The notes beneath the pieces are model-generated. The model was not told the origin of the DNA and searched no databases. It saw nothing but the letters and a program-made list of their open reading frames with translations. A stretch of 64,000 bases of DNA from Capsulimonadaceae bacterium (GTDB taxonomy: Bacteria > Armatimonadota > Armatimonadia > Armatimonadales > Capsulimonadaceae): contig OZ244065.1 of NCBI GenBank assembly GCA_965215505.1, positions 1,024,001 through 1,088,000 of the forward strand, in the 5' to 3' direction. Positions 1 through 64,000 of the stretch are shown in pieces. The position numbers and the translations under genes were made by a program. Each line of letters begins with the position of its first letter. The stretch's first letter is position 1.

Positions 1-2
1 AT

Positions 3-575
3 CGGGAGTCCATGGAGGCCATTGACGCGGCCGTGGACCAGACCAACCGCCTGGTCCAATCCCTCCTGCTGCTCGCCCGGTCGGACGCGGGCAAACTGCC
101 CCTCTGCCTCGGCCCCGTTTCCGTGGCGGGCGTCGGAAGACGGGCCGCTCAGGTTGCGGGGAGCGCCGCCGACGTGTCCCTGCGCGTCTGCATCACCGAG
201 GCGGTCCCGCCGGTCGAGGGCGACGCCGAGGCGCTGCTCCAGGTCTTTTCTAATCTGCTGACCAATGCCGCGCGGCACACGGGGCCGGGCGGCGAGATCA
301 CGCTGACGGTCCGGGGCGGCGACAGGAATGCCATCGTGACGGTGGCGGACACCGGCGAGGGAATCGCGCCGGAACACCTGCCGCACCTCTTCGAGCGCTT
401 CTACCGGGTCGAGTCGTCGCGCTCGCGCGGCAAGGGCGGGACGGGCCTGGGTCTTGCGATCTGCCGGGAGATCGTCCACGCCCATCAGGGCACCATCGCC
501 GTCGAGAGCGTCGTAGGCCAGGGGACCGCCGTCCACGTCACTCTGCCATACACGCAGGCGGCACCGGGCGGCTAG
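3..575 (+). CDS. Two-component sensor histidine kinase, C-terminal part (5' truncated by window edge)
   Basis: HATPase motifs: N-box QVFSNLLTNAARH, G1 VADTGEGI, F-box LFERFYR, G2 GGTGLGLAI. The frame is open to the window start. Confidence 0.93.
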   Translation, partial: RESMEAIDAAVDQTNRLVQSLLLLARSDAGKLPLCLGPVSVAGVGRRAAQVAGSAADVSLRVCITEAVPPVEGDAEALLQVFSNLLTNAARHTGPGGEITLTVRGGDRNAIVTVADTGEGIAPEHLPHLFERFYRVESSRSRGKGGTGLGLAICREIVHAHQGTIAVESVVGQGTAVHVTLPYTQAAPGG

Positions 576-723
576 CGCCGCCTGCACTCCAGCGCCCCGG
601 CAGTCGTTCGGTCTTCGCGGTCGTATCTCCCTCAGCATCCGCTTTCCCTCATTTCTTCCTCACATCTCCCCCTCATACTGTAATCAGTTGCCGCAAGGAA
701 CAATGGGCTGGAGGAGAACAGAC

Positions 724-1509
724 ATGACCACTCGCACACAGGCACCGGACGGACTCGACCGTCGAAGCGCACTCCGCCTGATCGGCGGCCTCGTCAGCAC
801 GGCGTTCGTGGCCGGGTGCGGAGGCGGGGGCGGCTCGACGACGGGCGGCCTCACGACGACAGGAACCACGACGACCGCGACGGGCGCGACCGGGGCGGTC
901 ACCCCGGAGGGTGAGATCGGCCCGTACTTCACCAACGACAGCACCACAGGCTATAACCGGAGCAGCATCCTGTCCAACCTGGACGGCACCAGCACCCAGA
1001 CCGGCATCCCACTCACACTGAAGATCTACATCTACGACTCCGAGAACGGCTTCGCTGCCCTGGCCGGGGCACAGGTGGACATCTGGCACTGCAACGCCCA
1101 AGGCGTCTACTCGAACGAGTCGGTCGAAGGCACCCTAGGCCAGACCTGGCTGCGCGGCTACCAGCTCACCGACTCGGCCGGGTCGGTGACCTTCACGACC
1201 ATCATCCCCGGCTGGTATCAGGGCCGGACGACGCACATCCACCTGCGCGTGCGCTCTTCCTACAGCGAAGCCTCCTCGACGAGCGACGGCATCAACACGA
1301 CGCAGCTCTTCTTTTCACAGACTGTCCTAGACTACATCTACGCGAACGTCTCCCCCTATAACACAAAGGGGAAGGACACGACGACGAACGCGAGCGACCA
1401 CGTCTACACGCCGGAGACGAAGGGGGAGACGTTGCTGACCCTGACGGGCGACTACACGGACGGCTACGCGGCGACGTTCGCCATCAATCTGCCGATCACG
1501 AGCGCCTGA
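724..1509 (+). CDS. Intradiol ring-cleavage dioxygenase-like protein, putative Tat-exported lipoprotein
   Basis: Motifs EGEIGPYF, VDIWHCNAQGVYS, LRGYQLTD, IPGWYQGRTTHIH. N-terminus has DRRSAL twin-arginine, a hydrophobic stretch and a VAGC lipobox. GGAGGAG lies upstream of ATG 724. Confidence 0.85.
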   Translation: MTTRTQAPDGLDRRSALRLIGGLVSTAFVAGCGGGGGSTTGGLTTTGTTTTATGATGAVTPEGEIGPYFTNDSTTGYNRSSILSNLDGTSTQTGIPLTLKIYIYDSENGFAALAGAQVDIWHCNAQGVYSNESVEGTLGQTWLRGYQLTDSAGSVTFTTIIPGWYQGRTTHIHLRVRSSYSEASSTSDGINTTQLFFSQTVLDYIYANVSPYNTKGKDTTTNASDHVYTPETKGETLLTLTGDYTDGYAATFAINLPITSA

Positions 1510-1540
1510 TGGCAGGAGCCGATCCACAAGGAGAAACACG

Positions 1541-2326
1541 ATGAAGACACGACTGTTCCGAAGGGGCTGCTCCGCTTTGGCGGGCCTCACACTGATGACG
1601 ACCATGCTGGCAGCCGGTGCCGTGGCCCAGGTGCCAGACGGCCCCGGCGGTGGCGGGCCGCCGCCCGGCGGGCCTGATGGCGGTCCCCCTCCGGGTGGGC
1701 CTGGCGGTCCGGGGCAAGGCGCAGACGCCCGCGCGGCCTTCCGAGGCCCCTCCCCGTTCGCCGTCGGCACGGTCAATGCGGTGGAGGCGGGCGCGGGGAC
1801 GATCACAATCGTCTCGCAGTTCGGTGGCGGCAGTAACTCTCAGGTGATCAGGGTCAGCCCGGATGCACAGATCGTCACCCAATCCGAAGTCGCGGTGGCC
1901 GATCTGAAGGTCGGCGATCAGGTGCAGGTACAGGGCGTTCCGACCGGAATCGCCGTCTCGTCGGTCATCGCCGGCAAGGCTCCGGTCGGCCTGTCCGGCA
2001 GCGGAGGCTTCGGCCCCGGCGGGCCGGGCGGGACCGCCACCCCGCCGAGTTTCGCCACGGCTAAGGGAACGATCAAGGCTCTGCCCACGAGAGCGGACCC
2101 ACACCTCACGGTCAGCCTGTCGGCAGACATACAGCTCTCCCTGAAGATCGCCGACGGCACGAAGATCACCCGGTACACGGTGCTGAAAATCTCCGACATC
2201 AAGAGCGGCGACCGCGTCATGGCGTCCGGCGAAACCGCCGCCGACGGGGCGCGGACCGCCGGCATGGTGGCAATCAATCTGCCCGCACAGAACGGTTTCG
2301 GCAGGCCCAACGGCCCCCGCCGGTAG
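1541..2326 (+). CDS. Secreted Gly/Pro-rich hypothetical protein with two OB-fold-like (DUF5666-like) repeats
   Basis: Signal peptide ending AVAQ. Repeated 'DLKVGDQVQVQG' / 'DIKSGDRVMASG'. AAGGAG RBS. Confidence 0.65.
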   Translation: MKTRLFRRGCSALAGLTLMTTMLAAGAVAQVPDGPGGGGPPPGGPDGGPPPGGPGGPGQGADARAAFRGPSPFAVGTVNAVEAGAGTITIVSQFGGGSNSQVIRVSPDAQIVTQSEVAVADLKVGDQVQVQGVPTGIAVSSVIAGKAPVGLSGSGGFGPGGPGGTATPPSFATAKGTIKALPTRADPHLTVSLSADIQLSLKIADGTKITRYTVLKISDIKSGDRVMASGETAADGARTAGMVAINLPAQNGFGRPNGPRR

Positions 2327-2471
2327 GGCATGAGCAGCATCGCCGCGTACAAAGCTCGGTCAAATGAGCGTATATGCGGCGGCATCTGCGATTAATATGC
2401 CGCTCACAAGCGTATAAAGAACCGGTCACGGATGACCCGATAAACATCCTGTGAATGGAAAGGTAGTACGA

Positions 2472-5132
2472 ATGACACTCACAAGGATTCTGCTCCGCTA
2501 CGTCCTGCCCCTGTTTACCCTCAGCCTCGTCGCTCTCTGCCAGAGGGCCCCCGCCGCCCCACTCGCCGACCGGGTGGCCGTGGCCGGGAACGCCCCCGCC
2601 GTGGCCGCCGCCAGGTCGGCGGGCCGCCTGTCTGGAACCACGCCGGTCAGCATCGCGCTCACCCTCCCCCTGCGGAACCAGGCCGCCTTGGAGGACCTGC
2701 TCGCCCGCCTCCACGACCCGTCCGACCCGGACTATGGGCACTATCTGACCCCGGCGCAGTTCGCCGCACGCTTCAGCCCGACCAAGGCCGACTACGAGGC
2801 CGTGGCCGCCTTCGCCCGCGCCCAGGGCCTGACCGTGACCGGGACCCACGCGAACCGGCTCCTGCTCGACGTTTCCGGCCCGGCGAGTTCGGTAGAAACC
2901 GCCTTCGCCGTCCGCCTGAACCGCTATCAGGCGGCGGATGGCCAGGAGTTCCGCGCGCCGGACGCCGCCCCGTCTGTGCCTCGCGCCCTGGCCGGGCGAC
3001 TGACGGGCGTCGCCGGCCTGAGCGACGCGGCCGTCCGACGTCCGCACAATGTCCGCCTGTCTGACGAGGCGGCCCTCCGGCCGGAGGTGTCCGGGCGTCC
3101 CGCCGCGGGCACCAGCCCCAGGGGTGGCCTGGCACCCACCGACATCAAGGCCGCCTATAACCTGAGCGGCGTCTCCCTCGACGGCACGGGCCAGACGCTC
3201 GCCCTGTTCGAGCTGGACGGCTACAATCCCACCGACATCAGCGCCTACGAGAGCCGCTTCGGCCTGCGGAGCGTCCCGCTCCAGAACGTCCTCCTGGACG
3301 GCGCTCCGGGCACGGCGGGGACGAACGCGGACGAGGTGACGCTCGACATTGAGCTGCAAATCGCACTCGCGCCAGGTGCGAGCAAAATCCTGGTCTACGA
3401 GACCGGCCCCACCGACGCCGATACCCTGGATGCCTACAGCCGGATCGCCGACGACGACCTGGCGAAGCAGATCAGCACCTCCTGGGGGCTGGATGAGCCA
3501 GACAGCGCCCCGAGTACGCTCCAGGCCGAAAACCCCATCTTCCAGCAGATGGCCGTCCAAGGTCAGACCATCTACGCCGCCTCGGGTGACAACGGGGCCT
3601 ACGACACCGGCAGCCGGGCGGACGGCGTGAGCGTGGATGATCCCGCCTCGCAGCCCTATGTCTGCGGGGTCGGCGGAACGACGCTGACGACGAGCGGGGC
3701 GGGCGGTGCCTACGCCTCTGAAACCACCTGGAACGGCGGGAGCGTCGCGAACGGCGCGGGCGGGGGCGGCATCAGCACGGTTTGGGCGACCCCGACCTGG
3801 CAGGAGTCGGCAGTCTCGGCGGCTTCAGGGGGGTCTACGACGATGCGGAACGTGCCGGACGTCTCACTGAACACGAATCCGAACACGGGCTATGCGATCT
3901 ATGTCGGGGGGGCGTGGCAGGTCTACGGCGGGACGAGCTGCGCCGCGCCGCTCTGGGCCGGGTTCACTGCTCTGGTCAACCAGCAGCGCACCGCCAACGG
4001 GTTATCATCACTCGGACAGGCAGCCCCCGTCCTCTATCCGCTCCTGGCCGGCGCGCGCTATGCCGCTGATTTCCACGACATCGCCAACGGCAGCACGAAC
4101 CTGTATTATCCGGCTGTGACGGGCTATGACGATGCTACCGGGCTGGGAACGCTCGACGGGGCCAACCTGCTGGCGGACCTCGTACCGGCCGCCACCGGTC
4201 GCACGCATCTGCTGTGGAACAACACCGACGGGCGCGTCATGCTGTGGAGCATCGCCCAGAACGGTTCCTTCACCCTCAACGGCTTCGGGCCGTACACCGA
4301 CGGTGCCCCCCAGAACCTCTGGCATGCCACCGCCGTCGCGACGGGACCGGACGGCAAGAGCCACCTGCTCTGGAACAACACGGACGGGCGCGTCATGCTC
4401 TGGACGGTAGATGACAGCGGCAGCTTCACCCTGGCGGGCTACGGCCCGTACACCGACAATGGCGCGAACAATCTGTGGAGCGCCACCGGGGTTTCGGTGG
4501 GTCCGGACAACGTCGTGCATCTGCTGTGGAACAACACCGACGGGCGCGTTATGCTGTGGAACGTCGCCCAGGACTTCAGCTTCACGATGGCGGGCTACGG
4601 GCCGTACACGGATAATGGGGCAAACAATCTCTGGTCGGCCACCGCCCTCGCCACAGGCTCCGACAACAAGACGCGCATCGTCTGGAATAACACCGACCAT
4701 CGTGTCATGCTGTGGAGCGTAGACAGCGGCTATAACTTCACCCTGGCCGGCTTCGGCCCTTACACCGACAACGCGCCGGGCAACACATGGTCAGCGGTGG
4801 GCGTGTCGGCGGGTCCGAGTGGCACGACCCATCTGCTTTGGTCCAACACAGACCGCCGCATGATGTTTTGGGATGTGGACAGCTCGTTCAACTTCACACT
4901 GGCAGGCTTCGGCCCCTACACAGACGGTTCTCCTGCGAACCTGTGGAACGCGGCGGCTCTGGCAACGGGGCCGGACGGACTGAGCCACGTCTTGTGGGGT
5001 AACACGGACGACCGGGCCATGCTGTGGGGGGTGGACAGCTCTTTCGACTTTACCGTCTCGGGCTACGGGCCATACACCGATAACGGCGCGAACAACCTGT
5101 GGAGCACCACCGCCGTCTCAGCGGGGCCATGA
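2472..5132 (+). CDS. Sedolisin/kumamolisin family (S53) serine protease with pro-domain and C-terminal six-repeat domain
   Basis: Signal peptide; pro-kumamolisin motif YGHYLTPAQFAARF; catalytic EVTLDIE, SGDNG, GGTSCAAPLWAG; GYDDATGLG. Start could be GTG 2451 or ATG 2472. Confidence 0.93.
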   Translation: MTLTRILLRYVLPLFTLSLVALCQRAPAAPLADRVAVAGNAPAVAAARSAGRLSGTTPVSIALTLPLRNQAALEDLLARLHDPSDPDYGHYLTPAQFAARFSPTKADYEAVAAFARAQGLTVTGTHANRLLLDVSGPASSVETAFAVRLNRYQAADGQEFRAPDAAPSVPRALAGRLTGVAGLSDAAVRRPHNVRLSDEAALRPEVSGRPAAGTSPRGGLAPTDIKAAYNLSGVSLDGTGQTLALFELDGYNPTDISAYESRFGLRSVPLQNVLLDGAPGTAGTNADEVTLDIELQIALAPGASKILVYETGPTDADTLDAYSRIADDDLAKQISTSWGLDEPDSAPSTLQAENPIFQQMAVQGQTIYAASGDNGAYDTGSRADGVSVDDPASQPYVCGVGGTTLTTSGAGGAYASETTWNGGSVANGAGGGGISTVWATPTWQESAVSAASGGSTTMRNVPDVSLNTNPNTGYAIYVGGAWQVYGGTSCAAPLWAGFTALVNQQRTANGLSSLGQAAPVLYPLLAGARYAADFHDIANGSTNLYYPAVTGYDDATGLGTLDGANLLADLVPAATGRTHLLWNNTDGRVMLWSIAQNGSFTLNGFGPYTDGAPQNLWHATAVATGPDGKSHLLWNNTDGRVMLWTVDDSGSFTLAGYGPYTDNGANNLWSATGVSVGPDNVVHLLWNNTDGRVMLWNVAQDFSFTMAGYGPYTDNGANNLWSATALATGSDNKTRIVWNNTDHRVMLWSVDSGYNFTLAGFGPYTDNAPGNTWSAVGVSAGPSGTTHLLWSNTDRRMMFWDVDSSFNFTLAGFGPYTDGSPANLWNAAALATGPDGLSHVLWGNTDDRAMLWGVDSSFDFTVSGYGPYTDNGANNLWSTTAVSAGP
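4203..5129 (+). repeat. Six tandem ~156-nt (52-aa) coding repeats, consensus xHLLWNNTDGRVMLWxVDxxxxFTLAGYGPYTDNGANNLWSATAxxxGP
   Basis: Counted directly in the translation of the S53 ORF. Confidence 0.92.
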
Positions 5133-5146
5133 CCTGAGCCGCAAAA

Positions 5147-5176
5147 ATCCCCTCGGCCTTTAAAGGCCGAGGGGAT
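5147..5176. terminator. Bidirectional intrinsic terminator between the convergent S53 gene and tRNA-Trp
   Basis: Perfect 30-bp palindrome ATCCCCTCGGCCTTT/AAAGGCCGAGGGGAT with an A-tract on the left (U-tail on the - strand). Confidence 0.85.
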
Positions 5177-5182
5177 ATTGGA

Positions 5183-5255
5183 CGGGAGCACCAGGATTCG
5201 AACCCGGGACCTTTCACTTTGGAGGCGAACGCACTACCAGCTGTGCTATACTCCC
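5183..5255 (-). tRNA. trnW: tRNA-Trp (CCA)
   Basis: Cloverleaf folded by hand: GGGAGTA/TGCTCCC acceptor, GCAC/GTGC D-stem, TTCGC-CTCCAAA-GTGAA anticodon arm, CCGGG-TTCGAAT-CCTGG T-arm, G73. Usual position after rpmG. Confidence 0.95.
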
Positions 5256-5302
5256 ATGTCGTTTTGTGAGGATAAGGGGCGGGTAAAGCCCGCCCCGACC
5301 GC

Positions 5303-5464
5303 CTACTTCGCTTCGCGGTGCAGCCGATGGACGCGGCAGCGGGGGCAGTACTTGTTCAGTTCCAGCCGCTCCGGGTGCTGACGCTTGTTCTTGGTGGTCG
5401 CATACGTCCGCTCCTTGCATTCACTGCAAGCGAGGGTGATGATGACCCGTGCTTCATTAGCCAT
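5303..5464 (-). CDS. rpmG: 50S ribosomal protein L33, zinc-ribbon (C+) form; absent from the supplied ORF track
   Basis: Manual translation [53 protein letters not shown], with two CxxC pairs; lies downstream of tuf. Confidence 0.97.
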
Positions 5465-5524
5465 GTCTGTGTCCTATGGTGTCAGGCCGGGGCGAAAGAA
5501 GTTCACCCCGGCAGAGTCTCTGTC

Positions 5525-6718
<1,194 letters not shown>

Positions 6719-6754
6719 GTTCTAACTTCCTCGTTTGTTCTATGCTTAAGTGTG

Positions 6755-6822
6755 TGGTGCCCACGAAGGGAATCGGACCCCTGGCTTTTTCCTTGCGGAG
6801 AAGCCTAACCCAGTTCCGGGGC
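6755..6822 (-). ncRNA. tRNA-like element (degenerate or remodelled tRNA-Thr-like) in the tuf leader
   Basis: Minus-strand sequence GCCCCGG...AGGGG-TCCGATT-CCCTT-CGTGGGC-A-CCA. It has a T-arm, bulged acceptor stem and CCA end, but no D-stem and no 7-nt anticodon loop. It occupies the slot of tRNA-Thr before tufB. Confidence 0.7.
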
Positions 6823-6859
6823 ATTGTCTGCGCCCCACCGGTGTGGTGAGACGCCATGG

Positions 6860-6888
6860 ATTATACCCCAAGGCGCGCGCGATTGCAA
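6860..6888 (-). promoter_or_regulatory. Sigma70-type promoter for the tuf-rpmG-trnW unit
   Basis: Minus strand TTGCAA-N17-TATAAT. Confidence 0.8.
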
Positions 6889-6909
6889 CCCCTCCTCCGA
6901 ACACGTTCC

Positions 6910-6938
6910 TTGACACCCGAACGAAATGGGCGTATACT
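6910..6938 (+). promoter_or_regulatory. Sigma70-type promoter for the DUF4255 gene, back-to-back with the tuf promoter
   Basis: TTGACA-N17-TATACT. Confidence 0.8.
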
Positions 6939-6993
6939 TTGCCTGGCTGCGGTGACCTTTCTGCACCTAAACCTCCGTTCAAGGGGAACGAAA

Positions 6994-8202
6994 ATGATCC
7001 AGGACGTTGATGAGACTTTAAGCGCTCTGTTGTCCGCCGAACTGAGCAGGGTCCCCGGCTGCGGCATTACCGACCGGGGACAGATCACCTTCGACCCACC
7101 CGGCGTGGCGGAGGGAGCGGCGGCAGACTCGATGCGCCTCAACCTCTACCTACACGATGTTCGCGAGAACCGCTCCGTCCGTGAGAGCGGCCTGCGGCTC
7201 ACCCGGAAGCCCGGCGAGGACACGGTCGGCGTGCGCCGCCCCCCCGTCAACCTCGACCTCTCCTACCTCGTCACCGCCTACGCCGGGGGCGACGCGGCGG
7301 GGGAACACCGCCTGCTGTCGGAGGCGCTGGGCGTACTGCTCCGCTTCCAGGACGTGCCGGGAGAGTACCTGCGCGGCGTCTTGGAAGAGCAGGGCGTCAC
7401 GCTCGCCGTGGCCCAGCCGGACCACCTCGCGAGCGCCGACCCGCCCGCGCTCTGGCAGGCCCTGGGGGGGCGGATGCGGACCGCCCTCAGCCTGGTCGTC
7501 ACGGCGCAGTTCAACCCCTACGAGACGCGCTGGACCAAGGTGGTGCGCGAGATGGTGATCGGCGTCGGCCTCGGGACGCCGCCGCACGGCCCGCAGCGCC
7601 CCCTGGACGTTTCCTCCATCCGGGTCAGCGTGGCGGGCGTCGTGCTGGACCAGGGCGCGGAGGCGCCGCTGCCGGGCGCCCGCGTGGCCGTGGAGGGCTG
7701 TCCGGGGGAAGCGACCACGGACGCGGGCGGCTTCTTCTCCCTGCTCAACCTGCCGCCCGGCCCGCACACGCTCCGGGTCAGCCGCGCCGGCTACCGGAGC
7801 CGGGAGGCTCAGGTGGTCGCGCCCGCCCCAGGGCACCCCGAGCAGCTGGAGCCGTGCGTCATCACGCTGCACCCGCTGGGAGACGCCGAGCGCGCCCTGG
7901 AGGCGGCGGCGCGGGCGGCGGAGGCCCGCAGCCTGCCGGGCGTCGCCGACAAAGGCCGCCTGTACCACGCCTCCCTGTCCGGCCTGCTCCGCCGCGAGGA
8001 CGGCCTCCCCGCCGCCTATGTCTCGGTCGAGGCGGGCGGCAAGCGGACCACGACCGACGCCGACGGCATCTACTGCTTCCTCGACCTGCCCCCCGGCCCG
8101 CACACGATCACCGCCGACCTGCCGGGGGTTGGACTGCGCGAAATCACCCCCGCCTCCGCCGCCCCGAGGCAGGAAAAAACGGCCACAAAAAAATCTTCGT
8201 AA
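6994..8202 (+). CDS. CIS cap/tail-terminator protein (DUF4255, Pvc16/Afp16-like) with two C-terminal carboxypeptidase-regulatory-like beta-sandwich domains
   Basis: MIQDVDETLSALL, ITFDPP, LNLYLHDVREN, LDLSYLVTA, EHRLL, LWQALGG, LSLVVT. Then GVVLD...PLPGARV...TTDAGGFFSLLNLPPGPHTL, repeated as TTDADGIYCFLDLPPGPHTI. Confidence 0.88.
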   Translation: MIQDVDETLSALLSAELSRVPGCGITDRGQITFDPPGVAEGAAADSMRLNLYLHDVRENRSVRESGLRLTRKPGEDTVGVRRPPVNLDLSYLVTAYAGGDAAGEHRLLSEALGVLLRFQDVPGEYLRGVLEEQGVTLAVAQPDHLASADPPALWQALGGRMRTALSLVVTAQFNPYETRWTKVVREMVIGVGLGTPPHGPQRPLDVSSIRVSVAGVVLDQGAEAPLPGARVAVEGCPGEATTDAGGFFSLLNLPPGPHTLRVSRAGYRSREAQVVAPAPGHPEQLEPCVITLHPLGDAERALEAAARAAEARSLPGVADKGRLYHASLSGLLRREDGLPAAYVSVEAGGKRTTTDADGIYCFLDLPPGPHTITADLPGVGLREITPASAAPRQEKTATKKSS

Positions 8203-8217
8203 ACACGCCGCATGTCA

Positions 8218-8246
8218 TTGACAAAGCGTGGAAGTGGTGATACAAT
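8218..8246 (+). promoter_or_regulatory. Sigma70-type promoter (extended -10) for the main CIS operon
   Basis: TTGACA-N17-TACAAT with TG before the -10; about 420 nt upstream of the sheath ATG. Confidence 0.75.
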
Positions 8247-8668
8247 CGCCTCAGTGCCCCCGAGGAAGACGGCGGCACTCCCGCCAAACTCAGCACACTT
8301 AAGTACCAAGAACTCTCTGCACGACCTATCACGCTGTAAGACCTGTAAGACCCAGTCGCCTGCCCATTCCGCAAGGTTTCATACAGATCGGATTGGACAC
8401 GAGATTCCGCCGCATCCCGAAGGTGCGGCGCCCGAGTGATCCGAACTAGGTGCCGCAGTACGTTTGCCCCACCTCCCTTAAATGCTCGCCAGATGAACGC
8501 TCGCTAAGGTCCTAGCGATTCGCCGCCGCAAGGCTCGAGTCCCGGTGCCCTCCCGTAGGCCCTGACTCTGCCCTTCGCGCCCGGCGCGTCGCCTTCCCGC
8601 TCGTCCTGCCGTAGCCGTAGTTGTTTCACTGTCCAACGCTGAACTACCATCACAAAGGAGCGCCCCCC

Positions 8669-10570
8669 ATGCCAGAGTATCTCGCCCCAGGATTGTTCGT
8701 CGAGGAGATCGACAGCGGAAGTAAACCCATCGAAGGGGTCGGCACCAACACGGCCGCCTTCATCGGCTACGCCAAGAGCGGGCCGTTCAACAAGCCGACC
8801 TTCATCAGCGACTGGACCTCGTTCTGCCGCTGGTTCGGCGAGGAGGAAAACGGCCTCACCGCCGCGCTCTGCGCCGAGCTGGGCATGACGGTGTCCGAGG
8901 TCCGCACCGCCAAAGAGGCCTCGCGCAAGGGCTGGACCGAGTTCGCGTCGGCCGCCGTGGACAAGGCGGCAAGGGAGAAGAAGACGGCCACGGTCAAGAG
9001 CTTCCAGCAGCTCCTGAAGGACTACAAGATTGACCGCAGCGGCCTCCCGTACATGGAGGACAGCTACTTGGCGCATGCCGTCAAGGGCTACTACAACAAC
9101 GGCGGCGGGCGGGCCTACATCGTCCGCATCGCTCACCCCAACGACATGAAGGCGCTGGCGGGTAAGCCGGAGGCGGGCACCAAGCCGGTCCGGACCGAGG
9201 CCGCCCCCGCCCAGATCACGGCCGGGCCGCTCCTGCTGACCGCCCAGAAGCCGGGCGCGGCGGGCAACGACATCAAGGTCGAGGTCGAACACGCGGGCGA
9301 CGGCAATGAGTTCAAGCTCAAGATCACTCAGGGCGACGGTGCCCCCGAGATGTTCCCGCCGAACCCCAAAGACAAGCCGCTCACCCTGGAGAGCGTGGCA
9401 GAGACGATCAACCGGCACTCCAAGCTGGTCAGGCTGGAGGTGGCGAAAGACGTCGCCACCGCCGCGCGCCCCGACATGAAGGTCTTCGTGCTGGCGGGCG
9501 GGGCCGAGGCGACCGAGACGCAGCTCGCCAAGGCGTCCGGCACGACCGCCCTCGCCCCCGCCGGCTCGCCGCTCTCCAACGGGCTTGCCAGCCTGCGCGC
9601 GGACGACTTCATCGGCGACGCCGCCCAGCGCAGCGGGCTGGGCGGCCTGGTCCCCGTGGACGGCGTCAACATGATCGCCATCCCGGACCTGATGGCGGGC
9701 GTCTGGAAGCGCGAGAAGATCCTCGTGGGCGACAAGGAGGAGTTCACCGAGGAGACGCTGGTCCTGGACGACAAGCGCCGCGAGGCGATCCTCGCCGACC
9801 AGGCCGCCCTGGTCCAGCACTGCGAGCTGGCGGGCTACCGCATGGCGATCCTCGACCCGCTGCCCGGCCTTTCGCCGCAGGAGGTCAACGACGTCACGAT
9901 GGGGGTCAACTGGGGCTGTGAACACGGCCAGGCGGCCATCTACTACCCGTGGATCAAGATTGCCGACCCCGTGAACAAGGGCCAGCAGATCTTCGTGCCG
10001 CCGTCTGGCCACATGGCGGGCGTCTGGGCGCGCGTCGGCGGCGAGCGGGGCGTCCACAAGGCCCCCGCTAATGAGGCCGTCATGGGCGCGGTGGGCATGG
10101 AGGTGCAGGTCACCAAGGGCGAGCAGGAGATCCTGAACCCCAACGGCATCAACTGCATCCGCTCCTTCCCCGGCACCGGCATCCGCGTCTGGGGCGCGCG
10201 CACCCTGGCGACGCGCGGCAACCCGTCCTGGAAGTACGTCAACGTCCGGCGGCTCTTCAACTACCTCGAAGAGTCCATGGAGCAGAACCTCCAGTGGGTC
10301 GTCTTCGAGCCGAACGACATGGACCTCTGGGGCCGGGTCCGCCGCAACATCTCCGCCTTCCTCTACACCGAGTGGAAGGAGGGCAAGCTGTTCGGCGGTG
10401 CGCCGCAGGAGGCGTTCTACGTCAAGTGCGACGCCGAGACGAACCCGCAGGAGATGATCGACCTGGGCCGGCTGTACTGCGAGATCGGCGTGAACCCGGT
10501 CAAGCCCGCCGAGTTCGTCATCGTCCGCATCGGGCAGTGGTCCGGCGGCGGCAGCATGGCCGAGGCATAG
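8669..10570 (+). CDS. Contractile tail sheath protein (Afp2-4/Pvc2-4-like)
   Basis: MPEYLAPGLFVEEI, IEGVGTNTAAFIG, YYNNGGGRAYIVR, AIYYPWI, VPPSGHMAGVWAR, GVHKAPAN, WGARTL, YVNVRRL, WVVFEPND, PVKPAEFV. AAAGGAG RBS. Confidence 0.97.
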   Translation: MPEYLAPGLFVEEIDSGSKPIEGVGTNTAAFIGYAKSGPFNKPTFISDWTSFCRWFGEEENGLTAALCAELGMTVSEVRTAKEASRKGWTEFASAAVDKAAREKKTATVKSFQQLLKDYKIDRSGLPYMEDSYLAHAVKGYYNNGGGRAYIVRIAHPNDMKALAGKPEAGTKPVRTEAAPAQITAGPLLLTAQKPGAAGNDIKVEVEHAGDGNEFKLKITQGDGAPEMFPPNPKDKPLTLESVAETINRHSKLVRLEVAKDVATAARPDMKVFVLAGGAEATETQLAKASGTTALAPAGSPLSNGLASLRADDFIGDAAQRSGLGGLVPVDGVNMIAIPDLMAGVWKREKILVGDKEEFTEETLVLDDKRREAILADQAALVQHCELAGYRMAILDPLPGLSPQEVNDVTMGVNWGCEHGQAAIYYPWIKIADPVNKGQQIFVPPSGHMAGVWARVGGERGVHKAPANEAVMGAVGMEVQVTKGEQEILNPNGINCIRSFPGTGIRVWGARTLATRGNPSWKYVNVRRLFNYLEESMEQNLQWVVFEPNDMDLWGRVRRNISAFLYTEWKEGKLFGGAPQEAFYVKCDAETNPQEMIDLGRLYCEIGVNPVKPAEFVIVRIGQWSGGGSMAEA

Positions 10571-10643
10571 CCTCCGCCCGTCTCGCCCGGCCGATCGCGG
10601 ACGCCGGGCGGGACTCTCACCCTGACACGAAAGGACAGATACC

Positions 10644-11078
10644 ATGGCAGAAGTAACCGGCGCAGTCAGTTTCTACATCGAGGTGGACGGAATCACCGAG
10701 GGCTTCTTCAAAGAGGTTTCCGGCGGCGACATTGATGTGGAAGTCATCGAGCATCGGGGGTCGGGCAAGACCGGCGAGCAGGTCATGTACAAGATCCCCG
10801 GCAACGCCAAGTACGGCAACATCACCATGCGGCGCGGCGTCACGGACGACACCAAGCTGCACGACTGGTTCCAGAAGATCCTGGACAAGGGCGTCGAGGG
10901 CAACCGCAAGAACGGCTCCCTGACCGGCTACGACAAGGCACAGAAGGAGGTCTACAAGATCAACTTCACCAACGCCTGGCCCTGCAAGGCCAAGGGCTTC
11001 GTGGTAGACGCCTCCAAGAACGAGTTCACCCTGGAAGAGTTCGAGATGTGCGTCGAGCGCATCACCCGCGCCAAGTAG
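10644..11078 (+). CDS. Tail tube protein (T4 gp19-like, Afp1/Pvc1)
   Basis: FYIEVDG, FKEVSG, KIPGNAKYGNITMRRG, RKNGSL, FTNAWPCK; follows the sheath gene. Confidence 0.95.
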   Translation: MAEVTGAVSFYIEVDGITEGFFKEVSGGDIDVEVIEHRGSGKTGEQVMYKIPGNAKYGNITMRRGVTDDTKLHDWFQKILDKGVEGNRKNGSLTGYDKAQKEVYKINFTNAWPCKAKGFVVDASKNEFTLEEFEMCVERITRAK

Positions 11079-11127
11079 GCGAGGAGGCCGAGTAACGGAA
11101 AACAGTAACCACGGAAAACAGTAACCA

Positions 11128-11478
11128 ATGAACAAATCCGCGAAGACCGGCGGACTGCAAACCGAGTTCGACTTCACCCTGCCGCGCGGCTATGTGGACG
11201 ACGCGGGCACGCTGCATAAGCAGGGCAAGATGCGCCTGGCGACCGCCATGGACGAGATTGCCCCGCTGCGCGACCCGCGCGTGCGCGCCAACCAGGCCTA
11301 CCTGGTCATCATCCTGCTCACCCGCGTCATCACCGCGCTGGGCACGGTCGAGGCCATCGACACGAGCGTCGTCGAGAACTTCTTCTCGGCGGACCTGGGC
11401 TACCTCCAGGACTTCTACCGCAAGATCAACGAACTCACCCCCGAGGACGGCTCGGAGGATGCCGACTCGGGGGAATAG
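11128..11478 (+). CDS. Putative tail assembly chaperone (gpG-like)
   Basis: LQTEFDFTLPRGYVD, GKMRLATAMDEI, DPRVRAN, DLGYLQDFYRKIN; conserved CIS gene after the tube. Confidence 0.82.
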   Translation: MNKSAKTGGLQTEFDFTLPRGYVDDAGTLHKQGKMRLATAMDEIAPLRDPRVRANQAYLVIILLTRVITALGTVEAIDTSVVENFFSADLGYLQDFYRKINELTPEDGSEDADSGE

Positions 11479-11636
11479 TCCGCTACCCCTCGGACCGTCT
11501 GTACGAGGAGGTAGCCTACATCGCCTACCACTTCCACTGGCCGCTCGACCGGATCCTGGAACTGGAACACGCCGAGCGGCACAAGTGGATGGAGGAGATC
11601 AGCAAGATCAACAAGCGGCTCTCCGGGGGCGACTGA
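11469..11636 (+). CDS. DUF6760-like ORF without a start codon (gpT-like), probably reached by -1 frameshift; absent from the ORF track
   Basis: The -1 frame reads GGIVRYPSDRLYEEVAYIAYHFHWPLDRILELEHAERHKWMEEISKINKRLSGGD*. It overlaps GGGGGAA at the end of the upstream ORF. Confidence 0.82.
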   Translation, partial: GGIVRYPSDRLYEEVAYIAYHFHWPLDRILELEHAERHKWMEEISKINKRLSGGD

Positions 11637-11722
11637 CGAAACGCGGCAGCAGCCGCGCTCCCGTCGTCCCCTCTTTTCCTTTTATGGAATAATGTGGTTT
11701 GGTAATCTGATAGAGGAAGGAG

Positions 11723-14700
11723 GTGAAAGACAAAGTGAAGACACAGACTCTGATTGAACAAGCGGGCATTGGAGCGGCCGGGAGAAAAGCCAGTGCGTTC
11801 GCCCACGCGCTCGGGGCGCGTTATCACGCCTACACGCAGCACCTTGACTCGGAAACTTACCAAGACCCCGCCACCCATCAATCAAGAACCTATCAGGATG
11901 GCGATCTTACCGGGCCGTATTATCCTAAGTCTGGATACCACGGGCCGCAGTCCGTGTCGCCGTGGCAGACCCTCACGGGTGCCGGAACGGTCGTGTACGT
12001 CAATGGAATGAACAACAACCTGGCCGCGCATGTGGAAGCCGCACAGGCCACAGCAGACAAAGAGAAACACCCAGTCGTCGGGGTCTTCAATGCTACAGGC
12101 ATCACTAAAGCCACGAAGCTTGCGAGCGCCGTCCTCGGCAAGACTTGGAGTGGGCGCCTCGGGACCGGCTTGGGCCTTGCTGCGGACGCGGCCCAATGCC
12201 TTTCGGATGACGAAGGTGATTTTCTTAACAACCCGGCGATCACAACCCTGGTCGAAGTACTGAAACGCGGCTCAAACCGAAACATCGTCGCACATTCCCA
12301 GGGCACACTCATTGTCACCGCCGCGTTGAGGCGGCTAAAGGACAAGGACAGCAAAAAGCGTCGAGACTTCTCCGGCTACAACATTAAGTTCTTTGGCAGT
12401 CCCGCTTCCACGCGCATCGTCGGCCCGAACTACGTCGACGACACATCCAACAACGACGACGCCGTAGCCTCCTTCGCGATGGATGGCTTGTCGCTGCTCA
12501 GGAACACGCGCCGCTTGCCGAAACTGCTGCTGGCTCAGGTCGGCATTCACACCTCCGCCTTCGGTGATAATGAACTCAGCCGCTACAACAATCGCATCCT
12601 GACGCCGGACCGCGGGAAGTTTATCGGGCCGCACAACTACGAAAATTATGAGAACGCTTCCCCCACTTTCGACGAGTTGAGCAACGGCAGGGCGCACCTC
12701 CCGTCACACACGCCTAAGCTGGAGAAGACGACTTGGCCGGCGACGCTACGCGCCCTGACCGGCTATAACGCTTGGGGGCCTGCCGCCGCCCGCAAGGCGA
12801 CTAGTGTATCACGCTCCGTTCTCTCTGGAACACTTAATGCACGGAGGTGGATCGGTTCTCGCGCACACGCTTTGAAAGACTGGGCAGGTTCGAAGGCTCA
12901 TGCGGCCTTCAGTTGGTCACGAGATACAGCCCGCGCTGCTGGCAACCGGCTTGACGGTGAAGCCCACGACTCCGGCCAGTGGATGCTTCGGAACCGGGAA
13001 TGGATCGGCGATACCCTGCACGAAGCCTCCACAGTATTTGGTGTTCTCGCCGCAGTGTTGGGTGTTACCGCCCTGGCCATTCCTCCTACGGCACCGTTTC
13101 TGGTGCCGGCGGCTCTGACGTTCGGGGCGGCGGCCGCCGCCGCGCGGGCCTGGCACAGCACCAGCCTGGCGGTCGGGACGATTGACGGCAGCGTCCGCCC
13201 GGAGGCGGCGCTGAATGAGGCGAAGTGGGCGGCCGTGGACACGGCCCTGTCGGTCGCCACCGTCAGCGTCTCCAACGCCCGCTTCATCGCGAGGGCGACG
13301 ACCGTTCCTGGGATGAAGGCCGTCGCGCCGATGCTGAACAATCCGGCGAATACGGCCGTGACGCTCAACCACATCTTGCAGCAGACCAACAAGCTGTTCG
13401 GGCTGAAACTCGGCCTGATCCTGCGGAACCCGATGTTGGCTGCACGGCTCGGCTGGGTCAGCAAGGCCCTCGCCACGGCGAAGTTCGTGAAAAAATTGGT
13501 GGAGATGGGCACGTCCCGCCTCCTCCGCATCGCGCACGGTGTAGCGCACGGCATCGCGGGGGGGGCTAAGTCCGCCTGGAACTTTGCCAAGGATACGGGA
13601 ACTGGACTGCGGCATTGGGGCGAACAGAGAGCACATCAGGCCGGTGAGTTTTTCCATAACCTCAAGGAAAAGTACTACCCCTCGCCTAAGCACGACAATG
13701 CCTCGGGCAGCGCCGCGCAGGACATCGGGCAGTGCGCTACCGACAAGTTTGGCATTCTGGGAATGGGCATGCGCAACGCGGCCACCAACACACTGGCCGG
13801 GGTCATCGGACGGCATGGCAGCCCGACGGCCAAAAACAGCGAGCTGGACCTTCACGCCCATTCGCAGAGCGGCATGAGCGTCTCCGAGGCGTTCCATCCG
13901 CGGGACGGTATGAGCGTCTCCGAGGCGTTCCATCCGCAGGGCGGTATGAGCGTCTCCGAGGCGTTCCATCCGCAGGGCGGTATGAGCGTCTCCGAGGCGT
14001 TCCATCCGCGGGGCGGTATGAGCGTCTCCGAGGCGTTCCATCCGCGGGGCGGTATGAGCGTCTCCGAGGCGTTCCATCCGCGGGGCGGTATGAGCGTCTC
14101 CGAGGCGTTCCATCCGCGGGGCGGTATGAGCGTCTCCGAGGCGTTCCATCCGCGGGGCGGTATGAGCGTCTCCGAGGCGTTCCGGCAGTTGAAAGGCAAG
14201 AGGAAGGACGTGCGCGGGCCGGATGTCCCCACGTTCGGGAATGCCGCCTGGTCCCTGCCCACCCATCTGCTCGGCTACCATAACCATGCGTTCGGTTCCG
14301 GTGTCATTCCCACGCGCGGCGGCTCTACCGCGGGCATCGGGGCGCTCCTGCGGACACCATTTAATCAGTCAAATCCTTTGAACCCGTTCCTGGGCCTGCG
14401 AGGCATGGTTTCCACCCCAGATGCCCATTCGCGGGGCGGCATGAGCGTCTCCGAGGCGTTCCATCCGCAGGGCGGTATGAGCGTCTCCGAGGCGTTCCGG
14501 CAGTTGAAAGGCAAGAGGAAGGACGTGCGCGCGCTTCCTTTCCTGACCGGCCGGAAGCCGAACACTGTCTGGAGCGCACTGGATCGCGGGGTTCGCGGCG
14601 GCAGTAGCGGCTTGGAGCGTGGCCTGCGTGGAAGCGGCACGACTCTGGACACCGGCCTGCGCGGGAGGGGCCAGGACTTGGACACGGGCTGGCGCAACAG

Positions 14701-17700
14701 CGCCGCCGTCTATGGTTCCACCGCGCGCTTGGGCGGCGGGATGCTGGATCACCGCCTCAGCCGCAGCGGCTCCCGGGCCGTCAAGGCAGGGCGTTCCGGC
14801 GCGAACGCTGTGGATGACTCTTTCGATGCCGCCAAAGCCCTCCAACGCAGCGGGTATGGCGACCATCCTGACGTCAACCCCGCCGCCCTGCGCGCGGACC
14901 TCCGCAAGCAGAGCAGCGGCTTCCTCCCGGACGGCAATATCCGCGCCAGGCTCGGCGGACACCTCGGCTTCGACCCCGGCGGCGCGCGCCTGCACACCGG
15001 CCCCGCCGCCGCCGCCGCGTCCCGCCGCCTGAACGCCGAAGCCTTCACCATCGGCAACGATGTCTTCTTCGGCGAAGGCCGCTTCGACCCGCACACGCCC
15101 AAGGGCCTGGGCCTGATCGCCCACGAACTCACCCACGTCGGCCAGCAGACCGGCACGACCGGCAGCAAGGCCCGCTTCTTCAGCGAGGCGGGCGGCGACC
15201 AGATGGAGCGCGAGGCCCAGCAAACCGCAGAACACGTCCTCGCGAACGCCGGAAGCCGCAGCGGCCTATTCGTGGAAGACTACGTCCGCGAGTACGAGGG
15301 CGACGGCGGGCTGACCCAGGCCGACCAGTTGCGGCTGGACCGCATCTCGGTCATGGCGCTGGCCGAGGCGCAGCGGATGCTGGCGAGTCAGGGGATGCAC
15401 GGGAGCGTCAACGCGGACGCGCTGGACGTGGAGGTCGAGATTGACCTCGGCGAGATGAGCGACGGGGAAGCGGCACGGGCGTGGGCGGGAGTGATTGTGG
15501 CGGGTGTCAGTCAGAGCGCCCGGCCGGGTGGCACGTTCACGGAGCCATCGCGCCCACATCTCGCCCGAAAAGAGCTGGACTGGGACTGGAGCAGCACGGT
15601 CGCGCCGCAGGACTGGAAGTACTCCGACCGCATCATCTGGAATGACACGCCCGGTGGAGTCGCCGGAAGGCCGGACAACACGTTCATCAAGGCTGCGGTA
15701 TACAACACAAAAGCACTTGATCCCAGTCAGTATGCCACGATTGGACAGCGCAGCAACTATTACGAGGTCATGAGCAACATCATCCAGCAAAACCCGGCAT
15801 GCAAAGACGTGAAGTTCTTCGATGCGGCGGCCCAGGTCACCAATGCCCGGAGCGTGGGCGCCGTCGAGCATTTCTGGGGGAGCGGTTTCGGCAGCGGGCC
15901 GCTCGCGCTCCGCGGCCCGCAGGCGAAATCTATTTACACCGATGTCAATGCTGAACTATTCACGGCAAACATGGGTGTCATCAACAGCTTGCTATACCGA
16001 ACAAAAGTGCCGACAAGCCCACTCGTTCCCGGCTCGACCACCCCCATCTCTGCCACGGCATTTGATCTTGAGATGGTTGAAAAAGAGCAGGGAATTGTTG
16101 AGACTCACCTCGCAAAATACAAGGCCACATTCTCACCAAAGACGATCGCGGAAATCAACCGTGATCTGAACTATAAAGGGGTTTATCGTACCATCGGCGA
16201 GATCACGTTCTGGCCGCTTGGTGACGCGAAGGCAAGCTACTGGGCAAAAGCGGCTCTGGGTGTGGGCGACCTGGACTTTTTCAACCAGACGCACAGGATC
16301 GCCATCGGGAAGGCGAAGGTCTTCGGCCTGCACGGCCTGACCGAGAAAGACTACGCCGCTCACATTCATAGCGCCACCACGCCGTCGTCCGCAGGAGCGG
16401 CAAGTTTATCCACCGCCGGGACACCCGTTGTTCCGCCACAGCGCAGGGCGCTGTCAGGAGCGCCGGCCGATCCAGGCCGATCGGAACGCGCGGCGCAGGC
16501 TGTGGAAGCGCAGGCCACGGCGAGCGCGTTCGCCGACATGCCCTCACGTTCCCTGATGGCAACCCAGTTCGGCTTCCAGCCCTTGCGCTCCCAGGCTTAC
16601 GGCACACTCGAACGGGAGGCCGAACATGTGTCTGCCGCCGTGAGGAGCAACGAACCTCATGCCGCGCCCGCGCTTTCGGCCGCCCCATTGGGCATCCAGA
16701 ATTACGACACTTATGAGCATGTAAAGTTTGGCGGGGAGCCTGGGAACCAGCGGATGGTCACGATCAATGGCGTCGTGGTTTCCTATGGGGAGCTGATCTC
16801 CATGGGTGATTTCTTTGAGAACCCGGACCAGATTTACGACACCCCCCCGGCTCAACTCAAAGCGCTGGTGGAAATGATCCGGCGCCAGGTGGCCGATCCG
16901 AAATCCGTGACCGACAGTGACTGGGCTAAAGTCTCGCCGCGCTACCTCGACCTCGCGACCAAAAACGATGCCCATTTCGCGCCCTCTAATCCTTCGCTGG
17001 TGGCACCTGGCGGCAGCCCCGGCCCGGACCACCGCCAAACCTGGGAACGCCTGCACAAACAGGCGTTGGACCTGGCTCAGGATGGCCAGCCGGACCGGGC
17101 GCTGGCGACCAACGCATTCGGCGATCACTTCCTCACGGATGCGTTCGCGACAGGCCACCTGATCAACAAGGGGGATGTCATGGCAAGGTTCCGGTCCCGA
17201 TTCGCCGACTCGAACACGCGCGCGAGTTTCTTTAAGGCTGTGGCCCGGAACGTCTGGGCGGACTCCTCTGTCGCGGCCTACGTCTCACAGTATGAGACCG
17301 GCGAACCTTACATGCTGGGCTGGCACCCGAACATCGACAGTGCGAGCCGATTCTCCGAGTTCCTCAGTGAAGTTTACAAAGCCCAGCCGGACGTGATCGA
17401 CAACGCAGTGGTCAAAATTATCCATGACCGCCTGAATGACACGGTGGGCGGGCTGGAAGTGCATAACGCGGCGGGACAACTTTGGCATCTTTCCGGTGAC
17501 GACACTCTCAACAGCGAGAGTCTGGATATGGGGCGGCGCGCTGTGGATCAGTCGCAGAAAAACATCTTAGGCATCAATTCCAGTCGTGTTCCCTCGCCTG
17601 GAAGTAAAAATGGCAAGGGATACACGGGAGACCTACAGCCGTTGTACAAAAAGGTATGGAACTACTGTCCAATCCCGACCGATGCCAGCGTCAAGGCGAT

Positions 17701-17833
17701 CCATGATGTGATCGAGACAATGACAAACCCGAGTGCCCAGGAGACCATTGTGGCGGCCGGCGCTATGATTCGAGAAAAAATTCACACGATCATTGAAGAG
17801 GCTGTCCGGCTTAAGAAGCTACGCAAAGCCTAA
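11723..17833 (+). CDS. Multi-domain DUF4157 (eCIS core) effector: alpha/beta-hydrolase, hydrophobic segment, repeat-expanded hydrolase copy, DUF4157, unknown domain, Zn-dependent phospholipase C-like C-terminus
   Basis: YVNG...AHSQG...NDDAV...PHNY; AEAFTIGNDVFFGEGRFDP...LIAHELTHVGQQ...EREA; YEH...GDFF...NDAHF...NAFGDHFLTDAFATGH. The start may be GTG 11735 (better spacing from AGGAGG). Confidence 0.85.
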   Translation: MKDKVKTQTLIEQAGIGAAGRKASAFAHALGARYHAYTQHLDSETYQDPATHQSRTYQDGDLTGPYYPKSGYHGPQSVSPWQTLTGAGTVVYVNGMNNNLAAHVEAAQATADKEKHPVVGVFNATGITKATKLASAVLGKTWSGRLGTGLGLAADAAQCLSDDEGDFLNNPAITTLVEVLKRGSNRNIVAHSQGTLIVTAALRRLKDKDSKKRRDFSGYNIKFFGSPASTRIVGPNYVDDTSNNDDAVASFAMDGLSLLRNTRRLPKLLLAQVGIHTSAFGDNELSRYNNRILTPDRGKFIGPHNYENYENASPTFDELSNGRAHLPSHTPKLEKTTWPATLRALTGYNAWGPAAARKATSVSRSVLSGTLNARRWIGSRAHALKDWAGSKAHAAFSWSRDTARAAGNRLDGEAHDSGQWMLRNREWIGDTLHEASTVFGVLAAVLGVTALAIPPTAPFLVPAALTFGAAAAAARAWHSTSLAVGTIDGSVRPEAALNEAKWAAVDTALSVATVSVSNARFIARATTVPGMKAVAPMLNNPANTAVTLNHILQQTNKLFGLKLGLILRNPMLAARLGWVSKALATAKFVKKLVEMGTSRLLRIAHGVAHGIAGGAKSAWNFAKDTGTGLRHWGEQRAHQAGEFFHNLKEKYYPSPKHDNASGSAAQDIGQCATDKFGILGMGMRNAATNTLAGVIGRHGSPTAKNSELDLHAHSQSGMSVSEAFHPRDGMSVSEAFHPQGGMSVSEAFHPQGGMSVSEAFHPRGGMSVSEAFHPRGGMSVSEAFHPRGGMSVSEAFHPRGGMSVSEAFHPRGGMSVSEAFRQLKGKRKDVRGPDVPTFGNAAWSLPTHLLGYHNHAFGSGVIPTRGGSTAGIGALLRTPFNQSNPLNPFLGLRGMVSTPDAHSRGGMSVSEAFHPQGGMSVSEAFRQLKGKRKDVRALPFLTGRKPNTVWSALDRGVRGGSSGLERGLRGSGTTLDTGLRGRGQDLDTGWRNSAAVYGSTARLGGGMLDHRLSRSGSRAVKAGRSGANAVDDSFDAAKALQRSGYGDHPDVNPAALRADLRKQSSGFLPDGNIRARLGGHLGFDPGGARLHTGPAAAAASRRLNAEAFTIGNDVFFGEGRFDPHTPKGLGLIAHELTHVGQQTGTTGSKARFFSEAGGDQMEREAQQTAEHVLANAGSRSGLFVEDYVREYEGDGGLTQADQLRLDRISVMALAEAQRMLASQGMHGSVNADALDVEVEIDLGEMSDGEAARAWAGVIVAGVSQSARPGGTFTEPSRPHLARKELDWDWSSTVAPQDWKYSDRIIWNDTPGGVAGRPDNTFIKAAVYNTKALDPSQYATIGQRSNYYEVMSNIIQQNPACKDVKFFDAAAQVTNARSVGAVEHFWGSGFGSGPLALRGPQAKSIYTDVNAELFTANMGVINSLLYRTKVPTSPLVPGSTTPISATAFDLEMVEKEQGIVETHLAKYKATFSPKTIAEINRDLNYKGVYRTIGEITFWPLGDAKASYWAKAALGVGDLDFFNQTHRIAIGKAKVFGLHGLTEKDYAAHIHSATTPSSAGAASLSTAGTPVVPPQRRALSGAPADPGRSERAAQAVEAQATASAFADMPSRSLMATQFGFQPLRSQAYGTLEREAEHVSAAVRSNEPHAAPALSAAPLGIQNYDTYEHVKFGGEPGNQRMVTINGVVVSYGELISMGDFFENPDQIYDTPPAQLKALVEMIRRQVADPKSVTDSDWAKVSPRYLDLATKNDAHFAPSNPSLVAPGGSPGPDHRQTWERLHKQALDLAQDGQPDRALATNAFGDHFLTDAFATGHLINKGDVMARFRSRFADSNTRASFFKAVARNVWADSSVAAYVSQYETGEPYMLGWHPNIDSASRFSEFLSEVYKAQPDVIDNAVVKIIHDRLNDTVGGLEVHNAAGQLWHLSGDDTLNSESLDMGRRAVDQSQKNILGINSSRVPSPGSKNGKGYTGDLQPLYKKVWNYCPIPTDASVKAIHDVIETMTNPSAQETIVAAGAMIREKIHTIIEEAVRLKKLRKA
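13868..14185 (+). repeat. 36-bp coding tandem repeat x9 (GGMSVSEAFHP[R/Q])
   Basis: ATGAGCGTCTCCGAGGCGTTCC recurs at exactly 36-nt period from 13874 to 14162, with no spacers. Confidence 0.97.
14423..14531 (+). repeat. Second block of the 36-bp repeat (x2) plus duplicated flank RQLKGKRKDVR
   Basis: Units start at 14441 and 14477, followed by GGCAGTTGAAAGGCAAGAGGAAGGACGTGCGCG, identical to the sequence after the first array. Confidence 0.92.
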
Positions 17834-17936
17834 CCTTATACTCAGCCCGCTTGACAGACGCATGGCGCTGCCCGCCGGCCGACACGATCCCTCGTTAAGC
17901 GACAGATGCGTATCAGAAAAATGAAGTGAGGGAACC

Positions 17937-18254
17937 ATGCCGGTCAATATTCGCCGCCTGCGCTGCCGGGTGATGGTCAAGACGGGCGGGCGCGACGCGC
18001 CCGTGGCGCACCACTCCGAGGGGCCGAAGCGGCCTTCGCTGCACTTCGCATTGCCGGAGCCGGAGCCGCGCGCCGAGGCGGTCCCGCCGGAGCCGGCCAA
18101 TCCGGTGAGGGAGGAGCCGCAGGCGGTCACGCCGGGGCCGGAGCAGGAGGTCAGGAAGGCCGACCCGCGCGCGGTGGCCGACCGGGTTTATGAGCTGATG
18201 CGGCAGGAGATCGCCCTGAGCCGCCAGCGCGGCGGGAGCGGGCGGGGCGGGTAG
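17937..18254 (+). CDS. Small CIS-associated hypothetical protein
   Basis: MPVNIRRL N-terminus, Pro/Glu linker, C-terminal helix DPRAVADRVYELMRQEIALSRQRG; GAGGG RBS. Confidence 0.75.
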   Translation: MPVNIRRLRCRVMVKTGGRDAPVAHHSEGPKRPSLHFALPEPEPRAEAVPPEPANPVREEPQAVTPGPEQEVRKADPRAVADRVYELMRQEIALSRQRGGSGRGG

Positions 18255-18288
18255 GCATGGGGCCGAGGGCGGCGATAAAGGAGCAGTC

Positions 18289-18843
18289 ATGGCAGGCATT
18301 CTGGACAGCGTGAAGGGCGGACGGGGGAAGCTCGGCCACATCGGGGGACAGCTCGGCGCACATGCGCGGCTACCTCGCGGCCTAGTGGCGGCACCGACCG
18401 GGCCGAGCGATCCGCAGCGGCGGGACCCCTACGTCAACCTCCGCTTCGCCATCGAGATAGACCACGTCACCGTCGCCCTCTTCACGGAATGCTCCGCGCT
18501 GACCATCGAGACGGAGACCTTCGAGTACCAGGAAGGCGGCGTGAACACCTACACGCACAAGCTGCCGACGCGCACCAAATACGGCAACATCACCCTGAAG
18601 CGCGGCATGGACGACTCACAGGAGCTGTACCAGTGGTATCTGCTCAACGTGAGTGGCCAGACCAAGCGGCGGAACCTCTCGATCATTCTGTATGACCTAT
18701 ACGGCGGCCCGGCCCGACGCTGGGACCTCATGGGGGCCTACCCCTGCAAGTGGACGGGGCCGGACCTGCGCGTCGATACGGGCGCGGTCGCCATCGAAAC
18801 TGTGGAGTTCGCCCACTCCGGACTGATTCCGAGCGGCAACTAG
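18289..18843 (+). CDS. Second tail tube protein (Afp5/Pvc5-like)
   Basis: RDPYVNLRFAIEID, FTECSAL, YQEGGVN, HKLPTRTKYGNITLKRG, AYPCKWTGPDL. Confidence 0.93.
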   Translation: MAGILDSVKGGRGKLGHIGGQLGAHARLPRGLVAAPTGPSDPQRRDPYVNLRFAIEIDHVTVALFTECSALTIETETFEYQEGGVNTYTHKLPTRTKYGNITLKRGMDDSQELYQWYLLNVSGQTKRRNLSIILYDLYGGPARRWDLMGAYPCKWTGPDLRVDTGAVAIETVEFAHSGLIPSGN

Positions 18844-18865
18844 AAGGCTCCAGAACACACCCGCG

Positions 18866-21800
18866 ATGACCTCAGAACAACAACAGGCGTTGGACGCGCT
18901 CCCCGCGCCGGCGTCATTGGACCGCATCACCCGCTTCCTGAGCGACCTCGGGCAGCAGGGGAACGCGCCCCTGGGCGCGTCGGGCCGGTCGGCGCAGGCC
19001 TTCGCCGCCTCCCTCGCGGGCGGGGCGCACAGCTTCAGCGCGCGGCAGGCGTCCGGCTGGGTGGCGATCCTCATGGACCGCTACCAGATCAAGATGGGCG
19101 AGATCCAGGAGTTCGCCCTCTGGTTCGTCCGGCGGCAGGAGATACTTTCCCAGACGTCGGACCTGGTCGAGCGCGCGCCCGAGCCGGTGCTTGCACGTCC
19201 CCAGGCACCCGATCCAGTCCTTGCGATGCCCCCGGCGGCGGAACGGGCGTCCAGGGCGGTGCAGGCGGAGGGGATGAGTGCGACACTCGCCGCCGACGGC
19301 CCCGCTCAGGCCGGTTATACTAAGGCCAGTCCCGGCGCACCGCCGCCGCGGACGGCTCTGCGCCGTCAGGCGGTCACGGCATCGCCGGACGCCCTGCCGC
19401 CCTCAGAAGGGGGGCGGGGGCGAGAAGCCCAGGATGCCGAGCCTGACGCGACGGAAGAGTGGCCCCGACGCCGGCAGGCCGATTCCAAGGGGCAAACCAC
19501 CGCCGGCTCCGCGCGCCGTCGCCGCATCGAGCGCGGGCCGGTCCGGGCAGGCGATGACGCGCCGCCGGGCGATGCCACCGGAGAAGGAACGCCACAGACG
19601 GGGATGCCGGAGGAAGAAGCCCCACCGGCCAAGCGGCCCTTCCGGCTGATGCCGCACATGATCACCCGTCCGGCGTTCGTCACCAATGTCGGGCTTGCCG
19701 GGATGCTGGCGGGCCTCACCTTGTCGCCTGGGGCGGCGATGGCCCAGGACGCGCCAGACATGGCGCTCGCCCTCCCGCAGATGCTTGGCTCGGGGCCGAT
19801 GGGCGGGCCGCTGCCGATGTACCCCCCTTTCGCGGGGGCCGGGCCGATGGGCGGGCCGCTGCCGATGTCCCCCGCTCAGGGCGGGATTTCCCCGCTGGGT
19901 GTGCCCGCCTTCACGCCGACGGTGACGCCGCTGGCATCCGCCGCCGTCGCGCCGCCGTCAACGGTCTGGCTGGGGATGCCCGCCCCGGCTCCGCCTCCGC
20001 CTGATGCCGATGCTCCAGGCTCGGTGGCGTTCCCCGCGACTCGGCCGGCGGCATCGCCGGGCATCGCCTCCCCCACCCCGCCCGCGCCGGACATGACCCT
20101 CCTGCCGGGAGTGTCACCGGAAACGCTGGGCATTCAGGCGATCCCCCCGCCCCAGGCCGTCGGGACACAGCCGCCTGTTTCCGCATTTGTGCCACAAACG
20201 GGTGTGCCGAGGCTTCCATCCGATGGTCCCGCTTCGTCCCAACCGCCGGTCGCTCCGCCCGCGCCGACTAACGCCTCGCCTGATGCGGCATTGCCGCCGC
20301 CTACACCACAATCGCCCGCCTTGATGGGTCTTGCCGCCGGGAGCGCCGCTCTGGCCGCCGCCGAACAACTCGGCGCGCGCCAGCCGCAGGCCGCACCGAG
20401 CGATCAGGCCACACCAGGCGATGCGACGACCACCCCAACGGGTGTCACCCTGCCTACTCCCGCCCTAATCGTGCCGACCATCATATCACCTGAGATGGCG
20501 CTGCCGTCGCCTCCGCCGCAGCCAGAGCCGCCGACGTCCGCAGCGATGAGCCTGGCCGCCGGGGGTGACGCACTGGCCGCCGCCGAACGATATGTCCAGG
20601 CCGCACCGCCCGTGCCGTCCGCGTCGCCGCCTGATGCATCCCGGCCCGCCTCCGCCGCTCCTGCTTTGGCGGGGCTGGTGGCCGGGAGCGCCGCGCTGGC
20701 CGTCGCGGACCGGTTCCGCAGTTCCCATTCGCCGCCCGCGCTAGGCGGCACCCGGCCACTCTCGGCGGGGGCCAGCCTGCCGCCACCCGGCGCGGGGCCT
20801 TCCCCCATGACCGTCTTTCTGGGAAGCGCGCCCCGTTCGGAAGCGCCCGACGCCGCCATGACGTCCGCGCCACCTTCGCCCTTCGCCGCGACGCCCGAGA
20901 TGGGGCAGCTCACCCTGCTGGCTCCGCCCTTGCAGATCGCCTCCGCCCAGGCCGAGCGGGGCGGCATCGCGGCCTCCGTGGACTGGCAGACCCTGGCCGG
21001 CGGCGCGGGGCCGCTGGATGAGGGGGGCCTGGCACGTCTCAAGCAGGTCCTGCCCGCACAGGCCAGCGTCCTCTATCCGGCCCTGAAGCCGGGGAGTCTG
21101 GGACCGGGGGCGGTGAACCTGCCGCTCTCGGCCCCTCTGGTCCAGTCCCTTCTCCAGAAGAGCTATGGCGGCGTCGGCATGGGGATGGCGACGCGGGCCG
21201 CCGACATGGCGGCCTCGCTGGGAGGGGGGAAGCCAGCCGCCGCGCCGCTCCCCGCACAGATCGTCCCCGGTCGGCGTCCGTCCGGGACGGCCGCGGGCGT
21301 CCTCGGGCATCCCGACGAGGTGCAGGGCGGGGCGGGCGCTCTGGGGCAGGCGGGCAAGGGGCAGGCCACGCGCGGCGGCGTCCTGGACTTCCTCGGCCTC
21401 CCGGTGCGCCTCGCGCCGAGCCTCGGCGGGCGGTCCGATCTGGCCCGCGAAACCACCCTCCGCAATGCGGGCCAGGGTCCGGTCGCATCGCAGCAGACCC
21501 TGCGCCCGGAGCAGTTCGCGCCCCTGCGGAACCGCCTGTTCCCCGCCTTCAGCAGCATGGCCGTCGAGCCTGACAAGGGCGCCTGGCGCAGAGCCGCCCC
21601 CGCCTTCGGCCTGCGCGACGGCAGCCCGACCACGCTGCTCTCGCCGGACGCCCGCGTCCCGGTCCAGACCCCGACCATGCCGCAGCCGCCGTCCCGCAGC
21701 AGGCCGCCGGCGTCTTCACCGTCCGCTACGCTGTCGGGTTTACCGCCCGCCGCGCTCTCGGGCGGGCAGCACGCCGCGTCTTTACGCGCACCGTCTTTGC

Positions 21801-23137
21801 GTGCGGCGTCTCTGCTCGGGACATCGGCGCCGACGCCCACCCTGCTCTCGCCTTCGATGCTCGCAACGGGGCACAAGGCTCCGGCAGTCCCAGGGCGGCC
21901 TTCTGCGCTCGGCTCCTCGCTGGCGGCGGGCGGGCAGCACACGCCCGATACCCCGATGACGCACGGGCTGGGGGCCGCCATGGGCGCATTGCCTCGGGCA
22001 CGCACCCCATTGGACGCCCCCGGAGGAGCCGGTTTCGTGCCGCCCCACAGCGTATCGCTGCCGTTCCCGTCGGCCCATCCTTTGCTGACCGGACGGAACG
22101 GGACACCTCTCACGGCAAGCCAGCACGTCCTCGCGCCCTTGGGACCGGCAGTTGGTCGCACGAGCGGCATTGGACACCACTTGGACCTGGAGCCGTCACA
22201 TCATCCCCTATCTAGCCACACGCTTTCGTCGGCCGGCTCGGCGCATCTGCCGTCAGGCCCAACGCATGGGTCTACGAGGCACGGGCCACTTTCTGGGCCT
22301 AAGTCATCCCCCGGCTTTGGGCCGCTCGTTCAACACTCTTTCGCCGCGCCTCCAAACACACAAGGAGGGATGCGCTCGCTGCCAGCCACCGCCAGGGGTA
22401 GTTACCATGCAGGCCGGGGGCCACTCACCGCCCCGCCCCTGACGGGGTCGCGTGGCCGGGCGTCCGGCCACCGCCTGCCGCTTTCCAGCGCGTTCGTTCC
22501 GGCCGGTGGGCGTTCGGCAGGCCACAGCCGCCACGCGCATGCGAACGCGCGGCCCTGGGGGGACTCTCTGAGCCTGCCGACACCGCGCCGGATTTCAGCG
22601 TCGCACTCCGTTCCGGCACCCGACCCGTCTCTGGGCTTCTCCCACACAGGCGGCGCGGGCGGGCATCGGGGCGCTTCACACCTCTCCGCCGGCCTGCCTT
22701 TAGCCGCCCTGGCTCTGCCGCACCGGGCCGTGGCTCCGACAAACTTCCCCGATTCGCGGCTCATCAGCTCGCCCCACATGGCCGCCCCCTTCAGTGCGCG
22801 CGCCGCATCGCTGGCGAGATCGGTGCAGCCGGGGGGGCGACCGAGGGGGGCGGGCGTGGCAGGGGGTTTCAACGGCCCGGCCCCGGCGATGCGCCTGGCA
22901 CCGCGAGTGCTGCGCCGGCCCGGTGCGGACACGGCGGCGATGCCGCCCATGACGATACAGCGGTCGGAGACGACTGCGAGCGCCACCCCGGCTCAGAACA
23001 GGAGCGCCCCGGCTCATGCCCACGCTCCGTCCGGGCCGTCCGGCTCGGCGACCGGCGAGGTGAACGCCCTAGCGGGGGAGGTCTGGGCGCTCCTCAAGCG
23101 GCGGCTGGCGACCGAGGCGGAGCGGCGCGGGCGTTGA
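18866..23137 (+). CDS. 1423-aa Pro/Ala/Gly/Ser-rich, largely disordered CIS protein (tape-measure-like candidate)
   Basis: Long ORF in operon orientation between tube 2 and the LysM gene. Low complexity, His-rich distal part, C-terminal helix VNALAGEVWALLKRRLATEAERRG. Confidence 0.7.
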   Translation: MTSEQQQALDALPAPASLDRITRFLSDLGQQGNAPLGASGRSAQAFAASLAGGAHSFSARQASGWVAILMDRYQIKMGEIQEFALWFVRRQEILSQTSDLVERAPEPVLARPQAPDPVLAMPPAAERASRAVQAEGMSATLAADGPAQAGYTKASPGAPPPRTALRRQAVTASPDALPPSEGGRGREAQDAEPDATEEWPRRRQADSKGQTTAGSARRRRIERGPVRAGDDAPPGDATGEGTPQTGMPEEEAPPAKRPFRLMPHMITRPAFVTNVGLAGMLAGLTLSPGAAMAQDAPDMALALPQMLGSGPMGGPLPMYPPFAGAGPMGGPLPMSPAQGGISPLGVPAFTPTVTPLASAAVAPPSTVWLGMPAPAPPPPDADAPGSVAFPATRPAASPGIASPTPPAPDMTLLPGVSPETLGIQAIPPPQAVGTQPPVSAFVPQTGVPRLPSDGPASSQPPVAPPAPTNASPDAALPPPTPQSPALMGLAAGSAALAAAEQLGARQPQAAPSDQATPGDATTTPTGVTLPTPALIVPTIISPEMALPSPPPQPEPPTSAAMSLAAGGDALAAAERYVQAAPPVPSASPPDASRPASAAPALAGLVAGSAALAVADRFRSSHSPPALGGTRPLSAGASLPPPGAGPSPMTVFLGSAPRSEAPDAAMTSAPPSPFAATPEMGQLTLLAPPLQIASAQAERGGIAASVDWQTLAGGAGPLDEGGLARLKQVLPAQASVLYPALKPGSLGPGAVNLPLSAPLVQSLLQKSYGGVGMGMATRAADMAASLGGGKPAAAPLPAQIVPGRRPSGTAAGVLGHPDEVQGGAGALGQAGKGQATRGGVLDFLGLPVRLAPSLGGRSDLARETTLRNAGQGPVASQQTLRPEQFAPLRNRLFPAFSSMAVEPDKGAWRRAAPAFGLRDGSPTTLLSPDARVPVQTPTMPQPPSRSRPPASSPSATLSGLPPAALSGGQHAASLRAPSLRAASLLGTSAPTPTLLSPSMLATGHKAPAVPGRPSALGSSLAAGGQHTPDTPMTHGLGAAMGALPRARTPLDAPGGAGFVPPHSVSLPFPSAHPLLTGRNGTPLTASQHVLAPLGPAVGRTSGIGHHLDLEPSHHPLSSHTLSSAGSAHLPSGPTHGSTRHGPLSGPKSSPGFGPLVQHSFAAPPNTQGGMRSLPATARGSYHAGRGPLTAPPLTGSRGRASGHRLPLSSAFVPAGGRSAGHSRHAHANARPWGDSLSLPTPRRISASHSVPAPDPSLGFSHTGGAGGHRGASHLSAGLPLAALALPHRAVAPTNFPDSRLISSPHMAAPFSARAASLARSVQPGGRPRGAGVAGGFNGPAPAMRLAPRVLRRPGADTAAMPPMTIQRSETTASATPAQNRSAPAHAHAPSGPSGSATGEVNALAGEVWALLKRRLATEAERRGR

Positions 23138-23198
23138 CGGGGGCGCGGCACAGAGGGACGGGCGAGGGGTCGTAAGAAGGACCGAGGGAGGGAAGACC

Positions 23199-23969
23199 AT
23201 GCGGATACTGACTGGCGGGACGGGAAAGAGCGGGGCGGGGCTTGCCGGGACGAGGCGAGGCGAGGCGGGACACGGCGGGGCGGCTCACGCCCTGGGAGCG
23301 CCGACCAAGGCGACGGTCATCAATCTCGACAAGGACCCGCGAAGCCCCGCCCTGGAGTGCCTGTTCAACCCCACGGAATACTCGTTCACGATGGGCAACA
23401 ACTGGACGCCCAAGCGGGCCAACGGGCGCGAGATGTCGTTCCTGGAATACACCGGCGGCGACAACAGCACCCTCACCCTGGACCTGTTCTTCGACACGGT
23501 CGAGCCGCGCGCCGTCCACGGGCAAGTCCACACGGATGTGACCGAGTACGTCAAGACACTGCGGGAGTTCATGACGCCCTCCGTCGGAAGCCCCGGCACG
23601 AAGAACAAGCGCCCACCCTACCTGCTCTTCCAGTGGGGGAAGGGGTACAGCTTCAAATCCGTCCTGCGGAGCATGTCCGTCCGCTATACCCTGTTCAACC
23701 AGGGCGGCGATCCGGTCCGCTGCACGGCGAACGTCACCCTGGTCAGCCTTGAAACCGACTCGCCGGAGAACCAGCAGGGGACCAACCCGACCTCCTTCGC
23801 CGAGGCCGGGCACAAGCGGCGCGAGGTGATGCCGCAGGACACCCTGGCCCTGATCTCCTTCCAGGAGTACGGCACCCCGAATCACTGGCGGCGCATCGCC
23901 GAGGCCAACGGCATGGAAGACCCCAGGGACCTGCGGCCCGGACAGGTCCTCGCCATCCCGCCGGCTTAG
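23199..23969 (+). CDS. CIS tube initiator with LysM domain (Afp7/Pvc7-like)
   Basis: CLFNPTEYS, LTLDLFFDT, PPYLLFQWG, YTLFNQGGDPVR, QDTLALISFQEYG...WRRIAEANG...LRPGQVLAIP. Confidence 0.92.
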   Translation: MRILTGGTGKSGAGLAGTRRGEAGHGGAAHALGAPTKATVINLDKDPRSPALECLFNPTEYSFTMGNNWTPKRANGREMSFLEYTGGDNSTLTLDLFFDTVEPRAVHGQVHTDVTEYVKTLREFMTPSVGSPGTKNKRPPYLLFQWGKGYSFKSVLRSMSVRYTLFNQGGDPVRCTANVTLVSLETDSPENQQGTNPTSFAEAGHKRREVMPQDTLALISFQEYGTPNHWRRIAEANGMEDPRDLRPGQVLAIPPA

Positions 23970-24002
23970 GCTGGAAAGTCGGAATGGAAAGGAAACCCCG
24001 CC

Positions 24003-25937
24003 ATGCCTCTCGCCTTGAACGAACTTTCAGCCAGAATGGACCAGCCCGTGGGCCTGGGGGCGTCCTATGGCCGCGCCGCCGAGGGGATGCGGACCTACTT
24101 CACGCTGAAGCTGAACGGCTCCCAGGCCGGCGACGACCTGCTGAACGACATCCTGGACCTGACGGTCGAGAACAGCCTGCACCTGCCGGACATGTGTACG
24201 CTGCGGATACAGGAAGGCGTCTTCGCCGATCCGGGGCGGCGCGAGGCGTTCCACTGGTCCGGCTCGGACGCCTTCACGGCGGGGACGAAGGTGGAGGTGA
24301 TCGGCGGCCGGTCGTCACTGGACGCCGGCCCGATCTTCGTCGGCGAGGTGGCCTCGCTGGAGATGGACATTTCCTCCCACGGCCTGCCCACCCTGCTGGT
24401 ACGCTGCTATGACCACTCGCACCGGCTGCACCGGGGCCGCTACAGCCGGTCCTTCCAGAACATGACCGACGCCGACATCGTGAGCCAGGTCTGCACCGAG
24501 GCCGGCCTGACCGCCTCGGCGGACGCCACGACCCCGGTCCACGACTGGGTGTTCCAGAACAACCAGACCAACTGGGAGTTCCTGAACGAGCGGGCCGCCC
24601 ACGCCGGCTGTCGCCTGTTCGGGGCCGGCGACAAGCGGATGCACCTGAAGACCCTCGCGGCCGGTCCCGAGGGACCCGTGACCCTGACGTGGGGCAGCGA
24701 CCTGATCTCCTTCCGCCCGCGCCTCAATGCCGCCTCACAGGTCAGCGAGGTGTCTGTCCACGGCTGGGACCCGGCGCAGAAGCAGGCCATCGTCGGGACC
24801 GCCACGACGCCGAACGGCCTGCCCAGCACCGGCGCCCCGTCCCGGCAGGCCGCCATGGGCGGGTTCCAGGGCGACGCCAAGATGCGGATCACGGACCGGC
24901 CCGTCCACTCGCAGACTGAGGCGGAGAAGATCGCGCAGTCGGTCTGCGACGACATCGGGGGCCAGTACATGGAGGCGGAGGGCCTGACTCAATGGGACGC
25001 CCGCATCCTGCCCGGCAAACAGGTCAAGATCACCAATGTCGGCTCCCGCTTCTCCGGCGACTACACCGTGACCGCCACCACGCACGTCATGAGCGTGGCG
25101 GAGGGCTTCACCACACTGTTCTCCTGCACCGGGAAGCAGCCGGGAACCGTCCTGTCCGCCCTGGATGGGTCGGGCGGGGCCAAACGCACGGCTTTGGGCG
25201 GGAACATCGTGGTGGGCATCGTCACGAACAACAAGGACGACAAGAACCTGGGCCGAGTCAAGGTGAAGTACCCCTGGCTGTCGGACAACGACGAGAGTTT
25301 CTGGGCGCGGGTCGTCTCGCCCATGGGCGGCCCGACGCGCGGCTTCTACTTCCTGCCGGAAGTGGATGACGAGGTGCTGGTCGCCTTCGAACACGGCGAC
25401 ATCCGCCGTCCCTACGTCCTCGGCGCGCTCTGGAACGGGGTGGACGCCCCGGTCGAGGGCAACGATGCCGCCGTGGAGGGCGGCAAGGTCATCCACCGGA
25501 TCATCAAGACGCGCATCGGGCATACCATCCTGCTCGACGACAAGGACGACAAGGGCGAGATGAAGATGACCACCAAGAGTGGCCACTTCCTGACCCTGAA
25601 CGACCGGGACGAGAACGTCACCGCCCAGACCAAGGACGGCCACAAGGTCCTGCTGGACGACCAGAACGGCAAGATCGTCGTCGTGGACAAGACCGGCGGC
25701 AACAAGATGACGATCCAGAGCAGCGACAACTCGATCACCATCGAGTGCGTCGGCGACTTCAGCGTGAAGGCGACCGGCAGGGTCAATATCGAGGGCCAGG
25801 CGGGCGTGACCGTGACGACACCCGCGCAGATGAGCATTCACTCCGACACCCAGATGAAGATAGACGCCGGTGTCGAGGTCGCCATTGAGGGCGGGATTAC
25901 TGACATCAAGGGCCTCCTCGTCAAGATCAATTCGTAG
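24003..25937 (+). CDS. VgrG-like spike/hub (Afp8/Pvc8)
   Basis: SLHLPDM, YDHSHRLHRG, QNNQTNWEFL, GWDP, GIVTNNKD...LGRVKVKYPW, WARV, LPEVDDEVLVAFEHGD...PYVLGALWN, then beta-helix repeats. Confidence 0.95.
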   Translation: MPLALNELSARMDQPVGLGASYGRAAEGMRTYFTLKLNGSQAGDDLLNDILDLTVENSLHLPDMCTLRIQEGVFADPGRREAFHWSGSDAFTAGTKVEVIGGRSSLDAGPIFVGEVASLEMDISSHGLPTLLVRCYDHSHRLHRGRYSRSFQNMTDADIVSQVCTEAGLTASADATTPVHDWVFQNNQTNWEFLNERAAHAGCRLFGAGDKRMHLKTLAAGPEGPVTLTWGSDLISFRPRLNAASQVSEVSVHGWDPAQKQAIVGTATTPNGLPSTGAPSRQAAMGGFQGDAKMRITDRPVHSQTEAEKIAQSVCDDIGGQYMEAEGLTQWDARILPGKQVKITNVGSRFSGDYTVTATTHVMSVAEGFTTLFSCTGKQPGTVLSALDGSGGAKRTALGGNIVVGIVTNNKDDKNLGRVKVKYPWLSDNDESFWARVVSPMGGPTRGFYFLPEVDDEVLVAFEHGDIRRPYVLGALWNGVDAPVEGNDAAVEGGKVIHRIIKTRIGHTILLDDKDDKGEMKMTTKSGHFLTLNDRDENVTAQTKDGHKVLLDDQNGKIVVVDKTGGNKMTIQSSDNSITIECVGDFSVKATGRVNIEGQAGVTVTTPAQMSIHSDTQMKIDAGVEVAIEGGITDIKGLLVKINS

Positions 25938-25955
25938 ACAGGAAGGATCAAAAAG

Positions 25956-26348
25956 ATGCCGCAGCATGTCTGTAACGGCGCGGTGATGATGTGTTCGTTC
26001 GGCGTCGCCCCCTCCACGCTGATCGTCCTGCCGATCAACCGGGTGCTGACCAGCAATCAGCCCGCCGCGAACATCATGGACCACCTACCGATGGTCAACG
26101 TCATGCCGTTCGGGATGTGCATGACCCCGAGCAACCCGCAGGTGGCGGCGGCCACGGCGGCGGCCCTGGGCGTGCTGACGCCGATGCCCTGCGTCCCGAT
26201 GACGGAGGCCGCGCCCTGGGTGCCCGGCGCGGTGACTGTCCTGGAAGGGGGCCAGCCCGCCCTGGACAACACCTCCCAGCTCCTGTGCATGTGGGGCGGG
26301 GTCATCACGATCTCCGTGCCGGGCCAGTTCACCGAGGAGATTCCCTGA
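25956..26348 (+). CDS. PAAR-like spike tip protein (DUF4280)
   Basis: VCNGA...CSFG, PAANIMDH, PFGMC, NPQVAAATAAALGVLTPMPCVP, WVPG, CMWGGVITI. Confidence 0.93.
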   Translation: MPQHVCNGAVMMCSFGVAPSTLIVLPINRVLTSNQPAANIMDHLPMVNVMPFGMCMTPSNPQVAAATAAALGVLTPMPCVPMTEAAPWVPGAVTVLEGGQPALDNTSQLLCMWGGVITISVPGQFTEEIP

Positions 26349-26755
26349 TGCCCGACCCGACCAAAGACTTTTTGGGAGCCGGCTGGAAGTTCCCGCCGCG
26401 CCTGGATGCGCGGGGCTGCATCGAGCTGGTCTCGCAGGAGCAGGACATCGAGGAGGCCATCCAGATCATCCTGCTGACCAACAAGGGCGAGCGGCCGATG
26501 CGGCCCGAGTTCGGGTCCGAGCTGTCCCGGCTGACCTTCGCGCCCATCAACACGGCCACGGCGGGACTGGCCGCGCGCTACGTCCGCGAGGCCCTTGCCC
26601 GCTGGGAGCCGCGCATCGGCGTCACTCAAGTCTACGCGCAGCCGGACCCCGGCCACGAGAACCGCCTGATGATCAGCATTGATTACACCATCCCGGCGAC
26701 GAACTCGGACCGGAACCTCGTGTTCCCGTTCTACACGATCCCCGGAGAAGACTGA
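26348..26755 (+). CDS. Baseplate wedge protein gp25/GpW (Afp9)
   Basis: DFLGAGWKFP, DIEEAIQIILLT..GERPMRPEFGS, WEPRI, NLVFPFY; TGATG coupling with the upstream stop. Confidence 0.95.
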   Translation: MPDPTKDFLGAGWKFPPRLDARGCIELVSQEQDIEEAIQIILLTNKGERPMRPEFGSELSRLTFAPINTATAGLAARYVREALARWEPRIGVTQVYAQPDPGHENRLMISIDYTIPATNSDRNLVFPFYTIPGED

Positions 26756-26791
26756 GATGAGAATACTGAGAAGAGAGGACTGAGAAGAGCC

Positions 26792-28954
26792 ATGTCCCTG
26801 AACGCGCCCAACCTCGACGACCGCACCTTCCAGGACATCGTGGACGACGTCAAGCGCCAGATCGGGCGGCGCTGCCCGGAGTGGACCGACCACAACGTCT
26901 CCGACCCCGGCGTCACGCTCATCGAGCTGTTCGCCTGGATGACGGACATGACGCTGTTCCGGCTCAACCAGGTCCCCGAGCGCAACTACATCAAGTTCCT
27001 GGAGATGATCGGCGTCTCGCTCCAGCCGCCCGCCCCGGCCCAGACCGACCTGCGCTTCCGCCTGTCCCGCGTCATCGAGGACCGGGACGGCGAGGAGGCC
27101 TTCGAGCGCCTGCTGCGCGCCCGCGAGACGGTCGCCGCCACCGTCCGCACCGACACCGAGATGTCCATCGAGTTCGCGACCGACGAGGACCTGCGCCTGG
27201 TCCGCCCCCGGCTGACCTATGTGACGGCCCTGCCGGCCGCCGAGGGCGGCGTCCCGAGCGAGGACGGGGCCGGGGCGCGCGACTTCATCGCGGGGAAGGA
27301 GGCCGCCGGGCAGGAAGCGTTCCGGCTCTTCAGCCCCGTCCCGCGCAGCGGCGACGCCCTGTATCTGGGCTTCGGGGGCGACGTTTCGGGCAACCTCATC
27401 CAGCTCGAGGCGGCCTGCGTCACCTCGGCGGCGACCGGGCTGGACCCCGACTACCCGGCCCAGCGCTGGGAGGTGTGGAACGGCGTCGAAAGCCGGTGGG
27501 ACGTTTTACAGGACGTGCGTGACACCACCTGCGGCTTCAACCTGCCGCCGGGCCGGCTTTATCAGGGCGAGCCGACCGGCCTGATCGAGCTGCCCCTGCC
27601 GCCCGGCCTCCTGCCGCGCCTGATCGGCGGGCGGCGCGCGACCTGGGTCCGGTGCCGCTACACCCCGGACCTGCCGCCGCGCGGCCCGGAGGGGAAACGC
27701 CCCACGCCTTACCAGAAGCCGCCGGAGTTCACGCGCCTCGAAGCCCGGACGGTCGGCGGCACCGCCCCCGCCTCCAACTGCGCCACGGTGAGCTTCCGCG
27801 ACCTGGGGCAGAGCGACGGCGCTTCGGGCCAGGTCTTCCGGCTCGCCCACCGCCCCATCCTGCCGCGCCGGCCCGGCGAGACGATCCTGATCGGGCCGCA
27901 GGGGACGCCGCGCGACGAGCTGGCCGAGTGGACCGAGGTGGAGGACTTCTCCGAGAGCGGGGCCGAGGACCGCCACTTCGTCTGCGACTCGGCGGCCGGA
28001 GAGGTCCTGTTCGGGCCGCTCGTCCCCGAGCCGGACGGCGGCAAGCCGCGCCAGTACGGCGCGGTCCCGGAGCGCGGCCACACCATCACCTTCTCGGCCT
28101 ACCGGCACGGCGGCGGCACGCGCGGGAACGTCGCGGCAGGCCAGGTCAGCATCCTTAAGTCCTCGATCCCGTACATCGCCGAGGTGACCAACCCGCGCCG
28201 CGCCGACGGCGGCCGGGAGCAGGAGATGCTGGAGCGCGCCAAGCTGCGCGCGCGCGCCATGCTGCGCCAGCGCGAGCGGGCGGTGACGGCGGAGGACTAC
28301 GAATTCCTCGCGGCCCAGGCCTCGTCGGGGGTCGCCCGCGCCCGCTGCGTCCAGCCCCGCGCCGTCCACGGCGCGGGCACGAACGGCGAACACATCCCGC
28401 CGGGCGTCGTGCGCGTCCTGCTCGTTCCCGCCCTGGGCGAAGCCGTGACGGTGCCGCGCCCCGCCGACCTGCACGTCCCGCCGCGCATCCGGCAGGACGT
28501 CCAGGAGTATCTGGACGAGCGCCGCCTGCTCACGACCGTCTTGGAAGTCGGCGAGCCGGAATACGTCTACGTCTCAACCGACATCACGCTGGTCGCCGAC
28601 CCGAGGGCGGACGCGGACCAGGTCGTCCGGGGCGTCCGGGCGCGTCTGGAAACCTTCCTGCACCCGCTGCGGGGCGGCCCGAACGGCGACGGCTGGCCGT
28701 TCCGCCGAGGCCTGCGTCTGGCCGACCTTTACGCGCAGGTCCAGGCGGCCTCGGGCGTCGCCTTCCTGACCGACGCCAGGATCTACGTTTCCCGCGTGAC
28801 CAACCCACAGGACGGGCTGTTCTCGCCGGAGCGGCAGGTTTCCAACGCGGAAGGCGTCCCGATGGGGGACAACGACCTGATCTGCACCCGCGAACACCGA
28901 ATCCGTGCCATCCCGATGTCACAGGTGGGACAGGAAGACGCGGCCTACGCCTGA
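26792..28954 (+). CDS. Baseplate assembly protein, baseplate J-like (Afp11/Pvc11)
   Basis: PNLDDRTFQDIV, PEWTDHNVSDPGVTLIELFAW, RLNQVP, YRHGGG..GNV, RAVTAEDYE, FLHPLRGG...GWPF. Confidence 0.95.
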   Translation: MSLNAPNLDDRTFQDIVDDVKRQIGRRCPEWTDHNVSDPGVTLIELFAWMTDMTLFRLNQVPERNYIKFLEMIGVSLQPPAPAQTDLRFRLSRVIEDRDGEEAFERLLRARETVAATVRTDTEMSIEFATDEDLRLVRPRLTYVTALPAAEGGVPSEDGAGARDFIAGKEAAGQEAFRLFSPVPRSGDALYLGFGGDVSGNLIQLEAACVTSAATGLDPDYPAQRWEVWNGVESRWDVLQDVRDTTCGFNLPPGRLYQGEPTGLIELPLPPGLLPRLIGGRRATWVRCRYTPDLPPRGPEGKRPTPYQKPPEFTRLEARTVGGTAPASNCATVSFRDLGQSDGASGQVFRLAHRPILPRRPGETILIGPQGTPRDELAEWTEVEDFSESGAEDRHFVCDSAAGEVLFGPLVPEPDGGKPRQYGAVPERGHTITFSAYRHGGGTRGNVAAGQVSILKSSIPYIAEVTNPRRADGGREQEMLERAKLRARAMLRQRERAVTAEDYEFLAAQASSGVARARCVQPRAVHGAGTNGEHIPPGVVRVLLVPALGEAVTVPRPADLHVPPRIRQDVQEYLDERRLLTTVLEVGEPEYVYVSTDITLVADPRADADQVVRGVRARLETFLHPLRGGPNGDGWPFRRGLRLADLYAQVQAASGVAFLTDARIYVSRVTNPQDGLFSPERQVSNAEGVPMGDNDLICTREHRIRAIPMSQVGQEDAAYA

Positions 28955-28975
28955 CGGGCGCGGCCAGGATGCCTC

Positions 28976-30142
28976 ATGGCTATTGAACAACAACCTGCCG
29001 GCGCTCAGGTCCCGCACCCGCTCCGCGCGGCGAACGGCGAGCGCCCCGCGCCGACCGCTGCGAGCGACTTTTCGGTCGAGCTGGTCTTCGACGAGGTGAC
29101 GCTGACCTTGCAGCAGGCCCACGCGCCGCCGCCTCCCGAGCGCCGCCCCGTCTCGCACTACGTCGGCGCGCAGCCCGGCGTAGATGTCCGCCTCCAGTCG
29201 GGGGACGACCGCCCGCGCCTGGTCCGGCTTTCCGCCCGGAGCGACGCCCCCGGCTGGAACCCGCACTGGGTCCGGTGGTCTTATACGGTGCGGCGGACGC
29301 CCGCCGACCTGGGCGGGGACGCATTGGCGGCCCAGGACGCTCTCGCCGAGGACGGGCGCGTGCTGGCCCTGCTGCTCCTGCCCGGCGAGCGGCGCGCGGC
29401 GACTTTGGAGTTCCACACGGCCCTCGACGGCGAGACGCCCCCCGGCGATTACCCGTTCGAGGTCGTGCTGACGGAAGCCGAAACCGGGGCGGAGACGTGC
29501 GCGGTCGGCCTGGCCCGGCTGCGCCACCCGCCCGCCGGCCTGCTCCAGAACCTACCCGCGCTCTACACGCAGACCCCGGCCACCCTGCCCCGGAAGTCCG
29601 ACCCTTACGAGGAACCGCCCTTCTTCGAGCGGTTCCTGCGCGGGTTCGAGGACGCGGGCGAGCCGCTGAACGAACTACTGGCGAGCCTGCACCGGCATTT
29701 CGACGCCGACTCCGCGCCCTCTGACTTCCTGCCCTGGCTGGCGACCTGGGTGGCGCTCGATCTGGACGAGAACTGGCTCCAGCTCCGGCGCCGCCGCCTG
29801 ATCAAAGAGGCGATCTGGCTGTACCGCTGGCGCGGCACCCGGCGGGGCCTGTCCCGTTACCTGGAGCTTTACTCGGGCGTCAAGCCGGAGATCAACGACC
29901 AGCCGTTCGCCGGGATGCGTCTCGGCCCAGGCACCTTGCTGGGGCGGGACACGGTGCTGGGCGGCGTCCAGCCGCACACGTTCGTCGTGACGATGGCCGT
30001 GCCGGACCCCTCGGCTCTGAGCGAGGAGACGATCCGGCTGATCATCGAGTCCCAGAAGCCGGCCCATGCCGCCTATGACCTCCGCATCGTCGAGCGCGAA
30101 GCGGGCCGCGCCGCGCCGCCGGAACTGCTTGAAGACGTGTAA
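28976..30142 (+). CDS. Phage tail protein I (P2 gpI)-domain baseplate protein with N-terminal Ig-like domain
   Basis: LLQNLPALY, FFERFLRGFE, APSDFLPWLATWV, RRRLI, LYRWRGTRRGL, IIESQKPAH. Confidence 0.9.
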   Translation: MAIEQQPAGAQVPHPLRAANGERPAPTAASDFSVELVFDEVTLTLQQAHAPPPPERRPVSHYVGAQPGVDVRLQSGDDRPRLVRLSARSDAPGWNPHWVRWSYTVRRTPADLGGDALAAQDALAEDGRVLALLLLPGERRAATLEFHTALDGETPPGDYPFEVVLTEAETGAETCAVGLARLRHPPAGLLQNLPALYTQTPATLPRKSDPYEEPPFFERFLRGFEDAGEPLNELLASLHRHFDADSAPSDFLPWLATWVALDLDENWLQLRRRRLIKEAIWLYRWRGTRRGLSRYLELYSGVKPEINDQPFAGMRLGPGTLLGRDTVLGGVQPHTFVVTMAVPDPSALSEETIRLIIESQKPAHAAYDLRIVEREAGRAAPPELLEDV

Positions 30143-30178
30143 GCCCTAAGAAGTGAAGACCTGAAGAGGAGACCACCC

Positions 30179-31363
30179 GTGCCACTGGAAACCATGATCG
30201 CGAACAAGATCACCGGCATCCGGCCATTCAACGAGCTGCCGATAGACGCCGAGATCTGGAAGCAGGCGCACGACCACCACCACCTGCACCGCTATTTGCA
30301 TGCGGTGGCCGCCCACCGGCCCGGCGTCGTCACCGGCCTGGAAGTGGTCGCCTCGACGGTCAAGGACCGCACCGTCGTGGTCGCGCCCGGCGTCGCAATC
30401 GACTCGGAGGGGCAGACCCTGGTCGTCTCCGCGCCGGTCCCCCTGGAGATAGACCCGGTGCGCGGCAACGTCTACGTCACGCTGGCCTTCCAGCGCGAGC
30501 GGGACACGCGCTCCGCCGTCACCGTGGGCGGCGGGCAGGAACACTACCGGGAGATGGAGGGGCGCAAGCTGATCACGGTCAAGGAGCTGCCGAAGACGGC
30601 CTATATCGAGCTGGCGCGCATTTACTCGTCGGCGGCGGACAAGCCCGTCAAAGACGCCGCCAACCCGTCCGCCCCAGCCTTCGACGAGGTCAACCTGCTG
30701 TTCCGCCCGCTGGCATTCCCGCACTGCTACGCCGACACATCGGTCGGGGAACTCTCCTATGTGCCCAAGACGACCGCCTCGCCCTGGAACCCGAACCGCT
30801 CCGGCCTGTGGAACCTGCTGCGGGAGGGCAGCGGGCGGGGCTTCCACCTCGGCTTCACCGGCACCCTGGGATTGAAGGCGCTCGGCGCGGGCCAAGACGC
30901 CGGGCCGGAGCCGTCGCTGCTGTATGTGGCCGGGCGTCAGGGCTTCCAGCCCTTGGGGGAGCCGGAGCAGGACGGCCTCAAGAGGTTCCTTGACGGCGGC
31001 GGCCTGCTCTTGGGGGAGGCGGGGCAGGGCAGCGCGGAGTTCGCCGACGGTTTCAAGGAACTGGCCGGGAGGATGGGCGCGAAGCTGAAACCGGCCGGGA
31101 AGAGCCACCCGCTCCTGACCGCGCACTACGTCTTCTCCGCGCCGCCGCCCGGCGGGCAGGGTCAGGGCGAACTCCTGGCGGACATGGAGGCGGGCATCGT
31201 TTTCAGCAGCTACGACTACGGCGCGGCCTGGTCGGGGGAGGTCGAGAGGCCGGACGCGCCCGACGCGCGCGAGCGGATTCGGCAGGCCCAGGAGTTCGGC
31301 CTGAACTTCATCGCCGCCGCCGCCCGGCGGCGGCGGTTCCGCGAACTCGCCCGCCTGGGCTGA
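30179..31363 (+). CDS. Tail-fibre-root-like N-terminal domain fused to a DUF4159-like domain
   Basis: HDHH...H..AAHRPGVVTGLEV...VVVAPGVAIDSEGQ (Afp13/Pvc13-type root). C-terminal LLYVAG...LKRFLDGGGLLLGEA...HPL...DYGAAW...FGLN. Confidence 0.72.
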   Translation: MPLETMIANKITGIRPFNELPIDAEIWKQAHDHHHLHRYLHAVAAHRPGVVTGLEVVASTVKDRTVVVAPGVAIDSEGQTLVVSAPVPLEIDPVRGNVYVTLAFQRERDTRSAVTVGGGQEHYREMEGRKLITVKELPKTAYIELARIYSSAADKPVKDAANPSAPAFDEVNLLFRPLAFPHCYADTSVGELSYVPKTTASPWNPNRSGLWNLLREGSGRGFHLGFTGTLGLKALGAGQDAGPEPSLLYVAGRQGFQPLGEPEQDGLKRFLDGGGLLLGEAGQGSAEFADGFKELAGRMGAKLKPAGKSHPLLTAHYVFSAPPPGGQGQGELLADMEAGIVFSSYDYGAAWSGEVERPDAPDARERIRQAQEFGLNFIAAAARRRRFRELARLG

Positions 31364-31398
31364 GGCATCTTCGGCGACAGCATCCAACAGAGGAGATC

Positions 31399-33687
31399 GT
31401 GGCACGAGTGGCAAGAACCAGAGGGCCTGAAAAGCTCAGTTTTGTGCGGAATCCCGCCCTCGGCAGCCTCCTCGCCGCGCCGGCGGGCGGGCGGGCGGAG
31501 GCGGAGTTCGATTTCATCAACGACAGCCCCGAGGTCGCGGCTTTCGAGCTGGCGGTGGACGGCCTTTCCCCGGACTGGCTGGGCGGGGTCGGCCCGCAGT
31601 CCGGCGCGATGGCGGCGGCCTCGGGCGGCGGCACCCTGCGGCTGCTGGTGGCCCCGCCACTCACGGCCAGTGTCGGCCAGTACGACTTCTCGGTCCGCAT
31701 CCTGTGCGGGGGGGATGCCATCGCGCCCGCGACCCCGCTCGTGCTACAGGTCGAGCCGGCGGCGGAGGCCTCCCCACTGGCCGCTACGCCCACAGCGCCG
31801 CCGCTGCCGCCGGAGCCGGTCACGGGTGCCGCCATGGTCTTCGCGCCCGAGCCTGTGCCCGAGCCTTTCGCCCCGGCGGCGGAAGCGGGGCAGGCCGAAC
31901 GGCCGCCCGCGCCGCGCCGCCGTCCGGTCGTGTCCAAAACGCCTCCCGCCGAAGCGCCCACCGTTGAAGCGCCCGCCACCGAAGCGCCCGCTGCCGAAGC
32001 GCGAGCCATTGAGCCGCCGCCCCAGCCCGACCCAGTTTTCATCGCGCCCCCTCCGGTTTCGGCGGCTCCCCCTACCCCGCGCGCCAATGTGGTGCCGCCG
32101 GCCCCCGCGCCGGTCCCCCGGCCGCGCCCCGCCGCCCCGCCGCCCGAGGAAGAGGCGGTCCTGGTGGAGCATCAGGCCGCCCCCGCGCGGGCGCTGCCGG
32201 CGGAAGAGGAGGAAGCGCCGCCCGAGGTGGAAGCCGCCCTCGTTGACCTCGCGGACGGTGGCGCCGTCGCCCTGCGGCCCGGCGAGACGCGGCTGCTGCG
32301 GTTCACCTTCACGAACGAGGCCGCGCGGGAGACGACCTACGTCCTGGATGAGGACCAGTCCCTGCCCGGCGACTGGCTCACACTGGTACAGGACCAGGTC
32401 AACCTGATGCGGAACGGCCGGGGCGACGTCTCCCTGCGCCTGTCCCCGCCTTTGAACTCCGAGCCGGGCGACTACCCGTTCTCCGTCACGCTGGGGCCAC
32501 AGGGCGGCATGCTCACGCCCCGGACGCTGACCCTGACGGTGCAGGCGACGCCCGCCGTGAAGCTGACCAGCAAGGAGAAGGCCGTCCGGATCGGCCCGAT
32601 GGCCTCGTCCGCCGACTTCCACCTGACCGTCGAGAGCGCGGGCAACGCCGACACCGCCTTCCGCGTCGCGGTGATGCCTTCACAGGCCGCCGTGGGCGGG
32701 GAGGCGCGCGACGCGAAGCCCGTCTACGACACGCCGCAGTGGCAGTACCTCTTCGACAAGGAGCTGGAAACCCTGCGCGCCCCCGCCTCGCGCCAGCCGC
32801 CGCGCCCGGTGCCGATCCGCCTGCGCCTCCAGCGCAAAGGCCCCTGGTGGTTCGGCTTCCGCGAGACACACCAGGTCCGGGTGGCCGCCGTGCCGGTGAC
32901 GGACGGGGCGAACGGCGGCAAGCCCGTCAACACCGTCGAGGTGACCGCCACCCGGCTCCGCTTCTGGCCGATGCCCTACCTGACGCTGGTTCCCCTGCTC
33001 CTGATGCTCCTGCTGCTCGGGTCGAGCGGCGCGGGCGACCTGACGGTCCCGGACGGCAAGTATCAGTACCATGACGGCGAGACGAACGTCTACTGGGTCG
33101 CGACGCCGGGGCCGAAGAAGGATGTCAGCCTGGAATGGGACGCGCCCAGGACCGCCCTGCTCCGGCTGGGCGGGTCGCTGGGGACGAACCCGGTGTTCAG
33201 CCGCACCACGCTCGGCGGCGGGGAATACGCGGGCCAGATCACCATGAACTCGTCCGACCCCTCGCTGGACTACAACTATCAGATCAGCCGCCTGGTCGGC
33301 GGCGGCGACCGCAGCGTCGCCGTGCGGTTCGTGCAGACCTCCCTCGTTACCCCCCTCGGCGTGAAGGACACGACCGGGACGCCGCGCGCACTGCCCGGAA
33401 CCGAGGTGACGCTCCTCGTGCCGGTGGGGAAAATCGCCAAGCTGACTTTGAAAAACGAGGCGCGGGCCTCCAACGCCCTGAACTGGTGGCTGGTCAAGCC
33501 GCTCGGCCCTTCGGCCTCGTTCAAGGTCCTGTACAGCAAGAACGCAGGCTCGCTCCAGCAGCACCAGGCCATTGACTATCCCATCGTCGGCGCGGGCGCG
33601 GTGGGTGACACGGACCAGCTGGTCTTCGTCACGACCGACGCCGCGAAGCCCGTCCTGACCGTCAAGCTGAAGCTGGTCTCCCGCTAG
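31399..33687 (+). CDS. Bitopic membrane protein with COG1470-like Ig domains and Pro-rich linker (CIS-associated)
   Basis: Repeated GLSPDW...PP...GQYDFSV / LPGDWLT...PP...PGDYPFSV and SAGNADT. One TM segment (WPMPYLTLVPLLLMLLLLG) with a beta-rich C-terminus; no signal peptide. Confidence 0.75.
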   Translation: MARVARTRGPEKLSFVRNPALGSLLAAPAGGRAEAEFDFINDSPEVAAFELAVDGLSPDWLGGVGPQSGAMAAASGGGTLRLLVAPPLTASVGQYDFSVRILCGGDAIAPATPLVLQVEPAAEASPLAATPTAPPLPPEPVTGAAMVFAPEPVPEPFAPAAEAGQAERPPAPRRRPVVSKTPPAEAPTVEAPATEAPAAEARAIEPPPQPDPVFIAPPPVSAAPPTPRANVVPPAPAPVPRPRPAAPPPEEEAVLVEHQAAPARALPAEEEEAPPEVEAALVDLADGGAVALRPGETRLLRFTFTNEAARETTYVLDEDQSLPGDWLTLVQDQVNLMRNGRGDVSLRLSPPLNSEPGDYPFSVTLGPQGGMLTPRTLTLTVQATPAVKLTSKEKAVRIGPMASSADFHLTVESAGNADTAFRVAVMPSQAAVGGEARDAKPVYDTPQWQYLFDKELETLRAPASRQPPRPVPIRLRLQRKGPWWFGFRETHQVRVAAVPVTDGANGGKPVNTVEVTATRLRFWPMPYLTLVPLLLMLLLLGSSGAGDLTVPDGKYQYHDGETNVYWVATPGPKKDVSLEWDAPRTALLRLGGSLGTNPVFSRTTLGGGEYAGQITMNSSDPSLDYNYQISRLVGGGDRSVAVRFVQTSLVTPLGVKDTTGTPRALPGTEVTLLVPVGKIAKLTLKNEARASNALNWWLVKPLGPSASFKVLYSKNAGSLQQHQAIDYPIVGAGAVGDTDQLVFVTTDAAKPVLTVKLKLVSR

Positions 33688-33719
33688 GGGCGGCCCGGCC
33701 TCCCTCCAAGAAAAAACCC

Positions 33720-36122
33720 ATGAACCTTTTGCACCCCGAAGTCGAGATCACGCCGGGCAGGCGCGGCAAGCAGGGCTACCAGGACCGCGACAAAATGGCG
33801 GGGAGTGCCGTCCTGCGCCTGGTCAACGAGACCACCCAGGAGAATGCTTTCACGGTCCGGCTGCGCTGCGACAACCCGTTCTGGCAGGAGGGATGGTACA
33901 CCGTCCAGTCGGTCGCCGCCCCGCCCGGCGCGACCGCCCCCGCGACCGGTCAGGCCGACATTCCCGGCCACAACAAGCGGTCCGTCAAGGTCTTCGTCCC
34001 GCCGAAAGGCACGCGCGACATCCTCATCCGCTTCGACGTCCCGGAGCGGCCCGAGTCGCGCGCGGGCCGCTACGACTACGTCATCGAGGTGGAGACGCAG
34101 GTCACCCGGCCCCAGGAGGGGGCGGCGCGGCGTAAGGACCGACTGACAACGATCCCGGCCGCCGCGAACGTGCGCCCGTTTTACAAGTGGAGCCTGGACC
34201 TGACGCCGGAACAGCAGCGGGCGACGCGCCGCCGCCGGTCGGGGGAGTTCGAGGTGGTGGTGACGAACGAGGGCAACGATTGGCTGTACTGCGACCTCCA
34301 GCTCCCGCGCCCGAAGGACCTCCTGCTGGAGTGCCCCACCCTGCGCCTTGCCGTGCCGCCGCCCGAGCCGGGCGAGATGCTGCCCGGCGTCGGCATTCAG
34401 GAGGGTGCCCCCGGCACGCAGCGCGTCGTGCCGCTGCGGGCGACGACGCGGCTGAAGGCCTTCCGGGGCGACCTGACGCCCCAGCCGCTGACTGTGTCCG
34501 CCGTGCGCGTGGACGCCCCTTCGCTGCCGCCGCCTGCCGAGGACGGGTACTTGAGTCTGGGGTCGGTGGTAGCCTCGGCCACCAACCCGCCCGAGGTCAA
34601 GCCCTCACCGAGCGACCGCGCCCTGATCTACTCGCCGCCCATCCCGTCCAAGCTGCTGGACTTCTTCAGCCGTGGCGTCGGCGGCTTCCGCGCCTGGATC
34701 GCGCCGCTCCTGGCCCTCATGGTCATGGTCCCGCTGGCCTATGTGCTGATCCAGCACCTCTTCTTCTCGCCGCAGATGAAGAAGGGCTACACCTTCGGCA
34801 CCACCAACCTCGCGGCCGGGGGGAAGCCGCTCTACATCTCCGGGAAGCTGGTGGTCGGCTCCCACTTCACGCTCACGAACCCCACCGGGACCGTACTGGC
34901 CGAGGGCGACGTCAAGCTGGACAAGCGGGACCCGGCCCACGCAAGCCCGAACAAAGGCGTCATCGCGATTCCGGCCACCGTGACCAACGTCCACGCCCTG
35001 CTCACGGTGCGGCGGGTCCCGTTCCTGCCGTTCCTCTCGGCGGCCCTGCCCAAAGACCAGCAGGCGATAGACATCGGCGATGTCAGTGCCCCGGCGGTCC
35101 CGCAGGTGACGAAGCTGGCCGACGGCGTCTACAAAGTGGGTGCCGTCGTGGAGATAGGCATCAAGGGCTTCGCGGCCCCTGGGACGGTCATGGTTGATCA
35201 GATCGCGAAGCCGCCCCTCACCTGGACCGTCGACAGCGTGACCATCCGGGTGCCTCAAGGCCCCCCCGGCAAGCAGTTCGCGCTGGCGCTCCAGCCGATC
35301 GGCTCGTCCCAGGCCGTTCCAGCGGGCAGCATCACTATCGCCCCGGCAGTCCCCATCCGAGTCGCCAATAATGGTGCGGGAGGCGGAGGCACTGGAGGCG
35401 CTAAAACCGGTGGGGGCGGGGCCGCCAAGTCAGGCATCGGAGAAGCCAAGGCGGGAAGCACGAAGGCCGGGGCCGTGAAGACCGCTTCAGGCGGCAAGGC
35501 CGGCGGGAGCATCGGCAAGGCGGCGGCCGGGTCACCCCCGGCCCCGACGCCCCCGGCAAACATTGTCGCCCTGCCCACCGTCTTCCACGGGAATTCGCAG
35601 GCGGCCTACACCGCGCTGCTGGCGGATGACCTCGCGGGCGCACTGAGGCACGCGCAGAACTCGGACGCCTTCGGCCAGGCCATCAGCGCGTATGTCTACG
35701 CCAGGCAGGGGAACACGGGGGCGGCGGAGCCGCTGATCGCCGCCACGTCGGGCAGCAGCGATCCCCGGACGAAGGCCATGGCATTGGCCGCGCAGGGAGC
35801 CACCCAGGAGGCGGCCAGCCCCGGCCTGGCCGTTCAGAGCTATGACGCCGCGGTGGCCGCAGACCCAGGCCTGGTCGTCGCCTACACAGCCAAGGCTATC
35901 CTGCTGGATAAGAACGGCTCTACGGAGGCGGAGAAGAACAGCTCGGGCCTGGCGCTCAACAGCGGGATGAAGCAGGCGAAGACGCCGGACGAGAAGGCGG
36001 CGATCCTGTACACGCAGTCGAAGATCTATGCCGCCACGAACCGGGGGCCGTCCGCCAGAAGACTATACAACGCAGCCCTCACCCTAAAGCCCAACCTTCC
36101 GCGCCCGGCTGGCCTGCCCTGA
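33720..36122 (+). CDS. Bitopic membrane protein: N-terminal Ig-like domains, TM helix, IPT-like domain, Gly/Lys linker, C-terminal TPR-like helices
   Basis: PESRAGRYDYVIEV, VRPFYKW, VTNEGND; TM AWIAPLLALMVMVPLAYVLIQHLFF; TPR-like AVQSYDAAVAADP and ARRLYNAALTLKPN. Confidence 0.75.
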   Translation: MNLLHPEVEITPGRRGKQGYQDRDKMAGSAVLRLVNETTQENAFTVRLRCDNPFWQEGWYTVQSVAAPPGATAPATGQADIPGHNKRSVKVFVPPKGTRDILIRFDVPERPESRAGRYDYVIEVETQVTRPQEGAARRKDRLTTIPAAANVRPFYKWSLDLTPEQQRATRRRRSGEFEVVVTNEGNDWLYCDLQLPRPKDLLLECPTLRLAVPPPEPGEMLPGVGIQEGAPGTQRVVPLRATTRLKAFRGDLTPQPLTVSAVRVDAPSLPPPAEDGYLSLGSVVASATNPPEVKPSPSDRALIYSPPIPSKLLDFFSRGVGGFRAWIAPLLALMVMVPLAYVLIQHLFFSPQMKKGYTFGTTNLAAGGKPLYISGKLVVGSHFTLTNPTGTVLAEGDVKLDKRDPAHASPNKGVIAIPATVTNVHALLTVRRVPFLPFLSAALPKDQQAIDIGDVSAPAVPQVTKLADGVYKVGAVVEIGIKGFAAPGTVMVDQIAKPPLTWTVDSVTIRVPQGPPGKQFALALQPIGSSQAVPAGSITIAPAVPIRVANNGAGGGGTGGAKTGGGGAAKSGIGEAKAGSTKAGAVKTASGGKAGGSIGKAAAGSPPAPTPPANIVALPTVFHGNSQAAYTALLADDLAGALRHAQNSDAFGQAISAYVYARQGNTGAAEPLIAATSGSSDPRTKAMALAAQGATQEAASPGLAVQSYDAAVAADPGLVVAYTAKAILLDKNGSTEAEKNSSGLALNSGMKQAKTPDEKAAILYTQSKIYAATNRGPSARRLYNAALTLKPNLPRPAGLP

Positions 36123-36131
36123 GAACGAGAT

Positions 36132-36161
36132 GGGGCCTCCGGGATCACTCCCGGAGGCCCC
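36132..36161. terminator. Hairpin between convergent genes, marking the end of the CIS operon
   Basis: GGGGCCTCCGGGA-TCAC-TCCCGGAGGCCCC, a 13-bp perfect stem with no strong U-tail. Confidence 0.7.
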
Positions 36162-36177
36162 GCCGCTTACGGAAGCG

Positions 36178-37035
36178 TCACCCGCCGTTCTTCACCTGCC
36201 CGATCAGCGTGAGGAGCGCGTGGTCCTGATCGCCCATGACCTGCTCGGCGACGGCGGCCAGGTCCAGGTTACGGTCCAGCCCTTCCTTCAGAACCTTCTT
36301 TGCCTTGTCCCGGCTGCCCTGGTGGACGTAAAGCCCGGCGAGGCCCAGATAGGCGACGGCATACTCGGGGGCGACCTTTTTGGACTGCGTGTACATGGCC
36401 TCGGCCCGCACTTCGTCCTTCTGTTGGTAGGCCTGCTCGCCCTGCTGCCGGTAGATGTTGGCCCGCTCCTGTTTTTCCTCGGGGGTGGAGAGTTGGTAGT
36501 CGAACTTGGCGTCACGCAGTTTACTGTCCAAGGCGTTCTTGATCTGTTTGAGCAGGAAGTCCGCGAACTTGTCCGTCGGCATCCCGTTCAGGGCGGCCGA
36601 GGCACCGTCAGCGGTCACGACGAACTGGCTGTCTCCGGGGGGGGCCAGGACATACTCTTTTTCCTTCTTTTTGAAGGCCGGCGTCAGCTTGCTCCAGAAC
36701 GACCGGTCTGCCAGCGACGCCTTTTGCAGCCGGCCGGCGATGATTCGTGCCCGGTCCATCGGGGTGAGGGTCTTGGTTCCGGCAGGGATCTCCAGCACCG
36801 GCGTCTGGTGGCCGTCCGCGTCCACGAAGTCAACCTCGTACACGGTCCCAACCAGGTCGTCATGCTGGAAGGCCTGGAACTGGTAGGGAGCACCCAGCGC
36901 CGCGTCGGCAGTCGTCGGCGTCGTGTTGGGGGCCGTGGCCGCCGCAGCCGTGTCGGCGGGTGGGTCGGTACGGGCCAGGGCGGGGACTGTCAGGAGGCTG
37001 CCCAGGAGGCAGGCGGCGAGGAGCGGGTGTTTCAT
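36178..37035 (-). CDS. Exported TPR-containing protein
   Basis: Signal peptide MKHPLLAACLLGSLLTVPALA; C-terminal TPR AEAMYTQSKKVAPEYAVAYLGLAGLY...KAKKVLKEGL. Confidence 0.8.
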   Translation of the reverse strand: MKHPLLAACLLGSLLTVPALARTDPPADTAAAATAPNTTPTTADAALGAPYQFQAFQHDDLVGTVYEVDFVDADGHQTPVLEIPAGTKTLTPMDRARIIAGRLQKASLADRSFWSKLTPAFKKKEKEYVLAPPGDSQFVVTADGASAALNGMPTDKFADFLLKQIKNALDSKLRDAKFDYQLSTPEEKQERANIYRQQGEQAYQQKDEVRAEAMYTQSKKVAPEYAVAYLGLAGLYVHQGSRDKAKKVLKEGLDRNLDLAAVAEQVMGDQDHALLTLIGQVKNGG

Positions 37036-37140
37036 GGCGTTCAGCCTTTCGGGACGTTCGCTTTCGGGACGTTCGGTGGAACAGGTCAGAAACGGACGGG
37101 GCAGCAAGGGAGCGGCAAGAGAGCGACGTTTCTTGAGCCT

Positions 37141-37170
37141 ATTCTATCATAAAGACCTCGGATTTGTCAA
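37141..37170 (-). promoter_or_regulatory. Sigma70-type promoter for the TPR gene
   Basis: Minus strand TTGACA-N18-TAGAAT with extended TG. Confidence 0.6.
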
Positions 37171-37276
37171 CGGAAACATTGCCGGGTCCTCCGGCCTCCT
37201 GAGTATGCCCGCTCGCGCGGCATTCTCCTGTGACCGATTTCACGCGGGCCCTGTGACACATGCGCCTCGAGGTTCC

Positions 37277-37305
37277 TTGACACGCCCCGGCAAACCTTGT
37301 ATAGT
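37277..37305 (+). promoter_or_regulatory. Sigma70-type promoter for the WD40-caspase gene
   Basis: TTGACA-N17-TATAGT. Confidence 0.7.
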
Positions 37306-37414
37306 TGTTTGTGTGATCCATTGAACGCAGACCCTGCCCGGCGGTACGCTCGCCGGGCGGCGTATGTCCCTACTCCCCGCACGGAGAAACCACTTCTCGA
37401 CATGAGGTTCTGCC

Positions 37415-40400
37415 ATGAAACTGCTGTTGCACCTGTGTCTCACCCTCCTCCTGGGCCTCGGATTCCTAGGCCCCGGACTGCGCGCCGTGACGGCACAGTC
37501 CGACCAGCCCATTCTGTTCCTCGACCCCGGCGGCCACACCGGCATCGTCCGCCAGGCCCTGTTCACGCCGGGCGGCAGGGAGCTGATCTCGGTCGGCGAG
37601 GACAAAGTCATCCGCGTCTGGGACACCCAGACCGGCAAACAACTGGGCACCATCCACGGCCAGATCGGGGAGGGGCCGCACGGCCAATTGTACGCGGCCG
37701 CCCTCAGCCGGGACGGCAAGACGCTGGCGGTGGCGGGCAACACCTATGAAGGCGCGTTGTCGAACGACTTCGACAAGAACCGCGTCTACATCCACCTGAT
37801 TCACCTGGAGGACCTGCACGCCCAGCCGATGCGCGTCTCCATGAGCCTTCTCCCCGCCGACGGCGCGGTCAAGGCGCACATGAGTACGATCTTCACCCTG
37901 GCCTTCTCGCCGACGGACAACACGCTCCTGGCGAGCGGCAGCCTGGACAACAACGTCTGCCTTTGGAACACGCACACGGGGAGTGTCATGAAGGTGCTGG
38001 AAGGGCATGAACGCGGCGTGGACGGCCTCGCGTGGTCGCCCGACGGCACCCACCTCGCCAGCGCCAGCCTGGACGGGACGGTGCGCGTGTGGAACGCCCG
38101 GTCCGGCAACGTGGAGAAGGAACTGAAACTCGACCACCTGGTCCGCTCGGTCGCCTGGTCGCCGGACGCCAAGATGATCGCGGCCGGCAGCAGCAGCGGC
38201 GTGATCGTTCTTTACCAGGCCGACGGCTACCGTAAGGTCGCCTCCTGGAGTCAGAGTCAGTCCGTCAGCAGCCTGGCTTTCAGCCCGGATGGTCAGTCCC
38301 TGGTCAGCGCTCAGGAGGGAGTGGGACCGCAGTACCCGGTCAAGATCTGGACCGTCCCTGGGGGACGCCCCACGGGGGCGTTCCAGGGACATACGGCGAA
38401 CGTGACGTCCCTCGCCTTCTCCGATGACGGCCGGCTCGTGGCCAGCGCCGGCGGCCGTGACAACGACGTCTACCTCTGGCAGTTGTCCGGCACCGGCCCC
38501 GTCCAGACCCTTCGCGGCAGCGGCGGGGCGACATCGGACGTCGCCTGGTCCCAGGAAACCGGGCCGGAGGGCAGAGTCATTTACCGGCTGTCCTGGAAGA
38601 CCCGGAATGCGGGCGGCACGGAGGACGAACACGTCTTCGACTTCTCGCAGGCGATGACAACCCGGAAGTCCAAGACGTGGCCCTGGCAGGGGCCTCTCAC
38701 GCACCTCCCCGATGGCCGGTCCTTGTCCCCGATCGACCCGCTCCAGCCGAGGCTCGCCGTGACGGTCGGTGGCGGTCAGGCCGTCTCCTTCCCACCGACG
38801 CCCGGCCCCACGGATTTCACGGCCCAGAGTGACTTCGTCCTCTGCGACACCTTCACGCCGGACGGTTCGGGGGTGCTGGTCGGCTCGCGGTTCTCGCTCG
38901 CCCTCTACAGCGCCTCCAGCGGCGCACTCCTCCGGAAGTTCGTCGGGCACAGCGGCCCGCTCCAGGCGGTCGCGGTGACGCCCGACGGCAAGTACCTGGC
39001 CTCGGCGTCCTCCGACCAGACGGTCGCCGTCTGGCCACTCGGGGGCAGCCGCGCCGAGGTCCCCTCCCCCCTCGTCCAGCTCTTCGCCGGCTCGGACAAC
39101 GAGTACGTCGCCTGGAACCCCGAGTACGGCTACTACGCCTGCTCGCCCGAAGGGGAGCGGCTGATCGGGTGGCAGACCAACAACGGCGAGGGCCGGCTGG
39201 CGGATTACGCCCCCGCGTCCAGTTTCGTCAACCGCAACCGCCCGGCCGTCATGCGGCTGATGCTGGACAAGGGCAGCGCCCTGGAAGCCATCGCGGCGGC
39301 GGGCAGCTCCCCGCAGAAGATCGAGCAGACGGCCCCGCGCGTCGATGTCCAGTCCGTGGACGGCGTCAGCCTCACGGCCGACCAGGCGAAGAGCGCCCGC
39401 TTCAAAGTGACCGTCACGGCACACGCGGGCGGCGCGCTCGAGAGCGTCAGCCTCTCGGTGAACGGGCACCAGAGGGCCGTGCGCCGCTTCGGCGGCGCGG
39501 ATCCGGACACCCGCGACTTCCAGCAGGTGGGGGACGGCTGGGTCGGCACCCTCGCCGTCAAGCTGCCGCCCGGCGCGGACACGGTCACGGCCCTCGCGAC
39601 CGGCGTGGACAAGGCGGAAAGCCCCCGCGCGGGCGTCGCCGTCACGACGCCCACGACTTCCGCCCTGCCGACGCTGAACCTCCTCGCCATCGGCATCGCC
39701 AAGTACGACCGGTTCCTGGACCTGAACTACCCGGACGCGGACGCGGTTTCCATCGCCAAAGCCTTCAAGGACCAGGAAGGGAAGCTGTTCAGCCGGGTGG
39801 ACGCGGTTTCCCTGACCAACGGCCAGGCGACCAAGGCCGGGATCGAGAAGGCGCTGGCGGACCTGAAGAGGCGCGGGCAGGCCCAGGACGAGAACGACTA
39901 CACCGTCGTCTTCGTCGCCGGGCACGGCGGCGACGTGGACGCCCAGAAGTACTACCTGATCCCGAGCGACGTGGACACGTCCACGGTCGAGGACGTCAAG
40001 CGAACGGCTGTGGAGTGGTCACACTTCGACGACGCCTTGCAGTCCATGCCGGGCAACGTCATCTTCCTGCTGGACGCCTGCCACTCGGCGGGCAAGGGCG
40101 GGAGCAACAACGCCGCCTACGCCGCCATCATGGCGCAGCTGGAACACCGGGTGGAGAACGGCTCCTCGCCCATCATCACCTTCGCCTCCTGCGAGGCCAG
40201 CGAAACCAGCCAGGAGGACCCGCAGTGGAAGCACGGGGCGTTCACCCTCGCCCTGCTGGACGGCCTTGCGGGGGCCGCCGACGAACGCCACAACGGCCGG
40301 GTGGATGCCCAGGAGCTGGAATACTTCATCCACAGCAGGGTCATCGCGCTGACGGGGGGCCAGCAGCATACGCAGGCCTTCGGCACCAACGTCACCGGCA

Positions 40401-40483
40401 GGCAGACCGCCCTGACGCTGGCGATCGTCGGCCCGGCCCGGACCGCAGCGGCCCCGGCCACGGACCGGCAGGCGCGTCGGTAG
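37415..40483 (+). CDS. Exported WD40-repeat protein with C-terminal caspase-family (C14) peptidase
   Basis: Signal peptide; many GH...AWSPDG...ASAS.D.TV.VW repeats; LLAIGIAKY, LNYPDADA, FVAGHG (His), LLDACHS (Cys), HGAFT. Confidence 0.92.
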   Translation: MKLLLHLCLTLLLGLGFLGPGLRAVTAQSDQPILFLDPGGHTGIVRQALFTPGGRELISVGEDKVIRVWDTQTGKQLGTIHGQIGEGPHGQLYAAALSRDGKTLAVAGNTYEGALSNDFDKNRVYIHLIHLEDLHAQPMRVSMSLLPADGAVKAHMSTIFTLAFSPTDNTLLASGSLDNNVCLWNTHTGSVMKVLEGHERGVDGLAWSPDGTHLASASLDGTVRVWNARSGNVEKELKLDHLVRSVAWSPDAKMIAAGSSSGVIVLYQADGYRKVASWSQSQSVSSLAFSPDGQSLVSAQEGVGPQYPVKIWTVPGGRPTGAFQGHTANVTSLAFSDDGRLVASAGGRDNDVYLWQLSGTGPVQTLRGSGGATSDVAWSQETGPEGRVIYRLSWKTRNAGGTEDEHVFDFSQAMTTRKSKTWPWQGPLTHLPDGRSLSPIDPLQPRLAVTVGGGQAVSFPPTPGPTDFTAQSDFVLCDTFTPDGSGVLVGSRFSLALYSASSGALLRKFVGHSGPLQAVAVTPDGKYLASASSDQTVAVWPLGGSRAEVPSPLVQLFAGSDNEYVAWNPEYGYYACSPEGERLIGWQTNNGEGRLADYAPASSFVNRNRPAVMRLMLDKGSALEAIAAAGSSPQKIEQTAPRVDVQSVDGVSLTADQAKSARFKVTVTAHAGGALESVSLSVNGHQRAVRRFGGADPDTRDFQQVGDGWVGTLAVKLPPGADTVTALATGVDKAESPRAGVAVTTPTTSALPTLNLLAIGIAKYDRFLDLNYPDADAVSIAKAFKDQEGKLFSRVDAVSLTNGQATKAGIEKALADLKRRGQAQDENDYTVVFVAGHGGDVDAQKYYLIPSDVDTSTVEDVKRTAVEWSHFDDALQSMPGNVIFLLDACHSAGKGGSNNAAYAAIMAQLEHRVENGSSPIITFASCEASETSQEDPQWKHGAFTLALLDGLAGAADERHNGRVDAQELEYFIHSRVIALTGGQQHTQAFGTNVTGRQTALTLAIVGPARTAAAPATDRQARR

Positions 40484-40502
40484 GCGACAAAGGCGGAACA
40501 AA

Positions 40503-40535
40503 AAAGCCGGCCGGGGAATGTCCCCGGCCGGCTTT
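40503..40535. terminator. Bidirectional intrinsic terminator
   Basis: AAAGCCGGCCGGGGA-ATG-TCCCCGGCCGGCTTT with A/T flanks, between convergent genes. Confidence 0.88.
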
Positions 40536-40573
40536 CCGTCGTCTAAACCATCGCACTGCTTGAAGCCGCCGCG

Positions 40574-41329
40574 CTACTTGAAGTTGTAGACCAGGCTCAG
40601 GTTGGTGCGGGCGAGGTCGTTGTGGATGCCCGTCCCGAACGACCCCGGCGGCTTGTTGTAGTTGACCTTCCAGTAGGAGGCGCTGAGGCTGTAACGGGGG
40701 GTCAGGCGGTAGACCGCGCCCGCCGTGTAGGTGTACCCCGTGTCGCCGATGCTGTGGCGGACGAAGTACGGGCCGACGCCCACCTGGAGGCCCAGGTTGG
40801 ACTTCTTGGGGAGCGTCGGCTGGTATAGCAGGAACCCGTAGTACTCGAACAGGCCGCTCTGCTGCCCGCGCGTCGCCCCGCCGACCGTGGCCTGGGCGGA
40901 GAAGTTCTGGTTGATGTTGTACTGGCCATAAATCCCCAGCCGGTCCGGGTTGTTGTTCTTGTCGCTCGTGTGGCCCCAATACCAGGCGCCGAGGACGAAC
41001 GAACTCGGCTGGTTTCCGGGGTTGGGACGCAGCGGGAAATGCTTCTCCAACTGGACGAACGGGCCGAAGTTGTTGCGCTTCCTCGTCGCGAAGTCCCCAT
41101 TCCCGGCGGGGGAGGTGTCGGTGAACTGGAAGACCGTCAGCGGGCTGACGCTCAGGTAGGTCCGCCCCTCCTGGATGACGGAGACTTTGCCGCTCTTGTC
41201 CACCACCCGCTCTCCAGTCCCCCCCTGCCCCAGCGAGGTCGGGAACTGTGCCGAGGCCGGGAGCGCGGCCGCCGCCAGCCCGAGCGCCAGGGCGGCGCGG
41301 GCCGCGCCCTTCCATAAAATCAGGCTCAA
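40574..41329 (-). CDS. Small outer-membrane beta-barrel-like protein
   Basis: Signal peptide ending ASAQ; alternating aromatic/hydrophobic strands; C-terminal NLSLVYNFK resembles a beta-signal. Confidence 0.7.
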   Translation of the reverse strand: MSLILWKGAARAALALGLAAAALPASAQFPTSLGQGGTGERVVDKSGKVSVIQEGRTYLSVSPLTVFQFTDTSPAGNGDFATRKRNNFGPFVQLEKHFPLRPNPGNQPSSFVLGAWYWGHTSDKNNNPDRLGIYGQYNINQNFSAQATVGGATRGQQSGLFEYYGFLLYQPTLPKKSNLGLQVGVGPYFVRHSIGDTGYTYTAGAVYRLTPRYSLSASYWKVNYNKPPGSFGTGIHNDLARTNLSLVYNFK

Positions 41330-41415
41330 TGAGTCACCTCCAAAGTCGTAGTTTCAGCGTCGTCGTTCCCACGGCCGGGGGCCGGCCGAGAAAGGCCGGC
41401 CCCCGGCGAAGCCGC

Positions 41416-44400
41416 TCAGGGCGACGGGACCAGCAGGGTGCAGGGCTGATAGGCGAGGACCCAGTAGCCGAGATAGGGGTCCAGCGTGTTGATAGGAGCC
41501 GGTGGGGTGATGCTGGCAGGTGTGACCGGCAGATATGTCAATGTGTTTGGAGCTGCCTGCGTCACGCCGTATTTGTAGAACGTGAAGCTGAGGACCGCAT
41601 TGTCGCTGGCAGTTTTCAGATCGGTCGGTGTGCCACCGACCTGGACTCCCATGCTGGTAGTGATTGGCTGCACGAGAAGATCGTTCATTTTCACCGTCCC
41701 TGCGAAGGGGTTGCCTATCATGTTCCATCCAGGAGAGAGTGGAATGGAGAAGCGCCCGTTGACGTCCGTGGTCGCAGGCACGCCGCGCCGGCCCAGAGCG
41801 ACTTCCGCGCCCGTCGCGGGATCTGGGAAACGTCCCCAGTAGCCCTTTCCGATGACTAGTTTCTCCGCAGTGATTCCAGTGAGCAGGATGTAAGCCCCTC
41901 CGGTCGAGTTCCCGTTGCTGTCTTTCGCAGCGGGGTCCCAGACCGCTAACTTGATGCCACTGGAAACCAGACTGAAATCGGTGGGATTGAGGGATTCCAG
42001 CACGGCATCCGGGAAGAGCGGTACGCCCGTGGCTTTATCCACAAACACGGAGTAGTCGAAAGGCGTGGAGAGCATCTGCAACCCGCCACCGTAGTGGGCG
42101 GATACAACAGGCCCAAGCGGCGTGACGCGGGTGGATACCACAGGCCCAAGCGGCGTGACGGCGAATGTGGCCGTAGCGATTGAGGCGGCAGGGGCAGGAT
42201 TGTTCACCGTAATCGTCGCCGAGCTAGATATAGCGATCAAGGAAGTGCCTGGTATCGGGTCGCTGATCGCGTTTATTCCCCCTGGAACATTCACTGTGAT
42301 ATGAGCCGAATCAGTGACTATGGCAGCCAACGTCCTTATCAGACCGGCTTGGGTTGTGTAAGTGACCGTGCTGCCCGTAGTCGGGCTATTCGCATCCGTG
42401 GGCTGCACAAAGCCAGTGCCGGTGATGATGACGGATATGTCACCACTCCCGACAGGCACCGAGGCGGGGGCGAGGGTGAGGCCGCCCAGAGCCGGGTTAT
42501 TGACAGTGAACGAATTGCTTGCTACGGAAGAACCGCCGCCGGTCGCGGTCAGTTGATCGTTCGCACCCGCCTGGCTGATCTTCAGGTCGCTGAATGTGGC
42601 GATGCCAGCCGAACTCGTGTTTTGAGTCAATGTGCCACTCAATGTCCCGCCGCCCTTGGTTAAGGACAAAACAATCGGGATGCCGGCCAGCGTATTCCCG
42701 TTCGCGTCTGTCAGAAGCACGTTCACTGCCGGGTTGGCGTAGTTCCCCGCCGTGAACACGGTCGGCTGCACCGAGAAGCTGATCTTCGTGGTGGCGCTGG
42801 TAGTCACCTGGATCGGATTGCTCGGCGATGAACTGATAACGCTGTTAGTAGCGGTCACGAGGCTAGTAGCGGTCAGGAGGTAAGTGCCGACTTTATTGAT
42901 GTTCAGGCTACTAAAGGTTGCAACACCGCCGGTCGTCGTACCCGATGCTCCTGAGAGGATAGTCCCGGCAGCAGCGGCGGTGTTATCGGCGTTCGTGAGC
43001 GCCAGTGTGACTGTGGTGTTGTCCAGGGCAGGATTGCCTTCATTGTCCGTGACCTTGACCAGCACAGAAGGTGTGATGGGTGCCCCTGCGGCGAATGTGG
43101 CAGGTTTAGTAGGATCAGTGGTCGGCTGCTGGGTGATGGTTATCAGTTTGAGTATGCCGGTTGTGACGACCACCGGGGTACTCGGTGCCGAAGGGACAGC
43201 TCCGGCGGTGGCGGTCAGGACATAGGACCCGACTTTATTGATGCTCAGGAGGGCACTGTTCAGGCTGCTGAAGGTTGCCACGCCACCGACGGTACTGATG
43301 CCGGACGCTCCTGAGAGCCTGGTCCCAGCCGCAACGGAGGTGCCATCGGCGTTGGTGAGCGCCAGGGTGACTGGAGTGCCGTCCGGCGCGGGATTGCCCT
43401 GTCTATCTTTGACAGTCACCGTCAGGGAGAACAGGCTTGAGGGGTCTGCCGTCACCGAGGTCGGCGTCGGCCCGCCCGTGATGGCGACGCCAGAAACGGT
43501 GCCGGTGCCGACCGTCACCAGATCGCTGACCACAGGCGTCGCACCAGCGACTTTGACTTGCAGGGTGTATGAGCCGGCGATGTTGATGTTCAGGGCGCTG
43601 AAGTTCGCCGCGCCGCTCACCGTCTTAACACCAGATGCCCCGCTCAGGATGATGTTCATGTCGGCTATCGGCGTCACGCCATCAGCTTTCAGCAAAGCCA
43701 GTGTGACGGGTGTGCCGTCGGTGACCGGGTTGCCTTCGGCATCCTGGACCGTGACGCTCAGGGCGAACGTGCTGGCGGCGTCCGCCGTCACCGAAGTCGG
43801 CGTCGGCTGCTGCGTGATCGTAACATGGGGTGCGCCAGGGGTGATCGTGACCGAACTGCTCGGCCGTGCTGAGGTGATCGCACTAAGGCCGGTGCCGGTC
43901 TGCGCTGCCAGAACGTAGGTCCCGATCTTGTTGATGTTGAGTTTGCTGAACGCCGCCCTACCAGCGCTCGTAGTCGCTGAAGGTGCGATGGGGGCCGTGC
44001 CGGAGGCGTCTGTGAGGCTTGTTCCCGATGTCAGAGCAGAACCATCGGCATGGGACAGAACCGGTGTCACGGTCGTGCCATCAATGACGGGGTTGCCGTA
44101 GGCATCTGCGATGGCGATGCCAAGCGAGAACGTCCCGTCTGCGGACGTCGTGGATGGGTTAGGCCCGGTGAAGGCGAAACCGGCGGGTGCCGCCGGCCCA
44201 GGCCTTATGGTGATGCCGGCGTCGGAAGCCGTCTGACCGCCTCCAGTAGCTGTCAGTGTGTAAGGGTTGATGCTCGATGCGCTCGGGCTGGTTGTGTTGG
44301 CTTGTGTAATGCTCAGGTTGAATGTCACCGTTCCACTTGCGGGGGTGATCTGCGGATTCGCGCTGGTCGTGATGAACGGCACGGACGCTCCGGTGGAGTC

Positions 44401-46902
44401 AGTCAGAGTCAGCGTCACAGGCTGCCCAGGAATGGGATTGCCGGTGCTGTCGAGCAATATCAGTGTGGCGCTAAAGGATGTGCCAGCCTGCGGCGGGATC
44501 GTGGGAACGGGAGTAAAGCGCAGGGTGGTGCTGCTCGAAGTGACGGCAACGAGATTGCTGTCCGCCGTCTTGCCATCGGCAGTGGCGGTGATGATGTAAT
44601 TGCCGGTCGAAGTGATGTCCATGTCGGCAAAGGTCGCCACACCACCGCTGGTCGTTGTGACCGTTTTTGTTCCGACCAGCTTCCCGGTAGCATCCACGCC
44701 CGTGTCTGTTTTCATCGTCAGCGTGACGGGCCTGCCATTGACGCCGTTACCCTCCGCATCCGTGGCAGCCGCCCCGAGACGGAACATAGTTCCGGCAGGA
44801 ACGGTGCTGGGCGGCTGCTGGCTGATGACGACGGAGGCGACCGCGCCGGGAGTCACCGTGATGGAGTTGCTGGCTGCGGATGTCACCGTAACCGCGTTAG
44901 CGGTCGCGGTGGCGACGAGGGCGTGCGTACCGGTCTTGTTGATGTTGAGGCTGCCGAAAAAGGCGGTGCCGGTGGTCGAGGTCGCCGACGGGGGCATCGT
45001 CGCCGGGCTGGCCGAGGCGTCGGACAGGGTCGCGGTGTCCGGCGCGACCAGTGCGAGCGTGAACGTCGTCGGCGTCGTGATCGGGTTGCCTTCCGCGTCC
45101 GTGGCTGTCACGCCTGCCGAGAACGTGTTGTCCGCCGAAACCGTCGTCGGCGCGGTCGCCGGGGTGGTCGCTGGCTGGGGGCTGATGGTCACCGTATGCA
45201 GCGCGCCTGCGACAATGGCGACGGGGCTGCTGTCCGCCGAGGAGATGCCGCCGCTGGTGGCCGTGAGGGTGTAGGTCCCCACCTTGTTGACGTTGAGCGT
45301 GAACGAGGCAATGCCGCCGCTGGTGGTGGCCGAGCCGCCGACCAGAGTGGCGGTCCCCCCGGCCGTGGGGGTGCCGTTGAGCGCCAGTGTGACCGGCGTA
45401 CCGTCAGTGACCGAGTTGGAACCGGCGTCCATGACCGTGGCCTGGAGTGTGAAGGTGTTGTCAGCAGAGATGGAGGCCGGAGGCTGCTGCGTGATGGCGA
45501 CGGAGGCTGGGACGTCGGCGGTGATGGCTATGGCGCTGGTGTCAACAAAGTCGGTGGATACGCCGCTGGTGACCTGCAGGATGTAAGAGCCGGTCTTGTT
45601 GATTCTCAGCGCGTTGAATGTCGCCACGCCGTTGCTGGTAGTGACGCCGGATGCTCCCGTAAGGGTCACTCCATTGGCAACGGCGGTGCCACTGGGATTC
45701 AGCAGGGTGAGTGTGACCGCCGTACCGTCGGTGACGGTGTTGCCGTCGGCATCCGTGACTCTTGCCTTCAGCGAGAAGGCATTGCCTGCTGAGGCGGAGG
45801 CCGGTGGCTGCTGCGTGATGGAGACGCTGGCCGGTGCGCCGGCGCTGATGGTGATGCTGGTAGTGCCAGCGGCGGCGGGCGCGGGTGCGCTGGTCGCCGT
45901 CAGCGTGTAAGTGCCCGGCTTGTTGATGTTGAGGCTGCCGAAAGAGGCGGTGCCGCTGGTCGTAGTCGCGCTAGTCGTTCCTGCAAGGATAGCCCCTGGC
46001 GGAGTAGTAGGCTGGGTCAACGCCAGTGTGGCCGGCGTCCCGTCGGCGACCAGGTTGCCATACTGGTCTTTCACAATCACGGTTGTGGAAAAGAGCTGGT
46101 CGGTTGTCCTCGCGGTCGGGGACGGTGCCGGCAGACTCACCGAGTTGGGAACGTCGGGCGCGATCTTGAATGTGGCGGGGAGCGTTCCCGTAAGCCCCGC
46201 CGCCGAAGCCGTCAGCGAGTGGCTACTGCTGGTATCCGCGTTATCAATGGTAAAGGTGAAAGACACATCCCCGAAGGTGCCGGTCGTCGTCGGCCCCAAT
46301 GTCCCGATCGTCGCGGGCGGCGGCGATGGGTTCACGAAATCGGCGGGGTTGACACTCAGAGTCACCGGCACGCCGGGGTCGGCGACATCGTTGCCGTTCA
46401 CATCCTGCACCTGTACCGTCACCGTCATCGCGTGTCCCGCAGTGCCATTGACAGGCGGCGCGGAAAAGACCACTTGGTTCGCGGCTCCGGGCGTGACGGT
46501 GATCTGTCCACTCGCCGTTGATGTCACTCCCAGGCTGGTGGCGGTGATCTTGTAGGTGCCGGCCTTGTTGATTTTCAGATTCGGGAAACTCGCATTGCCC
46601 ACGCCACCGCTGACTTGCCCGATGGCGGGCGTTAGGGTCGTCCCACTCGGCGCGGGTGTCGCCCCATCCGCCTGCAAGAGGTTGAGCGTCACCGGCGTCG
46701 TGTCGGGGGCAGCCCCGCTATTGTCTACATGGACCGTGATCAAGAATGTGCTGGTCGGGTCAGCCGTTATAGACGAAGGAGCCGGCCCTGCGGTGATGGT
46801 GACGACCGGCACCGCCATCGCCGCCCTGGAACTGAATGTCAGTATCAGGAACGCGAAAAACGTGAGAAGCCGGAACAGCCGGAATTGAGGTTTCGCAAAC
46901 AT
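41416..46902 (-). CDS. Giant secreted Ig-like (Big_1/invasin-type) repeat surface protein
   Basis: Signal peptide; about a dozen ~110-aa Thr-rich repeats (QQP...DAxGNPVTDGTPVTL...GVATFSxLNINKxGxYxLxAT); distinct C-terminal domain with LSPGWNMIGNPF. Confidence 0.88.
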   Translation of the reverse strand: MFAKPQFRLFRLLTFFAFLILTFSSRAAMAVPVVTITAGPAPSSITADPTSTFLITVHVDNSGAAPDTTPVTLNLLQADGATPAPSGTTLTPAIGQVSGGVGNASFPNLKINKAGTYKITATSLGVTSTASGQITVTPGAANQVVFSAPPVNGTAGHAMTVTVQVQDVNGNDVADPGVPVTLSVNPADFVNPSPPPATIGTLGPTTTGTFGDVSFTFTIDNADTSSSHSLTASAAGLTGTLPATFKIAPDVPNSVSLPAPSPTARTTDQLFSTTVIVKDQYGNLVADGTPATLALTQPTTPPGAILAGTTSATTTSGTASFGSLNINKPGTYTLTATSAPAPAAAGTTSITISAGAPASVSITQQPPASASAGNAFSLKARVTDADGNTVTDGTAVTLTLLNPSGTAVANGVTLTGASGVTTSNGVATFNALRINKTGSYILQVTSGVSTDFVDTSAIAITADVPASVAITQQPPASISADNTFTLQATVMDAGSNSVTDGTPVTLALNGTPTAGGTATLVGGSATTSGGIASFTLNVNKVGTYTLTATSGGISSADSSPVAIVAGALHTVTISPQPATTPATAPTTVSADNTFSAGVTATDAEGNPITTPTTFTLALVAPDTATLSDASASPATMPPSATSTTGTAFFGSLNINKTGTHALVATATANAVTVTSAASNSITVTPGAVASVVISQQPPSTVPAGTMFRLGAAATDAEGNGVNGRPVTLTMKTDTGVDATGKLVGTKTVTTTSGGVATFADMDITSTGNYIITATADGKTADSNLVAVTSSSTTLRFTPVPTIPPQAGTSFSATLILLDSTGNPIPGQPVTLTLTDSTGASVPFITTSANPQITPASGTVTFNLSITQANTTSPSASSINPYTLTATGGGQTASDAGITIRPGPAAPAGFAFTGPNPSTTSADGTFSLGIAIADAYGNPVIDGTTVTPVLSHADGSALTSGTSLTDASGTAPIAPSATTSAGRAAFSKLNINKIGTYVLAAQTGTGLSAITSARPSSSVTITPGAPHVTITQQPTPTSVTADAASTFALSVTVQDAEGNPVTDGTPVTLALLKADGVTPIADMNIILSGASGVKTVSGAANFSALNINIAGSYTLQVKVAGATPVVSDLVTVGTGTVSGVAITGGPTPTSVTADPSSLFSLTVTVKDRQGNPAPDGTPVTLALTNADGTSVAAGTRLSGASGISTVGGVATFSSLNSALLSINKVGSYVLTATAGAVPSAPSTPVVVTTGILKLITITQQPTTDPTKPATFAAGAPITPSVLVKVTDNEGNPALDNTTVTLALTNADNTAAAAGTILSGASGTTTGGVATFSSLNINKVGTYLLTATSLVTATNSVISSSPSNPIQVTTSATTKISFSVQPTVFTAGNYANPAVNVLLTDANGNTLAGIPIVLSLTKGGGTLSGTLTQNTSSAGIATFSDLKISQAGANDQLTATGGGSSVASNSFTVNNPALGGLTLAPASVPVGSGDISVIITGTGFVQPTDANSPTTGSTVTYTTQAGLIRTLAAIVTDSAHITVNVPGGINAISDPIPGTSLIAISSSATITVNNPAPAASIATATFAVTPLGPVVSTRVTPLGPVVSAHYGGGLQMLSTPFDYSVFVDKATGVPLFPDAVLESLNPTDFSLVSSGIKLAVWDPAAKDSNGNSTGGAYILLTGITAEKLVIGKGYWGRFPDPATGAEVALGRRGVPATTDVNGRFSIPLSPGWNMIGNPFAGTVKMNDLLVQPITTSMGVQVGGTPTDLKTASDNAVLSFTFYKYGVTQAAPNTLTYLPVTPASITPPAPINTLDPYLGYWVLAYQPCTLLVPSP

Positions 46903-46957
46903 TGCACAATCCTTTAGGACGGGAAACAGGAGAATTGCTGGAGGGTACGCTCCGGGG

Positions 46958-47620
46958 TCAAGGGCGGATCGCCCTCAAAGGCACCGGCGGCACTGGCGAC
47001 CCTGGCGGCACTCCCGGCGTTCCCGATACGGGCGGCGGCCCGTCTGCATAGACGGCCAGGATACTGCCGGATTCGACGACCGAGGGCAGCAGAGCTTCCA
47101 GCGTGTTGGTTTCTGGAGCCGGATTGACTGTACTGACGGGTAACGCCTTCCAGCCTGCCGCGATATTGTTCGTCTTGTCGTCCGCCGGGCTATAGAGGTA
47201 GACGCGGGGGACGCTGGATGACGTATCGCCGGAAGGCAGGTAAATCCGCGCCTGCGGGCTGAAAGCCACATTAGGAGTGCTGAAAGTAATGCGGTAGGCA
47301 GAAAACTGCAACGTCGCAGTGGAGTCCGGTGCGGCTGGCATCCCTGTCGTGACAGGGGCGGCGGTCACGATGACGCCGGAGGTGACGGAGCCGACCGTGT
47401 ATTCAAAATGAACATTGGGATAGGGAATGACCGGCCCGGAGCCGTCAGGGACGAACCGGAAGCCCTCGTCGGTGGTGCTGCCCCCCCCGCCGCCGCAGCC
47501 GCTCAGGAGCAGGACGAGCAGGACGCCGAGCGACGCCGACAAGGTGTGTCGGCAGCGCGCCCCGGTGCGCGGGCACCCGGCCCGCAACGTCTTCGGAAAC
47601 CACATGTTCGGAAACCGCAT
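46958..47620 (-). CDS. Putative lipoprotein
   Basis: Hydrophobic stretch and lipobox LLSG-C followed by a Gly linker; GAGAGGA RBS before ATG 47620. Confidence 0.7.
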   Translation of the reverse strand: MRFPNMWFPKTLRAGCPRTGARCRHTLSASLGVLLVLLLSGCGGGGGSTTDEGFRFVPDGSGPVIPYPNVHFEYTVGSVTSGVIVTAAPVTTGMPAAPDSTATLQFSAYRITFSTPNVAFSPQARIYLPSGDTSSSVPRVYLYSPADDKTNNIAAGWKALPVSTVNPAPETNTLEALLPSVVESGSILAVYADGPPPVSGTPGVPPGSPVPPVPLRAIRP

Positions 47621-47923
47621 GTCGCTAGTCCTCTCTTCAGTCCACCAGACCCAGCCGGACGGCGCGGCGCGCAGGCCCGCCTCGCCCCGGCAGGGGCGTG
47701 GGGAGCCGGACGCCTGCGGACGGGCGCAGGGCATCGCCGAGGGGCTGCCGAGGGCAGCCCGCCGGTATCAGATTGCCGGCGGCACGGGAGCGTGACGCCG
47801 GGTACAGCAAGACTTGCAGGGTTAAAACGGGACGTGCTATTGACAGGATGTGCTATCGAGTCGGGACGTGCTTGGGGTGGTGCATTTGTGCGGATCAGAG
47901 CTACAGGGACATCGGCACACAGC

Positions 47924-47952
47924 ATCTTAACATAGTATTATGGGGATGTCAA
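47924..47952 (-). promoter_or_regulatory. Sigma70-type promoter for the lipoprotein/Ig/beta-barrel operon
   Basis: Minus strand TTGACA-N17-TAAGAT with extended TG, in an AT-rich intergenic region. Confidence 0.6.
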
Positions 47953-48318
47953 GAGAATGGCAGAAATTCGCCGCGATTAAATGAAAAGCTTCCCCTAGCC
48001 CCAGAAGGTCATCGGAGACGGCACGGATTATGGCATGCGTTTGGTCTAGCGGCCTTGCCTCCATGCCAACAGGATCATGCTCGGGCCGAGCGACGTACTG
48101 ACGTGTAACACCTAATACTTGTAGATAGTAATAGCTTTCGTTAAAGCCAGTATTCTTACTGGTTTAATCTATGAATCTGCCGGTTGGCACAATATCTGCT
48201 TGTGTTACTGATGTCGGACAGCCAGCCTGCCTCGATGAGTCCCAAAGCCGACTGTTCCCGGCCCACGAGCCGGGCCGTCACCGACAATCGCCCGAAGCAG
48301 TCCTTTCTACCACAGCAG

Positions 48319-49512
48319 ATGATGAAGATTTCCGTCCCACTTTTCGTCGCCTCCTGGGCGCTCATAGGCTATACCTACTGCCTCTTCCCGCTGCTGATCG
48401 CGCTGCTGGCCCGCCTCGCGGGCAGGCCTGCGCCGGAGATGGGGGGTTGGGCGGAGGAGGACCTCCCGAGCGTCGTCGTCGTCGTCGCGGCCCACAACGA
48501 GGAGGGGTTCATCGCGGCGAAGGTCCGCAACACCTGGCAGATCGACTATCCGCCGGACAAGCTGACTCTGCTCATCGGCAGCGATGGGTCGTCCGACTCC
48601 ACGCCCGACATCCTCCGTTCCCTGCGGCACCCCCGCCTCTACGCCCGGACATTCGAACAGCGGCGCGGCAAGGTGTCTGTGGTCAACGACCTGATGGCGG
48701 AAGCGGACGCGGACATCGTCATCCTCTCCGACGCCAACACGACGCTGGCACCGGACGCGGTGCGGAAGCTCGTTCGCCACTTCCGGGACCCGAGGGTGGG
48801 CTGCGTCAACGGCGCGCTGGCCCTGGAACACGGCGGCGGCGTCTCCGGGGAGGGGCTGTACTGGAAGTATGAACTGTGGATCAAGACGAACGAGAGCCGC
48901 CTGGGGTTCGTCATCGGCTGCTACGGGGGCATACTCGCCGTCCGGCAGGGCCTCTACCAGCCGCTCCCCCCGACGACGATTGTCGAGGACTTCGTCCTGA
49001 CTATGAACATCATGGCGGACGGCTGGGGCGTGCGGTTTGACCCCGAGGCGCGGGCCACGGAGCCGGCCAGCGCCTCGTCACGCGCCGAGTGGGGGCGCAA
49101 GGTCCGCATCGGGGCCGGCGACTTCCAGGCGCTGGGCCTGACGCGGCGGATGCTGCACCCGCGCCAAGGCCTGCGGGCGTTTTCCTACTGGAGCCACAAG
49201 GTCCTTCGCTGGTTCGCCCCGTTCCTCCTGATCGGCGCGGTGGCCGGCAACCTCGGCATCGCCACGGCCCAGGGCTTCCCCGCCGGCGGCGTCTTCACCT
49301 GGCTCCTGGCGGCGCAGGCGGCCGGCATCCTCGCCTCGCTCCTCGTATACCGGCTGCCGGAAGGCTCCGGCCCGCCGGCCTGGCTGCGCCCGGTCAGCTT
49401 TTTCTACCTGATGAACTTCGCCCTGCTCTGCGGTTTCTGGCGCTGGGTGCGCGGCAGCCAGTCGGCGGCCTGGCAGCAGGCCGCCCGGCAGGCCTCGGAG
49501 CAGCCGGTTTGA
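48319..49512 (+). CDS. Membrane glycosyltransferase family 2
   Basis: VVVAAHNEE, SDGSSDST, RRGK, SDAN, GEGLYWKYE, VEDF, SHKVLRW. Start uncertain (48184-48322). Confidence 0.92.
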   Translation: MMKISVPLFVASWALIGYTYCLFPLLIALLARLAGRPAPEMGGWAEEDLPSVVVVVAAHNEEGFIAAKVRNTWQIDYPPDKLTLLIGSDGSSDSTPDILRSLRHPRLYARTFEQRRGKVSVVNDLMAEADADIVILSDANTTLAPDAVRKLVRHFRDPRVGCVNGALALEHGGGVSGEGLYWKYELWIKTNESRLGFVIGCYGGILAVRQGLYQPLPPTTIVEDFVLTMNIMADGWGVRFDPEARATEPASASSRAEWGRKVRIGAGDFQALGLTRRMLHPRQGLRAFSYWSHKVLRWFAPFLLIGAVAGNLGIATAQGFPAGGVFTWLLAAQAAGILASLLVYRLPEGSGPPAWLRPVSFFYLMNFALLCGFWRWVRGSQSAAWQQAARQASEQPV

Positions 49513-50870
49513 AGCCCCTGACGGCCAAACCTCTGACGCTGCGCGGGAATTTCGCGTGGACGGCCATCGGCAACATCGTCTACTCGCTTTGCAGCTGGCT
49601 CATGCTGAGCGTGATCGCCAAGATGGGCAGTCCCGCCATGGTCGGCCAGTTCTCGCTCGGCCTGGCCGTCGCCCAGCCGGTCATGGTCTTCTCGCAGCTC
49701 TCTTTGAACCAGGTGCAGGCGACCGACGCCCGGTGCGAGTACCGTTTCGGCGACTATTTGGGCCTGCGGATGATCACCAACCTGCTCGCGATGGCGGGCC
49801 TGGTCGGGCTGGCGCTGGCGGGCGGCTATTCGCGGGAGGCCGGTGCGGTCGTCGTCCTCGCCGGGGTCGGCCTGGCGTTCGACGGCATCGGGGACACGGT
49901 GTTCGGCCTGCTCCGCCGACACGAGCGCATGGACCGGGTCGCGATCTCCATGGCGGCGGAGGGGGTGCTGTCTCTGCTGATGCTGACGGCGGGCCTGTCC
50001 TTCCTGCACTCGATCGTCTGGGCGGCGGCCGGCTCCGCCCTCGCTTCCGCCCTGGTGGCACTGGCCTACGACGTCCCGAACGCGGTCATCCTGCTGCGCC
50101 AGTCGGAGAACGGCGGGGACAACCTCCTGTCCCGCTTCCGATCCCGCTTCCGATCATCCGAGTTCCGGCTGCCGAGGGCGCACTACGACCCGCCTGTCCT
50201 AGGGCGGCTGGTCCGGGTGGCACTGCCGCTGGGCGTGATCATGGTGCTGCTTTCGGTCAACGGCAACATCGCGCGGTACTTCGTGGCGCACTCGCTCGGC
50301 CTGCGCGCGCTGGGCATCTTCTCCGCCCTCGTCTCGTTCGTGACCGTCGGCCGGCTGGTGACCACGGCCCTGGGCCTGTCCGCAAGCCCGCGCCTGGCCC
50401 GCTACTACGCCGCAGGGGACCGCGCGGCGTTCATCGGCCTCCAGCGGCGGCTGCTGCTAATCGGGGTGGGCGCAGGGACGGCCGCACCGGTCCTCGCTGC
50501 CATGCTGGGACGCCAGATCCTGACGCTATTCTACACACCTGAATACGCGCGGCACCTGGACGTCTTCGTGCTGTATCTGGCGGCGGGCGGCCTGAGCTAT
50601 GTGGACGGGTCCATCGGGTGGGCGATCACGGCGGCCCGCTGCTTCAAAGCGCAGGCCGTCTCCTTGGCCTTCCTGACGGTCTTGATCACCGGGGCCAGCG
50701 CCTGGCTCGTCCCCGCTTACGGGCTGCGCGGCGCGGCCTATGCCGCGCTCCTCGTCTCCGCAGCCCAGCTCGTCGGCAACTCATTGATTCTGCGGCACGT
50801 CCTGCGGACGCTCCCCGCCCGAGCGCAAGTCGTCCAGTTCAGAAAGGAAGAACATGTCCCCGCCGCGTGA
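49509..50870 (+). CDS. wzx: Polysaccharide flippase (Wzx-like)
   Basis: LRGNFAWTAIGNIVY, VGQFSLGLA, multiple TM helices, LGIFSA, PRLARYY, LVPAYGLRGAA. TTG start overlaps the upstream stop. Confidence 0.88.
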   Translation: MKPLTAKPLTLRGNFAWTAIGNIVYSLCSWLMLSVIAKMGSPAMVGQFSLGLAVAQPVMVFSQLSLNQVQATDARCEYRFGDYLGLRMITNLLAMAGLVGLALAGGYSREAGAVVVLAGVGLAFDGIGDTVFGLLRRHERMDRVAISMAAEGVLSLLMLTAGLSFLHSIVWAAAGSALASALVALAYDVPNAVILLRQSENGGDNLLSRFRSRFRSSEFRLPRAHYDPPVLGRLVRVALPLGVIMVLLSVNGNIARYFVAHSLGLRALGIFSALVSFVTVGRLVTTALGLSASPRLARYYAAGDRAAFIGLQRRLLLIGVGAGTAAPVLAAMLGRQILTLFYTPEYARHLDVFVLYLAAGGLSYVDGSIGWAITAARCFKAQAVSLAFLTVLITGASAWLVPAYGLRGAAYAALLVSAAQLVGNSLILRHVLRTLPARAQVVQFRKEEHVPAA

Positions 50871-51531
50871 GAAGTGTCTTGAACCGAGCCTGTGGCGCAC
50901 CCTGGCGCGCGACTTCCGGCGCTACCGCCGCGAGGGGACGCGGCACGCGCTGCACGTCCTGCTGTTCTGTCCCGGTTTCTCGGCGACTCTCGTGTACCGC
51001 CTCTTGTCGCGCCTTCAGGGGGGGGCGTCGGGGACGGGTGCTGCGCGCATCTGTCGCCTGCTGATCAACCAGTTCTGTCATGCGGTTTCCGAGACGACCG
51101 CGCTGACGACCCGCATCCTGCTGCCGCCGCACTGCCGGATCGGGGCCGGCCTGTTCATCCCCCACTTCGGGCCGCTGACGGTACACCCGGACGCCCGGAT
51201 CGGGGAGAACTGCACGCTGCACCAGGGCGTCGTGATCGGCCAGGCCGGCCGGGGCGAACGGAAGGGGGCACCGTGTTTGGGCGACCGCGTGTATGTGGGC
51301 GCGAACGCCGTCCTGATCGGCGCGATCACGCTGGGCGACGATGTGGCCGTCGGCGCGGGGGCCGTGGTGACGCGGTCGGTCCCGAGCGGAGCGGTCGTCG
51401 CGGGCAATCCGGCCCGCATCCTGTCCCACTCGGGCAGCTCCGGCCTGATCTTTTACGACGGCATGGACGCCGACCCGATGCGCTTGGGGCCGCTTACTAC
51501 CGAAGACGCGGGAGAGGCCTTACCGGCATGA
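50854..51531 (+). CDS. Serine O-acetyltransferase-like hexapeptide acetyltransferase (WcaB/CysE-like)
   Basis: IGAGLFIPH, IGENCTLHQGVVIG, LGDRVYVGANA, VGAGAVVTRSVP, VAGNPAR. Confidence 0.9.
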   Translation: MSPPREKCLEPSLWRTLARDFRRYRREGTRHALHVLLFCPGFSATLVYRLLSRLQGGASGTGAARICRLLINQFCHAVSETTALTTRILLPPHCRIGAGLFIPHFGPLTVHPDARIGENCTLHQGVVIGQAGRGERKGAPCLGDRVYVGANAVLIGAITLGDDVAVGAGAVVTRSVPSGAVVAGNPARILSHSGSSGLIFYDGMDADPMRLGPLTTEDAGEALPA

Positions 51532-52673
51532 ATACGCTCCCGACAATGGAAGGAGCAGCCCCGCGCGGCGGCGTCAGGGGCAGCCATATCGCCCTGTACA
51601 TGGAGGCGTTCACCGGGGGCGGCGCGGAGCGCGTCATGGTCAACCTGGCCTCCGGGCTGGCAGCGCGCGGGCACCGCGTGGACATGATCGTGGTCCGGTC
51701 CGAGGGACCATACCTGGCCCTGCTTTCGCCCGACGTGCGGCTGATAGACCTCGGCTGCGGGCGGTCGCTCGCGAGCCTGCCCCGCCTGGCCCGCTATCTG
51801 CGGCGGGAGCGGCCCGCTGCCCTGCTGTCCGCGATCGAACACTCAAATCTGATCGCGCTCTGGGCGGGCGCGCTCGCCGGCTACCGGGGGCGGGTGGCCG
51901 TCAGCGTCCACATTAACCTGTCTTCGGTCGTCCGCCGCGCATCGGGGCTGAAGGGGAGCCTGCTGCTGTGGCTCTACCGCCGCTTCTATTCGGGCGCGGG
52001 CGCGGTGATCACGGTCTCCGACGCCGCCGCCGCCGACCTGACGCGCCTGCTCCGGCTGCCGCCGGGGCGGGTGCGGAGGATCTACAACCCGGTCCTCTCG
52101 CCCGCGCTGTTCGAGCAGGCGGGGGAGCCGGCCCAGCACCCCTGGTTCGGGCTGGGGCAGCCACCGGTGGTCCTGTCCGTGGGGCGGCTGTGTCCCCAGA
52201 AGGACTTCCCGACCCTCATCCGGGCGTTCGCCCAGGCCCGTCAGCAGACGCCCGCCCGGCTGGTCATCCTCGGGGAAGGCCCGGACCGACCCGCCCTGGA
52301 GGGGCTGGTGTCCGAGCTGGGCCTGACCGACTCGGTGGCCCTGCCGGGCTTCGCCGCCAACCCCTACGCCTGCATGGCGCGGGCGGCGGCCTTCGTCCTC
52401 TCCTCCCGATGGGAGGGCCTGCCGACGGTGCTGATTGAGGCGCTGGCCTGCGGCGTCCCGGTCGTCTCCACGGACTGCCCGAGCGGCCCGCGCGAGATAC
52501 TGTGCGGCGGTCGGCACGGCCGGCTGGTCCCCGTCGGCGACGCGGACGCCCTGGCCCGCGCCATCGCGGCGAGCCTGGAGGCCGGACCGACCGACCGCTC
52601 CCCGGAGGATTGGGCCGCGTTCCACACGGAACACGCGGCGGCGGAGTACGAGGAAGTCTTGCTGGGCGGATAG
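51528..52673 (+). CDS. Glycosyltransferase family 4
   Basis: GGGAERV, IYNP, VGRLCPQKDF, FVLSSRWEGLPTVLIEALACG, TDCPSGPREIL. Confidence 0.93.
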   Translation: MNTLPTMEGAAPRGGVRGSHIALYMEAFTGGGAERVMVNLASGLAARGHRVDMIVVRSEGPYLALLSPDVRLIDLGCGRSLASLPRLARYLRRERPAALLSAIEHSNLIALWAGALAGYRGRVAVSVHINLSSVVRRASGLKGSLLLWLYRRFYSGAGAVITVSDAAAADLTRLLRLPPGRVRRIYNPVLSPALFEQAGEPAQHPWFGLGQPPVVLSVGRLCPQKDFPTLIRAFAQARQQTPARLVILGEGPDRPALEGLVSELGLTDSVALPGFAANPYACMARAAAFVLSSRWEGLPTVLIEALACGVPVVSTDCPSGPREILCGGRHGRLVPVGDADALARAIAASLEAGPTDRSPEDWAAFHTEHAAAEYEEVLLGG

Positions 52674-52686
52674 GAGCGACAGACCG

Positions 52687-53694
52687 ATGACCAAAGCAGC
52701 ATTCGCCGGACCTACAAATGCGGGCCTACATCGTCCGATACTGGAACCACCGCCCGACCTGATCTGCCCGATCTGCCGTGGCGATCTGGATGCCGGGGCG
52801 GGAACCCTGGTCTGCCGGAACGGGGCCTGCCGGACCGAGTTCCCCCTGGTGGACGGCATCCCGGTACTCATCAACGAGGCGAATAGCCTGTTCACGATCG
52901 CGGGTTTTGTGGGCCGCGAGGGCACATTCTTCAGCAAGCCCGACGGCAGGCTTGCCACGTTCGGGATGAAGGTGCTGGACCGCCTCCCCGACATCACCCG
53001 CAGCATCGGCACGCGAGAGCGGTACGCGAAATTGGCCGAGATGCTGCTGCGGGACAACCCGGCCCCGGTCGTCCTGGTCGTGGGCGGGAGCATCGTGGGG
53101 AACGGCATGGAGGAGTTTCTGGCACACCCGGCGATCCGCTTCGTCGAGACGGACATCGCGTTCGGGCCGCGCACCCGGATCATCTGCGACAGCCACGACA
53201 TGCCTTTCCGCGACGGCACCTTCGACGCGGTCATCGCGCAGGCCGTTCTGGAGCATGTGGTGGACCCGGCCCGCTGCGTGGCGGAGATCCACCGGGTCCT
53301 GAAGAGCGGCGGCCTCGTCTATGCCGAGACTCCGTTCATGCAGCAGGTCCACGGCGGGCGCTACGACTTCACGCGCTGGACGCACCTGGGCCACCGGCGG
53401 CTGTTCCGGTGGTTCGCCGAGGTGGAGAGCGGCGTGGTGTGCGGGCCGGGCATGGCGCTGGCCTGGTCGTGGAACTACTTCGCGCTCAGTGCGGCGACCT
53501 CGCGGGCGGGGCGCGCGCTGGCCCACCTCGTGACGCGGCTCACCGGCTCCTGGCTGACCCTGTTTGACGCGGCCCTGGTGACGAAGCCGGGGGCGTATGA
53601 TGCCGCCGCCGGCTACCATTTCCTGGGACGCCGGAGCGATGAGGCGCTGCCGGACCGGGAGCTGATCACGCTCTACCAGGGCGGCCGCCAGTAG
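52687..53694 (+). CDS. Class I SAM-dependent methyltransferase with Trm112-like N-terminus
   Basis: LICPICRGDL...FPLVDGIPVL; VLVVGG; DSHDMPF; FDAVIAQAVLEHV; EIHRVLKSGG. Confidence 0.85.
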   Translation: MTKAAFAGPTNAGLHRPILEPPPDLICPICRGDLDAGAGTLVCRNGACRTEFPLVDGIPVLINEANSLFTIAGFVGREGTFFSKPDGRLATFGMKVLDRLPDITRSIGTRERYAKLAEMLLRDNPAPVVLVVGGSIVGNGMEEFLAHPAIRFVETDIAFGPRTRIICDSHDMPFRDGTFDAVIAQAVLEHVVDPARCVAEIHRVLKSGGLVYAETPFMQQVHGGRYDFTRWTHLGHRRLFRWFAEVESGVVCGPGMALAWSWNYFALSAATSRAGRALAHLVTRLTGSWLTLFDAALVTKPGAYDAAAGYHFLGRRSDEALPDRELITLYQGGRQ

Positions 53695-53729
53695 AAGACC
53701 GTCACGCCGCCCATGAGAAACTGCGGACA

Positions 53730-54965
53730 ATGAAAAACTTCAGCCACTTCTCGCAGCTCGCGGCTTACCTCGCCTCCCTGGTGCTGATCGGGGGCATCCC
53801 CGGCCTCGCCCTGCCGCTCGAGGACTCGGCTTTGGGGTCGGTCAACCGGCTGATCGGCGGGCTGGTGATGCTGCTTTGGCTGCTCTCGGTCGTCGCGACC
53901 GGGCGCCTGGGCCGGCTGCACCTGTTCCACCTGCTGGCGGTCGCCTTCGCCCTCTGGTACGTCCTCAGCGTGTGGTGGAGCGTGGCGCCCGACGAAACGC
54001 CGTTCACGGCGACTCTCATCGAGGGGGTCGTCCTGTCCGTCCTGCTCTGGGACATCTACCGGACCCAGGAGCGCCTGGAAGCGGCGATGCAGGCGTTCCT
54101 CCTCGGGGGCTACGTCTCGGTCGCGATGACGGCCTTCAATTTCGCCCAGGGGCAGCAGGTGCGGCACTGGGAACAGCGGTTCTCCGGCTCCGGCTTCGAC
54201 CCGAACGACATCGCGCTGCTGCTGGCGATCGGCATCCCGATGGCGACCTACCTGGCGACGCGCCCGAGGAGCCTGCCCGTCTTCCGGCTGCTGAACCTCC
54301 TGTACCCACTCGCCACCGCCCTGGGGATCGTACTGAGCGGGTCGCGCGGCGCACTGCTGGCGGCGGCCCCGGCGTACCTCTTCTACCTGGTCCGGCTGGC
54401 CCGGCTGGGCCGGGGCTGGGGGGTCGCCGTGGCCGGGCTGCTGGCCGCCGCCCTGGCGGGCGCGACGCAGCTCGACCTCAGCGCGCCGCTCCAGCGGCTG
54501 GGGACGGTGGCGGAGTCGTCGGGCGACGACCACCTCAGCGGGCGTTCGGAGATCTGGCAGGCCGGCTGGACCGCCTTCGGGGAACACCCGTTCCTGGGGG
54601 TCGGCGGCGGCGCGTTCTCGGCGGCGACGGCGGGGAGGAACGGCCAGGTGCTGTCTCTGATCGCGCACAACACCTACCTGTCTGTCTTGACGGAGCTGGG
54701 GCCGATCGGCTTCCTGCTGTTCCTCGGCCTGCTCGTGGTGGTCCTGCGGAGCGCGCTGCGCCAGTCCCCGCCGATGCGCGAGATGTCGCTGCTCTGCCTC
54801 CTCGTGTGGGGCGTCGGCGTGTTCGCCCTGTCCTGGGAGTTCCGGTCGCAGACCTGGCTCCTGTTCGGGCTGATCGTGGCGGCGGGCCACAGCGCGCCGC
54901 CGGCCGTCATCAGCCCGTTCCGGCCGGCGCGGGCCGGGCGGCTCGCGGGGAGGGCAGTGCCATGA
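53730..54965 (+). CDS. O-antigen ligase/Wzy polymerase family protein
   Basis: Multi-TM; DPND, SGSRGA, SGRSEIW, HPFLGVGGG, AHNTYL..L.ELG. Confidence 0.9.
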   Translation: MKNFSHFSQLAAYLASLVLIGGIPGLALPLEDSALGSVNRLIGGLVMLLWLLSVVATGRLGRLHLFHLLAVAFALWYVLSVWWSVAPDETPFTATLIEGVVLSVLLWDIYRTQERLEAAMQAFLLGGYVSVAMTAFNFAQGQQVRHWEQRFSGSGFDPNDIALLLAIGIPMATYLATRPRSLPVFRLLNLLYPLATALGIVLSGSRGALLAAAPAYLFYLVRLARLGRGWGVAVAGLLAAALAGATQLDLSAPLQRLGTVAESSGDDHLSGRSEIWQAGWTAFGEHPFLGVGGGAFSAATAGRNGQVLSLIAHNTYLSVLTELGPIGFLLFLGLLVVVLRSALRQSPPMREMSLLCLLVWGVGVFALSWEFRSQTWLLFGLIVAAGHSAPPAVISPFRPARAGRLAGRAVP

Positions 54966-56071
54966 AGACAGACGTTTTGAAGACGCGCGTCCTAATCTCC
55001 GGCCAGGACCCGTCCCTGCCGGGCGGCATGGCGAAGTATGTGGGCGGCCTGTGCACCTACCTAGAAACGGCCGGCGGCATCGAAACCCGGTTCCTGAACG
55101 AAACCGAGGTCAAGGGGCGGACCGGCATGATGAGCGCGAACCGGCTGGCCGCCGTCCGGGAGAGCGGGCGGCTGCTGCGCGGGTTCCAGCGGACTCTGCG
55201 GCGTCACAGGCCGGACGTCGTCCACCTCCACATGGCGCACGGCCTGTCGGTCTGGGAGAAAGCGGGCATGGCGGCCCTGGCGGCACGGGCGGGCATCCCC
55301 GCCCTGGTACACCTGCACGGCGCGGGCCTCGACGTGGCCCTGGGCGCGATGCCCGCCCGGCGGCGGCGCTGGCTGGACCGGGCGCTGGCGCGGCCCCACC
55401 GTGTGGTCGCGCTGTCTGAGGGCATGGCGGGCCTAATCCGCCAAGCCCTACCCTCGGCTCGTGTCAGCGTGATCCCGAACGCCGTGCGGCTGATGGCTCC
55501 GCCGCCGCCCCTCGCGTCGCCGCCGACCTTCGGCTTCCTGGGGTTCATGGACGGGCGCAAGGGCGAGAGTGATCTGCTCCGGGCGCTGGCGTCGCCCGGC
55601 GTCCCGCCGTGTTCGCTGCTGCTGGCCGGGGACGGCCCGATGCGGACGGGCGCGGAGGCACTGGCGGTGCGGCTCGGGCTGGCGGACCGCGTCTGCTTCC
55701 TGGGGAACATCGACGGGGCGGCGAAGGACGACTTTTTCCGCCGGATAGACGTGCTGTGCCTGCCCTCACAGGCGGAAAACCTGCCCATCGCGCTGCTGGA
55801 AGCGATGGGGTACGGCCGCCCGGTCATCGCCACGCCGGTCGGCGGCATCCCGGACATGGTCACGGACGGCGCGCAGGGCCGGCTGACGCCGCCGGGGGAC
55901 ATCGGGGCGCTGGCCGATGCCCTGACGGAAGCCGCCCTGAACCCGGAGGAGGTCCGCCGGCGCGGGCGGGCGGCCTGGGAGACGGTCGCGGACCGGTTCA
56001 CCTGGGAGCGGAACGGGCCGCTCATGGTCCGACTCTATCAGACCATGCACACCGAGACTGGAAAGGCTTGA
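54962..56071 (+). CDS. Glycosyltransferase family 4
   Basis: PDVVHLH, HLHG, IPNAV, RKG, CLPSQAENLPIALLEAMGYG, TPVGGIPD. Confidence 0.92.
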   Translation: MKTDVLKTRVLISGQDPSLPGGMAKYVGGLCTYLETAGGIETRFLNETEVKGRTGMMSANRLAAVRESGRLLRGFQRTLRRHRPDVVHLHMAHGLSVWEKAGMAALAARAGIPALVHLHGAGLDVALGAMPARRRRWLDRALARPHRVVALSEGMAGLIRQALPSARVSVIPNAVRLMAPPPPLASPPTFGFLGFMDGRKGESDLLRALASPGVPPCSLLLAGDGPMRTGAEALAVRLGLADRVCFLGNIDGAAKDDFFRRIDVLCLPSQAENLPIALLEAMGYGRPVIATPVGGIPDMVTDGAQGRLTPPGDIGALADALTEAALNPEEVRRRGRAAWETVADRFTWERNGPLMVRLYQTMHTETGKA

Positions 56072-56078
56072 TCCTCAA

Positions 56079-56831
56079 ATGAACGTGCAGTCCAGACCGA
56101 CCGAAGACGCCCGCCGGAACCCGCACGGGACCACGGACGACGGGACCACGGACGACAGGGCCACAGATGACGGGGCTACGGACGGCGGCACGGACGACGG
56201 GGTTATGACTCCGTGGCCCGCCGACGCCAGGGCTTATGCAGTCGCCAAACGCTTCATGGACATCGTCGCCGCGCTGTTCCTGCTCGCCGCCGCGTTCCCC
56301 CTGATGCTTGCAGTCGCGCTCCTGGTCGGGCTGACCAGCCCCGGCCCGGTGCTGTTCCGGCAGACACGCCTGGGGCGCGGCGGGGTGCCGTTCCCGCTGC
56401 TGAAGTTCCGCACGATGGTCGCCGACGCCGAGCAGCAGCTTGAGGCCCGCGCTGAACTGCGGCAGATGTTCCAGGAGTCCTTCAAGATCGCCCGCGACCC
56501 GCGCATCACGCCCGTGGGCGCGTTCCTCCGCCGGACCAGCCTGGACGAGCTGCCGCAGCTTATCAACGTCCTGCAAGGCAGCATGAGCCTGATCGGCCCC
56601 CGGCCCATCGTCCCGAAGGAGCTGGCGAAGTACGGCGAGCGGGGCGAAAAGCTGCTCACCGTCAAGCCCGGCTTGGGCGGGATGTGGCAGGCCGGGGGCC
56701 GCAGCGACACGACTTACGCCGAACGGATCGCGCTCGACATGTACTACATTGACCACCGCTCCCTGTGGCTTGACCTTTCCCTGCTGGCGAAGACGGCCTT
56801 CTGCGTCCTGACCCTGCGCGGCTCGTGCTGA
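56079..56831 (+). CDS. Priming sugar-phosphate transferase (bacterial sugar transferase family)
   Basis: KRFMDI, SPGPVLFRQ, KFRTM, DPRITPVGAFLRRTSLDELPQLINVL.G.MSLIGPRP, VKPG. N-terminal (G/R)xTDD x5 repeat. Confidence 0.95.
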   Translation: MNVQSRPTEDARRNPHGTTDDGTTDDRATDDGATDGGTDDGVMTPWPADARAYAVAKRFMDIVAALFLLAAAFPLMLAVALLVGLTSPGPVLFRQTRLGRGGVPFPLLKFRTMVADAEQQLEARAELRQMFQESFKIARDPRITPVGAFLRRTSLDELPQLINVLQGSMSLIGPRPIVPKELAKYGERGEKLLTVKPGLGGMWQAGGRSDTTYAERIALDMYYIDHRSLWLDLSLLAKTAFCVLTLRGSC

Positions 56832-56880
56832 CGGGGCGCAGCAAAAATGCCGATAAAGAGACACCGATAAAGAGACACCC

Positions 56881-59157
56881 ATGACACACGAAACCCGACC
56901 GCCCGGCGCGCGCGCCGACATCAGCCTGGGGGAGATCGCCACGATCCTGTGGCGGCGCAGGCTCGTTTTCCTGCTGGCGCTGGCCGCCTGCCTCGGCCCG
57001 GCCGCCCTGATCTCCCACCGGATGTCCAAGCAGTGGCGGGCCGAGGCGCAGATGGTCCTGATCCAGCGCGCCACGACCGGCTCCGAAGCCTCAAAAGCCA
57101 CCTCCTATGCCCCCCCGGTCATCGAAACCGTTGACACGCAGATGGCGATGCTGCAAAGCGATGCCATGCCGCAGCGCGCCCTGGACTGGCTGCGGAGCCG
57201 GCCCGGCCCGGCCGGGGCGGTCTTCGGCGGGAAAGAGTGGACGGCGGCGGCCTTCCAGCACGCCGTCACGTTCTCCAACCCTAAAGAGACCAACGTGATC
57301 CAGGTTTCGGCGGAGGCTCACAGCCCGGAGCAGGCGGCCCAGATGGCGAACGCGGTCTGTCAGGCCTTCCTCCAGTGGAAAAAGGAGCTGGCCCAGCAGC
57401 AGGTGCGGGACATCGCGCAGAGCCTCCAGGTGCGGTCCGCGCGCGCCGCCTCGCAGATGCGTGACGCCGAGCAGCAGGAGAAGCGGTTCAAGCAGCGCCA
57501 CCACATGGCAGACGTCGCCGCTCAGGAGAAATTCCTGCTCGACCAGGGACAGGCACAGTCGGCGGAGGTGGATAACCTCCAGAAGGAGTGCGACTCGCTG
57601 GACGCGCGGCTGGGGAACCTCGCCGGGAAGCTCCGGCTGGGGAACGCCCAGATCCAGCACGGCGGGGGCGTCCGCGACGACGCCCTCATCCTGAGCCTGC
57701 AATCACAGCTCACCCAACTGGAGATGGAGCGCGCAGACGCCGGCCAAAAGTACACCGCCGCCTATCCGGGCATGCTCCAGCCGCTGGACGCCAAGATCCG
57801 GGACATCAAGGCCCGCCTGAGCCGGACCATCCACGGGGTCGTCGCCGGCAATCTCCCCACCCTGCAAGCGCAGGGCGCGCTGCTTGCCGACTATCAGCAG
57901 ACTCAGGTGAGCGAGGTCTACACGGCGGCGAAGCTGGAGGCCGCCCGCCGGCTCCTCAGCCGGACGCAGGCGCAGACGCGGCTGCTGCCGCAGCTCGACG
58001 GCGACTACAAGCAGATCGTCCGCAACGTGGACCTGACCAACACCCTGTACTCGTCGCTCCAAGCCGCCCTCGAAGCGGCCCGGCTGGACGCGCAGATCGC
58101 CACCGGCGATGTCCAGTTCACGCAGCCCGCCCTGACGCCGACAAGGCCCTTCCGGCCAAACCTCCCGCAGAACCTCGCGCTGGCGGGGCTGCTCGGCCTC
58201 TTCCTTGGCAGCCTCGCCGTCATCCTGCTGGAACAGGGCGACCGGCGGGTGCGGACGGTCGGCGACGTGCAGCGCCTGCTCTCGGCCCCGGTCATCGGCT
58301 CGCTGCCCGCCTTGCCAGCCGCCTCGGCGGCCCTGACCGGCGGAGCGGGCGCGGCGAAGGTCATGGAAGCCTACCGGCTGACCTACGCGAACCTCCTGCT
58401 GACCCTGCATCAGTCCCAGCAGACCGCGCTCCTCTACCGGGCGGTCATCCTGGTCACCAGCGCCCGGCAGGGCGAGGGGAAGACGGTGACGGCACGGCAT
58501 CTGGCCCGCACGGTCGCCCGCTGCGGGAAGCGCACCATCCTGGTGGACGCCGACCTGCGCGTCCGGCCCGGAGACGATGCGCGGGGGGATGGCGAGGAGC
58601 CGGTCGGCTTGGCCGACGTCCTGCGCGGCGCGGCGACGCTCGAGGAGGCGATCAGCGACTCGGGGGACCGCAACCTGCTGGTCCTGCGCCGCGGCCGGGT
58701 CAACGAGGACAGCGCGGACATGGTTTCGCTCCCGCAGATGCGTCAGGCCTTGGAAACCCTCCGCTCCTACGCCGACGTGGTGGTCATCGACTCGCCCGCG
58801 TGTCTGGAGCGGGCCGACGTGTTCTTCCTCGCGCCGTTCGCCGACTGCATCCTGCAAGTGGTCGGGGCCAAGCGGGTAGACGAGCCGGCATTGCGGCAGG
58901 CATTCGAAGCCCTCACGGCGGCTCGTCCCGGCCTGCTGGCGCTCTTCTTCAACTTCTCGCCCGAGCAGCGGCCCACTCTCATGTCGGGCGCGGCGGACGG
59001 GCCGGCCCCGGCGGTCGTTCTACCGGGCGCCATGCCCGACTGGGACCTGCGGGAGAAAGTGCTGCTTTCGGAGAACCGGACCACCAAGATCATCGTCCAG
59101 AGCCTGCCCGGACAGATACCGAAGGCGGAAGGCGCGCGCCTGTTCCGGCCGGACTGA
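56881..59157 (+). CDS. Polysaccharide co-polymerase/BY-kinase (Wzc/GumC-like)
   Basis: Two TM segments flanking a coiled coil; Walker A TSARQGEGKT, A' LVDADLR, B VVIDSP. Confidence 0.9.
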   Translation: MTHETRPPGARADISLGEIATILWRRRLVFLLALAACLGPAALISHRMSKQWRAEAQMVLIQRATTGSEASKATSYAPPVIETVDTQMAMLQSDAMPQRALDWLRSRPGPAGAVFGGKEWTAAAFQHAVTFSNPKETNVIQVSAEAHSPEQAAQMANAVCQAFLQWKKELAQQQVRDIAQSLQVRSARAASQMRDAEQQEKRFKQRHHMADVAAQEKFLLDQGQAQSAEVDNLQKECDSLDARLGNLAGKLRLGNAQIQHGGGVRDDALILSLQSQLTQLEMERADAGQKYTAAYPGMLQPLDAKIRDIKARLSRTIHGVVAGNLPTLQAQGALLADYQQTQVSEVYTAAKLEAARRLLSRTQAQTRLLPQLDGDYKQIVRNVDLTNTLYSSLQAALEAARLDAQIATGDVQFTQPALTPTRPFRPNLPQNLALAGLLGLFLGSLAVILLEQGDRRVRTVGDVQRLLSAPVIGSLPALPAASAALTGGAGAAKVMEAYRLTYANLLLTLHQSQQTALLYRAVILVTSARQGEGKTVTARHLARTVARCGKRTILVDADLRVRPGDDARGDGEEPVGLADVLRGAATLEEAISDSGDRNLLVLRRGRVNEDSADMVSLPQMRQALETLRSYADVVVIDSPACLERADVFFLAPFADCILQVVGAKRVDEPALRQAFEALTAARPGLLALFFNFSPEQRPTLMSGAADGPAPAVVLPGAMPDWDLREKVLLSENRTTKIIVQSLPGQIPKAEGARLFRPD

Positions 59158-59199
59158 TGCGCGGTTGCTTTCGGCCTCAGACTGTGGCACAATAGGGCC

Positions 59200-60537
59200 A
59201 TGAGTGAAGAGGGTATGGGCAAGGCAGAACAATCCGACTGGCGGCGGCTGCTGACGCCGGGGCAGAGGGCGCGGATGCTGGACCACATCGCCCGCGTCTC
59301 GCTGGCGGCGGGCACGCGGCTGTTCCCCGGTCAGCCGTGGCAGGACCTGGACGTTTCGGCCGGCTCGGTCGCCGCCCGCAAGTCGCCCGTCGAGCGCCTC
59401 GCGTTCATCGAGCGCGCCCTGCCGGTTCTGGAGTGGGCGGCGGCGCAGATCGGGCGGGACCCGCTTGCCGATGTGGTGACGCAGTCGCGCCCCGTCGCCC
59501 CGGCCCTGCGCGCTCGGCGCGTCACGACGGGCGCTCTGCTGCAAGCCGTCCGGCGCGGCCCCGACCTCCGTTCCTTGGAGGAAACCGTCAGCGTGGCGTC
59601 CCGCGACACGCCCGAGAACCGCGCCGTCAAGTCTTTCCTGCGCGTGCTGGAACGTGACAGCACCGCCATCGTGCGGATCGCCGAGGCGGAGGAAGAGGCC
59701 GAAGCCGCGGGCCGAGCCGAACGGTGCGCGTCGCGTCTTCGTGGAATTCTTGCCACGCCCTGGTGGGCGGAGGTCGGGGCGGACGGCGCGGCGTGGCTCA
59801 GACCTCCGACGCGCCGGGCGGCGGGGCGGCCCGAGTACACCATGGTCTCCCGCGAGATGGCCCGCTGCCGCGCCGGGTTTATGTTTGACTGGGGACATCC
59901 CTGGCTGACGGTGCCGCCGCGCGAGTCGTGGCGGCTGTACGAAACCTGGTGCCTGTTCATCGTTCTGGACGCCCTGCGCGCGGGCGGCTGGGAGCCGGTC
60001 GCCGGGGCGGGGGGCGACACGCCGGACCTGTTCACCGTCCGCGAAGGCCGCCTGACCTTCACGCCCATGACGGGGCGGGCAGGGCGTGTCGGATTGCGCT
60101 CGGCGAGCGGCAGGCGTCTGTCAATGGTCTACAACCAGACATTCGCCGAAGGCCGGCACTCGCTCTCCCACACGATGCAGCCGGACATCACGCTGGCCTC
60201 GGGGGACCGCCTGTGGATTCTGGATGCCAAGTTCAAGCCCTACGCGCTGCCGGGGGAGGAGGGCGACGACATCAACCAGATGCACGCCTACCGGGACGGC
60301 ATCATCGGCGAGGGCGGGCAACGCGCCGTGGCCCGCGCCTGGTGCCTCTATGCGGGGCAGGCGGACGCGCCGAACCGCAGTCAGCTCACCTACGGGCGGT
60401 CCGAGGAGGCCGCCGTGGGGGCACTCTGCCTGCGGCCCGGCGAGGCGGACACGTTCACGGCCCTGTGCGCCCTGCTGGCGGGCTGGCTCCGGGAAGAGTC
60501 AGGGACACCAGCGCGGCCAGCGCCTCCAGGAACCTGA
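59200..60537 (+). CDS. DUF2357/PD-(D/E)XK nuclease (McrC-like)
   Basis: DTPENRAVK, LYETWC, QPDITL, ILDAKFK, DINQMHAYRD. Confidence 0.82.
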   Translation: MSEEGMGKAEQSDWRRLLTPGQRARMLDHIARVSLAAGTRLFPGQPWQDLDVSAGSVAARKSPVERLAFIERALPVLEWAAAQIGRDPLADVVTQSRPVAPALRARRVTTGALLQAVRRGPDLRSLEETVSVASRDTPENRAVKSFLRVLERDSTAIVRIAEAEEEAEAAGRAERCASRLRGILATPWWAEVGADGAAWLRPPTRRAAGRPEYTMVSREMARCRAGFMFDWGHPWLTVPPRESWRLYETWCLFIVLDALRAGGWEPVAGAGGDTPDLFTVREGRLTFTPMTGRAGRVGLRSASGRRLSMVYNQTFAEGRHSLSHTMQPDITLASGDRLWILDAKFKPYALPGEEGDDINQMHAYRDGIIGEGGQRAVARAWCLYAGQADAPNRSQLTYGRSEEAAVGALCLRPGEADTFTALCALLAGWLREESGTPARPAPPGT

Positions 60538-61918
60538 CCTGCGCGTCCGGGAACGCGGCATCGCCGGCGGCATATGCGGTCAAGGCTCCCTGCCCCGCCG
60601 CCAACGGCACGGAGAGGACGGAGTGCCGCCCGGACTGCCCGGCGAAGGCCCGCCAGACGCCCGCCTCGAAGCTCGGGTTCGCCAGTCCCGCGCGCCGGAC
60701 CGTCCTGCCCTTCCTCATCGCCTCCCGCGCGGCATCCCCGGCAAGCGCGGGATCATCCGGCGCGTGTCGGTCGGGGAACACCAAAGCCTCCCGATAAGCC
60801 GTGCCGACGAGGCACAGACCTTCCCCTTCCCTCAGCGCCACCGTGCAGACCTCCGCCCCGGTCACGCGCGCCACTTCCCCGTAAACCAGGTCTGCCAGAG
60901 CGTCCGGCCCCACGCGCTCCGCGACGGCCCGGATGACGGCCTGGGTCGCCTTCGCCTCCGCCGCCAAGGCGGCGTTCTGGGCGGCCTGACGCGGCCCCGC
61001 CAGGGCGAGGGCGGCGACGGACGCCAGCAGCCCCAGGGCTTGCTGTAGGCCGTCATCCGTGAGGGCGTCGGCGTTCGGGCGGGCGACTGAAAGATGGCCC
61101 ACCGCCGCGCCCCCCATCAGGAGCGGCACGGCATAGGCGAAGCCTTCCAGGTCATCTCCCAGGGCCGGCTCACGCGCCACATACACCGACCAGAGCAGCG
61201 GCGCGGAGGCATCAAAGGGGAATGTGGGCGGCTGCGCCTGCTTGCGCGACCTGGGCCGCTTGGGGCGGTCATTCGGGGCGGAGGCCAGCCGCGTGATGCG
61301 TTTGGCTTCACTGTCATAGGCGTAGAGCCGTGCGCGCACGTCGGGCAGGCCGGCGGCCAGGGCGAGCGCGCTCTCGACAAGAGCCTGTGCCGGTTCTCCG
61401 GCATCCGGCGCGGCGGCGAGGCGGCGGCAGAGAGCGCGCAGGACTTCCTCCCGCTCGTGCGTTTTGGCCTCCCGCGCCCGACTCTGCCCCGCCTCCGTCG
61501 CGTCGCGGGCGACTATGGCAACCCCACCGCCGGGCAGCGGCGTGGCGCTGATGTCCAGTACGCGCGTTTCCCCGTCGGCGGATACGCACAGACAGCCCAT
61601 GCCTTCCACCGCCGCGCCGGTGCGCTGCGCGCGGACAAGCGGCGACTGACCCGGCGGGATGGGCTGGCCACTCGGGTAGCGGAGACTGCGAAGGCCCGCG
61701 CCGTCCGGCCCGAACAGCGTCCGCGCGGCGGCGTTCAGTTTGGCGAGGGTGCCCGAAGCGTCGGCGATGACGACGGCGTCACCGACGAGGTCGAAGACTG
61801 GATCAAGAGGGCTGGACCGGGGCGGCTGCCGGAACCGCCACGCGCCGAAGGAGGCCAGGCCGCCGAGCAGGAGGCCCGCCCAGAACGGGGGGCGCTTGAA
61901 CGGGGAGGGGGAAGACAT
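60455..61918 (-). CDS. Membrane-anchored PAS-GAF-GAF sensor protein without output domain
   Basis: N-terminal TM; PAS DAVVIADASG...NAAARTLFG...ARDAT; two GAF-like domains (AVPLL..G..VGHL; SVLSVPL...GALTAY...FPDAQVRFL). Confidence 0.75.
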   Translation of the reverse strand: MSSPSPFKRPPFWAGLLLGGLASFGAWRFRQPPRSSPLDPVFDLVGDAVVIADASGTLAKLNAAARTLFGPDGAGLRSLRYPSGQPIPPGQSPLVRAQRTGAAVEGMGCLCVSADGETRVLDISATPLPGGGVAIVARDATEAGQSRAREAKTHEREEVLRALCRRLAAAPDAGEPAQALVESALALAAGLPDVRARLYAYDSEAKRITRLASAPNDRPKRPRSRKQAQPPTFPFDASAPLLWSVYVAREPALGDDLEGFAYAVPLLMGGAAVGHLSVARPNADALTDDGLQQALGLLASVAALALAGPRQAAQNAALAAEAKATQAVIRAVAERVGPDALADLVYGEVARVTGAEVCTVALREGEGLCLVGTAYREALVFPDRHAPDDPALAGDAAREAMRKGRTVRRAGLANPSFEAGVWRAFAGQSGRHSVLSVPLAAGQGALTAYAAGDAAFPDAQVRFLEALAALVSLTLPGASPPAGRTGP

Positions 61919-61993
61919 GGGAGGATTGTACCCGACGCAGGAAAGTCCCGCGCCGTGGGGCGCGGGGCGTTTCGAGATGCGAAGGGCGGAGGC

Positions 61994-62548
61994 CTATTCG
62001 GTGCGGATGGTCGCTTCCAGGACGGTTTCGGCCATGTAGATCGGGGCACGGAAGCGCAGGGCCATCGCGATGGCATCGGACGGGCGGGCGTCTATGTCCA
62101 TGGTTTCGCCGCCAGCCTTGACCAGCCCGATCTTGGCGTAGAAGGTCTCATTCCACAGGTCGTCAATGACGACCCGCTCGACGGTCGCATCCAGCCGCTC
62201 CAGCAGGAGGCGGATCAGGTCGTGGGTGAAGGGCCGGTCGGGGGCGTCGCCTTCCAGGGCCAGTGAGATGGCCCAGGCCTCGAACTGCCCGACGAAGATG
62301 GGGACGCGGCGGCCCCGGTTGTCGCGCAGCAGGACGAAATGGTTGGCGATGGTGCCCTGGTCCTGGTGGGCGTAGACGCCCATCACCTTGACTTCCTTCT
62401 CATTCAGGGAGCGCGGTGCCCGGTTCTCGTCCTCCGAGGCGGACTCGCCGGCCCCCCCGCTCTGCCGCCGCAGGGAAGAAAGCCCGTCCGGGTCGGACTC
62501 CTGGGGCCGCCAATCATCGTCGAACAGTTTATCGAAATCGCCTGGCAC
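61994..62548 (-). CDS. Bifunctional nuclease family protein (DUF151)
   Basis: VPIFVGQFEA, RPFTHDL, TFYAKI, IDARPSDAIAMALR. Confidence 0.93.
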   Translation of the reverse strand: MPGDFDKLFDDDWRPQESDPDGLSSLRRQSGGAGESASEDENRAPRSLNEKEVKVMGVYAHQDQGTIANHFVLLRDNRGRRVPIFVGQFEAWAISLALEGDAPDRPFTHDLIRLLLERLDATVERVVIDDLWNETFYAKIGLVKAGGETMDIDARPSDAIAMALRFRAPIYMAETVLEATIRTE

Positions 62549-62594
62549 CTTTTCCTCGCTTCCTTATGCCTGAACTATTCTAATCTTCTCGTCT

Positions 62595-63983
62595 TTAATC
62601 TTCCCGTCGTCCGGTCTTGCTGATGACCTTCAGGAACTCCTTGTTGCTCTTGCTGTTGTTCAGCCGGTCGATCAGGAGTTCGGTGGCCTCGACCGTCCCC
62701 AGCCCCGCCAGGACGCGGTGCAGCTGGTAGACGGCTTTCAGGCTGTCCTCGTCGTAGAGCAGCTCTTCCTTGCGCGTGCTGGACTCCTTGACGTTGATGG
62801 CCGGGAAGATGCGCCGGTTGGCGATCTCGCGGTCCAGCTTCAGCTCGGAGTTGCCGGTGCCCTTGAACTCCTCGAAAATGATGTCATCCATCCGGGAGCC
62901 GGTCTCGACCAGGGCGGTGGCGATGATGGTGAGGCTGCCGCCGTTCTCTATATTACGGGCCGCGCCGAAGAAACGTTTCGGGCGGTAGATGGCGGCGGGG
63001 TCAAGCCCCCCCTGGAGGGTGCGCCCGGAGGGCGTGACCGTCAGGTTGGAGGCGCGCGAGAGCCGGGTGAGGCTGTCCAGCAGGACGACCACGTCTTTGC
63101 CCGCTTCGACCAGGCGCTTGGCCTTCTCCAACACCATGTCAGCGACGCGCATGTGGTTCTCAGGCAGCTCGTCGAAGGTGGAAGACACCACCTCGCCGTT
63201 GACCGAGCGGCGGATGTCCGTCACTTCCTCGGGGCGCTCGTCGATCAGCAGCACGACCAGATGCACTTCGGGGTGGTTGGTCGTGATGGAGTTCGCGATG
63301 GACTTCAGCACGGTGGTCTTGCCGGCCTTGGGCGGGGCGACGACGATGGCGCGCTGGCCCTTGCCGATCGGCGCGATGAGGTCAATGACGCGGGCGGTGA
63401 GGTTCTTCGGGTCGGTCTCGAGAATAAACCGCTCTTCCGGGTAGATCGGCACCAGGTCATCGAAGTTGGCCCGACTGCGGGCCTGGTCGGGGGAGGCGCT
63501 GTTGACCGACTCGACCCGGAGCAGGCCGTAATACTTCTCGGTGTCCTTAGGCGGGCGGACCTGGCCGGTCACGGTGTCGCCGGTCTTGAGGTTGAAGCGC
63601 TTGATCTGGGCCTGTGCGACGTAGATGTCCTGGCTGCCCGGATCGAAGTTGTTCTGGCGCAGGAACCCCCACCCCTCCGGCAGGATCTCCAGCACGCCGG
63701 ACTTGGTCAGCGCGCCGTCCGCGTCCGAGCCGCCCCGGCCGTCCCGGTCCCCGGCGTCCGGGGCGGGCTGCGGCTCCCGCATCATCGGCTCTTTGGCCTC
63801 GCGCGGGGTGTCCCGGTTCGGGTCCTGGACGGCCAGGGCGGCTTGCGTGGCCTGGGCCGCCCGGCTGCCGTCCTTGCCGTTGCGGGGCGGGCGCGGCGTC
63901 AGGGGGGGGATGGGGTTGTCAACTCTGGGGGTCTCAGCCTTCGCGTCGGCCTTCGGGGCGTCGGACTGTGGGGGACGAGGCAT
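62595..63983 (-). CDS. rho: Transcription termination factor Rho (may extend beyond the window)
   Basis: [57 protein letters not shown]. The frame stays open upstream of ATG 63983. Confidence 0.98.
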
Positions 63984-64000
63984 GGTGGTTTCGGAGTCGT

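Follow-up and report, generated by a model that had tools for sequence, protein, structure and literature searches.

A contractile injection system (CIS), complete according to Pfam scans of the open reading frames (ORFs), lies between positions 6994 and 36122 of the window, a 64,000-nucleotide stretch of the genome of a Capsulimonadaceae bacterium, and is the single CIS locus that a genome search returned. Sequence comparison groups the locus with type IId, whose members remain cytoplasmic in Streptomyces, Chloroflexota and Deinococcota. We propose, at what we judge to be even chances, that it represents an Armatimonadota branch of this type in which a soluble adaptor and two bitopic proteins dock the particle at the membrane; the anatomy of the genes makes such docking likely, and a particle tethered in this way might fire from within its producer.

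Results

The cap, the sheath, two tube proteins, the hub, VgrG, the PAAR-like tip, gp25, Baseplate_J and the P2_I-type wedge were all recognised in Pfam (Table 1), so that the complete tail, baseplate and spike set of the preliminary description was recovered, although its inventory had missed the gene of the DUF4159 protein and the two small genes that follow the first tube gene.

Table 1. Features of the CIS locus (positions counted from the first nucleotide of the window)
Feature	Position	Strand	Evidence
Sigma-70-like promoter site, TTGACA-17-TATACT	6910..6938	+	Upstream of cap gene; 11/12 positions; consensus match only
Cap/terminator (Afp16/Cis16 type)	6994..8202	+	Pvc16_N (DUF4255) E 7.5e-30; 2x CarboxypepD_reg E 2.3e-26
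Second promoter-like site	8218..8246	+	Upstream of sheath gene; 11/12, TG before -10 hexamer; consensus match only
Contractile sheath (Cis2/Afp2-4 type), 633 aa	8669..10570	+	Phage_sheath_1, Phage_sheath_1C; conserved MPEYL start
Inner tube protein (gp19/Cis1a type)	10644..11078	+	Phage_T4_gp19 E 4.6e-33
Small conserved protein, 116 aa	11128..11478	+	No Pfam family
Second small conserved ORF, ~52 aa, start codon uncertain	11478..11636 (about)	+	Overlaps end of 116-aa gene in another frame
eCIS_core (DUF4157) protein, 2036 aa, putative cargo/effector	11723..17833	+	eCIS_core E 3.3e-24 at residues 1071-1145
Conserved small protein, 105 aa	17937..18254	+	No Pfam family; 49% identity over 78 aa to G268, same position
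Second tube-family protein (Cis1b/Afp5-type tube initiator)	18289..18843	+	Phage_T4_gp19 E 1.1e-42
Pro/Ala/Ser-rich protein, 1423 aa, tape-measure position	18866..23137	+	No Pfam family
Baseplate hub/tube initiator with LysM (Afp7/Cis7)	23199..23969	+	CIS_tube E 1.7e-30, LysM E 2.6e-4
VgrG-like spike (Afp8/Cis8), single contiguous ORF	24003..25937	+	Phage_base_V E 2e-30, Phage_GPD E 1.1e-10
PAAR-like spike tip	25956..26348	+	DUF4280 E 6.9e-35
gp25-like baseplate wedge/sheath initiator (Afp9/Cis9)	26348..26755	+	GPW_gp25 E 1.8e-24
Baseplate_J wedge (Afp11/Cis11)	26792..28954	+	Pfam Baseplate_J
P2_I-type wedge (Afp12/Cis12)	28976..30142	+	Tail_P2_I E 8.9e-15, residues 218-359
Lineage-specific adaptor	30179..31363	+	C-domain DUF4159 E 5.3e-9; no hydrophobic segment
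Bitopic m762, 762 aa	31399..33687	+	NEW3/COG1470-like beta-sandwich domains, Pro-rich linker, TM 522-540, C-domain
Bitopic m800, 800 aa	33720..36122	+	Ig-like x2 (1-305), TM, Ig-like domains, Gly-rich linker, TPR
Perfect 14-bp GC-rich hairpin	36131..36162	.	Between convergent m800 and TPR genes

Relatives of the cap protein align from residue 47 of a longer ORF that starts at 6856; given the promoter-like site upstream and the ATG of the first gene at 6994, this ORF is therefore probably too long. At the other end, the stop codon of m800 is followed by a hairpin (z -4.34; none of 200 shuffled sequences folded equally well; centroid energy of the isolated hairpin -32 kcal/mol), at which a consensus scan found no T-tract terminator or U-tract. 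Three ORFs on the plus strand (5318-6808, 11192-11692 and 36130-37152) were rejected as wrong-frame artefacts. No holin, endolysin, spanin-like or immunity gene was recognised in Pfam scans of ORFs of at least 100 aa and on inspection of the gaps, in agreement with the earlier account of the locus.

The 116-aa protein shares 76% identity over 114 aa with its positional counterpart, an ORF of the same-genus relative G268, and Streptomyces and Deinococcus loci likewise have unnamed small genes behind their tube gene. The peptide ...RYPSD.LYEEVAYIAYHFHW... of the ORF that overlaps it is also kept in G268, and the two may be coupled, or joined by a frameshift, in the manner of the G/GT chaperones of phages. 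The 2036-aa protein, whose position is filled in relatives by versions of 285-2488 aa, contains a hydrophobic stretch at residues 435-453 and a 12-aa tandem repeat; its match to the DUF676 esterase family (E 0.0037) is under the Pfam cut-off, so that this assignment is a lead only. The 1423-aa protein, in which a central block (residues 671-931) is kept in relatives, would be the tape measure, judging by position only. Among the baseplate genes, the ATG of gp25 at 26348 overlaps the stop codon of the preceding gene, and Cis12 is extended at its N-terminus by about 210 aa, residues 211-381 alone aligning to the Streptomyces gene.

Sheath and Baseplate_J comparisons both led to Streptomyces. The sheath scored 464 bits with that of S. 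coelicolor (8bky/9gtp) and 453.5 bits with a second Streptomyces CIS sheath, the next match among the 21 sequences matched being at 321 bits and PVC, AlgoCIS, Anabaena and Afp at about 150 bits. Residues 1-707 of Baseplate_J aligned to residues 1-648 of the S. coelicolor Cis11 chain 9gtp_1K (9gtp is described as the S. coelicolor baseplate) with 375.8 bits, and the next of the four matches reached 34.9 bits, PVC, AlgoCIS and Anabaena lying at a level of about 35 bits. In a sheath tree of 23 rows, whose references are plasmid-borne only and include no labelled IIa, IIb or IIc rows, the eight Armatimonadota rows formed a clade (100/100) adjoining the two Streptomycetaceae rows (only 83/84 support), with Afp and Persicobacter far off.

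When clade membership is defined by a full-length sheath at 59% identity or more, 18 of the 401 Armatimonadota genomes sampled belong to the clade. The DUF4159 protein occurs in 17 of these 18, and m762 and the N-domain of m800 lie side by side in every one. Wherever the mapped flanks were long enough, Cis11, Cis12, the DUF4159 protein, the m762-position gene and m800 follow one another in this order, with no match for the m762-position gene in loci L022 and L023. Database-wide, 148 homologues of the DUF4159 protein, 51 of m762 and 58 of m800 were retrieved, and those with names are all from Armatimonadota, except for one contig labelled Janthinobacterium. These sequence data support an Armatimonadota-only clade, a CIS sub-lineage in its own right from a diderm phylum that has received little study. 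The proposal of a distinct subtype thus holds in part: the lineage is indeed a poorly studied diderm one with genes of its own, but by its sheath and Baseplate_J scores (464 and 376 bits to S. coelicolor) the locus falls inside the characterised type IId and not outside known subtypes. Caspase-domain genes adjoin the locus in four of nine flank-mapped loci (G000, G003, G299 and G002), and in G005 a caspase neighbour was identified by its N-terminal motif alone.

The two large single-pass membrane proteins said to close the locus were confirmed. The one hydrophobic segment of m762 is kept in 37 of 38 aligned homologues and that of m800 (residues 326-344) in 39 of 39; the AlphaFold model of m800 (AF2, pLDDT 81.9) places a helix at 310-348, with confident Ig domains on either side. 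An N-terminal signal-like hydrophobic segment was seen in 0 of 38 rows for m762 and 0 of 39 for m800. Within 15 residues of the m762 segment, lysines and arginines number 109 on the N side versus 28 on the C side (37 rows), a strong positive-inside bias; the corresponding numbers in m800 are 74 and 65, and the rule is uninformative there. Homologues of m800 carry TIG, TPR or PASTA domains in their C-half, and TIG and PASTA domains usually sit outside the cytoplasm. Both proteins are predicted to be N-in/C-out, with their N-terminal Ig-like domains in the cytoplasm; since NEW3/COG1470-type beta-sandwich domains like those of m762 are usually extracytoplasmic in other proteins, this topology rests on the absent signal peptide and the charge bias.

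Published IId members imaged to date, those of Deinococcota and Roseiflexus among them, are described as unattached in the cytoplasm. CisA is reported to be a bitopic protein encoded directly after the Streptomyces baseplate genes, with a mostly disordered N-terminus. It is possible, but in our view rather unlikely, that the particle studied here is likewise free in the cytoplasm and that m762 and m800 are transient, CisA-like stress recruiters leading to firing and regulated death of the producer, with no standing anchor and no export into other cells. Its closest kin in sequence are the Streptomyces cytoplasmic CIS, its bitopic proteins occupy the gene place of CisA, lysis and immunity genes were not recognised in the locus, the periplasmic PASTA/TPR parts could be envelope-stress sensors, and caspase-domain genes stand beside some of the loci, as given above. 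Nevertheless, the cytoplasmic part of CisA is reported to be largely unstructured, whereas m762 and m800 possess folded, strongly conserved Ig-like domains which, together with a dedicated shoulder-fold adaptor, look more like a stable docking module. Moreover, neither resembles in sequence what Streptomyces encodes at the CisA position, a gene that in S. clavuligerus has the same bitopic layout. The two readings differ mainly in the duration of contact, which is beyond sequence to tell.

The adaptor model (AF2, pLDDT 87.7, pTM 0.82) comprises an N-domain (about residues 20-183) with the phage-RBP-shoulder/TssK-N fold and a C-domain (186-383), DUF4159, with a non-catalytic GATase1-like fold. 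It matched 4i66 (Z 21.0), the phage 1358 RBP (Z 9.4) and the HFTV1 fibre (Z 8.9), the head resembling enzymes and Hoch_4089. In a search of 48,161 PDB representatives, 11 of the best 50 rows were confined to the N-domain (about 19-221; Z 7.2-9.4), and all 11 are phage RBPs, tail fibres, baseplate proteins, TssK or the Anabaena CIS baseplate chain; two enzyme rows spanning both domains (2vdj and 1cf9) were left out of this count. TssK N-domains gave Z 7.3-8.6 and the Anabaena chain (7b5h_AA/AB) Z 7.3-7.6, and a Foldseek-ranked re-alignment gave Z 11.1 for the phi812 baseplate protein; these are middling matches (Z 7-11, rmsd up to 6-7 A for TssK), and Z below 8 may reflect a common arrangement. 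An adaptor of this predicted fold strengthens the idea of anchoring.

True receptor-binding proteins of released particles share the shoulder fold, so the adaptor could also stand in for a fibre on a particle that acts outside the cell. A classical CIS released by lysis, with the DUF4159 protein as receptor-binding fibre and with m762 and m800 serving release or the envelope, off the particle, would account for an N-domain with the fold of phage receptor-binding proteins and tail fibres encoded at the Afp13 position, and for the large DUF4157-tagged cargo, which is typical of eCIS loci and whose Pfam family is named eCIS core; lineage II eCIS loci are reported often to carry subtype-specific genes without an explained role. 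We consider this improbable, since the scans of the locus recognised nothing like a holin, endolysin or spanin, its nearest kin are reported to stay inside the cell, and the linkage and adjacency, in all 18 genomes, of two bitopic proteins with large conserved cytoplasmic domains would be hard to explain by release alone. Moreover, a DUF4159/GATase1-like head is, to our knowledge, not a receptor-binding module.

Docking at the membrane was first proposed with the lack of an AAA+ ATPase as one of its marks, and no AAA domain was indeed found by Pfam in the locus ORFs of at least 100 aa. Six queries (S. clavuligerus Cis15 and five clade ATPases) gave no match in the window and only generic AAA modules in the genome (36% identity or less), and PF22977 (WHD domain), which Pfam found in that of G071, the one clade ATPase scanned, had 0 matches in the genome. 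A Cis15/Afp15-type ATPase is absent from the locus and from the whole single 6.18-Mb contig; it could conceivably be carried on an unassembled plasmid outside this one-contig assembly. The absence is not a trait of the subtype, as had been suggested. Seven of the 18 clade genomes, two of them of the same genus, carry a Cis15-like ATPase, in six cases adjoining the clade locus or its membrane genes and in the four checked preceded by a short DUF4255 gene; the gene is therefore facultative, and was here most simply lost secondarily. It is missing in the other 11, including all five sampled members of one family (f11), of which one ATPase-less genome is a single contig rated 99% complete. These 11 have the DUF4159 protein and an open, full-size sheath, m762 and m800, apart from one internal stop in the sheath of G143, and the lack of decay in an entire family that has lost the ATPase speaks for its being dispensable. 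That the locus is decaying, its ATPase cassette gone, assembly or cargo loading at an end and the system disappearing, is very improbable: Afp15 is among at least eight core subunit types in >85% of eCIS-like loci in a 2019 census, and two same-genus relatives keep the ATPase missing here, but all 18 locus genes are intact long ORFs without stops or frameshifts, and the ATPase-less genomes of the clade keep the sheath, the DUF4159 protein, m762 and m800.

Discussion

In the membrane-docking reading that we prefer, assembly would take place in the cytoplasm and use the cap, the sheath, the tube, the tape measure, the LysM hub, the VgrG/PAAR-like tip and the gp25, Cis11 and Cis12 wedges. The gene at the tail-fibre position would provide, in place of a fibre, a soluble adaptor with a shoulder N-domain docking on the baseplate and a DUF4159 head, bridging the wedges to the cytoplasmic Ig-like domains of m762 and m800. 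The particle might thereby be retained at the inner membrane, or brought to it, with its baseplate leading, while the periplasmic Ig/TPR parts (PASTA in some homologues) may reach toward the wall or sense its state. We infer the adaptor-membrane protein contact, the docking and the direction of firing from these genes: on contraction, the spike would cross the producer's own envelope together with the DUF4157-tagged 2036-aa cargo, with export, self-lysis or both as the outcome. The short DUF4255 gene and the WHD-AAA ATPase of the Cis15/Afp15 type would form a helper module, optional in the clade and lost here.

Afp and PVC share with this locus the gp19 tube, the sheath C-domain, the LysM hub, VgrG, gp25, Baseplate_J, P2_I and the DUF4255 cap. 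The sheath similarity is however confined to the C-terminal 200 residues, Afp has three sheath genes instead of one long gene, and neither an adenovirus-like fibre nor an Afp15-type ATPase was found here. In the pADAP Afp locus, a lysis protein, a holin and a lysozyme are encoded directly upstream of afp1, whereas no lysis cassette was found in our locus.

We know of no thylakoids in Armatimonadota. The tCIS of Anabaena is described as an eCIS-derived particle that a re-engineered fibre-position protein and an extension of Cis12 anchor to an internal membrane of the producer. A re-engineered fibre-position gene and an extended Cis12 also occur here. In the tCIS the TM helix is within Cis13, whereas in our locus the protein at the fibre position lacks any hydrophobic segment and two other proteins supply the TM helices; the sheath similarity is low (153 bits).

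The logic of the T6SS, with TssK and TssL/TssM, is alike: a trimer-type shoulder docks on the wedge and another head points toward membrane proteins, whose genes adjoin those of the baseplate. In contrast, the T6SS has a two-part TssBC sheath and a TssK C-domain head, compared with a single sheath gene and a DUF4159 head here; ClpV was not found, and no TssJ, TssL or TssM family was recognised among the Pfam hits of the locus. The system may work like a T6SS but is not a member; its core proteins are closest in sequence to eCIS lineage II.

Between the sheath gene and Cis12, Streptomyces CIS-Sc/Sv (eCIS lineage II, subtype IId) has the same core genes in the same order as this locus, with one contiguous VgrG, a PAAR-like gene, a DUF4157 protein and, as seen in the window, a single Baseplate_J; in both, bitopic protein(s) directly follow the baseplate genes and no tail fibre or lysis cassette was recognised. 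Unlike the Streptomyces CIS, this locus has no Cis15 ATPase with its short DUF4255 partner, and it has a cap fused to CarboxypepD_reg, a 210-aa N-extension of Cis12 and a diderm host. The S. clavuligerus and Deinococcus loci contain nothing similar in sequence to the DUF4159 protein, m762 or m800. Where Streptomyces has one CisA, this Armatimonadota system has two membrane proteins with folded, probably cytoplasmic Ig-like domains and an extra adaptor.

Gene content and layout of the locus

The genome is assembled as a single contig of 6,177,771 bases and holds a single contractile injection system (CIS) locus, with one Pvc16_N match and two gp19 matches. The locus comprises 18 genes, all on the plus strand and flanked by two minus-strand genes, and its G+C content is about 63-74%. 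As the preliminary description had proposed from the sequence, a complete particle gene set is encoded, which we find to be of type IId, the subtype of the cytoplasmic Streptomyces CIS. Seven of the eight eCIS core types (Afp1/5, Afp2-4, Afp7, Afp8, Afp9, Afp11 and Afp16) were above the Pfam gathering scores. Pfam also bore out what had been noted as missing: no locus ORF carries an AAA domain, and locus ORFs of at least 100 aa yielded no recognisable holin, endolysin or immunity family. The two proteins described as single-pass membrane proteins, m762 and m800, indeed have one hydrophobic segment each (residues 522-540 and 326-344, respectively).

A consensus terminator scan of both ends of the locus gave 0 sites, and the closing hairpin surfaced by folding only. 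Sixteen sequencing runs were listed as containing this stretch, none of them recorded as RNA. Three plus-strand ORFs were dropped as genes: 5318-6808 and 36130-37152, antisense to the EF-Tu and TPR genes, and 11192-11692. The ORFs of the two small genes behind the tube gene overlap in different frames at 11478, the second having no obvious start codon, an arrangement resembling the phage tail chaperones G/GT, which are programmed frameshift products. A 36-bp tandem repeat lies inside the gene of the 2036-aa DUF4157 protein (13858-14183, 9.1 copies, 97% matches), with 2.1 further copies downstream at 14425-14498; it encodes a 12-aa unit (...GGMSVSEAFHPR...). The cap protein is a fusion of DUF4255 to two CarboxypepD_reg domains; on a Nostoc plasmid (L056, 275-1459), a DUF4255 gene and a CarboxypepD_reg gene stand side by side.

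Features of the CIS locus and its surroundings (window positions unless a related locus, L, is named)
Feature	Position	Strand	Basis or remark
Kumamolisin-type pro-peptidase, 893 aa	2451-5132	+	Pfam
EF-Tu gene	5525-6718	-	upstream flank
Promoter-like site ahead of ATG 6994	6910-6938	+	consensus match
Cap: Pvc16_N/DUF4255 + two CarboxypepD_reg domains	6994-8202	+	Pfam
Sheath, 633 aa, single gene	8669-10570	+	Pfam
gp19 tube	10644-11078	+	Pfam
Two small conserved genes	11128-11636 (within gap 11078-11723)	+	same-genus relative, first gene: 76% identity over 114 aa
2036-aa protein with eCIS_core/DUF4157 domain	11723-17833	+	Pfam
105-aa ORF	17937-18254	+	no Pfam family
Second gp19 tube-family protein	18289-18843	+	Pfam
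1423-aa Pro/Ala-rich ORF	18866-23137	+	no Pfam family
CIS_tube + LysM	23199-23969	+	Pfam
VgrG, one 644-aa ORF with Phage_GPD + Phage_base_V	24003-25937	+	Pfam
DUF4280 (PAAR-like)	25956-26348	+	Pfam, E 6.9e-35
gp25	26348-26755	+	Pfam
Baseplate_J	26792-28954	+	Pfam
Tail_P2_I	28976-30142	+	Pfam
Adaptor, C-terminal DUF4159 domain	30179-31363	+	Pfam
m762	31399-33687	+	no Pfam family
m800	33720-36122	+	no Pfam family
Perfect 14-bp GC hairpin closing the locus	36131-36162		folding: z -4.34, 0/200 shuffles fold as well
TPR gene	36178-37107	-	downstream flank
Recurring flank genes	36178-37107 (-), 37415-40483 (+); L029 6147-15329; L050 92-3942; L046 6566-10742
Big_1/invasin/MG2-repeat protein, 1828 aa	41416-46902	-	Pfam
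Polysaccharide cluster: GT2, Wzx-like flippase, two GT4 genes, Wzz/GNVR tyrosine-kinase-like protein	48184-59157
ATPase + short DUF4255 pair in relatives	L046 14014-16607; L048 ~10067-12677; L050 9564-12208; L051 6039-8969

Kinship with type IId systems

Among all PDB sequences, 21 matched the sheath; the Streptomyces CIS sheaths led with 464 and 453.5 bits (next 321), and those of PVC, AlgoCIS, Anabaena and Afp reached about 150 bits over the C-terminal 200 residues only. The Baseplate_J protein matched four PDB sequences, the first being 9gtp_1K over its full length (375.8 bits; next 34.9), from the S. coelicolor CIS baseplate (PMC12237407). Of 151 plasmid records with a sheath match, the rows listed that cover at least 87% of the query came from Streptomycetaceae, Deinococcus and one Paenibacillus.

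A maximum-likelihood sheath tree was built from 23 rows, whose references are plasmid-borne only and include no labelled IIa, IIb or IIc rows. The eight Armatimonadota rows form one clade with 100/100 support and a long stem. In this tree without labelled IIa-c references, the clade adjoins two Streptomycetaceae rows with a support of only 83/84; these rows and the clade fall, with Deinococcus and Nostoc, into a group whose internal branching is not resolved, and Afp and Persicobacter are distant. The marks of IId in the description of Chen et al. 2019, namely contiguous VgrG, one Afp11 and an Afp10-like gene, are all present in the locus, where Baseplate_J (Afp11) matched only one scanned ORF (26792-28954); PAAR-like Afp10 itself occurs in subtypes I, IIa, IIc and IId (Table 1 of the same work). 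Gaisin et al. 2026 (PMC12998442) assign CIS of Chloroflexota and Deinococcota to IId and imaged them unattached in the cytoplasm.

Given the sheath and Baseplate_J matches, the tree, the gene-content marks and these placements, the locus is a branch of a characterised subtype. The earlier idea of a distinct CIS subtype thus stands insofar as Armatimonadota have a sheath clade of their own, and falls insofar as this clade branches within IId and not outside it. The locus combines a IId core with a facultative ATPase cassette and a presumptive module of its own for membrane docking, and does not make a new category. Among the papers searched, none paired "contractile injection" with Armatimonadetes, Armatimonadota or DUF4159; supplementary tables of eCIS censuses may list such loci.

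Distribution of the clade-specific proteins

The DUF4159 protein (hereafter the adaptor), m762 and m800 follow the baseplate genes. The ten related loci are labelled Armatimonadota, Chthonomonadaceae, Fimbriimonadaceae, Fimbriimonadales or Fimbriimonas, and the order Baseplate_J, P2_I, DUF4159 protein, m762-position gene, m800 is kept in those mapped with enough flank; for two of them (L022 and L023) the m762-position gene gave no tblastn match. Some sheath match was obtained in 55 of 401 sampled phylum genomes and the clade's own sheath in 18 (at least 59% identity, nearly full length), the next best sheath match in the sample being partial, at 42% identity. The DUF4159 protein was matched in 20 genomes, in 18 at full length. 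It occurs together with the clade sheath in 17; one genome has the sheath but not the DUF4159 gene (G282, 88% complete) and another the DUF4159 gene only, without sheath, m762 or the m800 N-domain (G329, 1090 contigs). The m762 and m800 N-domain genes are each present, and mutually adjacent, in 18/18 sheath-bearing genomes.

In a collection of 5.8 billion proteins, the thresholds used returned 148 homologues of the adaptor, 51 of m762 and 58 of m800, with CCAX7_63120 and CCAX7_63140 of Capsulimonas corticalis among the named ones. All source names were Armatimonadota, apart from a 33,641-base contig labelled "MAG: Janthinobacterium lividum", which bears all three proteins (P0010, P0068, P0116) and is probably mis-binned. 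None of the three gave a tblastn match (E 0.01 or better) in the Streptomyces clavuligerus and Deinococcus psychrotolerans loci. Two loci were found split: on contig C3 of G004 (L022, L035/L036) the cap-to-VgrG and gp25-to-m800 halves lie about 92 kb apart, and on contig C13 of G002 (L019, L037) some 105 kb separate the baseplate half from a cap gene that has no sheath gene next to it.

Structure of the adaptor

The adaptor gene occupies the fibre (Afp13) position, and its product is the best conserved of the trio (49-91% identity to the window protein; mean column identity 62%, 44 aligned). No hydrophobic segment was found in its 394 residues, and AlphaFold2 modelled it as two domains (pLDDT 87.7, pTM 0.82). 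The modelled C-domain (186-383) superposes on Hoch_4089 (4i66; Z 21.0, rmsd 2.1 A) and less well on class-I glutamine amidotransferases. Because a nucleophile-elbow Cys is not apparent in our reading of the alignment, the C-domain is taken as non-catalytic.

For the N-domain, all 48,161 PDB representatives were searched, and 11 of the best 50 rows fell within about residues 19-221; the 2vdj and 1cf9 rows, which are enzymes spanning both adaptor domains, were left out. The model matched receptor-binding proteins (RBPs) of the lactococcal phages 1358 (Z 9.4) and p2 (7.4), the HFTV1 tail fibre (8.9) and baseplate (8.4), the fibre of cyanophage A-1(L) (8.8), TssK (8.3 and 7.3), Mtd (8.1), an Anabaena CIS baseplate chain (7.3), the phi812 baseplate (7.2) and SPP1 gp22 (7.2). 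In a Foldseek-ranked re-alignment of the adaptor, baseplate chains of phi812 scored Z 11.1 and 11.0. Over all alignments, the N-domain fitted TssK with Z 7.3-8.6 and rmsd 6.4-7.4 A, phage RBPs being equal or better. These N-domain values are middling, the alignment tool advising caution with Z under 8. Since the class of matches is nevertheless consistent, the N-domain is, as modelled, an RBP-type shoulder fold of the kind that docks baseplates. The T6SS has re-used this fold in TssK. In the ESM Atlas, the top scores (0.89) for the N-domain went to clusters without names; lower rows, taken as leads only, included viral DUF4815/Caudo_bapla_N and a DUF4159 cluster from Chloroflexota.

In the 44 aligned sequences, H31, H34, H37, H41 and H46 are invariant on one predicted helix, C183 is invariant and H182 near-invariant. 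This His/Cys set might bind a metal or act as a pH switch.

The membrane proteins m762 and m800

The hydrophobic segment is kept in 37/38 m762 rows and 39/39 m800 rows, and no row of either alignment has one in its first 40 residues. Within 15 residues of the segment, K+R number 109 (N side) against 28 (C side) in m762, and 74 against 65 in m800. An N-in/C-out topology is therefore well predicted for m762, by its charge bias and its want of a signal peptide; for m800 the same topology is predicted from the kind of domains at its C-terminus and, again, the missing signal peptide.

The m800 model (pLDDT 81.9) opens with two beta-sandwich domains (1-305), which a long helix (310-348) separates from further beta domains (350-540); a Gly-rich, disordered stretch (544-622) then leads to a TPR domain (626-789). 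Its N-terminal 320 residues are the conserved part, and the C-half is variable, with TIG, TPR or PASTA in homologues. Foldseek returned for this model only generic tandem-Ig arrays (ciliary ASH-type, complement, titin), from which no function was assignable. Some sources label m762 homologues as COG1470 or NEW3-domain proteins. A complex prediction for m762 280-521, m800 1-310 and the whole adaptor, with alignments, gave no answer (score 0.00) and bears on neither side.

Distribution of the ATPase

The genome-wide search for an Afp15-like ATPase that had been suggested at the outset was run: six Cis15-type queries matched generic AAA modules only, at no more than 36% identity. The S. clavuligerus Cis15 (L041, 13266-15389), an "ATP-binding protein" beside a DUF4255 gene, matches through residues 495-676, its AAA module, and finds its best match (35.5% identity) in a 420-aa TPR-AAA protein 137 kb off. 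The two best generic matches, this TPR-AAA protein (420 aa, genome 886695-888020) and a second one (458 aa, 1815646-1817031), were considered as trans-acting candidates and rejected as Cis15 orthologues, since only the AAA module is shared (31-36%) and they lie at least 137 kb from the locus. Five clade ATPases used as queries gave generic AAA modules and nothing inside the window, and PF22977 (WHD) had 0 matches in the genome. This absence is counted on a one-contig assembly, and an unassembled plasmid is possible.

As a mark of a subtype, however, ATPase absence fails: strong Cis15-like matches (E 2e-65 to 3e-75) occur in 7/18 clade genomes (G299, G189, G282, G268, G045, G071 and G319), six of them beside the locus or its membrane genes. 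The G319 copy is on another contig beside a second, different sheath type, so only six of the seven belong to the clade's locus. In the other 11, the present genome included, the best match was E 1.3e-17 or weaker and confined to the AAA module; two of these (G341 and G346) are fragmented assemblies. The ATPase gene sits between the tube and DUF4157 genes in G299, upstream of the cap gene in the same-genus G268, and downstream of m800 in G189 and G045 (1.5 and 2.2 kb; by tblastn match, 2.5 and 3.2 kb) and in G071, also of the same genus (8-9.5 kb); in G282, coordinates put it on the same contig as m762 and m800, some 4 kb downstream of them. A short Pvc16_N gene (206-236 aa) lies directly 5' of it in 4/4 examined loci (G071, G189, G299, G045), and the one ATPase scanned (G071) is composed of WHD (PF22977) and AAA. 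Being placed differently in or near the loci, the DUF4255 + ATPase pair behaves like a movable cassette. The pairing itself is as in Streptomyces, and in G189 a 399-aa eCIS_core protein follows it.

ATPase-bearing genomes fall on both sides of the clade's deepest sheath-tree split; it is therefore simplest to assume an ancestral ATPase that was lost several times, the alternative being that a mobile cassette was gained. Genomes without the ATPase represent a stable state. In family f11 the ATPase is absent from 5/5 sampled genomes, one of them a single contig rated 99% complete, and the other genes are open and of full size, bar a single stop inside the sheath match of G143. That the locus is decaying seems very improbable beside these open genes. 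In the IId-type locus of the D. psychrotolerans plasmid (L042), the 20 kb to each side of the sheath gene gave no Cis15-like match; interspersed with its CIS genes are those of a vWA protein and of a Ser/Thr kinase with an FHA domain (about 1590 aa).

Neighbouring genes

Genes for proteins with signal-like N-termini (caspase, NlpC/P60 + LysM, TPR) recur beside the CIS locus, the caspase (Peptidase_C14) being combined with WD40, PEGA or DUF4384. By Pfam they lie beside the loci of the present genome, G003 and G299, with WD40 + TPR only in G071; the caspase evidence is an N-terminal motif alone in G005 and, in G002, a match 3 kb from the unlinked cap gene. They may form a module for cell death or wall remodelling that is linked to the CIS, or simply reflect old synteny. 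No tie to the CIS was seen in the window for the pro-peptidase, the Big_1/invasin protein or the polysaccharide cluster.

Discussion

What a phage-tail-like particle does is decided by how it meets a membrane. T6SS export via a trans-envelope complex, released eCIS bind targets by fibres, tCIS reside in thylakoids and Streptomyces CIS require CisA. For the present locus, we give about even chances to a particle held or recruited, baseplate first, at the inner membrane via the adaptor, m762 and m800. The shoulder domain would dock the adaptor on the Cis11/Cis12 wedge, and the DUF4159 head would meet the Ig-like domains on the cytoplasmic side of m762 and/or m800. Firing might then drive the spike and the DUF4157-tagged giant protein across the producer's envelope. 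A more ambitious form of this proposal, to which we give only limited credence, is a T6SS-like machine evolved independently from IId eCIS stock: standing, anchored in the inner membrane and firing outward to deliver a DUF4157-tagged giant effector, with TssK/TssJLM replaced by the adaptor and two bitopic proteins, and ATPase-free in 11/18 clade genomes. If true, CIS would have one more way of attaching to membranes besides those of T6SS, tCIS and CisA, and one genus would offer a natural ATPase-plus/ATPase-minus series.

In a diderm phylum some of whose members are cultured, the clade offers a different, genetically compact membrane solution, and DUF4159 gains a first structural context in CIS. 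The role for which Cis15/Afp15 is needed is unsettled, and close relatives with and without the DUF4255 + ATPase cassette provide a comparison bearing on it.

Compared with Streptomyces, m762 and m800 are CisA-like in their position after the baseplate genes and their single TM, N-in being a prediction. CisA, a bitopic N-in protein whose gene directly follows those of the baseplate, is required for firing, and its cytoplasmic part is described as largely unstructured; the CisA-position gene of S. clavuligerus has a Gly/Ala/Pro-rich N-part of 400 residues, then a TM near residue 407. A transient, CisA-like trigger of cell death is an alternative that we find rather doubtful. Unlike Streptomyces, where a CisA-like gene occupies the place, the clade has a trio for which tblastn gave no match in the S. 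clavuligerus locus. An eCIS that is released and uses the adaptor as its receptor-binding protein would suit the fibre position and the phage RBP matches; it appears improbable. Of a lysis cassette as in Afp/PVC, no holin or endolysin was recognised among locus ORFs of at least 100 aa. Unlike the eCIS core of eight subunit types as given by Chen et al. 2019, the present locus has no Afp15-type ATPase.

Docking at the inner membrane, the reading we favor, also invites comparison with Anabaena tCIS and T6SS. Unlike the tCIS Cis13, which has its own TM helix, the fibre-position adaptor has two soluble domains in AlphaFold2 and no hydrophobic segment. Unlike T6SS, the locus has one 633-aa sheath gene instead of TssB/TssC, and no ATPase (ClpV). 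The adaptor N-domain can be aligned to TssK (Z 7.3-8.6), though no better than to phage RBPs, and the head domain is unrelated.

Follow-up and report, generated by a model that had tools for sequence, protein, structure and literature searches.

Gene order and features of the locus

The window, the whole 64,000-nucleotide stretch that was analysed, contains an eCIS operon with the order Pvc16_N, sheath, tube, giant, gp19 tube, CIS_tube/LysM, VgrG, gp25, Baseplate_J and P2_I (Table 1). The 2,036-aa reading frame of the giant gene, P0001, which a preliminary description had reported, is real. Its start is uncertain by four codons because an alternative in-frame GTG at 11735 is better placed behind the AGGAGG at 11717–11722. 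A database record from a 6,177,771-bp contig holds the identical 2,036-aa protein, and a database variant (P0004) lacks residues 776–916, from array 1 into array 2, an in-frame, repeat-mediated length variation between two assemblies.

Table 1. Features of the giant gene and its immediate neighbours
Feature	Residues	Position	Strand	Basis
ORF116, 116-aa tail-assembly-chaperone-like gene directly upstream of the giant		11128..11478	+	PHROG 508, E 9.4e-6
Conserved 53-codon piece, -1 frame, DUF6760, weakly GpE-like		11475..11636	+	DUF6760, E 2.5e-16
P0001, 2036-aa eCIS_core giant gene		11723..17833	+	GTG start, ORF call
Hydrolase 1, predicted intact alpha/beta serine hydrolase	51-325	11873..12697	+	family HMM, conservation, AF2 fold
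Conserved region with hydrophobic helical hairpin	340-655	12740..13687	+	identity to relatives
Hydrolase 2 relic (fragments)	within 659-892	13697..14398	+	family HMM, alignment
36-bp tandem array 1, 9.1 copies, 97% matches, 12-aa unit GGMSVSEAFHPR		13858..14183	+	repeat search
36-bp array 2, same unit, 2.1 copies		14425..14498	+	repeat search
eCIS core and conserved extension	1060-1270	14900..15532	+	Pfam match, identity to relatives
Cargo module 1, recurrent, fold unknown, without Pfam family	about 1297-1545	15611..16357	+	alignment A3
Orphan leader-type motif LEREAEHVSAAV, lying between cargo modules 1 and 2	1629-1640	16607..16642	+	motif scan
Cargo module 2, predicted all-alpha, zinc PLC / P1-nuclease-like fold	1661-2036	16703..17830	+	AF2, structural comparison
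Conserved 105-aa gene between giant and second tube gene		17937..18254	+	GC3 0.93; tblastn

ORF116 is 70–83% identical in six related loci and has a GC3 of 0.92. In all seven loci the 53-codon piece is shifted to the -1 frame with respect to the ORF before it, and no locus offers a start codon upstream of the piece; its match to Phage_P2_GpE (E 0.026) is below the cut-off. At the junction, which is conserved in all seven, the sequence is G-rich (GGGGGAA-TAG; in one of the seven loci, L015, GGGAAAC-TGA). The piece is probably a programmed -1 frameshift extension of ORF116. In phages, tail assembly chaperones with a programmed -1 frameshift (lambda G/GT, P2 E/E+E') precede the tape measure gene. 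The pair described here resembles them in combining a small ORF with a conserved -1-frame extension between the tube and giant genes, in its slippery-looking junction and in its matches to PHROG 508 and, weakly, GpE. Most junctions (GGGGGAA) differ from the canonical X XXY YYZ heptamer, to which that of L015 (G GGA AAC) conforms, and frameshifting is predicted from sequence. Judged by gene order, P0001 sits in the phage tape-measure slot, after the sheath, the tube and an apparently -1-frameshifted chaperone pair.

On the downstream side, the 105-aa gene was matched by tblastn at the equivalent position in five of six loci with different cargo and thus does not track the cargo; scans of Pfam and PHROG assigned it no family. 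No cargo-linked immunity gene adjoins P0001, and no AAA+ loader ATPase was found among the 46 different ORFs and pieces of the window scanned against Pfam.

Domains on both sides of the eCIS core

The only Pfam family above cut-off in P0001 is eCIS_core (DUF4157; residues 1071–1145; 85.3 bits, cut-off 22; E 3.3e-24), with the HELTH sequence reported earlier at residues 1134–1138 (nt 15122–15136) as an intact HExxH. The motif EREAQQTAEHV follows 28 residues further on. Core and extension are 88% identical to P0154, 67% to P0002 and 60% to P0106, and the whole genome holds only one PF13699 match.

On the N-terminal side, hydrolase 1 covers positions 2–243 of the 247 of its family HMM, and its predicted triad comprises Ser192 (AHSQG, residues 190–194, nt 12290–12304), Asp246 (NDDAV, 244–248) and His304 (PHNY, 303–306). 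H191, S192, Q193, G194, D246 and H304 are invariant in nine of nine homologous hydrolases, which together with the modelled alpha/beta-hydrolase fold bears out the lipase-like Ser-Asp-His enzyme initially proposed. The AF2 model is of moderate confidence only (pLDDT 65, pTM 0.72; His region below 50). Its best Foldseek match had an E of 2.6e-4, all listed matches save one (function unknown) being alpha/beta hydrolases, and structural comparison (VIA) gave Z scores of 11.9 for Obc1, 9.2 for cutinase and 9.1 for venom PLA1; the Pfam alpha/beta families DUF676 and DUF900 matched below cut-off only. Hydrolase 1 thus appears to share its fold and its triad with HSQG elbow with lipase/cutinase/phospholipase A1-type enzymes.

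The following region (identity 39% to P0154, 34% to P0106, 33% to P0155) contains two hydrophobic stretches, residues 432–450 and 456–474 (nt 13016–13144; Kyte-Doolittle windows >1.4), where a hydrophobic segment had been noted at about 13030–13150. Behind it, what had been described as a second, degenerate hydrolase is a genuine relic: residues 659–725 and 809–892 survive, HMM positions 1–72 (the first third of the domain) are absent, AHSQS stands at the nucleophile motif and GSG in place of the Asp motif DSD, and the His part is missing. The congener P0002 has a single hydrolase, an intact one, to which the relic is 63–69% identical. Array 1 is inserted immediately behind the relic's nucleophile motif, and its 12-aa unit aligns with the post-Ser helix of the P0002 hydrolase. 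The resident internal hydrolase copy appears to have decayed into a spacer, with its nucleophile-elbow helix expanded as the 36-bp repeat.

Two modules follow the core. The first, previously an unrecognised domain of ~270 aa, is a discrete module; 11 sequences share 52 invariant columns. Of these 11 relatives, found among the 150 representative matches listed, six carry it downstream of eCIS_core, and in one it accompanies a weak RHS match; a PDB profile search with it gave no match.

The second module yielded a model with a pLDDT of 91.2 and a pTM of 0.89. In the wide structural comparison (VIA) its six best structures, 1olp_A (Z 8.0), 1ah7_A (7.2), 8qjl_A (7.0), 8cqm_B (6.8), 3w52_A (5.8) and 5fb9_A (5.7), were all zinc PLC / P1-S1 nucleases and the only chains with Z of at least 5 among 48,161 (next value 4.4), although the comparison tool warns that for helical models values up to 8 may reflect a common arrangement. 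Foldseek returned nothing at E <= 1e-3, and the sequence had no match in Pfam or PDB. The module retains all conserved His, Asp and Glu residues (E1665, H1666, D1696, H1751, H1778, H1802, D1806, H1812, H1901, D1902, D1926), sufficient in number to form a site with several zinc ions, and H1802-x3-D1806-x5-H1812 has the spacing of the zinc PLC / P1-S1 nuclease superfamily. The predicted all-alpha fold is similar to members of that superfamily (1olp, 1ah7, 8cqm, 8qjl, 5fb9) over 139–155 aligned residues; at ~375 aa the module exceeds them in size, and the sequences are 10–15% identical. The "PLC-like" domain initially suggested is thus supported at the level of the modelled fold. The fold resembles both nucleases and phospholipases C and does not decide between lipid and nucleic acid as the target; a membrane-attacking P0001 is plausible.

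Together, the two modules have 799 relatives at E <= 1e-3. Module 2 stands downstream of eCIS_core in 18 of 36 scanned relatives, and elsewhere the modules are found behind eCIS_core, LysM, lysozyme or RHS. As for the "partial DUF4157-like tail" of the preliminary description, an 11-residue motif match stands, its motif class occurring 31 times in 157 collected proteins versus 0.25 times in shuffles, whereas wider similarity does not (BLAST of the core against this region, E 0.2, not significant).

Codon usage separates the segments as had been suspected, GC3 being 0.90 for the core against about 0.71 on either side (hydrolase 1, 0.709; mid region, 0.707; C-terminus, 0.705). In the structural genes GC3 has a mean of 0.914 (sd 0.081, 5th percentile 0.822; 59 windows of 100 codons). 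The cargo GC3 is foreign-like.

A conserved chassis and exchanged C-termini

The order sheath, tube, gap, giant, tube2, long ORF is held in six of eight related loci. All nine database giants that reach the core have a homologue of the hydrolase on its N-terminal side, as do five of six giants at genome loci; the contig of the sixth ends within the gene. Since every giant relative reaching the core has the hydrolase, it is part of the chassis and not an occasional capture; hydrolase and hydrophobic hairpin together form the conserved chassis of a rare giant eCIS_core lineage, mostly from Armatimonadota genomes. The syntenic congener P0002 shares residues 18–126, 659–900 and 916–1269 of P0001 and differs in its C-terminus, P0106 combines the mid module with a RelA_SpoT-like domain, and the giant relatives span 1,520–2,603 aa with unrelated C-termini. 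Between relatives, swapping appears limited to the C-terminal cargo. The recurrence of the C-terminal modules, the P0002 cargo, the foreign-like GC3 and the orphan motif agree with serial C-terminal capture. Of the serial capture proposed for both sides of the core, the C-terminal half is therefore supported while the N-terminal half is not; also supported is the view of P0001 as an eCIS_core protein of several domains, enzyme-like ones lying both before and after the core.

We favour, with a probability of roughly 0.6, the reading of P0001 as a giant eCIS cargo protein with a conserved chassis and a swappable C-terminal array, chassis and toxins acting on the target. The chassis would comprise the lipase/cutinase-type Ser-Asp-His hydrolase, the hairpin, a linker and the eCIS core with its ~125-aa conserved extension; the swappable layer would here consist of an uncharacterised toxin-like module and a zinc PLC / P1-nuclease-fold enzyme. 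The N-terminal hydrolase copy, foreign-like in codon usage, is intact in P0001. Proteins of the spike complex are bound by DUF4157 proteins, according to the accessible part of one report (PMC13277306), and the core region may tie P0001 to the spike/tube-initiator complex, so that it would travel in or with the tube. After firing, the target envelope would be acted on by hairpin and serine hydrolase; the C-terminal enzymes would be toxins whose substrate is phospholipid or nucleic acid. The analysis shows the domain identities at motif and fold level and their conservation, together with the synteny, the relic and the contrast in codon usage; how the protein is loaded and delivered, what its enzymes act on and in which order are inferences. 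Several results weigh against this reading: the lack of a match to tape-measure families, the possibility that the ruler is P0158, the second long ORF described below, the moderate hydrolase model with its below-cut-off Pfam matches, the Z scores of at most 8 and the empty Foldseek result for module 2, and the absence of a loader ATPase among the scanned ORFs and of an adjoining cargo-linked immunity gene.

The preliminary description had instead proposed an exceptional polyvalent toxin with warheads serially captured on both sides, all membrane-attacking and released by HExxH self-cleavage. We consider this unlikely, despite enzyme-like domains flanking the core, the low, cargo-like GC3 of the N-terminal hydrolase, the intact HExxH and a glucosaminidase that takes the place of the relic in P0155, showing that the N-terminal side can vary too. 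Against it stand the hydrolase in all examined giant relatives reaching the core and the nuclease resemblance of the C-terminal fold. In addition, as far as the available parts of the sources report, DUF4157 is dispensable for Cgo1/Cgo2 loading (preprint 10.64898/2026.05.27.728243) and the metalloprotease motif is not needed for Cgo1 toxicity (as cited in PMC11297309).

Less probable still is a primarily structural P0001, a tape measure or lumen scaffold whose enzymes would help to penetrate the envelope, as happens with phage tape measures that carry lytic motifs, and would not act as toxins. Its position right after the chaperone pair, the hairpin and long linkers, the peptidoglycan-directed glucosaminidase of P0155 and the length variation between assemblies would suit such a role. 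A ruler is, however, hard to reconcile with the length range and unrelated C-termini of the relatives; the RHS, LysM and lysozyme contexts in which the C-terminal modules are found are typical of toxins, no phage tape-measure family in Pfam or PHROGs matches P0001, P0002 or P0106, and the real ruler could be P0158, a second long ORF (1,423 aa, Pro/Ala/Ser-rich) directly before the tube initiator. A join across the 36-bp repeats, making the long ORF a chimera of the assembly or a pseudogene in decay, is very improbable. Neither array is bridged by any short-read contig, the database form lacks the 141 residues between arrays and one internal domain has clearly decayed, but independent assemblies of other studies span 11591–13935 and 14486–18000+, each unbroken, the segment between the arrays was found in three of four sequencing runs, the frame is open through 2,036 codons, hydrolase 1, mid module and C-terminal domain retain all invariant residues, the layout is the same in syntenic giants of six loci, and the L018 giant also has two hydrolase copies.

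Comparison with known eCIS effectors

A close parallel to this cargo-protein reading is Tme of the Streptomyces davawensis CIS (BN159_7576). The accessible part of its report (PMC11126660) describes a DUF4157 effector of 2,247 aa that has transmembrane helices, carries a nuclease at its C-terminus and co-purifies with proteins of the spike and the tube initiator. Tme and P0001 are both very long DUF4157/eCIS_core proteins (2,247 versus 2,036 aa) encoded inside the structural operon; each also has long linkers, segments that are hydrophobic or transmembrane, and at its C-terminus an enzymatic effector domain for which exchange has been proposed. Compared with Tme as described there, the P0001 core is central, with the serine hydrolase and hairpin before it and two cargo modules after it, a tube gene and the 1,423-aa ORF separate P0001 from the tube initiator, and tape-measure homology is not detectable.

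In what is accessible of the studies on classical DUF4157 EATs (Geller 2021, PMC8213781; Danov 2024, PMC11297309) and AlgoCIS Cgo1/Cgo2 (10.64898/2026.05.27.728243), a variable toxin domain at the C-terminus comes after an eCIS_core with HExxH, as in P0001, and long linkers, LysM in relatives and the frequent lack of an immunity gene are likewise shared. The eCIS toxin EAT17, a PGAP1-like alpha/beta hydrolase (PMC11297309), sets a precedent for this fold as a toxin; the P0001 hydrolase differs from it and from lipase-type hydrolases in lying N-terminal of the core and in being conserved in the lineage instead of forming a variable C-terminal toxin. Unlike these effectors as described there, P0001 has about 1,070 residues before the core, including a conserved, predicted catalytic domain, and its gene lies in the middle of the operon.

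The giant gene and its place in the eCIS operon

The giant protein P0001 is encoded in one uninterrupted frame (table below), in which an alternative in-frame GTG at 11735 has the more usual spacing to the AGGAGG at 11717-11722, so that the start is uncertain by four codons. All motif positions named in the preliminary description were recovered in the translated protein. The eCIS_core domain (PF13699, DUF4157) matches residues 1071-1145 with 85.3 bits against a cut-off of 22 (Pfam, E 3.3e-24) and contains its HExxH as HELTH at residues 1134-1138; it is the sole Pfam domain of P0001 above cut-off, and P0001 accounts for the only PF13699 match in the 6.18-Mb genome. The earlier impression that the core differs in base composition from the sequence around it is borne out by a GC3 of 0.90 over the core and its extension versus about 0.71 in the flanking segments (hydrolase 1, 0.709; mid module, 0.707; junction, 0.711; C-terminal domain, 0.705); in the operon's structural genes, GC3 averages 0.914 across 59 windows of 100 codons each (sd 0.081, 5th percentile 0.822). 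An NCBIfam scan of five segments yielded nothing meaningful, PHROGs returned no match for P0001, its residues 340-656, the syntenic congener ortholog P0002 or the 1423-aa ORF P0158, and a PDB sequence search with the whole of P0001 gave 0 matches.

Coordinates of the giant gene, its repeats and neighbouring features
Feature	Position	Strand	Remarks
893-aa protein	2451-5132		bears a pro-kumamolisin activation domain (sedolisin-type peptidase); lies just upstream of the eCIS genes
Chaperone-like ORF, 116 aa	11128-11478	+	E 9.4e-6 against PHROG 508, 'tail assembly chaperone'
53-codon piece in the -1 frame	11475-11636	+	DUF6760, E 2.5e-16; weak phage P2 GpE match
Giant gene (P0001)	11723-17833	+	single open frame, 2036 codons, GTG start
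36-bp tandem array 1	13858-14183		9.1 copies, 97% matches
36-bp tandem array 2	14425-14498		2.1 copies
33-bp repeat in the linker	14621-14689		2.1 copies, 81% matches; encodes GLRG-x-G-x-x-LDT-type units
ORF105, 105 aa	17937-18254	+	between the giant and the second tube gene; GC3 0.93 (host-like), no family
1423-aa ORF (P0158)	18866-23137		directly before the tube initiator/LysM gene; extremely Pro/Ala/Ser-rich, no family match
1022-aa protein	37415-40483		downstream of the baseplate genes; WD40 repeats, C-terminal caspase (Peptidase_C14) domain
1828-aa protein	41416-46902	-	opposite strand; Big_1 and MG2 (invasin/macroglobulin-like) domains

The core domain is encoded in the midst of an eCIS operon, with sheath, tube, VgrG, gp25, Baseplate_J, P2_I and Pvc16_N genes around it; the gene order is Pvc16_N cap, sheath, 144-aa tube protein, giant, gp19-type tube protein, 1423-aa ORF, CIS_tube/LysM, VgrG, gp25, Baseplate_J and P2_I. 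The 645 nt separating the first tube gene from the giant are occupied by two conserved coding frames, the chaperone-like ORF and the DUF6760 piece. In all seven loci compared, the DUF6760 piece sits in the -1 frame with no start codon ahead of it, and the junction is a G-rich run followed by a stop (GGGGGAA-TAG; G GGA AAC TGA in one locus). This sequence pattern makes it probable that 11128-11636 holds a programmed -1 frameshift within an eCIS operon. In tailed phages, frameshifted chaperone genes precede the tape measure gene, a layout to which the 116-aa ORF and its -1-frame piece presumably correspond. A 166-aa ORF at 11192-11692 was discarded as spurious (GC3 0.55), the conserved frames of the gap being the other two. 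A literature search found no mention of DUF6760, and one combining contractile injection, tail assembly chaperone and frameshift returned unrelated work only.

Downstream of the giant, ORF105 is conserved in five of six related loci irrespective of the cargo carried and is therefore not a cargo-specific immunity gene. P0158, whose counterparts in related loci occupy the same position and measure 883-1289 aa, is perhaps the actual length ruler, or else another protein of the lumen. The C-terminal end of P0158 is a short basic helix-like stretch that resembles the end of ORF105. Published work attributes eCIS cargo loading to an Afp15/Pvc15-type AAA+ ATPase; none was detected among the 46 ORFs and pieces of the window scanned against Pfam.

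The N-terminal hydrolase and its internal relic

A word-index search for longer proteins with P0001 residues 51-335 yielded seven relatives, all bearing PF13699, and together with an exhaustive search it placed a homologous hydrolase N-terminal of the core in nine giants of 1711-2164 aa. Residues H191, S192, Q193, G194, D246 and H304 are invariant in all nine, and the Ser-Asp-His triad proposed earlier from AHSQG, NDDAV and PHNY coincides with S192, D246 and H304; the last two are also retained in those additional copies from other loci whose alignment extends to them. The AlphaFold model of hydrolase 1, built on a shallow alignment, is of moderate confidence (pLDDT 65, pTM 0.72) and, with pLDDT below 50 in the His region, does not allow the triad geometry to be read; it does contain a nucleophile elbow at AHSQG (strand 138-142, Ser143 and helix 145-159 in segment numbering). 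Foldseek placed 7wa8_A first (E 2.6e-4), and the rows it listed were alpha/beta hydrolases except one of unknown function. The structural aligner VIA matched the model to the Obc1 hydrolase domain (5ikz_A, Z 11.9, 214 aligned, rmsd 4.3), to cutinases (4oyl_A, Z 9.2; another, 8.3), to venom phospholipase A1 (4qnn_A, 9.1), and to pancreatic lipase-related protein 2 and a Bacillus lipase (both 8.4). Elbow, conserved acid and histidine, and the fold similarity of this moderate-confidence model are the features of an alpha/beta hydrolase, so that the label 'lipase-like', as first given, is supported at the level of motif and predicted fold.

Hydrolase 1 falls in no named Pfam family in the Pfam scan. 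DUF676, a serine-esterase family, reached 17.2 bits around AHSQG, below its cut-off of 20.3, and five further relatives matched DUF676 or DUF900 below cut-off (E 0.047-0.17), which brings such sub-threshold matches to six of the nine giants. The profile of the family alignment A4 found only phycocyanin in the PDB (E 0.19), judged a chance match, and an ESM Atlas lead to DUF900 for the N-terminus (0.86) was not counted as evidence. The genome search found no second copy of the hydrolase. Word-index searches among proteins of 'near' length were blank for the N-terminal 386 aa, where no homolog appeared, and for the mid module; we ascribe this to the method, since the exhaustive and 'longer' searches did find relatives.

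Members of this family occur rarely and with a patchy distribution. When one genome per species was scanned with a pattern, eight hydrolase loci came to light: six in Armatimonadota genomes, one on the G018 contig, which carries P0002 and is labelled as an unrelated genus, and one in a Phycisphaeraceae genome, where the hydrolase is a stand-alone 360-aa form. Six of the eight loci agree in the order of the genes that surround their giant, which measures 1520-2472 aa, and in five of the six giants other than P0002 eCIS_core follows downstream of the hydrolase, the sixth being cut by a contig end. Of 300 further genomes sampled evenly across the phylum, four gave a match, in every case within an open frame 1158-2603 aa long; among 40 relatives, four matched some part of P0001 and the hydrolase region was matched in G018 only. 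Along with this lineage-specific hydrolase family, the analysis identifies in an eCIS operon a chaperone pair that is apparently frameshifted.

The second, degenerate hydrolase that had been suspected inside P0001 proved to be a true relic. The internal copy covers only positions 73-133 and 121-198 of the family HMM, without the first third of the domain and without its His part; its elbow reads AHSQS and its Asp motif has changed from DSD to GSG. The 12-aa unit of the 36-bp repeats, GGMSVSEAFHPR, corresponds to the helix after the nucleophile (AHSQGSIIVSEAIHQ in P0002), and the insertion lies exactly there. Taken together, the HMM gaps, the lost Asp and His and this correspondence indicate a relic with a repeat expansion inside it, that is, a catalytic domain decaying into a repeat-bearing spacer within a still-open giant gene. 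P0002, of 1822 aa, has one intact hydrolase, to which P0001 residues 659-729 are 69% and residues 809-905 60-63% identical, hydrolase 1 reaching only 30%; the two linkers are 46% identical. A 2472-aa giant from an uncultured Chthonomonadaceae genome (L018, 7724-15142) likewise has two copies, decayed the opposite way to P0001, with the N-terminal one diverged and partial (HSDG) and the internal one intact. P0154 and P0155, closer relatives of P0001, have the N-terminal copy only, and at the place of the relic P0155 (1711 aa) has a glucosaminidase (residues 694-817), also N-terminal of the core. The simplest reading is that the two-copy state arose first and one copy then became dispensable, and because of its foreign-like GC3 the N-terminal copy in P0001 may be the later arrival.

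Two cargo modules behind the core

An exhaustive search with P0001 residues 1240-2036 returned 799 proteins at E<=1e-3 (243 at E<=1e-30), and the 150 matches listed contained two non-overlapping sets, 11 with the mid module only and 138 with the C-terminal domain only. A Pfam scan of 49 proteins (47 of these matches plus P0002 and P0003 from related genomes) found no family on either module. It placed eCIS_core upstream of the C-terminal domain in 18 of 36 relatives and upstream of the mid module in 6 of 11; LysM was present in 14 of the 36 and phage lysozyme in two, and one mid-module protein had a weak RHS match. The congener protein P0003 (587 aa) consists of eCIS_core, the C-terminal domain and nothing else. 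Since both modules recur behind eCIS_core and in other proteins, we regard them as recurrent payloads. P0001 and P0002 combine a common chassis with unrelated C-termini, as polymorphic toxins do, and the modules also occur in RHS, LysM and lysozyme proteins; in another giant, P0106 (2164 aa), the mid module precedes a RelA_SpoT-like domain (residues 2020-2118) whose score falls slightly short of the Pfam cut-off. A cognate immunity gene was not found downstream of P0001, where ORF105 does not follow the cargo; many eCIS toxins are without one, according to the text available of PMC8213781.

The C-terminal domain was modelled with high scores (pLDDT 91.2, pTM 0.89). Foldseek gave no row at E<=1e-3, zinc phospholipases C (PLCs) recurring among the weak rows. 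With VIA, six of 48,161 chains reached Z>=5, all of the zinc PLC / P1-S1 nuclease superfamily: Clostridium alpha-toxin (8.0), Bacillus cereus PLC (7.2), SmNuc1 nuclease (7.0), Listeria PLC (6.8), a zinc bifunctional nuclease (5.8) and S1 nuclease (5.7), after which the score drops to 4.4; these Z values, with rmsd 3.5-5.1 over 139-155 aligned residues, are modest for a helical model. Eleven conserved Glu/His/Asp residues of the family are all kept in P0001, among them H1802-x3-D1806-x5-H1812, whose spacing may be that of the tri-metal site ligands in the superfamily. The domain matched no Pfam family at E<=1 and nothing in the PDB at E<=10, either as a single sequence or as the 41-sequence A2 profile, and the genome search found no second copy; ESM Atlas leads for the C-terminus to 'Phospholipase C family' and 'Dot/Icm effector' (0.93) were not counted as evidence. 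A predicted zinc PLC / P1-S1 nuclease-like fold is a fair call. The earlier term 'PLC-like' thus holds for the fold, with zinc PLCs among the six best matches; as to activity, the domain may just as well be a nuclease.

For the mid module, the 11 sequences aligned in A3 share 52 invariant columns, and the A3 profile matched only apolipoprotein A-IV in the PDB (E 0.94), judged a chance match. A joint alignment of both modules (A1) was dropped after eight mid-module homologs had been misplaced onto the C-terminal domain at 12-14% identity, and A2 and A3 were built separately in its place. The analysis defines two widespread cargo modules without a Pfam family, one of them with several hundred relatives and a predicted zinc PLC / nuclease-like fold.

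Between the two modules of P0001 lies LEREAEHVSAAV. The motif E-[RQKA]-E-A-[DEQN]-x2-[AGSV]-x2-[VILM] occurs 31 times in 157 collected proteins versus 0.25 times in shuffles. Eleven of the occurrences stand shortly after an HExxH (at +28 residues in P0001, P0154 and P0155); the other 20 have no HExxH in the 80 residues upstream and fall mostly in the first ~160 residues of shorter relatives. The orphan motif before the last module would fit a module captured along with part of its donor's leader, although the similarity is too short to prove it. We make no claim of a 'second degenerate core domain', the BLAST comparison of the core with residues 1540-1665 being not significant.

Proposed function and comparison with known systems

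The giants share a conserved chassis of hydrolase, hairpin region, linker and core with an extension of ~125 aa, and the variable C-terminus begins just after this extension; the gene position is tape-measure-like, and residues of catalytic type are intact in three domains. Drawing on published work on relatives, we propose that P0001 would be loaded in or with the tube and anchored via its core region; once the particle fires, hairpin and serine hydrolase would work on the envelope of the target, and both C-terminal modules would serve as toxins. In the text available to us, DUF4157 proteins bind spike-complex proteins (PMC13277306), Tme, whose C-terminal nuclease is exchangeable, co-purifies with spike and tube initiator (PMC11126660), and N-terminal leaders direct loading into the tube lumen, DUF4157 being dispensable for it (preprint 10.64898/2026.05.27.728243). 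On a further, tentative reading, to which we give about one chance in four, the tape-measure slot of this eCIS lineage would hold a hybrid protein: the eCIS core would anchor it from within, and might also be where it is cleaved, with a conserved, catalytically active membrane-breaching head (serine hydrolase and hairpin) on one side and a swappable toxin train on the other. A bolder corollary would make the relic and its 12-aa repeat a length-variable spacer.

The preliminary description had instead envisaged warheads captured independently on both sides of the core. Enzyme-like domains do flank the core, as it held, but the N-terminal hydrolase is conserved across the giants, which weakens independent capture as their origin. 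A purely structural ruler would suit the gene position, directly downstream of the chaperone genes with their presumed frameshift, in which the giant resembles a phage tape measure; this alternative is weakened by the wide length range of the relatives and their unrelated C-termini, by the lack of any Pfam or PHROG match indicating tape-measure homology for P0001, P0002 or P0106, and by P0158, just before the tube initiator, as another ruler candidate.

Two forms of the giant are on record, the 2036-aa one from a 6,177,771-bp contig and a 1895-aa database protein, P0004, from a 527-kb contig, which differs from it by one substitution and the loss of residues 776-916, a gap running from array 1 into array 2. 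We compared contigs from four runs of four studies over 11500-18000. As expected for short-read contigs, none bridges either array; single contigs span 11591-13935 and 11609-13898, one (20 differences, so another strain) covers 14486 to beyond 18000, and the unique segment between the arrays was found in three of the four runs. Zero contig depth over 12368-13018 in runs X5 and X1 was not taken as absence. The layout on either side of the arrays is thus independently supported, which makes it unlikely that the long ORF is a chimera assembled across them; the copy number and the choice of the long over the short form are provisional. Should the spacer corollary of the hybrid-protein reading hold, the loaded protein or the tube would be tuned in length by gain or loss of repeats (nine copies or a 141-aa deletion in the two assemblies).

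eCIS particles are under engineering as protein-delivery devices. This lineage places ~1,000 residues, including a conserved enzyme and a membrane hairpin, ahead of the core and stacks two payloads behind it; if such an arrangement is loaded and delivered, the rule for eCIS cargo would widen and natural fusion points for multi-payload designs would become available.

Literature searches found no paper on Armatimonadetes with contractile injection and, judging by titles, nothing on eCIS architecture for DUF4157 with lipase. In length, P0001 (2036 aa) and its relatives (1520-2603 aa) agree with the Tme-like proteins, which are characterised by an N-terminal DUF4157 in the available text of PMC11126660. 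The core of P0001 lies instead at residues 1071-1145 of 2036, which places the protein outside that group as there defined; in its giant relatives, the HExxH is found at residues 817-1364. The giant gene is separated from the tube initiator by a small gene, the second tube gene and the 1423-aa ORF. As far as the accessible parts of PMC8213781, PMC11297309, PMC11126660 and preprint 10.64898/2026.05.27.728243 describe it, published proteins have their DUF4157 at the N-terminus or close to it and a single toxin at the C-terminus, and the working rule for eCIS cargo calls for a disordered N-terminal leader, a DUF4157 domain that may be absent, and a single C-terminal payload. If the proposed hybrid protein is real, the core would have folded enzymes on either side, at odds with that picture of a disordered leader, a DUF4157 domain and a single toxin.
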